DNA from: Antedon mediterranea
Taxonomy: Eukaryota > Animalia > Echinodermata
DNA length: 64,000 nucleotides
Assembly: GCF_964355755.1 (NCBI RefSeq)
Contig: NC_092673.1
Span: 18,845,648 to 18,909,647 of the forward strand
Reading direction: 5' to 3'
A model generated the notes under the pieces. The model saw only the letters and a list, made by a program, of their open reading frames with translations, was not told where the DNA came from and ran no database searches. The stretch's first letter is position 1. Each line of letters begins with the position of its first letter. This document shows positions 1 to 64,000 of this stretch, piece by piece. The translations under genes were made by a program, and so were the position numbers.

Positions 1-516
1 ATCCGCTACATGTAGTAAAACGCCGTGACCATTCATATCAATGCTTAGTAGGTTAAAGTTTGAATCCGCTACATGTAGTAAAACGCAGTGACCATTCATA
101 TCAATGCTTAGTAGGTTAAAGTTTGAATCCGCTACATGTAGTAAAACGCCGTGACCATTCATATCAATGCTTAGTAGGTTAAAGTTTGAATCCGCTACAT
201 GTAGTAAAACGCAGTGACCATTCATATCAATGCTTAGTAGGTTAAAGTTTGAATCCGCTACATGTAGTAAAACGCCGTGACCATTCATATCAATGCTTAG
301 TAGGTTAAAGTTTGAATCCGCTACATGTAGTAAAACGCCGTGACCATTCATATCAATGCTTAGTAGGTTAAAGTTTGAATCCGCTACATGTAGTAAAACG
401 CAGTGACCATTCATATCAATGCTTAGTAGGTTAAAGTTTGAATCCGCTACATGTAGTAAAACGCCGTGACCATTCATATCAATACTTAGTAGGTTAAAGT
501 TTGAATCCGCTACATG
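1..516. repeat. Tandem repeat, 63-bp unit, ~8 copies, truncated by window start
   Basis: Unit atccgctacatgtagtaaaacg(c/a)cgtgaccattcatatcaatgcttagtaggttaaagtttga-like, recurring every 63 bp. Confidence 0.97.
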
Positions 517-1454
517 TGTAAATATTAAGTATCACTGCTTAAAGTTTAAAAAAAAATAAAAATTAAAACTACACCACAATGAAATTACAAAACTAGCAAG
601 AAAGATACAAAACCTCACATAAAAAAATTGCAAAATATAAAAAACCATGAAATGAAATAAATAAAAAAATCTAAATGAACACAAAAAAAACACACATACC
701 CCCACGCAAAAAAAAAACCAATCCAAATGGGTGTCATGTTTCTGTAAAATATTAAATTTCACGAAAAAATACACTTAAGTAAAAGATTACACCCAAGTAA
801 AAGATTACATAACAAACTTAGAGCATATCACACATATTACGTTAAGTTTTACCTTCAAAATCATCTTAGTGTAGACCATTTTTCGTGGGGGAGGGGGGTA
901 TTGAAATAAATTATCTGATATTATTGCAATGGTTCGTGTACATGTTTATCGCATTTATTAATATTAAATCTATGGTTCTGATAACAAATTGTGTAACAGG
1001 AACCAGGAAAGAGTAAAATTACAAAGAAATAAATTATCTGATATTATCGCAATGGTTCGTGTACATGTTTATTGTATCTATTAATAGAGTAGAGTAAAGT
1101 TGAAAAAAAATAAATTTCACTTTTTCTCTGCAGGAACTCAATAAACAAACAAACAAATCATTAATAACATTTCTACACTGGTATTCAGTATTGCTTTCAT
1201 TTTGTAGCTTACAGATATTTCACAGTAAAGGAATACTCAGTGTATAACAAAATCAATGGCCATATAGATAGAATAAAAAAGTGGACATAAATTGAAATAA
1301 AAACACGTTTCTGCAGAAACATGAATTGTTAAGTTGTTTTCATGTTTAACAATACAGTATACCAAACCAATATATTGGTAATTGTGAAAAAATTGCCCCT
1401 AACCAAATATCGTTAATTCGTACTCCTATATTATGGGATTTCAGAAGTTCAGTA

Positions 1455-1985
1455 AATTTTTATAAAAATGCAAAATAGTACAGAAGAATGTACACAGCCC
1501 TGTTTTACATCTTGTTCAATATTAAAATAATCTTTACATATATCCCCAAATTTTATAAACTCTTGTACATTTGTGTAAAGTGCATCAATCATTTTCTAGA
1601 CAGTCACAGTCCGTAATGCCCGATGTCCAGGCCGCTTTTAAGTCGTACCTCCAAACATTATCAAATGCTTTCCAGAAGTCCAGGAAGGAATTATGTGATC
1701 TTCACATCTGTGTCCCAGTCTAAAGTCTCCCTGGACTTTCGAAAGCACATCATTATTCTCAAGATAGTGTGATATATTTTTGACAATTATCCTATTGAAT
1801 GTTTTTGAAAAACATGAATTTAAAGATATGCCTCTATAATTATTTAAATCTTCTATCTCCTTCCTTATGAATTGGACATATAATACTACTGTTCCATTTT
1901 TTCTAGTTTTATGATCCTGTTGAATAAATCAAGCAACAGATGATTAATGCACTACCAATGTTTTTTATCAGTTCATTAAATATTA
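1455..1985 (-). mobile_element. Decayed non-LTR retrotransposon reverse transcriptase fragment
   Basis: Manual minus-strand translation across frameshifts gives WNSSIICPIHKEG, DLNNYRGISLNSCFSKTF, QGDFRLGHRCEDHI, FLDFWKAFDNVW and DVKQGCVHSSVLFCIFI, which are canonical LINE RT motifs. Confidence 0.85.
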
Positions 1986-2330
1986 TTTTTTTTAATTATT
2001 ATTTTTGCGATAATGAGAAAGATTCCATTGTAAAAGTTAGTAGTCCTGTGATCTTAACTAAAATAAATTTATAATTTAATAAACAAATAAAGTATTAACC
2101 TGTGAATATACCAACAAAAAAACAAATATTATATACAAAAAAATTCAATTAAATATACAAAAAAAAAGATTTTAAGGGTAATTCAAGAATTTTATTAATA
2201 CAATTTTTTATAATTTCTGAACAGAGTTTTTTTTCTAAAATAGTTGTAGTCATCCATATCTAAATCCATTTTACCTAAAGTTTCCCAATATTCTTTAATC
2301 GTTTTATTCATTATCTCTTCATCTGATACA

Positions 2331-5300
2331 GTGTGATTTGAATCTGGTATCTTGATACAACCGATGTCTTTAATATCATCATGTTTAGAGTGTGATTTGA
2401 ATCTGGTATCTTGATACAACCGATGTCTTTATCCTCATCATGTTTAGAGTGTGATTTGAATCTGGTATCTTGATACAACCGATGTCTTTATCCTCATCAT
2501 GTTTAGAGTGTGATTTGAATCTGGTATCTTGATACAACCGATGTCTTTATCATCATCATGTTTAGAGTGTGATTTGAATCTGGTATCTTGATACAACCGA
2601 TGTCTTTATCCTCATCATGTTTAGAGTGTGATTTGAATCTGGTATCTTGATACAACCGATGTCTTTATCCTCATCATGTTTAGAGTGTGATTTGAATCTG
2701 GTATCTTGATACAACCGATGTCTTTATCCTCATCATGTTTAGAGTGTGATTTGAATCTGGTATCTTGATACAACCGATGTCTTTATCCTCATCATGTTTA
2801 GAGTGTGATTTGAATCTGGTATCTTGATACAACCGATGTCTTTATCATCATCATGTTTAGAGTGTGATTTGAATCTGGTATCTTGATACAACCGATGTCT
2901 TTATCCTCATCATGTTTAGAGTGTGATTTGAATCTGGTATCTTGATACAACCGATGTCTTTATCCTCATCATGTTTAGAGTGTGATTTGAATCTGGTATC
3001 TTGATACAACCGATGTCTTTATCATCATCATGTTTAGAGTGTGATTTGAATCTGGTATCTTGATACAACCGATGTCTTTATCCTCATCATGTTTAGAGTG
3101 TGATTTGAATCTGGTATCTTGATACAACCGATGTCTTTATCATCATCATGTTTAGAGTGTGATTTGAATCTGGTATCTTGATACAACCGATGTCTTTATC
3201 CTCATCATGTTTAGAGTGTGATTTGAATCTGGTATCTTGATACAACCGATGTCTTTATCATCATCATGTTTAGAGTGTGATTTGAATCTGGTATCTTGAT
3301 ACAACCGATGTCTTTATCATCATCATGTTTAGAGTGTGATTTGAATCTGGTATCTTGATACAACCGATGTCTTTATCATCATCATGTTTAGAGTGTGATT
3401 TGAATCTGGTATCTTGATACAACCGATGTCTTTATCCTCATCATGTTTAGAGTGTGATTTGAATCTGGTATCTTGATACAACCGATGTCTTTATCCTCAT
3501 CATGTTTAGAGTGTGATTTGAATCTGGTATCTTGATACAACCGATGTCTTTATCCTCATCATGTTTAGAGTGTGATTTGAATCTGGTATCTTGATACAAC
3601 CGATGTCTTTATCCTCATCATGTTTAGAGTGTGATTTGAATCTGGTATCTTGATACAACCGATGTCTTTATCATCATCATGTTTAGAGTGTGATTTGAAT
3701 CTGGTATCTTGATACAACCGATGTCTTTATCCTCATCATGTTTAGAGTGTGATTTGAATCTGGTATCTTGATACAACCGATGTCTTTATCCTCATCATGT
3801 TTAGAGTGTGATTTGAATCTGGTATCTTGATACAACCGATGTCTTTATCCTCATCATGTTTAGAGTGTGATTTGAATCTGGTATCTTGATACAACCGATG
3901 TCTTTATCCTCATCATGTTTAGAGTGTGATTTGAATCTGGTATCTTGATACAACCGATGTCTTTATCCTCATCATGTTTAGAGTGTGATTTGAATCTGGT
4001 ATCTTGATACAACCGATGTCTTTATCCTCATCATGTTTAGAGTGTAATTTGAATCTGGTATCTTGATACAACCGATGTCTTTATCCTCATCATGTTTAGA
4101 GTGTAATTTGAATCTGGTATCTTGATACAACCGATGTCTTTATCCTCATCATGTTTAGAGTGTGATTTGAATCTGGTATCTTGATACAACCGATGTCTTT
4201 ATCCTCATCATGTTTAGAGTGTGATTTGAATCTGGTATCTTGATACAACCGATGTCTTTATCCTCATCATGTTTAGAGTGTGATTTGAATCTGGTATCTT
4301 GATACAACCGATGTCTTTATCCTCATCATGTTTAGAGTGTGATTTGAATCTGGTATCTTGATACAACCGATGTCTTTATCCTCATCATGTTTAGAGTGTG
4401 ATTTGAATCTGGTATCTTGATACAACCGATGTCTTTATCCTCATCATGTTTAGAGTGTGATTTGAATCTGGTATCTTGATACAACCGATGTCTTTATCCT
4501 CATCATGTTTAGAGTGTGATTTGAATCTGGTATCTTGATACAACCGATGTCTTTATCCTCATCATGTTTAGAGTGTGATTTGAATCTGGTATCTTGATAC
4601 AACCGATGTCTTTATCCTCATCATGTTTAGAGTGTGATTTGAATCTGGTATCTTGATACAACCGATGTCTTTATCCTCATCATGTTTAGAGTGTGATTTG
4701 AATCTGGTATCTTGATACAACCGATGTCTTTATCCTCATCATGTTTAGAGTGTAATTTGAATCTGGTATCTTGATACAACCGATGTCTTTATCCTCATCA
4801 TGTTTAGAGTGTAATTTGAATCTGGTATCTTGATACAACCGATGTCTTTATCCTCATCATGTTTAGAGTGTGATTTGAATCTGGTATCTTGATACAACCG
4901 ATGTCTTTATCCTCATCATGTTTAGAGTGTGATTTGAATCTGGTATCTTGATACAACCGATGTCTTTATCCTCATCATGTTTAGAGTGTGATTTGAATCT
5001 GGTATCTTGATACAACCGATGTCTTTATCCTCATCATGTTTAGAGTGTGATTTGAATCTGGTATCTTGATACAACCGATGTCTTTATCCTCATCATGTTT
5101 AGAGTGTGATTTGAATCTGGTATCTTGATACAACCGATGTCTTTATCCTCATCATGTTTAGAGTGTGATTTGAATCTGGTATCTTGATACAACCGATGTC
5201 TTTATCATCATCATGTTTAGAGTGTGATTTGAATCTGGTATCTTGATACAACCGATGTCTTTATCATCATCATGTTTAGAGTGTGATTTGAATCTGGTAT

Positions 5301-7707
5301 CTTGATACAACCGATGTCTTTATCATCATCATGTTTAGAGTGTGATTTGAATCTGGTATCTTGATACAACCGATGTCTTTATCCTCATCATGTTTAGAGT
5401 GTGATTTGAATCTGGTATCTTGATACAACCGATGTCTTTATCATCATCATGTTTAGAGTTTGATTTGAATCTGGTATCTTGATACAACCGATGTCTTTAT
5501 CATCATCATGTTTAGAGTGTGATTTGAATCTGGTATCTTGATACAACCGATGTCTTTATCATCATCATGTTTAGAGTGTGATTTGAATCTGGTATCTTGA
5601 TACAACCGATGTCTTTATCATCATCATGTTTAGAGTGTGATTTGAATCTGGTATCTTGATACAACCGATGTCTTTATCCTCATCATGTTTAGAGTGTGAT
5701 TTGAATCTGGTATCTTGATACAACCGATGTCTTTATCATCATCATGTTTAGAGTGTGATTTGAATCTGGTATCTTGATACAACCGATGTCTTTATCCTCA
5801 TCATGTTTAGAGTGTGATTTGAATCTGGTATCTTGATACAACCGATGTCTTTATCCTCATCATGTTTAGAGTGTGATTTGAATCTGGTATCTTGATACAA
5901 CCGATGTCTTTATCCTCATCATGTTTAGAGTGTGATTTGAATCTGGTGTCTTGATACAACCGATGTCTTTATCCTCATCATGTTTAGAGTGTGATTTGAA
6001 TCTGGTATCTTGATACAACCGATGTCTTTATCCTCATCATGTTTAGAGTGTGATTTGAATCTGGTATCTTGATACAACCGATGTCTTTATCATCATCATG
6101 TTTAGAGTGTGATTTGAATCTGGTATCTTGATACAACCGATGTCTTTATCCTCATCATGTTTAGAGTGTGATTTGAATCTGGTATCTTGATACAACCGAT
6201 GTCTTTATCATCATCATGTTTAGAGTGTAATTTGAATCTGGTATCTTGATACAACCGATGTCTTTATCCTCATCATGTTTAGAGTGTGATTTGAATCTGG
6301 TATCTTGATACAACCGATGTCTTTATCATCATCATGTTTAGAGTGTGATTTGAATCTGGTATCTTGATACAACCGATGTCTTTATCCTCATCATGTTTAG
6401 AGTGTGATTTGAATCTGGTATCTTGATACAACCGATGTCTTTATCCTCATCATGTTTAGAGTGTGATTTGAATCTGGTATCTTGATACAACCAATGTCTT
6501 TAATATCATCATCATGTTTAGAGTGTGATTTGAATCTGGTATCTTGATACAACCGATGTCTTTATCATCATCATGTTTAGAGTGTGATTTGAATCTGGTA
6601 TCTTGATACAACCGATGTCTTTATCATCATCATGTTTAGAGTGTGATTTGAATCTGGTATCTTGATACAACCGATGTCTTTATCCTCATCATGTTTAGAG
6701 TGTGATTTGAATCTGGTATCTTGATACAACCGATGTCTTTATCCTCATCATGTTTAGAGTGTAATTTGAATCTGGTATCTTGATACAACCGATGTCTTTA
6801 TCATCATCATGTTTAGAGTGTGATTTGAATCTGGTATCTTGATACAACCGATGTCTTTATCATCATCATGTTTAGAGTGTGATTTGAATCTGGTATCTTG
6901 ATACAACCGATGTCTTTATCCTCATCATGTTTAGAGTGTGATTTGAATCTGGTATCTTGATACAACCGATGTCTTTATCCTCATCATGTTTAGAGTGTAA
7001 TTTGAATCTGGTATCTTGATACAACCGATGTCTTTAATATCATCATGTTTAGAGTGTGATTTGAATCTGGTATCTTGATACAACCGATGTCTTTATCCTC
7101 ATCATGTTTAGAGTGTGATTTGAATCTGGTATCTTGATACAACCGATGTCTTTATCCTCATCATGTTTAGAGTGTGATTTGAATCTGGTATCTTGATACA
7201 ACCGATGTCTTTAATATCATCATCATGTTTAGAGTGTGATTTGAATCTGGTATCTTGATACAACCGATGTCTTTATCCTCATCATGTTTAGAGTGTGATT
7301 TGAATCTGGTATCTTGATACAACCGATGTCTTTATCCTCATCATGTTTAGAGTGTGATTTGAATCTGGTATCTTGATACAACCGATGTCTTTATCCTCAT
7401 CATGTTTAGAGTGTGATTTGAATCTGGTATCTTGATACAACCGATGTCTTTATCCTCATCATGTTTAGAGTGTGATTTGAATCTGGTATCTTGATACAAC
7501 CGATGTCTTTATCATCATCATGTTTAGAGTGTGATTTGAATCTGGTATCTTGATACAACCGATGTCTTTATCCTCATCATGTTTAGAGTGTGATTTGAAT
7601 CTGGTATCTTGATACAACCGATGTCTTTATCCTCATCATGTTTAGAGTGTGATTTGAATCTGGTATCTTGATACAACCGATGTCTTTATCATCATCATGT
7701 TTAGAGT
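2331..7707. repeat. Satellite array, 59-bp unit, ~91 near-identical copies
   Basis: Unit gagtgtgatttgaatctggtatcttgatacaaccgatgtctttatcctcatcatgttta, with a few SNP variants and two +3 bp variants near 6500 and 7210. Confidence 0.99.
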
Positions 7708-9459
7708 CTTTTGGAGAATTCCAAACGTCTATTGGCAATGTCAACAGATCTTTTTACTTACTCTTTTGTTGATTTGACCGCCATAGATAACGATATTTCT
7801 CATTAGTAAGATTTCTACCCTGGAGTTCTGTATACATTTTATAATTAACTTTTTATCATAAAAACAAATTGTTTAACAGGAACTGAACAAAATATTTAAT
7901 AGAATTTCTTCACAAGCTTTCTGTATAAATTTATAATTAAGCTAGATTTGAACTCGTCACAGTAACGAGTTAGATGATCGCGCAACGCATCGTAACATGT
8001 ACATTCTATTCATTAGGCTCATTCTACAGTAAGCTATACCACAACGATTGTACAAACCGAATAGCATCGATCAACATTTTTTAACAAGCGTCAACAGTTG
8101 ACGGTATTGGCATTGTAAATGGTTTAAATGACGGTTATTTTTTTATTTTACACCACTCACGTTTATTTATTTGTTTGAGTATGATGACCTTTTCAAATTA
8201 AAAATAAAATTCCTATGTCTGAAGGAGAATGTTTTGAGTAATAACATTATTGAAAATTGGAAGAAAATTGATAACGTTTGCGCGATATGTGCTCTATTGA
8301 ATGTTACGAAGACCATATGATGACGTCATAACATACTTAGGCGCCTTCGGTAAATTATTTCAAACGACAAGAACGCGTTCAGGCACGTTTGCTATTGTAT
8401 TACGACAAAGGTCGTAAAGACGCGTTTGGCAGACCATTTGGGGGAACCCCGTTTGGACACGTTTATTCATGTTTGGCATGTTGCTCCGCCAAATTGAACG
8501 TTTGACTGAGCACCATTATTGTTTGTCATTTTGTACGATTCCTTCATTGACTATTAAATTTCCAGATAATGGTATATTGTTCTTCACACGCCCGCCGTTT
8601 GTCAAGACGTACTTTACATAAAAATTACTTTTTAAAGCTTGGTACTAGGGCCTAGTCTCTAGAGGAGACCTACTGTACTGGTCAGAGGACTTTCGACATT
8701 CCCGCTCATGTTTTTCTGCTGTTTTTCTAGAGTGTTTGTGGAGCGTTTCACATGAACAGATTTAAAATCATGGTAAAATTCATATCTTCAAATTCCGAGT
8801 CAACAACATCGAGATGATAGCTAGACTACTATATCGCTCGCTCACTTCTCTTTGTTATGTTGGTGGTCATCAACCCTAGATTTACGAAACTTTGAGCAAT
8901 GTGACGTATATATATATATAATATACTCATACTGTTATTAAAATTATTATTTTTGAAATTCTGATTTTACACGAACCTTGTCTATATCAAATACGTGATA
9001 ATAAAACTAAGCACCAAAGTTGGTGACAGGAAATGCTAATTGAGGGCTAATTAAGTAATTAGCTCCTCCTACTGAGTTAGATAAACAATTTAGCTTTGAT
9101 GGAATCCGATTGTTTATTGAGTGTAGGTTTTATCTCTTTGATCCACAACATCTCCTTAATTAGGCAATCAAATTTGATTTCTTTTAATTTAATTTTTATT
9201 GTTACTGTACATGTTTATGTTTCGTCATATTTTTGTGAGGGTCCTAATGGTCAGCTTCGGCTGGATGGACCACCCTCGTAAAATATTGTTGAAATTAAAT
9301 AATACATTTTATAAAACATATTTAATAACAAACTAGTGTACATTCACTTCTACAGAAAATTATTAAATTAGTTCACAAAGAAAGACCGAACCACAACAAC
9401 AAACATCAACCTAGCGTTGTTACTCAGCATGGTCTATTCTTTACCGCGTAATAATCTAC

Positions 9460-10340
9460 GCTAATTCCAAAAAAAAAGATTTTAAAAAAGATTTCAAAAA
9501 AGGCGGATCATTTTGAAGTATCATAATAGTTATTAACTTTCACCAAAAATTAGTCACAAAAAAAAGTCACAAAAAAAATCATTTAACTGAAATACAGAAA
9601 TTTTTTTGTTCAAAAAATAACTTTCACTTTCAGTCAAAATTTTTGTTCAAAACATATCCCATAATGCAATGAGCTTGTTTGGCTACGCTGTATGCATAAT
9701 CATAAGACTTCCTCGTGACCTGTGTGAAAACACCTTCTCAACCGTGACTAGTTGTAAACAATCCTAATTAGCATATGCATAATGCATACTCGTGGGTTTG
9801 AAATCTTTGTTTCCTATTGCTCGCGACGATTTTCCAGAGGAAATGTTAGATTTAGGTTAGGTTAAGGCGACCTCGGTCGGACTCCTATGATGGCTCTCCA
9901 GGTGGTTCTATCTGTCATGGTTGTTGAAAGCTCTTCTACTTTAAGTCCAGTGTCCTTAATTAGAGTGTCTAGGTAGGAGGTTGTAGGACGCCCTGGATTC
10001 CGATGTCCATGTTGTGGTCTCCATAGAATGAGGTTTGAGATGATTTCCTCTCTGCTTCGGAAACAGTTACCAGCAAATCTCAATCGTCTCTCTTTGATTT
10101 TCTCTAAGATGGGAGGGAGATCACCATAATAGCTCTTTGTTGGTCAACCTTTCTTTCCAGCTGAAATGTAATCATACGAAATGTAATCAAACTAATTTAC
10201 CTGTTAATTATGTAAACTTTTTGTTTTTGGCTCGAATTTTCGACTTGTGAATAACTTTAATATTATTTTGATATGGCCAATTTAAATTTAGAATATTTTT
10301 ACCTTCATTTTTTGTGTTTCAAGGGACAATACATCTTTAA
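9460..10340. mobile_element. Non-autonomous TTAA-flanked (Kolobok-like) element, left end lost, interrupted by an RTE fragment
   Basis: Collinear with the intact copy at 26186-26695; right end agggacaatacatct-TTAA is retained. Confidence 0.75.
9847..10165 (-). mobile_element. 3' fragment of an RTE-group LINE
   Basis: ORF 9862-10083 reads RFAGNCFR..LILWRPQHGHRNPGRPTTSYLDTLIKD..DRTTWR, typical of an RTE ORF C-terminus. It has a short (cctaa)-type tail, gaaatgt on both sides, and is absent from the paralogous element at 26.5 kb. Confidence 0.8.
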
Positions 10341-10881
10341 ATTTAATATTAATTTTTTCTACTAGAAATGAGTTACTGTAAATACTATAGATATATTATT
10401 AAACTATCCTTCATGAAAACACGTCAACAACAACATGCTTTTTATTCGGCAGTTTTTTCTAAATAAATTGCATAAAACAAACAATTGAATATCCAAATAG
10501 CATTTAATATGATGTTAGCATATAGTTGATAACATTTTTTATCATGAAAACACTACAGGTGGTCCAGGCTTAGATTAGTGTGACCGTCACAAAAAGGTAC
10601 ATACATCCTGACTTATAGCAGCGCCCTACCACATGGACAATATTACAGACAGGGAAAACTGCGGATTACTCATTCTTCTGATATTCTTTAGTAAAACAAA
10701 AATAACATGCGTTTTCAGGGGATTTCCGGAAACCATGTTAATTAAAGAATCGTACCTCCTGAATGGAGGATCGTATTTAAATCAGCACTATAAAGAGTGT
10801 CTGACCACCTGTTAAAATACAACCAATATGAATCAAAGAAGAATACATTCTGGTCAAGAGGGCCATACAAGCATTAATGCT

Positions 10882-11515
10882 TTAAAGACCCTTTCCCTAC
10901 AATTTGTGACGTTTTGTAAAAATAGTGCATAAAACTTTTAAAACATTAACTTAGGTCATTCCATGTCTTAAATGTAAGTTTTATGGTAAATTATGACAAA
11001 AAGTGAGAAACAATGCACTACCTAAGTAGCTCGCGGTGAATGACCTCTCGTTGACGGTCTTTAGACCTAGCCTAGCTAGGCTTAATTTTGTAGGTCTAGC
11101 TGGTAAACATTAGTAACGTACGAACATCGTACGCTAGCTAATACCTAGCCTGACGTTGTATAGTTGCTGCATTAATTGTCTTTCTATTTTTGCCAGACTC
11201 TGTTGATACGAATTGGGGAAAACCTGGTATTTTCGCTGAAAAGTTAAGAGTCTTCCATTTGTTTTGGCCTCACGATCGATCGATCGAAAAGTGGGTGAAG
11301 TACACCAGAAGAAAAACAAAAATATCAATCTGCGTGCAATGCATTTTGGGATTTATAGTGGGCCGCTAAAATTACTAGAATCAACTTATTTTTCACATTT
11401 TTAACCGTTTAAAGACGAAAAAAGTTATCTCAATAGGACCATACATATTGTATTTATTTTACAATAAATGTAGTTTGTGACCTTAAATTAGAACTAAAAA
11501 ACGTAGGGACTTTAA
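10882..11515. mobile_element. TTAA-flanked MITE (Kolobok-like)
   Basis: TTAA-agaccctttccctac ... gtagggact-TTAA imperfect terminal inverted repeat. Confidence 0.55.
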
Positions 11516-12334
11516 GTCTTGAAAGGTAGATCCAGGACCAGGTAGTTGATAACAATCACTATCATCAGGCCTAAATATGGGTTTACAAGGATATCAGTCA
11601 GCTTTTATTTTGGTATTTGTATGGCGCACCACAATCTATCTGCTATGCCACCATGCTTTTGATAATTTTGAACTAGGGCTAGGCAGTGCCATTGTTAACC
11701 CACTCACTATAGTTCATCCTCATTATCACTTTGGTAATAGTAGTGTACAATGATTAACAGAGTATTGACATATTTCATTTTATTATCACTCTGTGTAAAT
11801 ATAACCAAAATGGTAATAGTACAGAGAGTTATAAACTGCTGTGTGTTCTATTTATTATCTTTGTTTAACATTAGAATACAATGTTAATATTAAATCTATG
11901 GTAAAGATTATCTATAAACAATTGTATAACAGGAACTCAATAAACAAAACAAACAAATCATTAATAACAATTTCTACCCTGGTTTTCTGTATAAGTGTTA
12001 TAATGAACTTGTTATCATATAAACTGTCTGACCAGAGCAATATGTATAACAAATATATTTTGATTATAAAGATAATAAATGTTTGCTAAAGTATTCTGAC
12101 TGTATATAGACCCTGAACCAGACCAGATCAAATGTGAGATAACAAATTACCTATCAGAGGTCCCTGTAGCCCATTCAAATAAGACCAATTTTGACAAATA
12201 TAGTCAGGGCCGTACACAGGATTTTATTTGGGTGGATGCTGATTAATATATTTTGGACCATTTTCATAATATTGAGTGAAGACGATAAGACCCTATAAAT
12301 GTGGACCTTTTGCAATTGGGGAGGGGGGGGGGGG

Positions 12335-14210
12335 GTGTGCGTCATCGTCGCCCCATCGCAAAGTAGCCCCATACAAAGTCACCCAATACAAAGTCTCCCC
12401 ATCGCAAAGTCGCCCCATAACAAAGTCGCCCCATCGCAAAGTCGCCCACGGTTTTATTTCGGTATGACTATGAAGCGCCGTCGCTGGTAGTACGCTGTTG
12501 TTTTAATCATATCGGTTGCGTTTGATATTGATCGTTACTTTGGTCGCGCTAAATGTCGTATACATTTTAATGTTTATCCTATTATATATGTAATTTGTGG
12601 TTTAATTTTTATTTTACAGGTTTTAATGGAGTGATAGTGAGTGAAATAGTTCCTTGTTTGAAAGTTCTAAAAAGATTATCCCTGATTTATAGTTTCGAAA
12701 ATGTTAATTTAATATGATTTTAAAATTAGTTACGAATCTTTCTTCAACCTACCCGTGGATACCAGCTCATTTTTTAGGATAATATATAAAATGTATAAAT
12801 GTGTAGTAGGCCTTCGTATAGATTAGTTAAAACAATAACAGCGTTGTAAAGACAATGAGTGTTATAGGCTACTTATTGATCCTTTTGCATTTATTGACAA
12901 GTTATGTGTATATTGTTATTTAATTTTATTATGACTTTTCAAAATGAAGAAATAAAAAATACTCCAAAAAAAAAAAGGATTTCATCGCCGATATGATCGT
13001 TTTATACATGCAGGTATTTTAGCAAAATTAAAACGCTACATTTTGACCATGGAAAAACCATCGTATATACAGTATTTTTTAAAAAGGGGAATCCCCGACG
13101 GTCAGCAGAAAGACGTAGCAGCTGTGGAAAAACAGATACCAGAAGGCGCAGCTCCGATTGGTTTCAGATTGCGAGTCGCCTTTTATTCGACAGTACAGTG
13201 ATCATTTTAAGTGTAGAAATTCTTTTCAACCCTTTTGGTTATAGAACATTCTAATTATCATGCCTAATAAATATCCTCATATCGGGTGTTTATTTAATTT
13301 TAAATTAAAAAAGACAGTGAAGAGGCACGGAATAATACGTACACGGACGTACGACGAATAAACACACGCACGCCGTCATCATTTACGACATATAGGCCTA
13401 GTGGTGATATATGATGCAATTTTATAATGGATAATGATGGGATTGCCTTTCCAGGCTTATAATCAATGTTAACTGTAATACTAATAGTAAACTGAATGTT
13501 TATAAATAAATTGTTTTACGTAATTTGTTGCATATAAAATAAGACACAGACGTAGCCTATGTTCCGTTCACATTTAAATAATTATGTACGGTTAAATAAC
13601 ATTACGCCGAATAATACTATAATCTTAAACTATGTTTACAAATTGTCATTTTTTAAGGCACACATCTTTCTCATCATACACCTGTAAAATAAAAAAAAAT
13701 CAATTATTAATATAGCCCTAATAATAATAAATATTCATCGACCAAAGTAAAAATAATCTAGATCGTAACTTCATTTTATCGCGACCAAAATTAAACACGA
13801 CCGATTTCAAACGCGACTGATATCATCGTAAAACTCCGGTGGAGTTTCCCCATCTTCAGATGGTGCGTTGTATAGCGCGACAACGGCGGAGTAATTACGG
13901 GGGTTTCCCTCTGGTGAGCTCAGTGATGCGACCGCGGAGTGATTAGTCGGGGGATTCCTCTCTGATGATGGGGGAGCGTGCCGATCGTGTGACCTGAGAC
14001 TACATGGCGGGGCTTTCCATTTTATGCCTACACGTTCTGTGTTATTTTGTGTATTATTGTGACATTTTACGCACTTGTAAACTATTTTAACGTGTTGGGG
14101 CGACTTTGCGATGGGGCGACTTTCCGATGAGGCGACTGTGTCAGGGCGACTTTGTTTTGGGGCGACTTTGGATGGGGCGACTTTGCGATGGGGCGACTTG
14201 ACTAGCATCC
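12335..14210. mobile_element. Foldback-type non-autonomous DNA transposon (possibly MULE-like)
   Basis: Arrays of aagtcgccccatcgca at 12346-12450 and the inverted array ggggcgactttgcgat at 14095-14200; further inverted similarity between 12510-12620 and 13680-13825. No clear TSD. Confidence 0.65.
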
Positions 14211-14670
14211 AGACCGTGATCCATGCAAAGTTTAGAAGAAAATAGAGTGCAAAGGCTTTGCCACTATGGCTATGTTGAAAAAAACCCTTATGACATTTTC
14301 TTTAAAGAAATTTAATTTCTTAATTGTAGAAACAAACCCATTTTGAGTAAGAAATAGAAAAATGTGAAACTAGAGAAATAAAAGAGGATAAATTATGTTT
14401 TTTAATAATTTTTCTGTATATAACATACTCAATGTTTGACAATTTCATAGCTAACAAGCTTACATTGAGAAAAACAAGGGGCCTGATTATTATTAATGAC
14501 CATTGTGTGTTTGTGTTTACTGTTTGCCTGTTGCCCCTAGATACAGCCAAACAAATCCTATCAAAATCATTATCGTCAGTTTAATATTAACTTTGTATTT
14601 AAACAAAAGATAAAGTAAAAATCATCTGATTGTTTGAAACATGTATAAAGGTTATAGAAATGTTTGGTTA

Positions 14671-15552
14671 TTACTTTATGATCCATTTATTAATAGACTA
14701 AAATGCACTGCTTCAGCAGGGCTGTTAGTCAGGGTATTTGTGTGGGGCATTGTACTACCTTACTTTATGATCCATTTATTAATAGACTAAAATGCACTGC
14801 TTCCCCAGGGCTGTTAGTCAGGGTATTTGTGTGGGGTATTGTACTACCTTACTTTATGATCCATTTATAAATAGACTAAAATGCACTGCTTCCCCAGGGC
14901 TGTTAGTCAGGGTATTTGTGTGGGGTATTGTACTACCTTACTTTATGATCCATTTATAAATAGACTAAAATGCACTGCTTCCCCAGGGCTGTTAGTCAGG
15001 GTATTTGTGTGGGGTATTGTACTACCTTACTTTATGATCCATTTATAAATAGACTAAAATGTACTGCTTCCCCAGGGCTGTTAGTCAGGGTATTTGTGTG
15101 GGGTATTGTACTACCTTACTTTATGATCCATTTATTAATAGACTAAAATGCACTGCTTCCCCAGGGCTGTTAGTCAGGGTATTTGTGTGGGGTATTGTAC
15201 TACCTTACTTTATGATCCATTTATTAATAGACTAAAATGCACTGCTTCCACAGGGCTGTTAGTCAGGGTATTTGTGTGGGGTATTGTACTACCTTACTTT
15301 ATGATCCATTTATTAATAGACTAAAATACACTGCTTTCCCAGGGCTGTTAGTCAGGGTATTTGTGTGGGGTATTGTACTACCTTACTTTATGATCCATTT
15401 ATTGATAGACTAAAATGCACTGCTTCCCCAGGGCTGTTAGTCAGGGTATTTGTGTGGGGTATTGTACTACCTTACTTTATGATCCATTTATTAATAGACT
15501 AAAATACACTGCTTCCCCAGGGCTGTTAGTCAAGGGTACTTGTGTGAGGTAT
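14671..15552. repeat. Tandem repeat, 89-bp unit, ~10 copies
   Basis: Unit ttactttatgatccatttattaatagactaaaatgcactgcttccccagggctgttagtcagggtatttgtgtggggtattgtactacc. Confidence 0.97.
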
Positions 15553-16273
15553 GCAGTAATACGATAGTTTAGTTTAGTTCTGTAGTTATAATGCTTTATA
15601 TTTCACATGACAGAAGATTGTAAAAATCTGTTGAATCAGTAAGTTTGTCTAACCTGCATAACATAATGCCACACTCATTTTGGTAGAAATACACTAGGAG
15701 TAGATCCAGGATTTAGAGGGGAGGGCTAATAATAGACTGGGGAAAGAAGCCTAGGCCCCATGGTTCTAATCAAAATTTTAAAATGTCCTCTTTCGCCATG
15801 CTTTTATAAAGTCTCCCATTTAATTTTTATGATTTCGGACCTCCACATACTAAAATGGCAGTGTGAAATAACACTTTTGGTTTTTAATAATAAATGAACA
15901 ATAAATGATATAATTATTGAATAAAGAATTGTTTATCTCATAATAAATATATTTAATTTAAAATAAAGTTCAGTTCTTATTGTAATATCCATTTTTTTTT
16001 TATCCATAATTGTTATTTTTTTAATATTTTGTATAAAGACTAGACTGCTCACAATAAAATACATTTAGTGGTTTTTGTTTCATTTATGAATTTTTTAATT
16101 AATAATTTATAATTAGGTGATACATTTAATATAGCTTAGTGCATTCTCCATAACAATTTCTGATAAATAAAAAAAAGGTAATGTAATGTGAAGTAGGTTA
16201 GACCTCCCTACTGTTAGGAGATACATTTATACCATTACTGTATATTATTATCACTTTGCCATATATTATACTG

Positions 16274-16654
16274 TATATATATATATATATATAAATGTTC
16301 GGTTCAATGTAACCGTCTAGAAAGTGCTCAATACGGTAAAGTAGAGCTAAAATATACGTTAAGTCTGGAAAAGAAGTAAAAACTACAGTTTGGTCTCTAC
16401 AGGCTTGTTTCGTGAGTCGTGCAACTCACTCATCAGGAGACTATAATGAGAAGAATCAATTACAACGCTGCTTATAAGCACATTTACTTGTAGAATTAGC
16501 ATTTACAGGTGATATGTTTTGGAATGTCAGCTGTTATGTAACAATGCTTTCTTTCTGTGCCGGCCGGCAGTCTCATAGGTACAATTACTAACAACCTGGT
16601 ATATATATATATATATATACACCAGGTTGTTAGTAATTGTACCTATGAGACTGC
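16274..16654 (-). mobile_element. Penelope-like element pLTR remnant inserted in (TA)n
   Basis: Bounded by (TA)n runs, contains a hammerhead motif, and has a ~34-bp inverted duplication (about 16568-16601 vs 16621-16654) around a TA run. Confidence 0.65.
16393..16441 (-). ncRNA. Type I hammerhead ribozyme (minimal stem III)
   Basis: Minus strand: gtctc CTGATGA gtgagt-tgcacg-actcac GAA aca-agcc-tgt A gagac. The core is complete, with paired stems I, II and III. Confidence 0.88.
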
Positions 16655-17163
16655 TCATAACTCAAGTTGTCAGAGACACTTGTTTGATATTCCATATATA
16701 TTCCATCAGTCCTAATACGAATACTGAGATAGCTAAACTAAATGCTGTTAAAGTCTATTGACTAGAAGTCTGTTTGACTGTTTTGAACAACTGAAGTAAA
16801 GCTTTATATTAGCCTTGGGCTCAGCTATATTTGTAAGTCTTGAATTTCTTTATGTATTTTGATTGTGTGTTACCACCATCTTATACTTTGATAATTATTT
16901 CATATTATTAATTAATCTTTATCTTTATAATCATTTTAATTGATTTTGTTATCTTTTGCTTTTCTGTTTGAAGAATAAAACGTAGATTAGATTATAACTT
17001 ATCCTTTGTATTGCCTATCTTCTGTTTGTGCCTTGTATGTAACAAACGGATATCTTTTTTCTATAATTAACCAGTATCAGTAGGTCTATAAATAATATTA
17101 TAAATACTATTATCACAACATAAAATGCCATAGTAGCCTCTACTAAACAACCAGAGCCTCCTA

Positions 17164-18773
17164 GGGCCTGTTTCTGCTGCATAAAAAATAACCAGTTAAA
17201 ATCGGTGTGAATAAAATAAAATCGGTGTGAATAAATTAACTCCATTTTCTTGGCAGCAGAAACAGGACAAATTTGTGGTAACCGGTTAAAAGGCAGCGCA
17301 AAATAACCGGTTAAAAACACCAATTTAAATCGGTGTTAGAACGCCATTTTACCGGTTATCGCTGAGCAATTCTTAGCTGCAACACGAAATAACGGTTATT
17401 TGATTGACAGTTGTGACCCCGGGTCAGATACCGTCGCATACGGTGTGTGTTTTCCTCGTGGTTTTGACAGTCGAACGAAGAAGTGAACATGTATGTGGAT
17501 GAATGAAATCACAAGATATGTTATTCAGTTGTGGGGGGAGAGAAAGTACGGGGAAGGATGGCAGGCAATAGAAAAGAATCACAGATAATAAATAAGAGCA
17601 TTTTTGCGAAAGTAAAAGAGGAATTTCGGGTGGAGTTCCGGGGACTACCCAAGCTAAGCAATTTGAGGCGTTAGTACACGCTCGCGAAGGGTATGGATGG
17701 TCCTATATAAACACCAAAACGGAAACAAAAGGGACTCAGAATGTTGCAAATACCTACCAAACGATAGTAGATAATGGTTAATTAATTATGAAAACCCAAA
17801 TTTTATAGCAAAAATCATCCGAATTTATGTTATAAACGATGAATTTAGCAACAAAAACTTAATCCAAACGAGCGTATTTTTATGGCACGCCCTTAGTGCC
17901 TTTAATAGGAGAACAATGAACAATCTTACTTTGATCGTTTTACATATAATTTTTTTAGAAAAACATCACATCGACCGAAAACAAAGGTTATCAGAGCTTT
18001 TGATAATATATTAAATATGATTTTATTAAGCATTTAAATGTGTTATTATTTATGTTAGTACATAAATATACGAAACAATGTTTAATACTCATTATTCTAT
18101 TAAAGGCACTATGACGTGCGTGCGATATTCTATGACTTGGATACTCTCGTTTGATTTAAGTTTTTGTGGCTAAACTCGTCGATTTTAACATAAATTCGGA
18201 CGATTTTTGCTATAAAAGTTGGGGTTTCATAATTAATTAACAATTATCTACTCTCGTTTGGTAGGTATTGCAACGTTCTAAGTCTCATTTTTGTTTCCGT
18301 TTGGTTTTTTGTAGGACCGCGCTCGCGAAAGACAACAGTCGTTCACGTGGGAAGGGCCGTATCATCATCGCCTTTGTTGAGGAATTTTAGGCTAGATAAA
18401 AATTATCCTAGGCGATCGGGCGCTGCACGACCCTCCCCATGTTATTGAAGGCGCCATGAGAATTAATTTTATTAGCGATATAGTAAGTAGGCTTTACAAA
18501 AAAACAAAACTTGTAGACCTGTAGACAACATTTTTATTATTTTAAACGTGTGTACTGTGACGATGTCGATGTAAACAAACAGCCAACTTACTACTTCCGT
18601 CTGAGTGTATTGCATTTTGGGTAATGATGACGTTTTGCTCGACGACCACCCATAGATTTAACCGGTTATTTCGGAGCACAATTTGAGCAGAAACGCGGTC
18701 TTGTTATTGTTATCTATTTTTAATCTATTTTAAAATAACCGGTTAAATTGCGTTGTGCAGCAGAAACAGACCC
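17164..18773. mobile_element. PIF/Harbinger-like MITE
   Basis: TIR gggcctgtttctgctgca ... tgcagcagaaacagaccc, flanked by cta/tta; subterminal aaccggtta repeats. Confidence 0.7.
17699..18318. mobile_element. Nested element with ~220-bp imperfect inverted arms
   Basis: 17699-17915 is the imperfect reverse complement of 18090-18318 (e.g. ttgcaaatacctaccaaacga / tcgtttggtaggtattgcaa). Confidence 0.7.
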
Positions 18774-18941
18774 TTAGCCTTAATATAAATTGTGTTTTAT
18801 ACCTAAACAATTCCTGGTAATCAAAATACACATTATTACCCCAAAGCACAAAATATTATGAATTTGCACTTTTTTTATAAAGCTAACATTATATTATTAT
18901 TGATAATTTGTGTATGTTATCCTATTTCTTATAGAATTACT

Positions 18942-19419
18942 TTACATTTACCTACTCAACATGCAAGGTGTCCTTTAAATTGAGTAAATGGCTCAGCACA
19001 GAGATATATAAAGAGTTACAACATTGAATGATTACATGTACCTACTCAACATGCAAGGCATCCTTTAAATATAAAGAGTTACAACATTGAATGATTACAT
19101 TTACCTACTCAACGTGCAAGGTGTCCTTTAAATATAAAGAGTTACAACATTGAATGATTACATTTACCTACTCAATGTGCAAGGTGTCCTTTAAATATAA
19201 AGAGTTTAATAGTTACATCATTGAATGATTACATTTACCTACTCAACGTGCAAGGCGTCCTCTAAATATAAAGAGTTACAACATTGAATGATTACATTTA
19301 CCTACTCAATGTGCAAGGTGTCCTTTAAATATAAAGAGTTACAACATTGAATGATTACATTTACCTACTTAATGTGCAAGGTGTCCTTTAAATATAAATA
19401 GTTACAACATTGAATGATT
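18942..19419. repeat. Tandem repeat, 63-bp unit, ~7 copies
   Basis: Unit tacatttacctactcaacatgcaaggtgtcctttaaatataaagagttacaacattgaatgat, with indel variants. Confidence 0.93.
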
Positions 19420-19744
19420 CGAAGCCATTTTTGTGTCAAAGAATTCGTATGCTAAATTATTAATTTAAAAATATTACATAGTTAGTTGGGATGTTTTGTT
19501 CAAAAATCAAACTTTATAATGTACTAGCGCACGCGCATGCAGTTATTCTTTGCCGCAAGTACTTCTGTATACTTTGCACATCAATAATTCACCGTCAAAT
19601 ATGCAAATACATTTTTAAAAATATAAGAAAACATTTAAAATATTTTGTTGCTCCTATACTTTCCATGCGTTAATGGAGATAAATATGACATAATTTCATC
19701 TGTATATGACATGACTTAACCCAATGTCGTAACTCTTTAATTTT

Positions 19745-20090
19745 GTGGCTCCGGCTCCGCCCATAATGTCTCACATTCGTTTGCATTGGTCGAATAGGAA
19801 TTATGATATCTTCCTAACACTATCTTGTTTATATTAAGTTTGCAAACGATAGATAGGTAAACAAGACTTATATTTTCTATTATAGAGGCTAGCATGCAAG
19901 ACTGATTAGGAAGTCATGTGACGCACAGAAGAAGTGACAATTTATAAACACCTTATAGTCAGGTAGCGTCTGTTGATGTAGAGCTGTTCAGTCGGACTGA
20001 CGGACCAGTGGATGGAAGAACATTTCCAGAGATGTGTAATCCTGCAGAGTAACTTTATGGTTACCAACAATTCTGTTGTTCAATAGTATT
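19745..20090 (+). promoter_or_regulatory. Candidate promoter and non-coding first exon of the Roco locus
   Basis: GC box ccgccc (19757), inverted CCAAT (19785), overlapping ETS/E-box GGAAGTCATGTGAC (19909-19922) and a strong donor att|gtgagt at 20091. The first coding exon (23531) begins at an acceptor, so an upstream exon is required. Confidence 0.4.
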
Positions 20091-21383
20091 GTGAGTTTTT
20101 ATGTTATTATAAATTTTTTTAATATTTCATAATACTGTAGGTGTACAGTGTAATTTGAGTTATAAAAATGGTCATTTGTTATGAGAATTACACCAGTAGC
20201 CAGCTAGTAACAATGTAAAACTTTGGTTTAGTGGTTTATTTCCAAATGGGGAAGGTCGGACTTTTGTCGAAGGGAAAAGTTATTCATATTTTAAGTAAAG
20301 TCTAGTTATTTTGATTTCATATGCTCAGACTACATATGCTAGCTACTAAGTGTATCCTTACCATTTGATTGACTGTATTTCATATGACGTGTTCATGCAT
20401 TATTTTATCCAATTCCAATTACTATGGCATGATCAACTTTTGTTAACATTTTGAGAATTTTTGGTGGTGTGCTAGACTTGTAAATGTTTTTTTTAAATAT
20501 TTTTTTTAACATTTTGAGAATTTTGGGTGGTGTGCTAGACTTGTAAATGTTTTTTTTTTTTTAAGCCTTTCTTTAACTAGGCTCTGCCTCATTGAATAGA
20601 ACAGTCAAATATTCTCCCCATTCAACTTTATAAACATTCCTATAGAATCAAAATGAGTACATTTAGGCAAAACATATGCTGTAAATTAATAGATGACAGG
20701 GACGGATGCAGGGTTGTTGCCCTAATGGCCCGGGCAACACCCTTAATTTCATACTAAATGTTTTTTCCCATTTCATCGTATACAATCGTATATAATGTTA
20801 TATAGAAGTCCAGGGCTGGAAAAGAATATCCGTAAATTGGCAGACTGCGCACATATTTTTTTGTAGATATTTTTCTGACCATGCGCAGAATGAATTTCTG
20901 AATGAGTATAGTGGCTTGTGGTGCGTCATGAGAGGTACGAAAGAAGGCCAAAATCCTGTCATATAGGGATCGTCGATTTGTCCATAATGATTGTGTTTTG
21001 CCGGCCGGATGTTTTCTATAATTTAAGGCCAAAAAATCATAATTATTATTTATGTTTTAGTTTTTAGGCTAGTTAGGGACGTAGGGGGACACAACTAATC
21101 AAGCTCTTTTGAGTTTTTATGTGTTTCCTTTTCATCTTTTTTTATGTTCTCATATTGTATATTTTCATGATTGATGATGAATAAAGAATATTTGAATTGA
21201 AAAGGTTTCTTAATTTGTATTCATCATAAATGTTTGTGTTTCAACAATTTCCTTTTTTGGTTTAAACCAGGGCAGTTTTTGTATTGTCATTTTCACATCA
21301 CTGATTCGTACCATATAATAGTACAAATTATGCTTAAAAGGGACATTTGAAAGTCAATGTAGAATTATGCATTATTTATTATT

Positions 21384-22308
21384 AGCGAGCTTTCGTAACG
21401 GGACGGTAAACGTGCAGTACGGCCGGTTTAACCAACCGTGACCGTACTCATTTACTAGGCTCCCGTCATGTCTGTTACTGTTTCGTTTTGTTCACGCGAC
21501 GGGAACATGTGCGCAACGTCATAGTGCGATCAGGTATCATCATCAGTTGTCTCGGCTTTCAGCATCTCACACAAAATGGCGAACCTACATAGGGTACGAG
21601 ATGCAGCGCTCTTGTTGCTGCCTATATTTCAGATGTTCTAGACGAGGAAGAATTCATTATGTTGTATATAGTATGAATTCTCCAAGTAATTCTGATTTTC
21701 AGTATAAAAGCGATGAATATCAATTCAACTTAGATAAATTCGACGATGATGAATGCAACAGCTATTTCAGGCTATTTCAGGCTAGGCCTAGGCCGAATCT
21801 CTAAGCCAATTTTTTTATTTTATATTTTGTATCACTGATCTAGAGCACTACATTGTTAGTTAGTAATTAAATAATTAAATATATTTTTACTTCTCTGGAG
21901 GATCAAACTTAAAGCCTTGGCTTCTTAGTAATGCGTCCTGCTCACACAATTGTATTTATTAATTTATGTTTCTGTATTATATTGTATTGTATTGTGTGAA
22001 ACAATAAACTTGAAACTTGACATTAATGAACATTCATTTAATATGCTATAGCCTAGTCCTTGTTTGATTACAATAAGTTAAAATAACGACTGATTAAACT
22101 GCTTTACTCTTGACGATACTACTTCCATCGTGTCCTCCATAATTAAAATACACAGCTGAATGTACGTTTCAGACAGGACGCTATTTCTTCTCACTACCGT
22201 TCTCAAATTTAACGCTACGGTGAGTCTCAAATTTCTGCGCATGCGTGGATCACATTTCGGTTCAAATTACCGTACTGAACTACTTCCGTACTACAACGAA
22301 AGCTCGCT
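21384..22308 (+). mobile_element. Internally deleted Harbinger/ISL2EU-like transposon
   Basis: 13-bp TIR agcgagctttcgt with 3-bp TSD att/att. A frameshifted N-terminal transposase remnant at 21577-21770 reads MANLHRVRDA..DVLDEEEFIMLY..NSDFQY..FNLDKFDDDECNSYFR. Confidence 0.75.
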
Positions 22309-23552
22309 ATTATTGTAGTCAATACGGTAAAATGCAGTTTGGAAGGCATATAGTCCAGTAAAAAATCACCCTCACTGTGGCATAAGCTTGTATCCTGATG
22401 AAATTCACATAGTATGTTCAGAACATTTTTTGTAAAGATCATTCCTTGATGTTACGTCGTGCCAAATCTGGGATTTAACAAGAAAATTAGACTTTTATGC
22501 AAAATTTTTACCTACCTCATGTCGTAATTTTTTTTTACTGCAAATGCGACGAAGCGTAACCAAAATTATGATACACCGTTAGCGCCCGTAAACAAATATA
22601 TTAATAAAGCTATGAAACCTATGGTAATTAACTGTTTATAGCATAAATTTAAGTGTAGTTTACAATAAAATAAATAATGAAATACATAACAATACATATA
22701 AAGATATCCAAATATAAACTAACAAATTTACAGATACGTGTTTAAAAATGTCGAAATAAACATGGCCTTCCATAAAATGAAGTACGTCCTCATTTGTCAT
22801 ACTTTTATAAAACTTACATACAATTTGTTAGTTATTGCCTCTTTTGGCAACAAATATTTTTTCTATTTTATATCCATTTTTTAATGATAGAAAATAATGT
22901 TTTTCTATCTTCGAACACATTACAACATCTAGTATACCATTATGATGGAATTTTAGTCGCGTGCAACAGCTCACTATGTCGGTCGGTTGGTAAACACTAA
23001 CTTGAGCACGCGTCTGCAGCAATGTAATTGCCTTGTTTAGTGGCATACTGCATATGAGCTGTAATGATCTCCTGGTCTTGTTTTATTCTGAACATTCTTT
23101 TTTCTTCAACAGCATTATTGCATGGATATCAGAGTGCATTGCATATTTTAAACTATCATTCAGAAAAAATTGTCTGATTTAAACGAATCTCAAACTTTCG
23201 GTGGTTTATGTTTGAAAGAGTAAAGATAGCATCTATCATAGACGCAAAATGGATTATGCTCATTTATATTATTGGTTTTCTTCTTACTGTAATTGACATT
23301 GACCAATCGCGAATACAGGAATATAAATACAGGTACATGAATTAAATATCCACTGCCCACAATAGAAGTGGAAAATAACCTTAGTAAATAATATTCTGAC
23401 AAATAACTTTAGTTTAAAAGAATTCTGCCTACTTACAAATTCATAAACATGTTTAATGATTCTTCCTCTTTGGTTATATTATGTTACACAAATACATGGA
23501 GATTAATCTAATGCAATTTATTCTTTACAGATGACAGCGTAAATAAAGTGAA

Positions 23553-26500
23553 ATGGCAGATTCACAAGGTAATGTTCAGATGATTATAAAATTCAAATTA
23601 AAATCAGGCTTCCATTCATAAAATTAATAATATAGAATTCTATTAAGTCTGTTTTATAGTCTTGGTACTAAAGAAGAAATGAGTATTATAAAATAGTTGA
23701 TGATTTAATTGTACAGTTCAAGTACGTTATATACCTGTATCAATAGGAATGTATTATATTGTTAATTCAAATATATTTGATGATAATTGAATTAATTTTG
23801 TAAATAGAAGGAGTAAAAAAATACAAAATTGACTACCAAAGAAATGTCATTCTTAGGTCATTGAATATTAAGGATAACATAATCTTGAAGATCATTGCCA
23901 TCACCATTTTAGCCTAATTTGGTACATTTTTTATTATTTTAATTAATAAAAGAAAATAAAACAAATCTATTTAAATCAGTGCATATAACCTATAATTTGT
24001 CATAGTGACAAACTAAATCTGGTTTTATTTGAGTTACTGAAATGTATACTTTGAAATCTTATTTAATCAGTTGAAAAGGATCCATCTGCTATTACTGCTC
24101 ATGGTACAGATGTTAAGAAAGCATACACTAAGGCATTGGCTGAGGGATCTGTCAAAGTCAATCTTGGAATGCTTAAAGTTATTGGCCAGGAAGGAGTTGG
24201 TAAAACTTCCCTTATCAATGCCTTACTTGGAAAGAAGTAAGTACTATATAAGTAAGTACTATTTAAGTACAGTGAAATGAACATAACAAGTATGTGAGTC
24301 GACTAAAGAATACAAACTAGCCATTATCTTTCATTTATTTCACAGGAGAAGATTTTGAATTTTTTAAATGGAAGAGAGTTAATAACTTCTTTGGCACATA
24401 TATAATATTGATAGTCTGTCTAAAAAAAATAGATAACAAAAAATTCATAATTTCATCCTAAGGGAAGTGCACTCCTCTAGCCCCCACCCCCTTCCACTTG
24501 CTTCAGAGCTGTTTCAATAAACCACTTATTAATTATTACCACTTTTTAAGTGTCACAATTTGAATACTGATATAAATGATTAATTAAATGTCTAAAAAAA
24601 ATAGATATCAACAAGTTCATAATTTCATCTTAACTGTTAAAAGGGGGGAGTGCACACCCTAACGCCCGTATTCTTAAACCGGACTTTAGTCGTAGTTCGA
24701 AGTTCGACTTGGAAAAGTCGTAGTTCGAGCTATTACTTCAAATTCGATTCAAAAACGAAGTAGTCGAAGTTTGCAGTTCGACTTAATGAAGTCGAGCTTT
24801 TAGTCGAGTTGCACACGTCTGGGTAACAAAGGCTATACATTGGCCAATGACAAGAGAATATTGAGGAGCAGACGAAATTTTGCGCATTGATATCACTTTC
24901 CATTTCTTACAACACTTTTTACGCATCAGGACTATATACATGAAAAATAATTGTAATCGTTAATTATTAGAACAATATCAGTATTAATTTAACAGTGAAG
25001 TATATTTGATTAACAACAAATAAAATCTTTAAAATATATTTAGGAACCATGGCGGTACGGTAACTTTTATATTTTCTAGGCCCCCAACAAACTATGATCG
25101 CCACGAACCACGCACTTCATAGCGTGACAAGAAAGCGCTAGGCCCCCTAAACATTCCATCGCATGGTGAATTGCCGCATCTCCCATTGTCGCTATGGCGT
25201 GACGTAGCTCAAGTCGGACTTGCGCGAAAAAAATAATATAATTTGTATACAGTTTTAAATAAAGATGATTTTCATTATTATAATTTATACCAATGTATAT
25301 TTAATTAAGCTAATATAAATATAGATATTTCATTCTTCAATATCTGGCCAATATAACAACTCAATGACTGTTACGTTTTTTATAAACATCGTTTAAAAAC
25401 CATTTAGTCGACCATTTAGTCTGCCCCCTCCAGGACTAAAAAAATCGATCAAAATCCGTCTCGATTTAGTCGAGGTTGGCCTGATTTAGTCGGGGATTTA
25501 GTTGAAGTTCGGTTTATGAATTAAAATGACGTCATTTTTTTAGTTTTAGCTCGAACTACGACTAAAGTCCGGTTTAAGAATACGGGCGCTAGTCCCTCCC
25601 CCTTGTTTATGCACCTGTTTCAATAAACCACTTGTATTAAAGTGTCACAATTTGAATACTGATTTCAAATAATAATAATAATAATATAATAATATTTATT
25701 CGGCAAAAGTTCTTAAAAATTACATTTCATCTTGCCAGGAGCAAGTAATAGGCATGAGCCCAAACAGAAAACTGCTCTTACTCCATCAATGATTTTCACT
25801 TCAGATTTAACAGCAAACATGATGTTACAGATGGAATAGCAGTGATAAGAACTGTAAGCACAACATGGACAGAAGCTTATGAGGATAGTGGTAAACATAA
25901 ATATATTTACATTATTATTATCATTATAAACACTGACAGCATAAGTGAATAAAGATCTCACGGTAAAACAGTATACTACATATTGAAACATAAATTGAAA
26001 ATAGTTTTGGATATTAATTTGCATATTAGCATTAGATTAACCTGAATAATGTACATAGAGACTGATTGTCAACCATCTAATTTTTTAAATTTCATTTCTT
26101 ATGTATAATTTGTTACATTGATTGGTGAATGAACAAAATTGGTGAAATGTTTTAAATATTATAGATATTTATTAATATTTAACTATTAAAAATCTATTGT
26201 CCCTAATTCCCAAAAAATAAAAATTTTGAAAAAAAGCGGGTCATTTTGAAGTACTTTCACCAAAAATTAGTCGAAAAAAAAATCATTTAACTGAAATACA
26301 GACGGTTTTTTGTTCAAAAAATAACTTTGACTTCCAGTCAAAGTTTTTGATCAAAACATATCTCATTATGCAACGCGCTTGTTTGGCTACTCTGTATGCA
26401 TAATCATAAAACTTCCTCGCGATCTGTGTGAAAACACCTTCTCAACCGTGACAAGTTGTAAACAATCCTAATTAGCATCATGCATAATGCATACTCGTGG

Positions 26501-29500
26501 TTTGAAATCTTTGTTTCGCTGGCGACGATTTTCCAGACTAAATGTAATCAAATAAATTTACCTGTTAATTACGTAAACTTGTTGTTTTTGGCTCGAATTT
26601 TCGACTTGAAGTGAATAACTTTAATATTACTTTGATATGGCCAATTTAAATTTAGAATATTTTGATTTGTGTTTCAAGGGACAATACATCTTTAATAAAA
26701 CCAATATGATTATATTTTTCTACAGGTAATCCTTCAAAACAGTATACAAAAATGGTCGCTGATAAACTGAGAGAAATGGTAAGTTCATTTAAATAGTGCC
26801 TAGATGACAATTCTAATACTGCTAAATTATATAAGTCTTAAACCAAACAGCATTGAATGATTAGAATTATGTAGACAATGCTTAATATCTTGTTTTTTTC
26901 TTGTGCCAGGTTGACAAGGAATCTCTAGCAGAAGGTAGGCCTATGGAATTCCTTTAAATTTAGTTTCTTGTCAATAATACTTGAAGATAAGAATATCTAA
27001 GAATTTTAATGTATTAATGTTATGCTGCTGCACAACTTGTTTTAAACATTTGCAGTTCTAAGAGACATAAATTAACGTTTTTATATTAGCTGAGTTTGAG
27101 TAAAGTTTAATTCCCTTGCTGTAGGCTAGTCAATCTAGCATTTTGAGTGAAACAAATTGCAAACAGAGATTTTTTTTTTTTTAATGGTTACATATGATAA
27201 GGTAATTATTTTTTGAGCATCACACCTCTGACACTCATCCCGAAGGTATGCAAATTAGCTTAAATATGCAAATTAGGGTGAAATTACAGGGTTACCATAT
27301 CTTAAAAACTACTAATCGTAGAGAGTTCATTTTTGCACAGTGTGGTTCAGAATATATATATTTATATTTGCTCTAATGAGACATTTTACATAAAAATGTC
27401 CGGAAGTACCAAATTTTGACCCTTGACCCCATTTCTCAATATTTACATAAATATGTGATTAAAATGTCTGTAGAGACTTTATTTTGGACTCAATGACTTG
27501 GATATTGTTTTTCAATACCCACCATAGAACTGTATTATAATTCCTAAAATCACAACTTCGTCACGCACCTCGAAAGTATGCAAATTAGTAGTACAAGTAA
27601 TATTAAATATGCAAATTAGGGAGTGAAATTACAGCGTTGCCATATCTCGAAAACCGCTAATGCTAGAGTGTTGATTTTTTCACTGAAATATTTAAAATGT
27701 ATATATTTATATTTGCTGTAATGAGACATTTTACAAAAAAAATGCCCGGAACTATGACATTTGACCCTCGACCCCATTTCTCAATATTGCATATATAATG
27801 AAAACTAAAATGTCTGTAGAGACTTAGTTTTGCCCTCAAATGACTCGGATACAGGTTTCTAATAGCCAACATAGGAATGTTTAGTAAATCTCAAAATCAC
27901 ACCTGTATCACTCACCTTCAAAGTATGCAAATTATTAGTACAAGTTACATGAAATATGCAAATTAGGGGGTGAAATTACAGGTTCCTATATGTATCGAAA
28001 ACCGCTAAGGTAGAGAGTTGATTTTTTCAAAAACCTGTTCAGAATGTACATATTTATATTTGCTCTAATGAAACATTTTCCGAAAAAATGACCGGAAATA
28101 CAACAATTGACCCTTGACCCTATTTATCAATGTTTGCATACATAATGCGACTAAAATGTCTGTAGATAATTTTTTTGGACTCAAATGACTCGGATACAGT
28201 TTTCCTATTGTCAGCATTAGGACCTCTTTGTAATTCCCAAAATCACATCTTTGTCACATACCTTGAAAGTATGCAAATTATTAGTACAAGTTACATGAAA
28301 TATGCAAATTAGGGGTGAAATTACAGTCTTCCCATATCTCGAAAACCATTAATGCTAGAGAGTTGATTTGAATTCAGAGTTGATTCAGAATGTACATATT
28401 TATATTCGCTGTAATGAAACATTTTATGCAAAAATTGTCTTGATTGAATTATGACATTTGACCCTTGACCCTATTTCTCAATATTTTCATATAATTCAAC
28501 TAAAATATCTGTACAGACTGTTTTGGCCTCAAATGACTCAGATACAGGTTTTCTATAGCCAGCATAGAACTGTAGTAATTCTCAAAATCACACCTTTGTT
28601 ACTTCCCTAGAAAATATGCAAATTAGTAGTACAAGAGGTGAAAGTTGCCATATCTCTATCGGTCATTAGCGTTTTTCGAGATACATAAGGCTGTAATTTG
28701 CATATTTCATATAACTTGTACTAATAATTTGCATACTTTCGAGTTGCTTGACTTTTGGAATTACTAAACGATCCTATACTGGCTATATAAAACCTGTATC
28801 CAAGTCATTTGAGGCCAAAACAAAGTATGTACATACATTTTAGTTGCATTATATGCAAATATTGAGAAATAGGTTCGAGGGTCAAATGTCATACTTTCGA
28901 TAAATTTTTTTTTCAATAATGACCCAGATACAGGTTTTCTATAGCCAGCATAGAACTGTTTAGTAATTCTCAAAATCACACCTCTGTTACTTCCCTTGAA
29001 AGTATGCAAATCAGTAGTACAAGAAAGTTGCCATATCTCTCTCTCTCGGTCATTAGCGTTTTCGAGATACATAAGGCAATTCACTGTAATTTGCATATTT
29101 CATATAGCTTGTACTACTAATTTGCATACTTTCGAGGTGCTTGACTTATACTGGCTATATAAAACCTGTATCCGAGTCATTTTAGGCCAAAACAAAGTCT
29201 GTACATACATTTTAGTTGCATTATATGCAAATATTGAGAAATAATAATAATAATAATACCCTGGATTTATATAGCGCCTAATGTTGTGTAACCTCTAAGC
29301 GCTGTACATAAACTAATACGAAAAAAGGGAATTCCAACCATGCCAAAACGAAGGCGTGATTTTGGGAATTACAAAGCGGTCCTATGCTGACTATAGGAAA
29401 CATGTATCCGAGTTATTTGAGTCCAAAACAAAGTCTCTACAGACATTTTAGTCGCATTATGTATGCAAACATTTATAAATGGGGTCGAGGATCAATTGTT

Positions 29501-32500
29501 GTATTTCCGGTCATTTTTTCGTAAAATGTTTCATTAGAATAAATATAAATATGTACATTCTGAACAAGGTATTGAAAAAATCAACTCTCTAGCCTTAGTG
29601 GTTTTCGATATATAGGAACCTTTAATTTCACCCTCTAATTTGCATATTTCATGTAACTTGTACTAATAATTTGCATACTTTGGAGGTGAGTGATACAGGT
29701 GTGATTTTGAGATCTACTAAACAGTCCTATGTTGGCTATTAGAAACCTGTATCGGAGTCATTTGAGGGCAAAACAAAGTCTCTACAGACATTTTAGTTTC
29801 ATTTATATATGCAATATTGAGAAATGGGGTTGAGGGTCAAATGTCATACTTCCGGTCATTTTTTTGTAAAATGTTTCATTGGAGCAAATAGAAATATGTA
29901 CATTTTGAATACGGCTGTGAAAAAATCAGCTCTCTAGCATTAGTGGTTTTCGAGATATAGGACAACTGTAATTTTTCCCCTTATTTGCATATTTTATTTA
30001 AATTGTACTACTAATTTGCATACTTTCGAGGTGTGTGACAAAGGTGTGATTTTGGGAATTACAAAGTGATCCTATGCTGGCTATTAGGAACCTATGTCTG
30101 GGTCATTTGAGGGCAAAATAAAGTCTCTACAGACATTTTAGTCACATTGTATATGCAAACATTGAGAAATGGGGTCGAAGGTCAAATGTTGTACTTCCGG
30201 TCATTTTTTCGTAAAATGTTTCATTAGAGTAAATATAAATATATACATTTTGAATAGATCAGTGAAAAAATCAACTCTCTCGGACTAGTAGTTTTTGAGA
30301 TATGGTAACCTTGTAATTTCACCCTAATTTGCATATTTAAGCTAATTTGCATATCTTCGGGATGAGTGACAGAGGTGTGATGCTCAAATTTTGATCTCCT
30401 CATCATATATGACCATTTAAAAAAGAAAAATCTCTGTTTGCAATTTGTTTCACTTTGGGCTGTTTTTTTTTGCTAGATTGACTAGCCTACTGGTAAAGTT
30501 CTCGTTTCAGTTTAGCCTTATAATTCCTGTGATTTAATGTTCTGCTCTAATAGACAATTTTGTTTTGTAATAATAAAACTTTCAGTTACTATTATAATTT
30601 GTATTACTGTATTTTGTAACTAGAATAATACCAATTATTTACAAAAATTATAATTTTTCTCATAAGTTATTGACAATGCACAACCATTTAGAATAATCTG
30701 ATATTTTAAAAATGTATTTTCCCAATCTAAAGTAGCTAAAGAAACATAAAAACTCCATTGTGGTTATTTAATCAATTAACCAATCTGTATAACACTTTTA
30801 TAAATCTACTATGACACTGATATTGACTTTAATGATAAAAATAAAATATTGATTACTACTACAAAAATGACAACAACAGTGATGATAATGAATACAACAA
30901 TGATAATGAGATCAATGAAAATGATTAGAATGATAACTGATGAGCAATGATGATAATAATAATGATGATAATATTAATGATGCTATACATTTTAAGTGTT
31001 GAGTGTGACCAAAATAAATATTTCACTGCAGGTACTGAAGCTATTCCATTTGATACAGAACAGCATTTAGATAAAGATGTAATTCAGGATATTGAGGAAA
31101 ATAAGGAGGAAACCTTGAAAGACACGTTTAACATCTGGGATCATGGTGGACCACTGATGTACCATGGTCTACAGCGTGTAAGTTATGATTGTATTTGCTT
31201 TGAATAAAGTCCATAGACATATAGTATTCTTCTATTCTTCAATATAATAACAACATTGATTATTTACACAGTGCTTAAATAAAGGTTGTAAGTCCATAGA
31301 CATATAGTATTCTTCTATTCTTCAATATAATAACAACATTGATTATTTACACAGTGCTTAAATAAAGGTTGTAAGTCCATAGACATTTTATTCTTCTATT
31401 CTTCAATATAATAACAACATTGATTATTTACACAGTGCTTAAATAAAGGTTGTAAGTCCATAGACATTTTATTCTTCTATTCTTCAATATAATAACAACA
31501 TTGATTATTTACACAGTGCTTAAATAAAGGTTGTAAGTCCATAGACATTTTATTCTTCTATTCTTCAGTATAATAACAACATTGATTATTTACACAGTGC
31601 TTAAATAAAGGTTGTAAGTCCATAGACATATAGTATTCTTCTATTCTTCAATATGATAACAACATTGATTATTTACACAGTGCTCAAATAAAGGTTGTAA
31701 GTCCATAGACATTTTATTCTTCTATTCTTCAATATAATAACAACATTGATTATTTACACAGTGCTCAAATAAAGGTTGTAAGTCCATAGACATATAGTAT
31801 TCTTCTATTCTTCAATATAATAACAACATTGATTATTTACACAGTGCTTAAATAAAGGTTGTAAGTCCATAGACATTTCATTCTTCTATTCTTCAATATA
31901 ATAACAACATTGATTATTTACACAGTGCTCAAATAAAGGTTGTAAGTCCTTAGACATTTTATTCTTCTATTCTTCAATATAATAACAACATTGATTATTT
32001 ACACAGTGCTTAAATAAAGGTTGTAAGTCCATAGACATTTTATTCTTCTATTCTTCAATATAATAACAACATTGATTATTTACACAGTGCTTAAATAAAG
32101 GTTGTAAGTCCATAGACATTTTATTCTTCTATTCTTCAATATAATAACAACATTGATTATTTACACAGTGCTCAAATAAAGGTTGTAAGTCCATAGACAT
32201 TTTATTCTTCTATTCTTCAATATAATAACAACATTGATTATTTACACAGTGCTCAAATAAAGGTTGTAAGTCCATAGACATATAGTATTCTTCTATTCTT
32301 CAATATGATAACAACATTGATTATTTACACAGTGCTTAAATAAAGGTTGTAAGTCCATAGACATTTTATTCTTCTATTCTTCAATATGATAACAACATTG
32401 ATTATTTACACAGTGCTCAAATAAAGGTTGTAAGTCCATAGACATATAGTATTCTTCTATTCTTCAATATAATAACAACATTGATTATTTACACAGTGCT

Positions 32501-35500
32501 CAAATAAAGGTTGTAAGTCCATAGACATTTTATTCTTCTATTCTTCAATATAATAACAACATTGATTATTTACACAGTGCTTAAATAAAGGTTGTAAGTC
32601 CATAGACATATAGTATTCTTCTATTCTTCAATATAATAACAACATTGATTATTTACACAGTGCTCAAATAAAGGTTGTAAGTCCATAGACATTTTATTCT
32701 TCTATTCTTCAATATGATAACAACATTGATTATTTACACAGTGCTCAAATAAAGGTTGTAAGTCCATAGACATTTTATTCTTCTATTCTTCAATATAATA
32801 ACAACATTGATTATTTACACAGTGCTCAAATAAAGGTTGTAAGTCCATAGACATATAGTATTCTTCTATTCTTCAATATAATAACAACATTGATTATTTA
32901 CACAGTGCTCAAATAAAGGTTGTAAGTCCATAGACATTTTATTCTTCTATTCTTCAATATAATAACAACATTGATTATTTACACAGTGCTTAAATAAAGG
33001 TTGTAAGTCCATAGACATTTTATTCTTCTATTCTTCAATATGATAACAACATTGATTATTTACACAGTGCTTAAATAAAGGCTGTAAGTCCATAGACATT
33101 TTATTCTTCTATTCTTCAATATAATAACAACATTGATTATTTACACAGTGCTCAAATAAAGGTTGTAAGTCCATAGACATATAGTATTCTTCTATTCTTC
33201 AATATGATAACAACATTGATTATTTACACAGTGCTCAAATAAAGGTTGTCAGTCCATAGACATATAGTATTCTTCTATTCTTCAATATAATAACAACATT
33301 GATTATTTACACAGTGCTCAAATAAAGGTTGTAAGTCCATAGACATTTTATTCTTCTATTCTTCAATATAATAACAACATTGATTATTTACACAGTGCTT
33401 AAAAACTTATTTTACAATTTGTTAAAAATATTTATTTAATACACTATTCATTTTTAATAGAGAACAATTGCACTTGACAAAAAGATCTCAGTGTTTGAGT
33501 ATTGAAGTTTTATCTGAGAAACTTCCTTTTAGGGACCAATTACAGAGGGAAATAATATTTGTACATATTTCTTTTTTCCTAGATGTTCATGACATCGGAA
33601 GCCCTTTATATCGTAGTGTTTGATCTCAGTGTGAACCTTCAGGATCGTGCTATCTTCAGTGCTTCAAATGGAGTAAGTATTTAAAGACAATGTAAGGTAA
33701 AGGTATTTGTGATTAAAAAATACCTACCAGATGAGTGAGACGATTAAGAAAAACATATAATAATTATTTTATTTTAATCAAATAAAGATATAATGTGTAG
33801 TGTCTTTTTTTTCCAGGTTAAACGTATACATCATTGTACCAATCTCCAGTTCATATTATCTTACATCCAGACAGTTTATTCTCATAGTCGTATTGTGAGA
33901 AAAAACAAAGAAAAGGGAGTTCACGAACCAACTATCCTTATTGTGGGTACACATAAGGGTAAGCTTGGTAAGACTAAAGAAGAACAAAATGATGAGGTAA
34001 TACTTCCATTATTAAAATTAATCAATCAATTTCTGTTCTAAAAGCTAATATAAAGAAACTATGACTAGAATACTGTATCGAATACATTTTTATCAGAAAT
34101 TCTCATATGAATGTATTTAATACAGTAGTCTCAGGCCCGTAGCCAGAATGCATCAGAGGGGGGTTTTCTTGACACCAAGTATTTTGCGTAGTAGGCTGGG
34201 GGCCAGGGGGCCGCCAAGGGCCCCCGGTGGGGGTCCAGGGGGCGAAGTCCCCTGGAAGCTTTGGCTCTCAGAGCAATTTCGGTTGTTTTAATAAGCTTAC
34301 AGAGACATTTTTTACCTACTAAAATCTGAGTTATGCAGAGAAATTATATAGTACAGTATTATGGAAGTTAGTAGTACTGATCATGAAATACAGCTTTATT
34401 GTTGCAAAAAAGTATATTATATTAGGCCCTTAAATAATTTCTTATCCTATAAACATAAAAAACAAATAGTACCGTATATTTCGGTGTACAAGTCGCACCT
34501 GTGTATAAGACGCACCCATAACGGAGACTGAAATATTAGTATTTTTTATGTAGTCGATGCATAAATAAGACGCACTTATTTCTAGGCCGAAATTTAAACA
34601 TTTTACAATCAAAACAATGGTATTTTAATAATAAAACAACGATATTTGAGACATATTTATTAGAATCAAATGATATAATTTTGTTTGATTGCCTTTATTA
34701 CATCGTAATCAGTCTCTACTTCAACTACTACTACTACTTAAACTGAACATTCAATGAAAAGGGAAATCCCCATATTGTTTCAGTTACGATGCACTGTGTG
34801 GGTAGGGCTAGCCTATGTCATTTAAGTAACTTTAATTTCATATTATTTAAATATATACCTTCTTATTGTGTGTATGACCATTATAAAATCAATCCAAATG
34901 ATGTTCAGTTTTTTGGGCTGATAATGAACCAGGAATATCATGTTGGGTAGGCCTATATGAAAATCTTTCCTATTTCCATGCATGCATTACATTACAGCAA
35001 TATGAGGAGAAAAGAGCACTAACCATGTGCTGCCTGGTGGCCAGCACTGTTGGCCATATACACTATGAGATTAGGGGAAGCTACTTAACACAATAACAAC
35101 ACACTCTTTTAGATATCGCTTGACATACGAACTATTGCCTACATGATTATAAAATTATGTGATTGTTGACATAGAGATGTAATAAAAATAAACCACCGTG
35201 ATCAAGGGAAATAGTTATTGTGTAATTAAAATGTGACACCACCGTAATTAATGGACTCTTCCATAAATGTGTTGCGCTGTTATGCTGCATGCTGCTAGTA
35301 CACACCCGCGAGTTCAGAGAGTATTACTAGGCCTGGGTAGAATATCTAATGCGTACTGTAATATTAATTAATACAGTCGAGGATGACAATTTACCTTAAC
35401 TAAAAATTCAATAAACTTGTTACCACACTGTGGTTAGACAGGAGTGAGTAACTAGCTAGGCCTACATTGCAGAGTAGTAGGCCTACACTATTTTTAATTA

Positions 35501-38500
35501 ATTTAAGTATTAGTAGGTAATTAAATTAATTAGGGTAACATTTAGAGGTCAAATTTACGTGTCAAAAGTGCGTCTTATACACCGAAATATACGGTAGGCC
35601 TACGTACACGTACCAATTTAACTCAACACCATTTTTATTCAAGTTTACACAGTGAAATTCTTTGGTTTAATGAAAAATATTTCCAGGAAAAAAATAAAAA
35701 TCCCCAAAAAGATTGAACTGAACTGAACGTGATCTTATGCGTTCCGAAAAGCCCGGCCGAAGCACGCGATTGGTCAGTCCATTTTTCTGTCATATTTATA
35801 ACCATCATCTCTCAACAATCTCTCGATCTCACGCTCAGCAGTGACTTTGACATCGGACAATCTGTATATTCGATCGATTTAAACATAGTCAATAGAAGTA
35901 AAATGACCAAAAAATCTGCTATAATTGATAATTAATTGAACGATTTTGGAAGTGGGGCCTTTTTTTTTCAAGGGGGTTCGCTGGTAAAAGGGGGGTTCAC
36001 GCAAAAGGGGGGTTCGCCCGAACCCCAAAAAACCCCCCTGGCTACGGGCCTGAGTCTTGTAGTCTGTGAAGTATTTATATATCATTTAAAAGAACATGTT
36101 TTAATTTTTTTACATTGTTTACAACCAGACAATGAAGGCCTTTAAACAGATTCGAGATGCACTTAAACATAAAGTGTATGAAAAACATGTGTATCGCCAA
36201 TATTTTGCCGTTGAAAACAGCCAAGAAACTACGGATAAGAACTTTAGCAATCTCAAACAAGTCATTGATGACCTTATGACTGCTTTAGAGAAAGAAGTTC
36301 CTTTAAAGTGGATGCGTTTTCGATGTGATCTACATGATCTAAGGAGAAAAAAACATTTTTCTTTGTGTCCAGTTGAAGAGGTAAATTTAATTGGCATCAT
36401 TCCTCAGTGTTTTGTTTTCAGAATAGAAATATGTTGGAAATAATAGTATTTAAAAAAGTATAAACAAAAGACTCTACCTACTATTATATATAACTACAGT
36501 ACTATCTGGAAAAATCATGAGAGCAATTACATCGGCCTAGTATTTTTTATGGAATATTTGCATTGCAACACTGACAATTACATTCTGTGAGAAAAATTGC
36601 AGTTACGTTTCCCCCATCCTGAGAGAGACGTTTTCCTTCGGATCCAAAGTTATGCAGTACATGTTATCAAGTAAATTTCAAAACATTTCAGGCTGTAAAG
36701 GACAAAACTAATGTTGTAAATGTATACCTACCTTTGGTTTCATATTTTTGATATTTTATTTGTATCTGAATAGTAAACAATTTTTTCTTTAGCTCAAAAT
36801 GCTGGCAAGTAAGAATGGTATTGCAGATGAAAAACAACAATCCTTTCTTCTTAACTTTTTGTACGATCTTGGTGAAATTGTTTACAGGCCTGACAACAAA
36901 TTATTGAAAGATAAAGCGGTGTTAGATCCGATGCAGCTGGTTGAAATTGTTACTGCTTTTGTAACGGTCATTCCACCAGAATTTCCAGTAAGTAGTCTCA
37001 TGAAAATGTTAATGCAGTGTTTTTTTAGGACATTTGAATTCCTATAGGTGCTGTAGTATCAAAAGCAATGTCTGACAGTTTCCTTAGTTTAACATTGAGG
37101 GGTATATTGTATATTAGTATATTGTAAACCATGCCATTGTATCTACAAGTCTTTATACATGTGCATCCCTTTAAATTCTAAATTGTTTGATAACTTAATA
37201 AACACAAAATTCTAAGTATGGATAATTGGTGGTGTTTTTTAGTCGGCCACGTATATCGATGCGTTTGATAAACTTGACAAGGGCATACTGGAAGAAAAGT
37301 TGTTGCGAAGATTATGGAAAAAGCGTAAAGTTGACGACGGAAAGAATTTTGAGTTTCTTGTAGCACTGATGATTCAATTAGGTTTTATATGTGAGAGGAA
37401 GACAACCAGCAGCCAAGATGTGGCAAGTACATTTACAGTAGGTTTTGTTGAGTTATCTTTTCTAACAAGTTTTGTTCATGCATGCAAGCTTATTTGGCTA
37501 AGCTAAGATTTTTTGATACATAATTGAGGAAATTTTATATAAAATTTCAAGTTATTTGTAGGGTTATGACATATTTTGATTAAACTTCTGAAAATGTACA
37601 GGAAATGGTATTTAGTTTTCTTATTAAAAGAAATCTAAATGGCATTTTTACAAATTAACAATTTCAGGGATCTGTTGGAAAGCGATCATTCTTTGTGCCA
37701 CTACGCCTTGCTTTCAAGACATCAAGTGAAGTGAAACCAGTGCCTGATAGATTGCAAGATATCAGTATCTATTACGACTTTAAGGGATATCTGCCAGATG
37801 TATTGTTTCCATACATGATTATTGATTTCATCAACAAATTTCAAAAGAAAGGAGTTGACCCAATAATGTCATATAATCATGCTGAACTTTACTTCGACCA
37901 AGATCATTTTGTGACTTTATCTCTTGTCAATGTTGTCACTAATGAAGATGAGCGAAAGTTCTTATTAAAGGTACTGTGTCATACAATCTCCTGTGAATTT
38001 TCAATAAATATTACCAAATTATTTTGAATTGATAGAAGTTGATTAGTCAAATACAAACAATGCTGAAACCCTGCAAATATCATTTAGTTTGTAACACTTA
38101 TTACAATTGCCTGTATTATCCTAATCTTTCTTTTACTTATTTTTGTTGTTAAATATTAAGTCAGAATTTACTCTACATGTGCATAATAATTCAAATGCAG
38201 ATATCAAAACATCAACTACTGTACTTTCTTTTTTTCCAGGTGACTATTAAAAGAATAAATGCTTTTAATGAAACTAATGAGGAACCTTCATCTGAAGCAT
38301 GTAGAGAGGTATGTTATCATATTATTTGATAAACCATCTATCTAAGATTGTTTATAGATAATAATTTTTACTAAATATTTATAATTAAAGTTTTAAAATT
38401 ATTTTGGGGCAGTGTAATCAAAATAGTGGTTAACAATTATTTTCATTAAATAAAATTTCTTTTGAACAACCAAAAATAGTATAAGCGAACTTACAGTACG

Positions 38501-39307
38501 TTTCGAAACCTATCAGGTTTCATTCTCAACTGGCGTTTCATCGTCTAGCGTTGTTAATTCCATGACGACGATGAGTTGGTATAGCGCCACCAATAGGTCC
38601 AAAAGGACATGCCCCCTTCTCCTCCTTCAATAGTTGATCATAAAAAAAAAATCATGAACAGAGATGAAGGAGCCCACGAATTTTTGGTTGTTCAAAAGAA
38701 ATTTTATTTAATACCTATTCCACAACCAGATGAAATTCTTCCAAAATTATTTTCATTATCAGTCAACTTCATTGTATTTGACCTTATAATTCTGTAAATT
38801 TGTAATTTCAATAATAGAAAAACACATGATGCTTAGATGACACAAGTCTCCCCAACATTTCCAACTATCAAAGAAAATATCAAAAAGATATCTTTTCACA
38901 CATAAAATCGAAGATATTAAAACAATCTTAACTTTTTTTTAAAACTATAATATTGTAAATGTGAGTGAATAAATGTGTGCAGCGGACTCAAAAGGTAATC
39001 AAGTTTTTGTTATTGATTGTGTCTTAATTTGGTATTTGTAGTTGGATTTATTTATGTGATTGGAAAACAATATTCAATGTATATTTTTAGGTTTTGTTAA
39101 CAATCCAGAAGTCATTTGAACCTTCTAAAGATGGTGGTAGAAGAGGGATTAAATTTGAGAGATGCATACTTTGTGGTGTATGTAGTGATACATCAGAAAA
39201 GAAGCACATTCAAAATCTTGAAGATTTCCAGTATGAGAAGTTGCCATGCTTCCAAACTGGCAAGTCGGTTACGATGGATGTTAAACGTTACAAGCGGCTA
39301 TTTGGAG
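23553..39307 (+). CDS. Roc-COR module 1 (Roco-family GTPase), 14 coding exons, 664 codons
   Basis: Exons 23553-23568, 24071-24236, 25805-25890, 26726-26778, 26910-26934, 31032-31177, 33583-33672, 33817-33996, 36129-36380, 36793-36987, 37243-37437, 37668-37970, 38240-38308, 39091-39307. All are GT-AG, phase-consistent and stop-free. Motifs: P-loop GQEGVGKTS, G2 TDGI, G3 WDHGG, YIVVFDL, G4 VGTHK, COR VPLKW and LNFLYDLGEIVY..VLDP, FFVPLRL, terminal CxxC..H..C. An in-frame TAA lies just upstream of ATG 23553. Confidence 0.88.
24662..25589. mobile_element. MITE with ~38-bp TIRs (Harbinger-like) in a Roc-1 intron
   Basis: cgcccgtattcttaaaccggactttagtcgtagttcga ... tcgaactacgactaaagtccggtttaagaatacgggcg; ta/cta at the flanks. 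Confidence 0.8.
25671..25790 (-). mobile_element. Short LINE/SINE 3' end
   Basis: (aat)n tail followed by atttattcgg and a short unique body, sitting just upstream of the 25805 acceptor; absent from the functional paralogous acceptor at 51940-51961. Confidence 0.45.
26186..26695. mobile_element. Kolobok-like non-autonomous element, TTAA TSD
   Basis: TTAA-aaatctattgtccct ... agggacaatacatct-TTAA; second copy at 9460-10340. Confidence 0.78.
27122..30489. mobile_element. 3.4-kb foldback non-autonomous element, Academ-like
   Basis: Termini TAGGCTAGTCAATCTAGCA ... TGCTAGATTGACTAGCCTA with 3-bp TSD ctg/ctg. Arms of >1 kb are built from ~346-bp subrepeats in inverted orientation. Confidence 0.8.
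31207..33400. repeat. Intronic tandem repeat, 81/83-bp variants, ~27 copies
   Basis: Unit aagtccatagacat(atag/tt)tattcttctattcttcaatataataacaacattgattatttacacagtgc(t/c)-aaataaaggttgt-like. Confidence 0.98.
34132..36052. mobile_element. Non-autonomous hAT-like element with 5-bp TSD
   Basis: TIR caggcccgtagccag ... ctggctacgggcctg; TSD agtct/agtct. Confidence 0.8.
34472..35594. mobile_element. Nested Tc1/pogo-like MITE
   Basis: TA-ccgtatatttcggtgtacaagtcgcac ... gtgcgtcttatacaccgaaatatacgg-TA. Confidence 0.8.
38445..38745 (-). mobile_element. Penelope-like remnant with 33-bp inverted ends
   Basis: 38445-38477 is the exact reverse complement of 38680-38712, with a hammerhead-like motif inside; absent from the paralogous intron after 59161. 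Confidence 0.55.
38494..38532 (-). ncRNA. Minimal hammerhead-like motif, U3-A8 variant
   Basis: Minus strand: cag TTGAGAA t gaaacct-gat-aggtttc GAA ACGT A ctg. Stem I is only 3 bp. Confidence 0.5.
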
Positions 39308-39619
39308 GTAAGAAACATAAACATAAGGATACAAAGTACATCTTTTTAAAGACTAACACTATTTTGTTTATATTTAAATGAATTCTATGAATAGGATTGG
39401 TACAGTATTATAGTTTATTGTATATCTTAAATCCTGTTGAACCAAACTTTTAGAACATAATATTGTGGCTACTGTAAATAACTATAAAAACAGTACTATG
39501 GGTAGATTTAGACTTCCAAGGAGTGAGTGGCTTATATTGATTAATTATCTCCTGTACAGTACCATGTTGGCTGTATGATAAAAGTCTCGTGGTTAGTGTT
39601 CAATTTTACTTTTTCACAG

Positions 39620-39669
39620 ACGTCCAAGATGATAGAGAGTTACTGCAATCTGTCAATATTCTTAAATAA
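39620..39669 (+). CDS. Candidate alternative terminal exon for Roc-COR module 1
   Basis: Acceptor tttactttttcacag; phase-1 read DVQDDRELLQSVNILK* with AATAAA overlapping the stop; gives a 680-aa Roc-COR-only product. Confidence 0.5.
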
Positions 39670-40146
39670 AAGGCTTGACCTATAATCTGATTGGCAAACA
39701 CTAGACTTTATTGTTTTCATAATCTAGCAATCATTATTATTCAGATTTAAAAAATTAACAATTCAGTTATCATATTAAAATAATATTATTGTTATTATCA
39801 ACAACTAAAATGGCCACTAATCCCATAGTTTTACAATTCGTTTTGCAATGCTGTTTATTTCTTGAAATGTTGTGTAGAATATTGGTTATATTTTGTTTTA
39901 AAGACCTAGTACTTTTAGATCATTGTACCTTACTTTCTTCCACCTTCTTAGACTGTACACAAGGTCGTGATTATTAAAATGAAATTATTTGTACCATTCC
40001 ACGAATATAAAAACATTCACTATTTGTTTTATATAACAATAAAGTAGATTCATGCATTTCATTAAATTGTCATCTTAATAGGATTGTCCACTGAGTAGGG
40101 CTTGGCTGTAGTGGTAAAACATATATTGCCCTTTGTTTTGCCATTG

Positions 40147-40452
40147 TCTGCTTACCAAAAGAGGGGCTCTACTGTATTATACATGAAATGAATTAATATG
40201 CTTGCTGAATTAATTGCCATTTGAAGTCATTGCATTCATTGATTTAAACAAATTTTAATTTATAGATAATTATTTATCACAAAAGAAAACAGTTATTTCT
40301 TAGCTTTATATGGCATGGTTGGGTTTTATATAATAGAATTATATTTTATCAGATGAGAATATTCCATCTGCTATTACGGCTTAGTTTTGCAGGAAAGTGT
40401 CTGCTTACTAGAGGTGTTCTACTGTATTATACATGAAATGAATTAATATGCT
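40147..40452 (+). pseudogene. Truncated, permuted duplicate of the acceptor region and first codons of the Roc-2 P-loop exon
   Basis: Near-identical to 50950-51218, including tattttatcag|atgagaatattccatctgctattac; reads DENIPSAITA then TAG. Confidence 0.75.
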
Positions 40453-43250
40453 GATAATCTATACATTGTTACAACATGCTGTTATTAGCTGTGATATCTT
40501 CATTCCTCTTACCAGTAGTAGTACAACATAATCATTATTGATAATCTATACATTGTTACAACACGCTGCTATTAGCTGTGATATCTTCATTCCTCTTACC
40601 AGTAGTAGTACAACATAATCATTATTGATAATCTATACATTGTTACAACACGCTGCTATTAGCTGTGATATCTTCATTCCTCTTACCAGTTGTAGTACTA
40701 TTAGAATCATTATTGATAATCTATACATTGTTACAACATGCTGCTATTAGCTGTGATATCTTCATTCCTCTTACCAGTAGTAGTACTATTAGAATCATTA
40801 TTGATAATCTATACATTGTTACAACATGCTGCTATTAGCTGTGATATCTTCATTCCTCTTACCAGTAGTAGTACTATCAGAATCATTATTGATAATCTAT
40901 CCATTGTTACAACATGCTGCTATTAGCTGTGATATCTTCATTCCTCTTACCAGTAGTAGTACTATCAGAATCATTATTGATAATCTATACATTGTTACAA
41001 CATGCTGCTATTAGCTGTGATATCTTCATTCCTCTTACCAGTTGTAGTACTATTATAATCATTATTGATAATCTATACATTGTTACAACATGCTGCTATT
41101 AGCTGTGATATCTTCATTCCTCTTACCAGTTGTAGTACTATTAGAATCATTATTGATAATCTATACATTGTTACAACATGCTGTTATTAGCTGTGATATC
41201 TTCATTCCTCTTACCAGTAGTAGTACAACATAATCATTATTGATAATCTATACATTGTTACAACATGCTGCTATTAGCTGTGATATCTTCATTCCTCTTA
41301 CCAGTTGTAGTACTATTAGAATCATTATTGATAATCTATACATTGTTACAACATGCTGCTATTAGCTGTGATATCTTCATTTCTCTTTACCAGTAGTAGT
41401 ACTATCAGAGAATCATTATTGATAATCTATACATTGTTACAACATGCTGCTATTAGCTGTGATATCTTCATTCCTCTTACCAGTAGTAGTACTATCACAA
41501 TCATTATTGATAATCTATACATTGTTACAACATGCTGCTATTAGCTGTGATATCTTCATTCCTCTTACCAGTTGTAGTACTATTATAATCATTATTGATA
41601 ATCTATACATTGTTACAACATGCTGCTATTAGCTGTGATATCTTCATTCCTCTTACCAGTTGTAGTACTATTAGAATCATTATTGATAATCTATACATTG
41701 TTACAACATGCTGTTATTAGCTGTGATATCTTCATTCCTCTTACCAGTAGTAGTACAACATAATCATTATTGATAATCTATACATTGTTACAACATGCTG
41801 CTATTAGCTGTGATATCTTCATTCCTCTTACCAGTTGTAGTACTATTAGAATCATTATTGATAATCTATACATTGTTACAACATGCTGCTATTAGCTGTG
41901 ATATCTTCATTCCTCTTTACCAGTAGTAGTACTATCAGAGAATCATTATTGATAATCTATACATTGTTACAACATGCTGCTACTAGCTGTGATATCTTCA
42001 TTCCTCTTAATACCAGTAGTAGTACTATCAGAATCAATATTGATAATCTATACATTGTTACAACATGCTGCTATTAGCTGTGATATCTTCATTCCTCTTA
42101 CCAGTAGTAGTACTATCAGAATCATTATTGATAATCTATACATTGTTAAAACATGCTGCTATTAGCAGTGATATCTTCATTCCTCTTACCAGTAGTAGTA
42201 CAACATAATCATTATTGATAATCTATAAATTGTTACAACATGCTGCTATTAGCTGTGATATCTGTATTCCTCTTACCAGTAGTAGTACTATCAGAATCAT
42301 TATTGATAATCTATACATTGTTACAACATGCTGCTATTAGCTGTGATATGTTCATTCCTCTTACCAGTAGTAGTACTATCAGAATCATTATTGATAATCT
42401 ATACATTGTTACAACATGCTGCTATTAGCTGTGATATCTTCATTCCTCTTACCAGTAGTAGTACTATCAGAATCATAATTGATAATCTATACATTGTTAC
42501 ATCATGCTGCTATTAGCTGTGATATCTTCATTCCTCTAATACCAGTAGTAGTACTATCAGAATCATTATTGATAATCTATACATTGTTACAACATGCTGC
42601 TATTAGCTGTGATATGTTCATTCCTCTTACCAGTAGTAGTACTATCAGAATCATTATTGATAATCTATACATTGTTACAACATGCTGCTATTAGCTGTGA
42701 TATCTTCATTCCTCTTACCAGTAGTAGTACTATCAGAATCATTATTGATAACCTATACATTGTTACAACATGCTGCTATTAGCTGTGATATCTTCATTCC
42801 TCTTACCAGTAGTAGTACAGAATCATTATTGATAATCTATAAATTGTTACAACATGCTGCTATTAGCTGTGATATCTTTATTCCTCTTACCAGTAGTAGT
42901 ACTATCAGAATCATTATTGATAATCTATACATTGTTACAACATGCTGCTATTAGCTGTGATATCTTTATTCCTCTTACCAGTAGTAGTACTATCAGAATC
43001 ATTATTGATAATCTATACATTGTTACAACATGCTGCTATTAGCTGTGGTATCTTCATTCCTCTTACCAGTAGTAGTACTATCAGAATCATTATTGATAAT
43101 CTATACATTGTTACAACATGCTGCTATTAGCTGTGATATCTTTATTCCTCTTAGTAGTAGTACTATCAGAATCATTATTGATAATCTGTACATTGTTACA
43201 ACATGCTGCTATTAGCTGTGATACCTTCAGTTCTCTTACCAGTAGTAGTT
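40452..43250. repeat. Satellite, 88-bp unit, ~32 copies
   Basis: Unit gataatctatacattgttacaacatgctgctattagctgtgatatcttcattcctcttaccagtagtagtactatcagaatcattatt; same family as 61520-64000. Confidence 0.99.
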
Positions 43251-43329
43251 CTAGTAGAATCACAGGATGTAATCACACCCCACTAAAAAAAGTACAAATG
43301 ATCAATGTTATTATAGGATTTAACTTGAT

Positions 43330-46300
43330 ACGGACGTGTTCACGTGGAGCTCTCTAAGCTACATTTGTTTACGCTTCTGCTCACCTTGCTACCCCTCACT
43401 GGCATTCATCGCCTGTAATACTTTTGGAGCATCAGAGCCACTCCTTGGGCCTAACTCGCTCTCATACCATCGTTGCCGCGCCTCAATCTTGACACTGTAG
43501 TTGTCGTTTTGATCAGTACAGTATTGGAGCTATTTTAACAGAGATTCCGACCCGGAATTTTATTTAGCAAGTCGTGATCCTATTCGGAATTGGACCCGGA
43601 ATTTCAATCAGCAATTTGTGTTCACGGAGCAGAGTATGGCGGCGGTAAGATGTGCCATTGTAAACTTTCGTTTTTTAATTGCACTGACTTGTACTGTTAT
43701 ATTTATGATTCATAGTCCTGATAAATCATTACCTATGAAGTTATATTCATCAATTAGTGGCGACGTGCATAAATATATGTATTATAATTACATCGATCAG
43801 TACGGGACACAATCTTTTGTTTTTCGCGCTATTCACGCTCCATTTATCATCAACAATGGATTCGTAGCCAGGCCACACAAACGGACATTTTTCAAAGCAC
43901 CAACACAGTACTATCCAAACTCAACCGCCAACTTTAAAGTATTGCTCACGTCCGGGGATGTCCATTCTAATCCAGGACCAGTCAACAACTCTGACAAATC
44001 CCGTAGTGATCGACCAACCAAAAAATCTGTTTCGGTTTTACTCTCAAACTGTCGCAGTATTCGCAATAAGTCTCTTGATTTGGCTATTTTCTGCGATACT
44101 AAATCAGATGGATTAGACATTATATGCTTAACGGAAACATGGTTGAACTCCGAGGATGATACGCAGATGTTACATTTTTCTAATAAATTTGACATTTTTC
44201 GTCGCGATCGCGAATCTGTTACCCGTGGCGGAGGTTTACTGATTGGTATAAACAGCACATTGCAATCAAAGGTTATTGCATCTGAACTGAACATTGAAAT
44301 GTTATGGGTCTCTATCACATGTCACAACAAATCGCATCTGTTATGCCTTGTGTACAGACCCCCAGACTCAACTGTTTCTTATTGGGATCAATTTGAATTT
44401 GCACTAGCTAGCCAAGAACATTCATTCCATAAATATGAATCGGTTGTTGTTTTGGGCGACTTTAATATCAATTGGCCAAATGCACCACATACATTCATCG
44501 ACGTGTTAAACATGTATGGTTTCGATCAATTAGTAAACCAAAATACTCGACCTTCCACAAACGCTAATGATGGCTCACAGATAGATCTCGTGTTCTCAAA
44601 CACGGGATGGGATCCTCAGTAAGAAATATAAGCGTCATTGACAATCCAGTCGAGAGCGACCACCATGCAATTGAATTTGATATCGATTGTCGTCTCTGTT
44701 TACCAACTACATCCACAATACGCTCATTTATTAAGTGGAACAGCGGTGACTTCCATCATCTAAATAATCTCTTGCATTTGGCACCTTGGAGTATGTTCCT
44801 TAACGAAAATGACGTAAACGCATCATGGAGTGGCTTCATGGACATTATTGATGCCGCAGTTCGCGATACTTCCCCGAGGGTCAAAAGCAGAGCACGTAAA
44901 CAGAGCAGTCCATGGATAACTAAGGATATTAAACATATGATTCAGAAGAAAAAGAAACTTTTTAAAAAATCTAGACGCTCTGGCATACAAGAACACTGGG
45001 ATGCTCACAAGAAATGGCGAAACAAAGTTCACTATGCCATCAGGAAATCATATAAGGATTACGTAAACAATCTATTCAGATCCGCTGACAATAAAAAACG
45101 TTTTTTTGCGTTTTTGAAAGAAAAACGTTCATCTTCTTTACCCAGTAAATTTATTAATCCAACGAATAACTCTCATTACTCCAACATTGAAGACATTTAA
45201 TGATGTTAACGTTCATTTTAATTTTAACGAACCTCCCCCCTGTTCTCTTAAAATCCCTGTACTTGCTGATATTTCATTTAGTCCGAATGATATAATTAAC
45301 ACCATATCTACATTTCGGTCTAATTCCGCTCCTGGACCAGACTTAATATCAGTCAAATTACTCAAGCCGATATCGCATTCAATTGCATATCCCCTTTGGT
45401 TGCTGTATCGTACTTCCCTTAATACTGGTACTGTGCCCAATGATTGGAAATGTGTAAATACTATTCCAGTTCATAAATCTGGCGATAAGGCAGCGATAAC
45501 TAATTATAGACCAGTGGCCCTTTCCTCATTGGTGTGTAAAATTTTAGAGAAGATTATCGTAAATAACATTAATAACTTTACGTATGACAACGGTTTACTT
45601 AACCCTAATCAACATGGTTTTGTCAAACATAAATCTTGCGTAACTCAACTCAATAATGTTACCTATCACTGGTCAAAAATTCTTGACAAACGTGAGCCAG
45701 CAATTATTGATACTCTGTTTTTAGACATGAGCAAAGCATTTGATAAAATGCCCTTCGACATCTTATTAACAAAAATTGCTGTAAATTTTAATATTCAAGG
45801 TAATATCTGGAAATGGATATCTTCATACTTGACTGACAGGAATCAGAAAGTTTGTTTCAGGGGGGCTACTTCTTCCGTACTTTCAGTCACATCGGGTATA
45901 CCTCAGGGCAGTTGTCTTGGTCCAATTTTATTCAATATGTTTGTGAACGATGTTAATCATAATGTTTCTTCTGAATGTTTTCTTTTTGCAGATGATATAA
46001 TACTATATAGACACAGACAAAATGCCAACGATATTGTTAATTTGCAAAATGATATAAATATTTTATCTAATTGGGCTGATAAGAATCAAATGAAATTCAA
46101 TGTCAACAAAACTAAATTAATGCATATCACCAGAAAGCGTAACTTTGTTAAGCCGTTGTACTTTCTTAATGGTGAGACAATTGCGGTGGTTGATAGCCAT
46201 AAACATTTAGGAGTACATATCGATTCTAAACTGAATTGGAATGTTCAAATCGATAATCTAATATCTAAAGCTAATCGAATGTTAGGCTTTATTTTTTCTG

Positions 46301-47025
46301 TAGCCGGAAATTGTTCTCCAGACGCGATTTCGTGTCTGTACAAAACTTTGGTGCTACCTATTCTAGAGTATGGTTTGCCGGCGTGGGGCCCCAGAAATGG
46401 AGGACACATAAAACGCCTCGAACAGGTTCAGCGACGGGCCTCTAGATGTATTCTGGGGCCCCACTGCAGACCTATATCATACGACGAACGTTTAATAACT
46501 TTGGGTTGGTTATCCTTACGTGATAGACGTTTAATGATTTTAATTTCCTTTATATTTCGTTGTTTTTATAATGTAACTTTTTGTAGTACTGTAAATAACA
46601 ATATCCATATCAATCAACGCCATCCTGAATTACTCACATTTTTCCACCCTTTTGCACGTACCGATACTTTAAAATATTCGTCTATCAACAATTTTCCTGT
46701 TATATGGTCATCACTACCCTCCATAATCAAAGATCAAGCAGTTACTCTTCCTTTGAAAAATTTCCTGTCGAAATTGAAAAAATATCTGCTTGATCAACGC
46801 TAAATTTATTTTAATTGTATAGGTGTATTTTAAATTGTGTAACACAGTAATACAAATTAATTAAATTTTTTATATATTCTGTATATTTTTTATTCATTTT
46901 TAACTTGTATTAAGTTGTATGTTACAGGGGTTGCGGACACAAATGTGTTATGGCGCTCTGTTGCTGTCGCAACCCCTGGACCGCTTGTTGTCGAATAAAG
47001 AAATGAAAAAATGAAATGAAATGAA
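43330..47025 (+). mobile_element. Near-full-length CR1/L2-group non-LTR retrotransposon, APE + RT, two frameshifts
   Basis: ORFs 43618-44622, 44607-45200 and 45187-46803. APE motifs NCRSIRNK, CLTETWL, GDFN, IDLVF, SDHH; RT motifs FLDMSKAFD, GIPQGSCLGP, FADD. 3' stem-loop caggggttgcg..cgcaacccctg and (gaaat)n tail. The 5' boundary is approximate. Confidence 0.93.
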
Positions 47026-47290
47026 AGGATAATATCCTGTTGAAGTCTAAAATCTGTACTCTACACTCTTTAATATAATTGAGACAATCCCCAAATCATT
47101 TCCTTTTGTTATGTTCTGTAGCAATAATGTCACTCGGCAGTGACAATACCTGCTAAATGTGGTGTTCACAAAAGTAAATTGTTGCCTATAAACAACAGTT
47201 ACACTTGTGATAACATGCTCTGTCATAGCTTGCATCCTAGCATATAGTATTGAATGAATTATTGTTTTATCATTATTTCATTTGTTACAG

Positions 47291-47323
47291 CTGATGATGT
47301 TGGGACATCCGGTTCAAATCAAG
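47291..47323 (+). CDS. 33-nt phase 1-1 linker exon (ADDVGTSGSNQ)
   Basis: tttgttacag|ctgatg...aatcaag|gtatgt; the frame matches both the 39307 donor and the DED exon. Confidence 0.7.
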
Positions 47324-47478
47324 GTATGTTAAATTTACTATAAATAATATTTGGATAATACTATTACTCTACTAATTTCCTTAAGAACTCCCTCTCACCA
47401 TTTTTAGAGAGAATCATTATTTTAAACTTTTTTGTGTGTACTTATATTGATGGTATCATACTCATTTTTCCATTCCAG

Positions 47479-48015
47479 AAATCTCAGAGTATGAGTTCCG
47501 GCAACTGTTAACTGATACAGCAGCATGGTTTGATGGACTTGGATATCTCAAAATATTGAAAGTTTTATACAAAGACCATCTTTCAAAATCGAATGTAGAG
47601 GTGGAAAGAGCTAGAAGTGTTTGGGATCTGCTACAGGATTTAAGAGCCTCAGGAAGTTTGAGACCATCAAACCTTACTATTCTATATGACACAATAACAG
47701 TAACCAAGCAATTTGGCTTCAAGTCAAACGTTGAGAATCAACCACCAGAAGATATTAAGAAACATGTAGTATCAATGTTGACACCTTTCAGACAGAAGGT
47801 TTATCAACTTGGAGTAGAACTTACGAAGGATGAAGTATCAACACTTGCCAGGTTATTTAACAATGTATTGGTAAAGACATATCAAGACAGCTGGAGTATG
47901 ATTATGGACTTTGAACATAGAGGGATCATTGATAAGGATTTCACAAAGATGGTTGAGTTTCTTAGAGTTTCAGAACAAAATGGAATGACAAAAGCTAGGA
48001 AGATTTTCATTGATG
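47479..48015 (+). CDS. Phase 1-1 exon encoding tandem death effector domain-like folds (DED-DED)
   Basis: 179 open codons: EYEFRQLL..LKILKVLYKDHL..VERARSVWDLLQDLRASGSLRPSNLTILYDTI, then TPFRQKVYQLGVELTKDEVSTLARLF..SMIMDFEHRGII. The pattern resembles caspase-8/cFLIP tandem DEDs. Confidence 0.75.
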
Positions 48016-48836
48016 GTTGGTTGGTTTATTTGTTTTTAGTTCATCATCATGTTTCATTGTTAAAACATATAGTAAATACTGTAGTACACTACAATCAAGT
48101 AAAAGTACTGTAACAAATTAAACATTTTAGGCAGATTCAAATTATTAGGATGTCCCTGTCTGTCTGCTGTTATAGTTGATTAAGGATATCAACCAACATT
48201 CGGTTAAATGGCAATTAGACTGAATTGAATGACAAGTTAGTAAAATAACAATAATATGCTCAATGAGTCCAATGGAAAATGAGCTGAACTGAAAAATATG
48301 TGTGTATTCCATGATATTATCCCTATCAATCAGATTGACTCAAACCTTTGGAACATAATAATAATCTGCATTTTAAAATTGCGAATGACTCATAATTCCT
48401 GTAAGGCTCAGCATACCATTTGAAGGTCAAAGTACCGACTCTGAGGCTGATTCAGACCTTTGCTATTGCAAAAGGATCATTAAGTTGTATAAGAAAGCCA
48501 CAGGTTGACAGCATACCCATCACCACCTCAGTGCCAATTTATGCAGCCGGACACTTAAACCATTATAAACTTAAGTTTGGATTATATGGCAGCATAAATG
48601 TTGTAAAATTATAGAGATCAACACTTCTGCCTATCCCAGTTTATTTACATTTCCTAATTAAGAGCTTGTTTCAATGACAATTAGCTTACTGAAACACTTC
48701 TTTTAATCATCATCCATCCTAGGTGGATTGAAAAATCCAAAAGTCATCCAGTAGTCATACTCTACATAATTATATGTATTCTAAATAAGTATATGTCTTC
48801 TGGTACAGGCATGTCTTTTGGTACTGGCACATCTAG

Positions 48837-49877
48837 CAGGCCCGTAGCCAGGGGGGGTTTTTATGGTTCGGGCGAACCCCCCCTTTACAGCGAACCCCCC
48901 TTAACCGACTGCGAACCCCCATCCCCGACATGCCCAATACCTCACCCTCATCTCCAAAAATCCTCCAAATACGTGCCCCACAGTACAAAAAGTTGTTTGT
49001 AAATTGAAAAATTCGTAAACTTGTTCGTGAACCTTCTTCTCTGTATGAGCGTCAACTAGCGATACATGTCTGTAAATTTCTAAAAGCTGCAAATGAATTG
49101 CCGATTTTAACCTGAAAAATAAATGTTTGGTCCCTGCATGTAACATGATATTGACGCGTCTCATAGCGAACTGGGGCACGAACGATTCGTACAAAGGACA
49201 CCGCCAGACAACTGCGTACCTATAATTGTTTAGATCACTGGCAGTCAGGCAGCATGCATAAAGTATATAGCCTTCCGACGTACATCAGTATTTATGTGTG
49301 ACTATGAAGTATAATGTATCATAGAAGATTATAGTGAATATTAATATTTTACACTATAATATATATGGTATCAAGTACTGTAGTTCACATTATGGCATCC
49401 GATTATTTTTTTCTAGACCACCAGCCGATACGTACTAAAATGTATCAATATCACCTATTTAAATATTTATATTCCTCAACAAATTGCTGTAAATAAATAT
49501 TATAGATAGAGCTAGCAAATAGCATTTGCCTTCAACCAGTGTGCTTTTTTCGGGGGCTGCTCCTAGATGTACGTTCGCATTGAACTTGAACGCAAAACAA
49601 AATACGGAGTAAATGATCAAACAATCGGCGGTTCCGCACAGAGCACGCGCATCTAACATACGGCAACAAATAGTTATCGTCGTGTTTGAGAAGGAGGAAA
49701 AAAGTACGATCTTTTTGCTCATTGGTAGCATGCTGCACGAGAGTGTCTTTTCCGGCCATCTAGGGGTGTCATTTAACAAAATTCGCTTCGCATCAGGCCC
49801 CACCCCCAGGGGGGGGGGGTTGACCCAAATATTTAGTGTCCGAACCCCCCCCTTGACAGATCCTGGCTACGGCCCTG
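48837..49877. mobile_element. Second hAT-like element with 5-bp TSD
   Basis: caggcccgtagccagg ... cctggctacggccctg; TSD tctag/tctag. Its left end is the reverse complement of the right end of 34132-36052. Confidence 0.8.
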
Positions 49878-50202
49878 TCTAGGTCTTATGATGCAAGTGT
49901 GTCTTCTGGTGCAGGCGCATCTTCTGGTGCAGGTGTGTCTTCTGATGCAGGTGTGTCTTATAGTGCGTAAAAAAACAACATTTCCCGCACAATTTCACAT
50001 AAATATCTGTATTCTGACAGATTTGCAAAATGTTTAGTTAACAAATTTTAGAACTTCAAACACTTTACAACTTCCCAAACAAAAGTTGCGGAAAGAAGTA
50101 TAAAGGAAAAAAAAGAAATCTTATAATCACAATGGAACCAATCAAGTTGATGATATAACTATTTATTACACCTAAGTAGATTCTTGTCATTTTATTGAAC
50201 AA

Positions 50203-50752
50203 TTCTTACTTGAAATCTTACTTGAATCTTCGGGCTCTTGATTAAGGCAAATGCCTTTTAAACGCCCTCCATTTCTTCTGTATTTATCTAGAATTGGTAG
50301 CAAAATTTATCTCCCATTGCTCTGTCTTTGTTTAGTTGATCTTTGAATGCATTTATGTTTTCTGCTTGTACTGTAGTGTGGTATAGATTGTTCCATGTGT
50401 TGACGATTCTACATGAAAAGGAGTGGCTTCTGATTTTCAGTCGGGCTCTTGGCTTTCTTAATTTGAATTGATGGCCCCTTGTTCTACTGTCCTCTCTAAA
50501 GTCAAAAAAGGTTTCGGCTTCAATATCATCCAAGCCCTTGATAATTTTAAACACTTGTATAATGTCCGCTCTCCTTCTTCTGTAATTCAGTGTAGGTAAT
50601 CCAAGCTCTTTAAATCTCTGATCGTAAGATTTATCTCTTAACTTTTTGACAATTTTAGTGGCCCTACGCTGCACTCTTTCAAGCTTATCCAAATCACCTT
50701 TTAGGAGAGGGTACCATATACAGCTTGCGTATTCCAGATGAGGTCGAATTGG
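50203..50752 (-). mobile_element. 3' fragment of a CR1 LINE
   Basis: RPHLEYASCIW..LERVQRRATK..LGLPTLNYRRRRADIIQVFKII..RTRGHQFKL..VNTWNNL, plus a short repeated ttcaagtaaga tail. Confidence 0.88.
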
Positions 50753-51190
50753 GTCACATGATGTAAAAATAACTGAACTAAATGTTATATACAATACATG
50801 TACTGCAATTTTGCGGTGGAAATCCAATATTGCCGCCATTTTTTTACTTGACTTTGGCATATAAACAATAACATTTTGGAGAGCTATTTTATGTACTAAT
50901 TTAGACCAAAGAAGCACTTAAATTAAAAAAAAACATATATTGCCTCTGTTTTGCAGGAAGTGTCTGCTTACTAGAGGTGTCCCAAAAGAGGGGCTCTACT
51001 GTATTATACATGAAATGAATTAATATGCTTGCTGGATTAATTGCCATTTGAAGTCATTGCATTAATTGATTTAAACAAATTTTAATTTATAGATAATTAT
51101 TTATCACAAAAGAAAACAGTTATTGATTTTTTATTTCTTAGCCTTATATGGCATGGTTGGTTTTTATATAATAAAATTATATTTTATCAG

Positions 51191-54100
51191 ATGAGAATAT
51201 TCCATCTGCTATTACTGCTCATGGTACAGATGTTCAGGAAGTGTACACTAAGGCATTGACTGAGGGATCTGTCAAAATCAATCTTGGAATGCTTAAAGTG
51301 ATTGGGCTGGAAGGAGTAGGTAAAACATGCCTCATAAATGCTTGTCTTGGAAAGAAGTAAGTACTAGTTAAAGGACAGTGAAATTAACTATGAAATATGC
51401 AAGTTAACTATTAAAAAAATAATGATTCATTTTAAAAACCAATTCCCTAATATCGCAGCCTTAAAAGTAACTCAAGTTCACTAATGGTTTCAAATTTATT
51501 TATTTTTTTAATTTATTTATTTATTCGGTATATAAATATATATTACAAAACGACAGTCAAGGACTGAAATGAAATGTATTACAAATGACTAAAAATTAGT
51601 TAAAATTGCTATAAAAATAGAAACATCTTAATAAAATTAGATATCGTACCATACAATTAAAAACATACATGAATAAAAAACCTTAAAACATTCACTTATT
51701 ACATATCTAAAAAAGAGCTAGTGGTGCCTATTAATTATATCCACCATGGTGGGAACTGGAGACGACCTAAGTCTGCTGGTTTTACAATGAGGTACTTCTA
51801 GAAAGCGGTTGACTCTGAGAGACCGAGCTGGCTTATGAAGAGGGGGAAGTATTTCTCTAAACAGCTCGGATTTTCACTTCAAATTTAACTCCAAGCATAA
51901 TGTTTACAGCACTTAAAAGTGACCCAAGTTCTTTATTGTTTTCAAATGATTTTCACTTCAGATTTAATCGCAACCATGAAGTTACAGATGGAATAGCAGT
52001 GATAAGAACTGTAAGCACAACATGGAAAGAGGATACAGAGGATAGTGGTAAACATGAATAAATTTAGCTTTTCATCCCTCTTGCAGTGAATTATGATAAA
52101 CTATTGAAAGATAATTGGAGATCAATACCACTACTGACATATAGTAGTATATTATTGGATACTATGTTAATGTTGATATGAACAGTCATGTAACTGACTG
52201 ATTTCTGCATGATTTTTTTTTCACATATTAAATATTGTTACTCCTGATCTTTTCTGATGCAAAACATTTGATGGTTTGCTTATTTCAGGATTGTATTTCA
52301 TGCAATTTACATATATCAATTAGTTTGAAGTGATAACCTAATAATCAAATATTATTCACTTAAATCAACACAAGGACCTACAGAAATAAATAACTTTGTT
52401 TTGTTATTTTCAGGTAATCCCTCAAAACAGTTTACAAAATTTGTCGCTGACAAAATGAGAACAATGAAAACTGAAAACGTATGTCAACAACATTTTATTT
52501 AAAACATTAAAATAATACAAAAGCCATTTATACTTCTTTTATTTTGGGAAAGATATCAATCTAGTCCACTGGACTTACTAACGTAAGTTCAGTGAACTAG
52601 ATTGATATCTTTCCACACAAAAAATTACACTACCTGGATAAATAAGAATATTCATATCCGCATTTATACTATTATTACTAGCCTAAACTGAGGGGTTTGT
52701 TTTCTTAATGTAAATCAATGATTCTTTAACAAGCAAATCAAAAATAATGTGCTTTGGAAAGTAAATGTATTTTCTATTTAGGTAAATATAAAGAATATTT
52801 AAATTAATATAGCTCATCGACGATGAGCTATGCTCGACGCGATTATGAGATCATGTTCCGAATATGAGCACTGTTTCAATATTTTAATAGTATGATTTAT
52901 AAAGAATATTTAACTATTTATAAGGTTTGTTTTCATTATATGAGTTAGGTTGTCCAGAAACCACCTAAAGATGATAATGATTCTAAAAATATTGAGGGCC
53001 ATGATGATATTAATGACAACCACACCAATATTGAAGACAACTACAACAAAGATGATGATCATGACAACCACAGCAAAGATGATGATCATGACAACCACAG
53101 CAAAGATGATGATCATGACAACCACAGCAAAGATGATGATTATGACAACCACAGCAAAGATGATGATCATGACAAACAGAGCAGTCATGGTAATGATTAG
53201 TTTGTGTAACTTTTAAAATTCTGTTTTTTTAAACAATAGTATTAAGAATTATGTAATATTATATTGATGAATCTTTTTAATGACTGTAACATAACATGTG
53301 TAATACTGAGTTTTGATCCCATTCACAATATAGTGGAGTTATATAACTGTACCTTGATCGTGCCGTTTTACAACCATTGAATTGGAAGGTAATACTGTAT
53401 CTGCTGTAATAGAAATGTAATTATTTGCAGTTCTAAATTAATTTGTTTTTCTAGTATTTTCCAACTTGACTAAATTTATTTGTATTTATATGATTAAATT
53501 AAATTTTGAGTAAAATGCTATACAATTTGTAAAGATAATGACTACAACAGAGATAATGATAATGACTAAAACAATGTGGTGATGATACAATGACTATAAT
53601 AATTATGTATACAAAAACAATGATGAGAATGATTGTTATGAGTATAACATTGTTGGCAATTACATTGATGATGATGACCATGACGATGATGTTAATTATG
53701 ACAAAAACTACAACATAGATGATAAGAGTGATGAAAACTATAACATTGATGATAATAGTGATAAAAACTAAAACATTAATGATATTAGTGATGAAAACTA
53801 TAACATGGATAATAATAGTGATGAAAACTATAACATTGATGATATTAGTGATGAAAACTATAACATTGATGATAATAGTGATGAAAACTATAACATTGAT
53901 GATATTAGTGATGAAAACTATAACATTGATGATAATAGTGATGAAAACTATAACATTGATGATAATAGTGATGAAAACTATAACATTGATGATATTAGTG
54001 ATGAAAACTATAACATTGATGATATTAGTGATGAAAACTATAACATTGATGATAATGAACAATAACAATGATGATAATGATGAAAACTATGATAATCAGA

Positions 54101-57100
54101 TTACAACAATGTTGCTTTTTGCATGTGGAGTTTTACAACAAAAATCTGTTTCAGCTACAGGTACTGACATTGCTGACATTGATACAAAACAGCAGTTAGA
54201 TAAAGATGTAATACAGTATATTGAGGACAATAAGGAGGAAACCTTTAAAGACACGTTTAACATCTGGGATCACGGTGGACAACTGATATATCATGGTATA
54301 CATCGCGTAAGTTATGATGTGTTTGTCTATACATGGTATTTATCAACATAATAGTAGCATTATTATTGATATGCAGACATTGCTCAAATAGTTTCTGCAC
54401 AAAGGCTCTGTTAGAAGTTTCAAATAGTTCACTACAAAAACATTTTAACTCTACAGTAGGTTGGCCAGTTTGAGTATGAGAAAAATATAACCTATGGAAA
54501 TACAAATAAACAGTACATTTTAGTGAAAATCTTGCTAGTACTTACTTGTCTTCTCATCTGCCATTTGGAAGGTACATGACCTCCTCCACACTTTTCTATT
54601 TAGTGTTTCTTCTTTTAGTTCAGATTATGTATTTATATTGTTTAATCTATATAGCATAACTTTCTTTTTCCTCCTTCTTCTTTTACCATCATATCTTTTC
54701 TATTAACAATTTTCAATAGTCCTCCTTCCCTCCTTTCAGATCCATACAAACTTTGAAGGTGACATACATGATTTTAGTTTTCCTATTATTTTTTCCCCCT
54801 TATGTATTCTATCCATTGTTATTATTATTATTATTATTAATCGTCGTCGTCATCATCAATGTCATCATCAATATTATTATCAATATCAATATCATCATTA
54901 TCTTCATCATTATCATCATCATTATCATCATTATTATTATTAATATTAATATTATTAATATTATTATTAATATTATCCGTTGACAATTCATTATATACAG
55001 TATTTACAGTAAATCCTATTAATCCATAATTTCTGTTTTTAATGTGTACTGATTCTAGTTTTCTTAGGTGAGTTATTGTATATTTCTGCAAAAATATTGT
55101 TTTAAATGAATTTGTACAAGAGAAGAAGTATTTGGTAAAAAAATAAATTGTATTAAAACATTTTATATAAAGTTCTTTAGTTATAGATTTGTCTAAATAT
55201 CAGAAAGTAGTGTATAACCAGTATAATGCTTGCTTTTTGCAGATGTTCATGACATTGGAAGCACTTTATATTGTGGTGTTCGATCTCCGTGTGAACCTTG
55301 AGGATCCTGCTATTTTCATTGATGCAAATGGAGTAAGTATTTGTAGGCCATGTAAAGTAATGTTTTGGAGGGACCTTAGTAGCAGTTAACCCACTATTCT
55401 AAACTGGAGGAGTTACCCTCTTTAAAGATGGTTGAAATATAAGTATTGTAGTTATGTCCATGGGCTGGGAGCAGTAACCCCCTGCAACCTACATTTTTGG
55501 TATTTTTATGTACCTAAATATCCGGTGAACTAAAAAATATATGTTAACATCAAATATCCTCATTCCCGAGATGGGTTTTTAACAGATTTTTAAAAGCGAT
55601 TTAATTTCAGATTTTTTACCAATTTTGGGGTAAGGGGGTAATACAAATAGCCATAAGTACAGTTTTCCTTGAACATTCATTCTTGGTATCAATGTATAGA
55701 GTATTGTCTGTTCTACAATTTGATATAAAATATGTGGTAATTAAATAATTAATGACATTACAAATAATTAAATATGCCAATATTATTGTTTAAAAATTGG
55801 CTAAAGTGATTCATATATGATAGGTATACACATTCTGATTCATATAACCATTTTTAGGTACATGTATATACAGTAGCTATAAATATGTACACAACTTAAC
55901 AAAACAATCAGTTTCATTATTTTCCGTACATTTTTGGGGTAGGGTTAATAACAGTAGTGATAAGTATAATTTTCCTTGATGAAATCTTTACAAATAGATA
56001 TTAGTATGTAGAGTAAGTCTGTCTGTTTTACATTTTGATTTTACATTTAGTGTAATTGGATAATTAACGACCTCACATTAGGTCAAAAGGTCACATTTAG
56101 AAAAAAATAGGTACTGTATCTACAAACCTGTAAATGTATAATTAAAATACCTAAATTAATCTTCATCTGAATCACTATCTTCACCGTAAGAAAGTTCACT
56201 TGCATCAGAATTACGCTCCTCATCATCTTCCTGAAATTTTTTATTATCAAGTTTATCAAGAATATCAACTAGGTTTTGTGGTAAAATTTTGTTAGATGTC
56301 CATTCTGATCCATTATCTGTTGCAGTCCACCTCTAAATAATTTGTATTCCAGATAACTGAATGGCATGATGCAGCAAAATAAAGAAGATGTCACTGTCAG
56401 GACTCCTAATTCTAGCATATTTAAAGCCCCTCTCTCTTCCATAAAAGCAATATAGTATCACTCTTGAGTCTGTCTCTTCTTGACTGGATTGAAGGTTGAT
56501 CCGCTCTGTTGTTGATATGGTACTATATACCGTCTGATATTATCTGATGTGCTTTTCCATCACAAATAAAAATCACTTCTCTATCTACTAGCTTTGTTGC
56601 AAATGAGTTGAATAAGCTTCAAGTTTAATTGTGGCTAAAATAATTAAATTGTATGATAGTTTTTTTATAATATATATAAATAGAATTTTTTTTTTTTCAG
56701 GATGAACGTAAACATCATTGGACCAATCTCCAATTCATATTATCTTACATCCTGTCAGTTTATTCTCATAGTCGTGATATAAGAAAAAACAAAGAAAAGA
56801 GAGTTCACGAACCAACTATCCTTATTGTGGGTACACATAAGGCTGAGCTTGGTGGAACTGAAGAAGAACAAAATGCTAAGGTAATACTGTTTCTATTTTT
56901 ACGTTTACTGAAATTAGCCACAACCAAGAATACATTGCAGGTCTATATTAGAAACTGAGTACTGGAGTAGTGTATCAATTAATTTGATTACTTAAGTCTA
57001 TCCTGCAATTAATAAAAGTGGTAGTCCAGAGTTACAAAAAAGTTTTTGAATATTACTTAGAATAAAGGACATTAATTGACCCATGTTATGATATAAATAT

Positions 57101-60096
57101 ATATTTTTTGTTATTAGGCAAAATCAAAATTTGAAAAGCTTAAACATGCACTTGGAGAGAAACTGAAAGTTCATGTGTATAACACCTATTTTGCCATCGA
57201 AAACAGTAAAGAAACAACAGATGAGAGCTTTAGCAAACTCAAAAAGGTTATTGATGAGCTTATGGAAACTTTAGAAAGGCCTGTTCCTTTGAAGTGGATG
57301 CGTTTTCGATGTGACATACATAAACTAAGGAGAGAAAAACACTTTTCTTTGTGTCGTGTTGAAGAGGTAAATTAAATTTAATGTTTTGTTTTTGGTAGTA
57401 AATAATAGAATCTAAAAAAGCATAAACAAAATAATTTTCCCACTATTAAAAAACAATTAATGTTAGTAAATATAATAATATTGATTAGTAATATGATCCT
57501 AATCATGTTAGTATGGTTTCTTATCTGAGCCAGACCACTAAAAAACCTAGTAATATTTATGGAATATTCATTGCTATGTTGCCATTCTGTGAGAAAGAAA
57601 CGCTGTATAATCCCCCTTGGCTATGTGAGAGTGGCATTTTCCTTCAGATCCAACATTATGCAGTAAATGACAAAAAATGAACTTTTCTATATGGTAATTG
57701 TACATCAAAATATTTCGTGCTGTAAAGCGTCGTTTCACAAAGTATGGCCCGCAGCCCGAAACAGAATGTTTCAGCATGTAAGATCCTTTATTTTAACATA
57801 AACTTTGCGGAATACTACTGTAAATGACAGAAATAATGTTATAAATGACGTATACCTACCTATGATTTTATTTTTTTTCTTTAGCTCAAAAAGCTAGCAA
57901 GTAAGAATGGTATTGCAGATGAAAAACAACAATCAACCCTTCTTAACTTCCTGTATGATCTTGGTGAAATTGTTTACAGGCCTGACAACAAATTATTAGA
58001 AGATAAAGCGGTGTTAGATCCGATGCGGCTTGTTAAAATTGTTACTGCATTTGTAACAGTCATTAAACAAGAAGATCCAGTAAGTAGGCTCATAAAAATA
58101 TTAATTCAGTGTTCCTTGGGGAAATAATAGGCACATGTGAATTCCTATATTAGTCATGTATCAAATGCAATATCTGCAAGTTACCTTACACAGTAGTTTA
58201 AATTTGAGTGGTATTTATTGTATATATATGTAATTTAAATATATTTGTTTGTTTTTTTTAGCCGGCCATGGATATTGATGCCTTTGCTAATCTTGACAAG
58301 GGCATACTGGAGGAAGACTTGTTGCGAGAATTATGGAAAGAGCATAAAGTTGACGAAGGACAGAATTTTAAGTTTCTTGTAGCACTGATGATCCAATTAG
58401 GTTTCATTTGTGAGAGAAAGACAACCAGCAGCCAAGATGTGGCAAGTACATCTACAGTAGGTTTTGTTAAGTTTCCTTTTCTAACATGTTATGTTTTGCA
58501 TGAAGCTAATGTGAAAAAAACGATTTTTTATATGATACATAATTGGTAAAATTTTACATACAATTTCTAATTATTTGTAGCGTTATGACATATTTTGATT
58601 AAACTTTCTGCTGAAAGATGTTTTTAACATGTACATGAAATTAGTTTTCTTAAAAGAAATTTAAATGGCATTTTTACAAATCAACAATTTCAGGAATCTG
58701 TTGGAAAGCAATCATTTTTTGTGCCACTACGGCTTGCTTTCAAGACATCAAGTGAAGTGAAAGCAGTGCCTGATGAATTTCCAGCTATCAGTATCTATTA
58801 CGACTTTAAGGGATATCTGCCAGATGTATTGTTTCCATATATGATTATTGATTTCCTCAACAAATTTCAAAAGAAAGACGTTGACCCAATACTGTCATAT
58901 AATCATGCTGAACTTTACTTCGACCAAGATCATCATCTGACCTTATCTCTTGTCAAATTTGTGACTACGGAGGATGAAAGAAAGTTCTTGTTAAAGGTAC
59001 TGTATCATATAATTTGTTGTGAATAAGTCATAATCTAAACATAAACTCAAATTCAAATATCAAAACATCACTTTTCTTCTTTTTTTCAGGTGACTATTAA
59101 AAGAACAAATGCTCCTAATGAAGCGAGTAATGAAGAACCCTCTTCTGAAGCATGTAAAGAGGTTTGTTATCATTTCATATATCAGTTTGAAGAAGTATAT
59201 GATTTTGTATAGATATTTTTGTTGATATCTATCTTGTAATATGACATGTTTTAAATTTGAGGTATCATTTTCCTAATTTTTTGTCATTGTATTTGACTGG
59301 TGTTTTCAATAATAAAAAACAGCTGACTATATTGCTAAGATGAAAATCTACTTATAGAATTAAACTTGATGTGGAACATACTTTTTCATTTTAATTTGCT
59401 TCAGTTAATATTATTAATTAAATATGAATGATTATTCACAATTGCCTTATATAGCATTACATCTTTAAAAAATCAATGATATAATCTTCATATGATATAA
59501 ATTTTAAACACCTTAAAGTACAGTTGTCAAAACTCAAACGTAATTCATTTTTAATAGCTGCCAGTCAATAGCATGCCTACAAACTCTGAATTGTTATTAT
59601 TTTAAGACTAAAGTATGATTATGAACTTGCAATTGAAACTTTAAATTTGGTAAGATTTTATAACATACAGTACATGGTGAACTATGTACAATGTTTGTAT
59701 AATAGTGATACTTTTTTGTTTTACTTTTCCCTTTATAACTATATTGTATTGTAAATGTTTACTGAACACAACATTTTAAGAGTGTATGCTGCTGATTCAA
59801 AGTTGCTACATTGTGTTATATTGGTCAATTACAGTTAACTGTTTGTCCTTGGAAATCAACATTCAATTTGTATCTTTAGGTTTTGTTAACAATCCAGAAG
59901 TCAATTGAACCTTCTAAAGATGGTGGTAGAAGAGGGATTCAATATGAGAGATGCATACTTTGTGATGTATGTAGTGATACATCAGGAAAGAAGCACATTC
60001 AAAATCTTGATGACTTCCAGTACGAGAAATTGACATGCACCAAAACTGGCAAGTCTGTTACGATGGATGTTAAACGTTACAAGCAGCTATTTGTAG
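51191..60096 (+). CDS. Roc-COR module 2, 13 coding exons, 735 codons, phase 1 at both ends
   Basis: Exons 51191-51356, 51962-52047, 52414-52478, 52949-53189, 54161-54306 (alt acceptor 54155), 55243-55332, 56701-56880, 57118-57366, 57885-58079, 58262-58456, 58694-58996, 59090-59161, 59880-60096. Intron positions match module 1 and there are no stops. Motifs GLEGVGKTC, WDHGGQ, VGTHKA. Confidence 0.88.
51497..51868 (-). mobile_element. 3' fragment of an L2-group LINE
   Basis: Minus strand ELFREILPPLHKPARSLRVNRFLEVPHCKTSRLRSSPVPTMVDIIN, then AT-rich UTR and (aata)n tail. Confidence 0.65.
53715..54056. repeat. Intronic 30-bp minisatellite, ~11 copies
   Basis: Unit gatgaaaactataacattgatgata(a/t)tagt. 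Confidence 0.92.
54824..54976. repeat. (ATT/ATC)n low-complexity microsatellite
   Basis: Mixed trinucleotide runs. Confidence 0.9.
55377..56620 (-). mobile_element. Deleted Academ-like transposon with XPG/PIN-type nuclease remnant
   Basis: Minus strand 56340-56520 reads NLQSSQEETDSRVILYCFYGRERGFKYARIRSPDSDIFFILLHH, followed by an acidic C-terminus ending DSDSDED* near 56157 and repeated subterminal blocks. Boundaries are approximate. Confidence 0.6.
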
Positions 60097-60177
60097 GTAA
60101 GAGTAATAACATAATCATAATCGTGTCGAGCATAGCTCATCACCGAAAGTTACATATTTTTTAGTTGTATGAAAAAA

Positions 60178-60249
60178 TGTCTCTGGCAGGATTCGAACCT
60201 GCGACTTCTTGCTTACGGGGCAAATATCATACTATTAGACCACAGACAC
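60178..60249 (-). pseudogene. tRNA-Thr(CGT)-like pseudogene or SINE head
   Basis: gtgtctg tg gtctaatagtatgata tttgc-cccgtaa-gcaag aagtc gcagg-ttcgaat-cctgc cagagac a. T arm is intact, but the D-loop GG is lost, position 33 is C, and the acceptor stem has a mismatch. Confidence 0.65.
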
Positions 60250-60689
60250 CCTCACAATCAGTGGAGACTAACTAGTCATTGATCTCATGGCAGTCTTAAT
60301 AAATATTATAGGATTGGCATTATTATATCTATACTCTCACAAGAGAATTGTTAGAAGTTAGGAATTGGACTAGCATGTGAGAGGCATGGGTTTGTATACT
60401 AGGCAACATGCGTTAGTCTCATTCTATAATCCTTCAGACGGGATGTAAAGCTGTTGGTCCTGGGTACATAAAATGTAAATGTCTACTATAAAAATATGGT
60501 ACACTTTTTAAAAGGCACAAGGACATTGTTCAGATGGATTCATTCATATTTGTTAAGAACAATGACAATCGATAAAAGTTCTAAAGATTTTCAAACCTAT
60601 AACATTTCTAAAAGCGGGAAATGCACTTTCCTGAATTTTAGAAGGCAAAAACACACATACAAAAGCAAATATAATTTTACAGTATCAAT

Positions 60690-60998
60690 GTATACACATC
60701 TGAAAGGATACAGACAATTTGGAAGGCACAAATACACACACACAAAATGTATGTAGACATAAGGATACAGACAATTTGGAAGGCACAAACACACACACAC
60801 ACACAAAATGTATGTAGACACAATTTGGAAGGCACAAACACACACACACAAAATGTATGTAGACATAAGGATACAGACAATTTGGAAGGCACAAACACAC
60901 ACACAAAATGTATGTATAGACATCTGAAAGGATACAGACAATTTGGAAGGCACAAACACACACACACAAAATTTATGTAGACATAAGGATACAGACAT
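60690..60998. repeat. Minisatellite, ~55-60-bp unit containing (CA)n, ~5 copies
   Basis: Repeated gatacagacaatttggaaggcacaaacacacacacaaaatgtatgtagacataag. Confidence 0.9.
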
Positions 60999-61185
60999 TT
61001 TCCAAAGGTAGTTTAGCTTTTCAATTTTTAGTACCGATCTTATCCAATTTAAATTTGTTTTAAGTTTTATTTCTATTGAAAGAGTAAGTGATTATTTTAA
61101 GATAAAACAAGAACTACACAATCATGACATTTCACAAACTAACAAAAGCTATGACATTTTAAAAAACATTTTTGTTTTATTTCAG

Positions 61186-61404
61186 AGAACCGGTGGAAAG
61201 TTACAACAGTGTTTAGTTTTCTAATTGGAGTTTTTGCTGTCTTGATAAATATACTTGATGGACCAGCAAGAATGGCAACTTGCATTAGTGTTCTTGTATT
61301 AATTCTTGTTGGATTCTTTTGTCTACATCATCAATTGTCCAAGTCCTGTACTCAGGAAGGTTATAAATCAATGGATGTTAAACGATACAAGAGACTATTT
61401 GGAG
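61186..61404 (+). CDS. Phase 1-1 exon with two hydrophobic segments plus a duplicated COR tail
   Basis: ttttgttttatttcag| ENRWKVTTVFSFLIGVFAVLINILDGPARMATCISVLVLILVGFFCLHHQLSKSCTQEGYKSMDVKRYKRLFG |gtaaaa; if unspliced it stops at 61433. Confidence 0.7.
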
Positions 61405-61519
61405 GTAAAAATAATGAGACAAGTTTAATTTAATTTGTCATTTTTTACCAAAAAAAACAAATAAGTACAGTGACAACAACAAAATAAATGAAAATAGAAA
61501 ACAAACTGTTAAAGTAACA

Positions 61520-64000
61520 AACTGTGATATCTTACCAGTAGTAGTACTATCAGAATCATTATTGATAATCTATACATTGTTACAACATGCTGCTATTAGC
61601 TGTGATATCTTGATTCCTCTTACCAGTAGTAGTACTATCAGAATCATTATTGATAATCTATACATTGTTACAACATGCTGCTATTAGCTGTGGTATCTTC
61701 ATTCCTCTTACCAGTAGTAGTACTATCAGAATCATTATTGATAATCTATACATTGTTACAACATGCTGCTATTAGCTGTGATATCTTGATTCCTCTTACC
61801 AGTAGTAGTACTATCAGAATCATTATTGATAATCTATACATTGTTACAACATGCTGCTATTTAGCTGTGATATCTTCATTCCTCTTACCAGTAGTAGTAC
61901 TATCAGAATCATTATTGATAATCTATACATTGTTACAACATGCTGCTATTAGCTGTGATATCTTGATTCCTCTTACCAGTAGTAGTACTATCAGAATCAT
62001 TATTGATAATCTATACATTGTTACAACATGCTGCTATTAGCTGTGATATCTTCATTCCTCTTACCAGTAGTAGTACTATCAGAATCATTATTGATAATCT
62101 ATACATTGTTACAACATGCTGCTATTAGCTGTGATATCTTCATTCCTCTTACCAGTAGTAGTACTATCAGAATCATTATTGATAATCTATACATTGTTAC
62201 AACATGCTGCTATTAGCTGTGATATCTTCATTCCTCTTACCAGTAGTAGTACTATCAGAATCATTATTGATAATCTATACATTGTTACAACATGCTGTTA
62301 TTAGCTGTGATATCTTCATTCCTCTTACCAGTAGTAGTACTATCAGAATCATTATTGATAATCTATACATTGTTACAACATGCTGCTATTGGCTGTGATA
62401 TCTTCATTCCTCTACCAGTAGTAGTACTATCAGAATCATTATTGATAATCTATACATTGTTACAACATGCTGCTATTAGCTGTGATATCTTGATTCCTCT
62501 TACCAGTAGTAGTACTATCAGAATCATTATTGATAATCTATACATTGTTACAACATGCTGCTATTAGCTGTGATATCTTCATTCCTCTTACCAGTAGTAG
62601 TACTATCAGAATCATTATTGATAATCTATACATTGTTACAACATGCTGCTATTAGCTGTGATATCTTCATTCCTCTTACCAGTAGTAGTACTATCAGAAT
62701 CATTATTGATAATCTATACATTGTTACAACATGCTGTTATTAGCTGTGATATCTTCATTCCTCTTACCAGTAGTAGTACTATCAGAATCATTATTGATAA
62801 TCTATACATTGTTACAACATGCTGTTATTAGCTGTGATATCTTCATTCCTCTTACCAGTAGTAGTACTATCAGAATCATTATTGATAATCTATACATTGT
62901 TACAACATGCTGTTATTAGCTGTGATATCTTGATTCCTCTTACCAGTAGTAGTACTATCAGAATCATTATTGATAATCTATACATTGTTACAACATGCTG
63001 CTATTTAGCTGTGATATCTTCATTCCTCTTACCAGTAGTAGTACTATCAGAATCATTATTGATAATCTATACATTGTTACAACATGCTGCTATTTAGCTG
63101 TGATATCTTCATTCCTCTTACCAGTAGTAGTACTATCAGAATCATTATTGATAATCTATACATTGTTACAACATGCTGCTATTTAGCTGTGATATCTTCA
63201 TTCCTCTTACCAGTAGTAGTACTATCAGAATCATTATTGATAATCTATACATTGTTACAACATGCTGCTATTTAGCTGTGATATCTTCATTCCTCTTACC
63301 AGTAGTAGTACTATCAGAATCATTATTGATAATCTATACATTGTTACAACATGCTGCTATTAGCTGTGATATCTTCATTCCTCTTACCAGTAGTAGTACT
63401 ATCAGAATCATTATTGATAATCTATACATTGTTACAACATGCTGTTATTAGCTGTGATATCTTAATTCCTCTTACCAGTAGTAGTACTATCAGAATCATT
63501 ATTGATAATCTATACATTGTTACAACATGCTGCTATTAGCTGTGATATCTTCATTCCTCCTACCAGTAGTAGTACTATCAGAATCATTATTGATAATCTA
63601 TACATTGTTACAACATGCTGTTATTAGCTGTGATATCTTCATTCCTCTTACCAGTAGTAGTACTATCAGAATCATTATTGATAATCTATACATTGTTACA
63701 ACATGCTGCTATTTAGCTGTGATATCTTCATTCCTCTTACCAGTAGTAGTACTATCAGAATCATTATTGATAATCTATACATTGTTACAACATGCTGCTA
63801 TTTAGCTGTGATATCTTCATTCCTCTTACCAGTAGTAGTACTATCAGAATCATTATTGATAATCTATACATTGTTACAACATGCTGCTATTTAGCTGTGA
63901 TATCTTCATTCCTCTTACCAGTAGTAGTACTATCAGAATCATTATTGATAATCTATACATTGTTACAACATGCTGCTATTAGCTGTGATATCTTCATTCC
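61520..64000. repeat. Satellite, 88/89-bp unit, >28 copies, runs off window
   Basis: Same unit as 40452-43250. Confidence 0.99.

Follow-up and report, generated by a model that had tools for sequence, protein, structure and literature searches.

Two Roc-COR units and a tandem-DED exon in a feather star: probable tandem paralogs of an expanded, kinase-less Roco family

Roco proteins such as LRRK2, LRRK1 and the Chlorobium tepidum Roco protein (CtRoco) carry a Roc domain followed by a COR domain. The DEDs of caspase-8 and cFLIP nucleate filaments. According to the accessible text of PMC6337361, it is debated whether Roco GTPases function in dimeric form or have to come apart, and the G4-G5 motifs are known to vary. 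For Trichoplax adhaerens, the accessible parts of two reports (PMC6337361, PMC4104024) describe a lineage-specific expansion of at least 17 Roco genes with CARD or death domains; three of the proteins have extra Ras-like domains, and proteins with two Roc-CORs are not described in those parts. The brown-algal LRR-ROCO proteins form an expanded family diversified by exon shuffling and are proposed immune receptors (PMC11378527, accessible text).

The window analysed here, 64,000 nucleotides of Antedon mediterranea DNA, contains two Roc-COR units separated by a linker and a tandem-DED exon and followed by a predicted membrane hairpin exon (Table 1). As in LRRK2, LRRK1 and CtRoco, COR directly follows Roc in both units. 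The locus differs from these proteins by the absence of LRR, kinase, WD40 and the G4 Asp, with DEDs and a predicted hairpin instead. The coupling of Roc-COR to a death fold is shared with DAPK1 and the Trichoplax proteins (PMC6337361, PMC4104024, accessible text), but the death fold is here a tandem DED and there is no kinase. The DED exon resembles the caspase-8 and cFLIP tandem DEDs in fold, whereas the Antedon protein has no caspase domain. Compared with the NLR (NACHT) receptors the NTPase is Roc rather than NACHT and LRRs are absent; what the locus has in common with the Antedon NACHT proteins P0001 and P0003 is the DED exon alone. The brown-algal family shuffles single LRR exons (PMC11378527, accessible text), whereas in Antedon the shuffled pieces are entire phase-1 modules, namely Roc-COR, the DED pair and the hairpin, and no sensor repeat is present.

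The closest relatives are other A. mediterranea Roc-COR proteins, for which 15 RefSeq models (P0002, P0009-P0022) were compared; their architectures are automated predictions. Members such as P0020, P0002 (XP_071948801.1) and P0009 resemble the locus in the Roc-COR (65-99% in COR), linker, DED and hairpin modules, but none of the 15 has the order Roc-COR - DED - Roc-COR. No account of crinoid Roc-COR/DED genes or of a single-chain double Roc-COR was found in the literature searched, which covered few subscription journals. Read cautiously, the locus still belongs to an expansion of kinase-less Roco proteins with tandem DEDs that has apparently not been described before.

Exon anatomy and domain content

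Table 1. Features of the locus, in positions of the window
Feature	Positions	Strand	Remarks
Start-codon exon, unit 1	23531..23568	+	ATG at 23553; in-frame stops upstream; phase-1 donor
Roc of unit 1	24071..36380	+	8 exons; G4 without Asp
Roc unit 1, first four exons	24071-24236, 25805-25890, 26726-26778, 26910-26934	+	
Roc unit 1, last four exons	31032-31177, 33583-33672, 33817-33996, 36129-36380	+	
COR of unit 1	36793..39307	+	36793-36987, 37243-37437, 37668-37970, 38240-38308, 39091-39307; phase-1 donor at 39307
Candidate alternative last exon, unit 1	39620..39669	+	phase-1 acceptor; 16 codons; TAA; AATAAA at 39665; 680-aa product
Remnant copy of unit-2 Roc exon 1 (first 29 nt) and of the intron end before it	40116..40452	+	88% to 50930-51219
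88-bp satellite, 2.8 kb	40452..43262		family shared with the 61530-64000 array; consensus differs at 1/88 sites
LINE ORF2 (endonuclease and reverse transcriptase)	43513..46803	+	three frame-shifted pieces
Linker exon	47291..47323	+	phase 1-1; the exon usually found after COR in this family
Tandem-DED exon	47479..48015	+	phase 1-1; or terminal by read-through to stop 48111-48113, ATTAAA at 48117
Roc of unit 2	51191..57366	+	8 exons including acidic Asp/His-repeat exon 52949-53189; G4 without Asp
COR of unit 2	57885..60096	+	5 exons, each 96-100% identical to A. mediterranea P0020
Predicted two-helix membrane hairpin exon	61186..61404	+	closes with a COR-end motif copy and a phase-1 donor
Second 88-bp satellite array	61530..64000		likely intronic; further exons beyond the window predicted from P0020

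The 30-exon model runs from the ATG at 23553 to the donor at 61404 and comprises 4987 nt, or 1662 codons, with no stop; all splice sites are AG/GT. Both fully intact Roc-COR units have 13 exons (24071-39307 and 51191-60096) and are identical at 514 of 659 residues (78%). The initial annotation had described one reading frame, and its stop-free codons and exon phases were confirmed; as a transcript, the modules are not bridged by any of the contig joints listed. All module ends are phase 1, and each of four alternative module orders tried is likewise stop-free. Because other orders are equally open, a stop-free frame discriminates nothing between one protein and tandem paralogs: with every module end in phase 1, modules can be rearranged at will by unequal crossing-over, and any neighbours will appear joinable. 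The proposed phase-1 exon shuffling is borne out by one DED exon type occurring in both NACHT and Roc-COR proteins of Antedon.

The Roc motifs G1, G2, G3 and G5 (G5-like) are present in both units. Gly or Ala takes the place of the G4 Asp in the two units, as in all 15 of the A. mediterranea family modules, while the Asp is retained in three of four Anneissia proteins and in the first Roc of P0009. A count of G4 over the 150 top profile-search matches was discarded, its loose pattern having picked up other motifs as well. Roc domains without this guanine-reading Asp may use another nucleotide, and its loss across the family is a testable oddity. The COR of unit 1 starts already in the exon preceding 36793. 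COR-A matches on single exons of both units are slightly below the Pfam cut-off (E 2.1e-7 for one unit-1 exon), while the ortholog P0020 gives 50.9 bits for Pfam COR (cut-off 35.3) and paralogs exceed the cut-off for Roc. The best solved relatives of the family profile are M. barkeri Roco2, CtRoco and LRRK2, and the predicted fold of the paralog P0002 matches LRRK2, LRRK1 and CtRoco (E 3e-14 to 1e-12), with COR included for LRRK2 and CtRoco. Pfam gave no LRR or kinase match on the 15 exon peptides scanned or on P0020; the other exons align to Roc-COR.

The linker exon agrees with P0018 and P0012 at 9 of 10 residues, a match equalled by none of 500 shuffles, and in P0018 it directly follows COR; the absence of an ATG was confirmed. 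The DED exon gives 38.2 bits in two stretches for Pfam DED (cut-off 35.9), and its predicted model (pLDDT 90.2) has the tandem DEDs of caspase-8 and cFLIP as top Foldseek matches over the full length (best 5l08, E 2.8e-4, TM 0.73), so that the tandem-DED assignment stands. Identity is 45% to an Anneissia caspase-8-like protein and about 21% to the human caspase-8 DEDs. By analogy of fold, the Antedon tandem DED may assemble filaments or recruit caspase-8. The exon type is 66-79% identical between Antedon NACHT proteins (P0001, P0003) and Roc-COR proteins, two different NTPase switches thus leading into one death-effector output. The cell-death or immune role suggested earlier is made probable by this sharing.

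Two hydrophobic maxima (Kyte-Doolittle 19-mer, 2.4 each) lie in the hairpin exon, as expected from the earlier description of a protein ending in a membrane hairpin. The terminal position did not hold: the hairpin exon is likely internal, because its phase-1 donor at 61404 scores within the internal range (7.3) and the ortholog P0020 continues past the hairpin into a DED-like domain. The predicted hairpin would anchor the protein in the membrane with both flanks cytosolic.

Family relationships and the interval between the units

A sister relationship of units 1 and 2 is not resolved; both belong to a nine-member young clade (99/96 support). Unit 1 has no close ortholog, its best relative being 84% identical in COR. 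Compared exon by exon with A. mediterranea models, unit 2 has a mosaic make-up drawn from three paralog types. Its exons 7-13 and the hairpin exon are 96-100% identical to the annotated gene P0020 (XP_071948759.1), in which the first half of Roc is missing; either the annotation is therefore incomplete or the locus differs. A prediction of P0020 residues 110-499 as copies of one protein scored 0.00, no answer either way.

P0009 (XP_071947615.1) is a predicted double Roc-COR protein ending in a hydrophobic segment, with modules 29% identical and of different subfamilies. Double Roc-COR models account for three of the 150 top profile-search matches (P0105, P0106 of Branchiostoma belcheri and P0155 of Hondaea fermentalgiana); among predicted proteins the double Roc-COR therefore has counterparts, though no characterised case was found. 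The junction types of the locus have precedents in A. mediterranea models: COR-linker in P0018, COR-DED and DED-Roc in P0002, COR-hairpin and hairpin-DED in P0020, and COR-Roc in P0009. None of the 15 models continues in frame from a post-COR DED into a second Roc.

The 39308-47290 interval contains the 2.8-kb satellite and the LINE, in line with the initial annotation. That annotation had overlooked two phase-1 acceptors upstream of the linker exon, both leading to stops, as well as the stop, with its ATTAAA, that is reached by reading through the DED exon. The acceptor at 39620 scores 5.5, at the low end of the training range, and the one at 40353, belonging to the cut Roc exon 1 copy, gives 10 codons before a stop at 40384. 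A likeness of exon 39620 to the post-DED segment of P0002 was dropped, 65 of 500 shuffles being as good. In another frame the start exon matches the run-on tail of P0017 at 15 of 17 residues. No homolog of it was found in 39308-51190, so there is none upstream of unit 2. At least 17 ATG-donor pairs in 39308-51190 are read as chance and neither show nor exclude a second start.

The RNA contigs confirmed part of the splicing. None of five runs is on record as RNA, but run X1 has spliced joints at two internal unit-1 introns, 36380>36793 and 36987>37243, while runs X2-X4 cover introns evenly and behave as DNA. Neither fusion junction is among the joints listed. The 15 of 98 listed include no GT..AG joint, and nine joints and six of 90 loose ends listed for X1 include none at 39307; the junction 39307>47291 lies outside both aligned stretches, and its absence carries no weight. 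The junction 48015>51191 is not among the same 15 of 98 joints or the nine in X1. A 723-nt X1 contig over 48046-48834 (33 differences), a possible paralog 3' UTR, is not used as evidence, as intronic contigs (depth 5-7) also occur.

Two neighbouring genes or one protein

Tandem paralogs of an expanded, kinase-less feather-star Roco family, likely signalling through DEDs, are the preferred reading, with a probability of about 0.55. Exon anatomy and paralogs suggest the gene boundaries. Gene A would run from the ATG at 23553 through Roc, COR, linker and tandem DED to the stop at 48113, giving 886 aa, or alternatively would end early in exon 39620. Gene B would comprise Roc, COR and the membrane hairpin, likely with a DED-like domain past the window as in P0020, and could start translation at Met 51289, its first in-frame Met, where P0013 and P0016 begin. 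Each paralog would be a nucleotide-gated switch that clusters its DED pair to recruit caspase-8-like partners, with GTP cycling and COR-mediated switching between monomer and dimer as in CtRoco and LRRK2 (PMC6337361).

The domain calls of the initial annotation hold, but the single chain built from them is a little less likely than tandem paralogs. Two genes are favoured because the 886-aa layout, with the DED pair within 10 residues of the end, is that of 8/15 models and only P0009 is double, and because P0004 and P0030, isoforms of one paralog gene, end by running past the same position of the DED exon. The donor at 48015 (5.0) is below the 24 internal donors (5.9-11.1), P0020 is a separate model with no upstream Roc-COR, and the stop-bearing acceptors before the linker, the equally open module orders, the lack of a sister grouping and the usable Met 51289 argue the same way. 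This is weakened because unit 2 has no start-exon homolog upstream, 48016-51190 offers just a short length of non-repeat DNA, poor in CpG, and unit-2 exon 1 is 93% identical to an internal P0009 exon preceded by COR. Moreover, the DED exon type is spliced onward in three of four carrier genes (P0001, P0002 and P0003, not P0004), the only acceptors above 7 downstream of it being 50957 and 51191; the donor at 60096 also scores 5.0 yet serves in the ortholog model; P0020 is incomplete in Roc, the paralog architectures being automated predictions; and neither a start nor an end of a transcript was seen.

These weaknesses leave a lesser but considerable chance to one gene of about 1850-1900 aa, Roc-COR - tandem DED - Roc-COR - hairpin - (DED-like), with unit 2 as a promoter-less module spliced to the upstream one. 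All 30 exons are intact and in frame, every junction type has its precedent, unit 2 has no start exon of its own type, double models exist among the profile matches, and the COR-1 donor is followed after only about 1 kb by a unit-2-type exon 1 remnant. Such a gene needs two unobserved splices, one of which spans 8 kb and has to pass two decoy acceptors, an AATAAA and a LINE on the sense strand. The main risk had been placed at 39307>47291; P0018, however, shows the same exon order, and the DED-to-Roc joint 48015>51191 is the less supported. In-frame joining is automatic, only one double occurs among the 15 family models, those from the database are predicted and may be merged neighbours, and no relative of 1979-5000 aa scored among 2614 candidates, a weak search. 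It is improbable that the array is partly silent debris, with an intermediate copy lost from between 40381 and the satellite, the linker and DED exons left as orphans, and expression of unit 2 or of the DED exon gone. The cut Roc exon 1 copy at 40353 abuts a satellite that elsewhere follows the hairpin exon, unit 2 is a mosaic, and dN/dS between the units is only 0.57 over 523 codons; against this, the 30 exons have no stop or frameshift and intact splice sites, and much of unit 2 is nearly identical to an annotated gene.

A hairpin-anchored polypeptide with two Roc-COR switches around a tandem DED, made by read-through splicing in a phase-1 modular array, is thus a tentative proposal. If true, the array would let feather stars combine Roc-COR, DED and hairpin modules into death or immune switches. 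The tethered CORs may then form a pseudo-dimer gating the DED pair between them, and would make the protein a naturally occurring single-chain Roco dimer in which to test whether Roco proteins have to alternate between the monomeric and the dimeric state.

Module structure and the open reading frame

The window has a GC content of 32.5% and is AT-rich animal DNA. The gene model rebuilt from splice sites contains 30 exons without a stop from the ATG at 23553 to the donor at 61404, in agreement with the 1662 uninterrupted codons that the initial annotation had read as one protein with two Roc-COR modules joined through tandem DEDs. Both units are full Roc-COR modules with corresponding intron positions; they are identical at 514 of 659 residues, with a dN/dS of 0.57 (523 codons, exon pairs of equal length). 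One COR exon per unit matches Pfam COR-A (E 2e-7 and 3e-8), single exons falling slightly below the cut-off. The insertion exon of unit 2 corresponds to a 25-nt exon in unit 1, and its repeat copy number varies in the paralogous protein models P0009 (XP_071947615.1) and P0014.

The modules are real; their fusion into one protein is unproven. Because all modules end in phase 1, the four alternative orders tried are also stop-free; in these, unit 1 is joined directly to the hairpin, directly to unit 2, via the DED to the hairpin, or via the linker to unit 2. Stop-free joining is not evidence of fusion, and tandem copies of genes with phase-1-ended modules look fusable every time.

Features of the window (positions within the window)
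Feature	Position	Remarks
Start exon, ATG	23553	
Unit 1, Roc-COR	24071-39307	
Acceptor, phase 1	39620	score 5.5; stop after 16 codons, AATAAA at 39665
Acceptor, phase 1	40353	score 7.2; truncated unit-2 exon 1 copy, stop after 10 codons
Linker exon	47291-47323	acceptor score 7.8
Tandem-DED exon	47479-48015	
Unit 2, Roc-COR	51191-60096	
Asp/His-rich insertion exon	52949-53189	27-bp repeats; in unit-2 Roc
tRNA-like box	60180-60250	reverse strand, intron preceding hairpin exon; possibly SINE
Hairpin exon	61186-61404	two hydrophobic segments
Satellite, 63 bp	1-522	
Satellite, 59 bp	2330-7707	
Satellite, 89 bp	14671-15552	
Satellite, 63 bp	19006-19419	
Satellite, 81 bp	31207-33403	
Inverted repeat, large	27146-30454	unit-1 intron; 1.1-kb arms 88%, from 345-bp tandem units
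Non-autonomous DNA elements, two, related	34132-36052; 48837-49877	terminal inverted repeats starting CAGGCCCGTAGCCAG; 5-bp target duplications
ORFs resembling retroelement ORF2 fragments (by eye)	50291-50917, 9865-10143, 1641-1928 (minus strand)	

One gene or two

The linker exon shares 9 of 10 residues with the models P0018 and P0012. It directly follows the COR end in P0018, where none of 500 shuffles was equally good, and sits a few residues past the COR in P0009 and P0014. COR-linker-DED is thus the normal order of the family, which favours the splice from COR-1 to the linker (39307>47291) proposed in the initial annotation. The two phase-1 acceptors preceding the linker speak against this junction; both score lower than the linker acceptor. 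The DED exon, identified as such in the initial annotation, matches Pfam DED above the cut-off, and its predicted fold (pLDDT 90) has the tandem DEDs of caspase-8 and cFLIP as best structural matches.

We consider it somewhat probable (about 0.55) that the two units are tandem paralogs. Read-through past 48015 reaches a stop at 48111-48113 and an ATTAAA at 48117, giving an 886-aa Roc-COR-DED protein. This is the commonest family layout, and 8 of 15 models from the feather star Antedon mediterranea end within 10 residues of a DED pair. Two Roc-CORs are found in one of the 15, and a post-COR DED joined in frame to a second Roc in none; P0017 continues out of frame into the start exon of a neighbour and on into that neighbour's first Roc exon. 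The donor at 48015 scores 5.0, lower than all 24 training donors; the donor at 60096 has the same score and is used in the ortholog model P0020 (XP_071948759.1). In P0004/P0030 this type of DED exon comes last, but in P0001, P0002 (XP_071948801.1) and P0003 it is spliced onward. A substantial fused transcript through both Roc-CORs is the somewhat less probable alternative. In its favour, no homolog of the unit-1 start exon was found upstream of unit 2, the little non-repeat sequence present there is CpG-poor, and the counterpart of unit-2 exon 1 in the double Roc-COR model P0009 is an internal exon. Even so, unit 2 could have its start at Met 51289; the models P0013 and P0016 start at this position.

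Five sequencing runs match the window, none of them on record as RNA. Run X1 gave spliced contigs, with two of nine listed joints on modelled introns (36380>36793 and 36987>37243); at modelled introns these contigs are mostly 85-99% alike and thus likely paralog transcripts. Neither 39307>47291, which lies outside both stretches examined, nor 48015>51191 is among the joints listed. That part of the array is silent debris appears improbable.

The hairpin had been taken as the end of the protein. This probably does not hold, as 61404 is a phase-1 donor and P0020, 96% identical in the hairpin exon, runs about 220 residues further into a DED-like pair. The complete product, fused or separate, likely runs past the window end. 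The end of the hairpin exon (61344-61404) copies the last COR-exon residues with their phase-1 donor, which suggests an origin within or from a duplicated COR-end exon.

Family relationships and function

The nearest proteins to the window modules are uncharacterised A. mediterranea RefSeq models, followed by Anneissia japonica. Of the 15 A. mediterranea Roc-COR models found, 13 lie on contigs of equal length and thus likely share one chromosome. A profile from 14 family members has M. barkeri Roco2, CtRoco and LRRK2 as best solved relatives, and the predicted structure of the paralog P0002 (mean pLDDT 62) matches LRRK2, LRRK1 and CtRoco. The COR tree (21 rows) places both units in a nine-member clade (support 99/96), unit 2 paired with P0020 (100/100) and unit 1 without a close partner. 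Unit 2 is a mosaic: exon 1 shares 93% identity with the second Roc of P0009, exons 3-5 share 91-95% with P0014, and exons 7-13 together with the hairpin share 96-100% with P0020. This pattern suggests that unequal exchange has been frequent in the array. Other A. mediterranea models combine Roc-COR with TAZ/KIX and DED (P0042), ZU5 and DED (P0049), kinase and Death (P0021) or ankyrin and DED (P0064), which reflects either extensive shuffling of modules or the merging of models.

Motifs G1, G2, G3 and G5 are found in both Roc domains. The G4 aspartate reads guanine; it is absent from both units and from all 15 family modules of A. mediterranea, and kept in three of four Anneissia proteins. The G4-G5 region of Roco proteins is known to vary (PMC6337361).

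A caspase-8-like protein of Anneissia shares 45% identity with the DED exon, and this exon type is also found on NACHT domains in P0001 and P0003 (66-73% identity), so that one output module would be common to NLR-like and Roco switches. The predicted hairpin would keep some family members at a membrane. Roco proteins with death folds have been described before, namely DAPK1 and, in Trichoplax, the products of at least 17 genes that include CARD or death domains (PMC6337361, PMC4104024), and Atlas clusters combining Roc with Death or CARD are present in molluscs and sponges. Roco genes of brown algae, expanded through exon shuffling, are described as candidate immune receptors (PMC11378527), and bacterial AP-GTPase-COR proteins as carrying diverse effectors in conflict systems (PMC8195603). 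Among the best 150 of 12,242 matches to the family profile, 130 have Roc with COR-A, 15 add a DED-like domain and three have two Roc-CORs (Branchiostoma belcheri, Hondaea fermentalgiana and P0105). The predicted doubles are four including P0009, and any one may be merged neighbours. Literature listings gave no paper on crinoid Roc-COR/DED genes or a single-chain double Roc-COR.

Repeats around the units

One 88-bp satellite type comes after unit 1 and again after unit 2. Repeats of 18 bp coding for Ser/Gly/Ala (48793-48829 and 49883-49959) flank the second DNA element; by eye they resemble the post-linker segment of P0014 and are possibly a decayed exon. In run X2, one DNA contig lacks the second element (joint 48834>49919), indicating an empty site in an allele or paralog.
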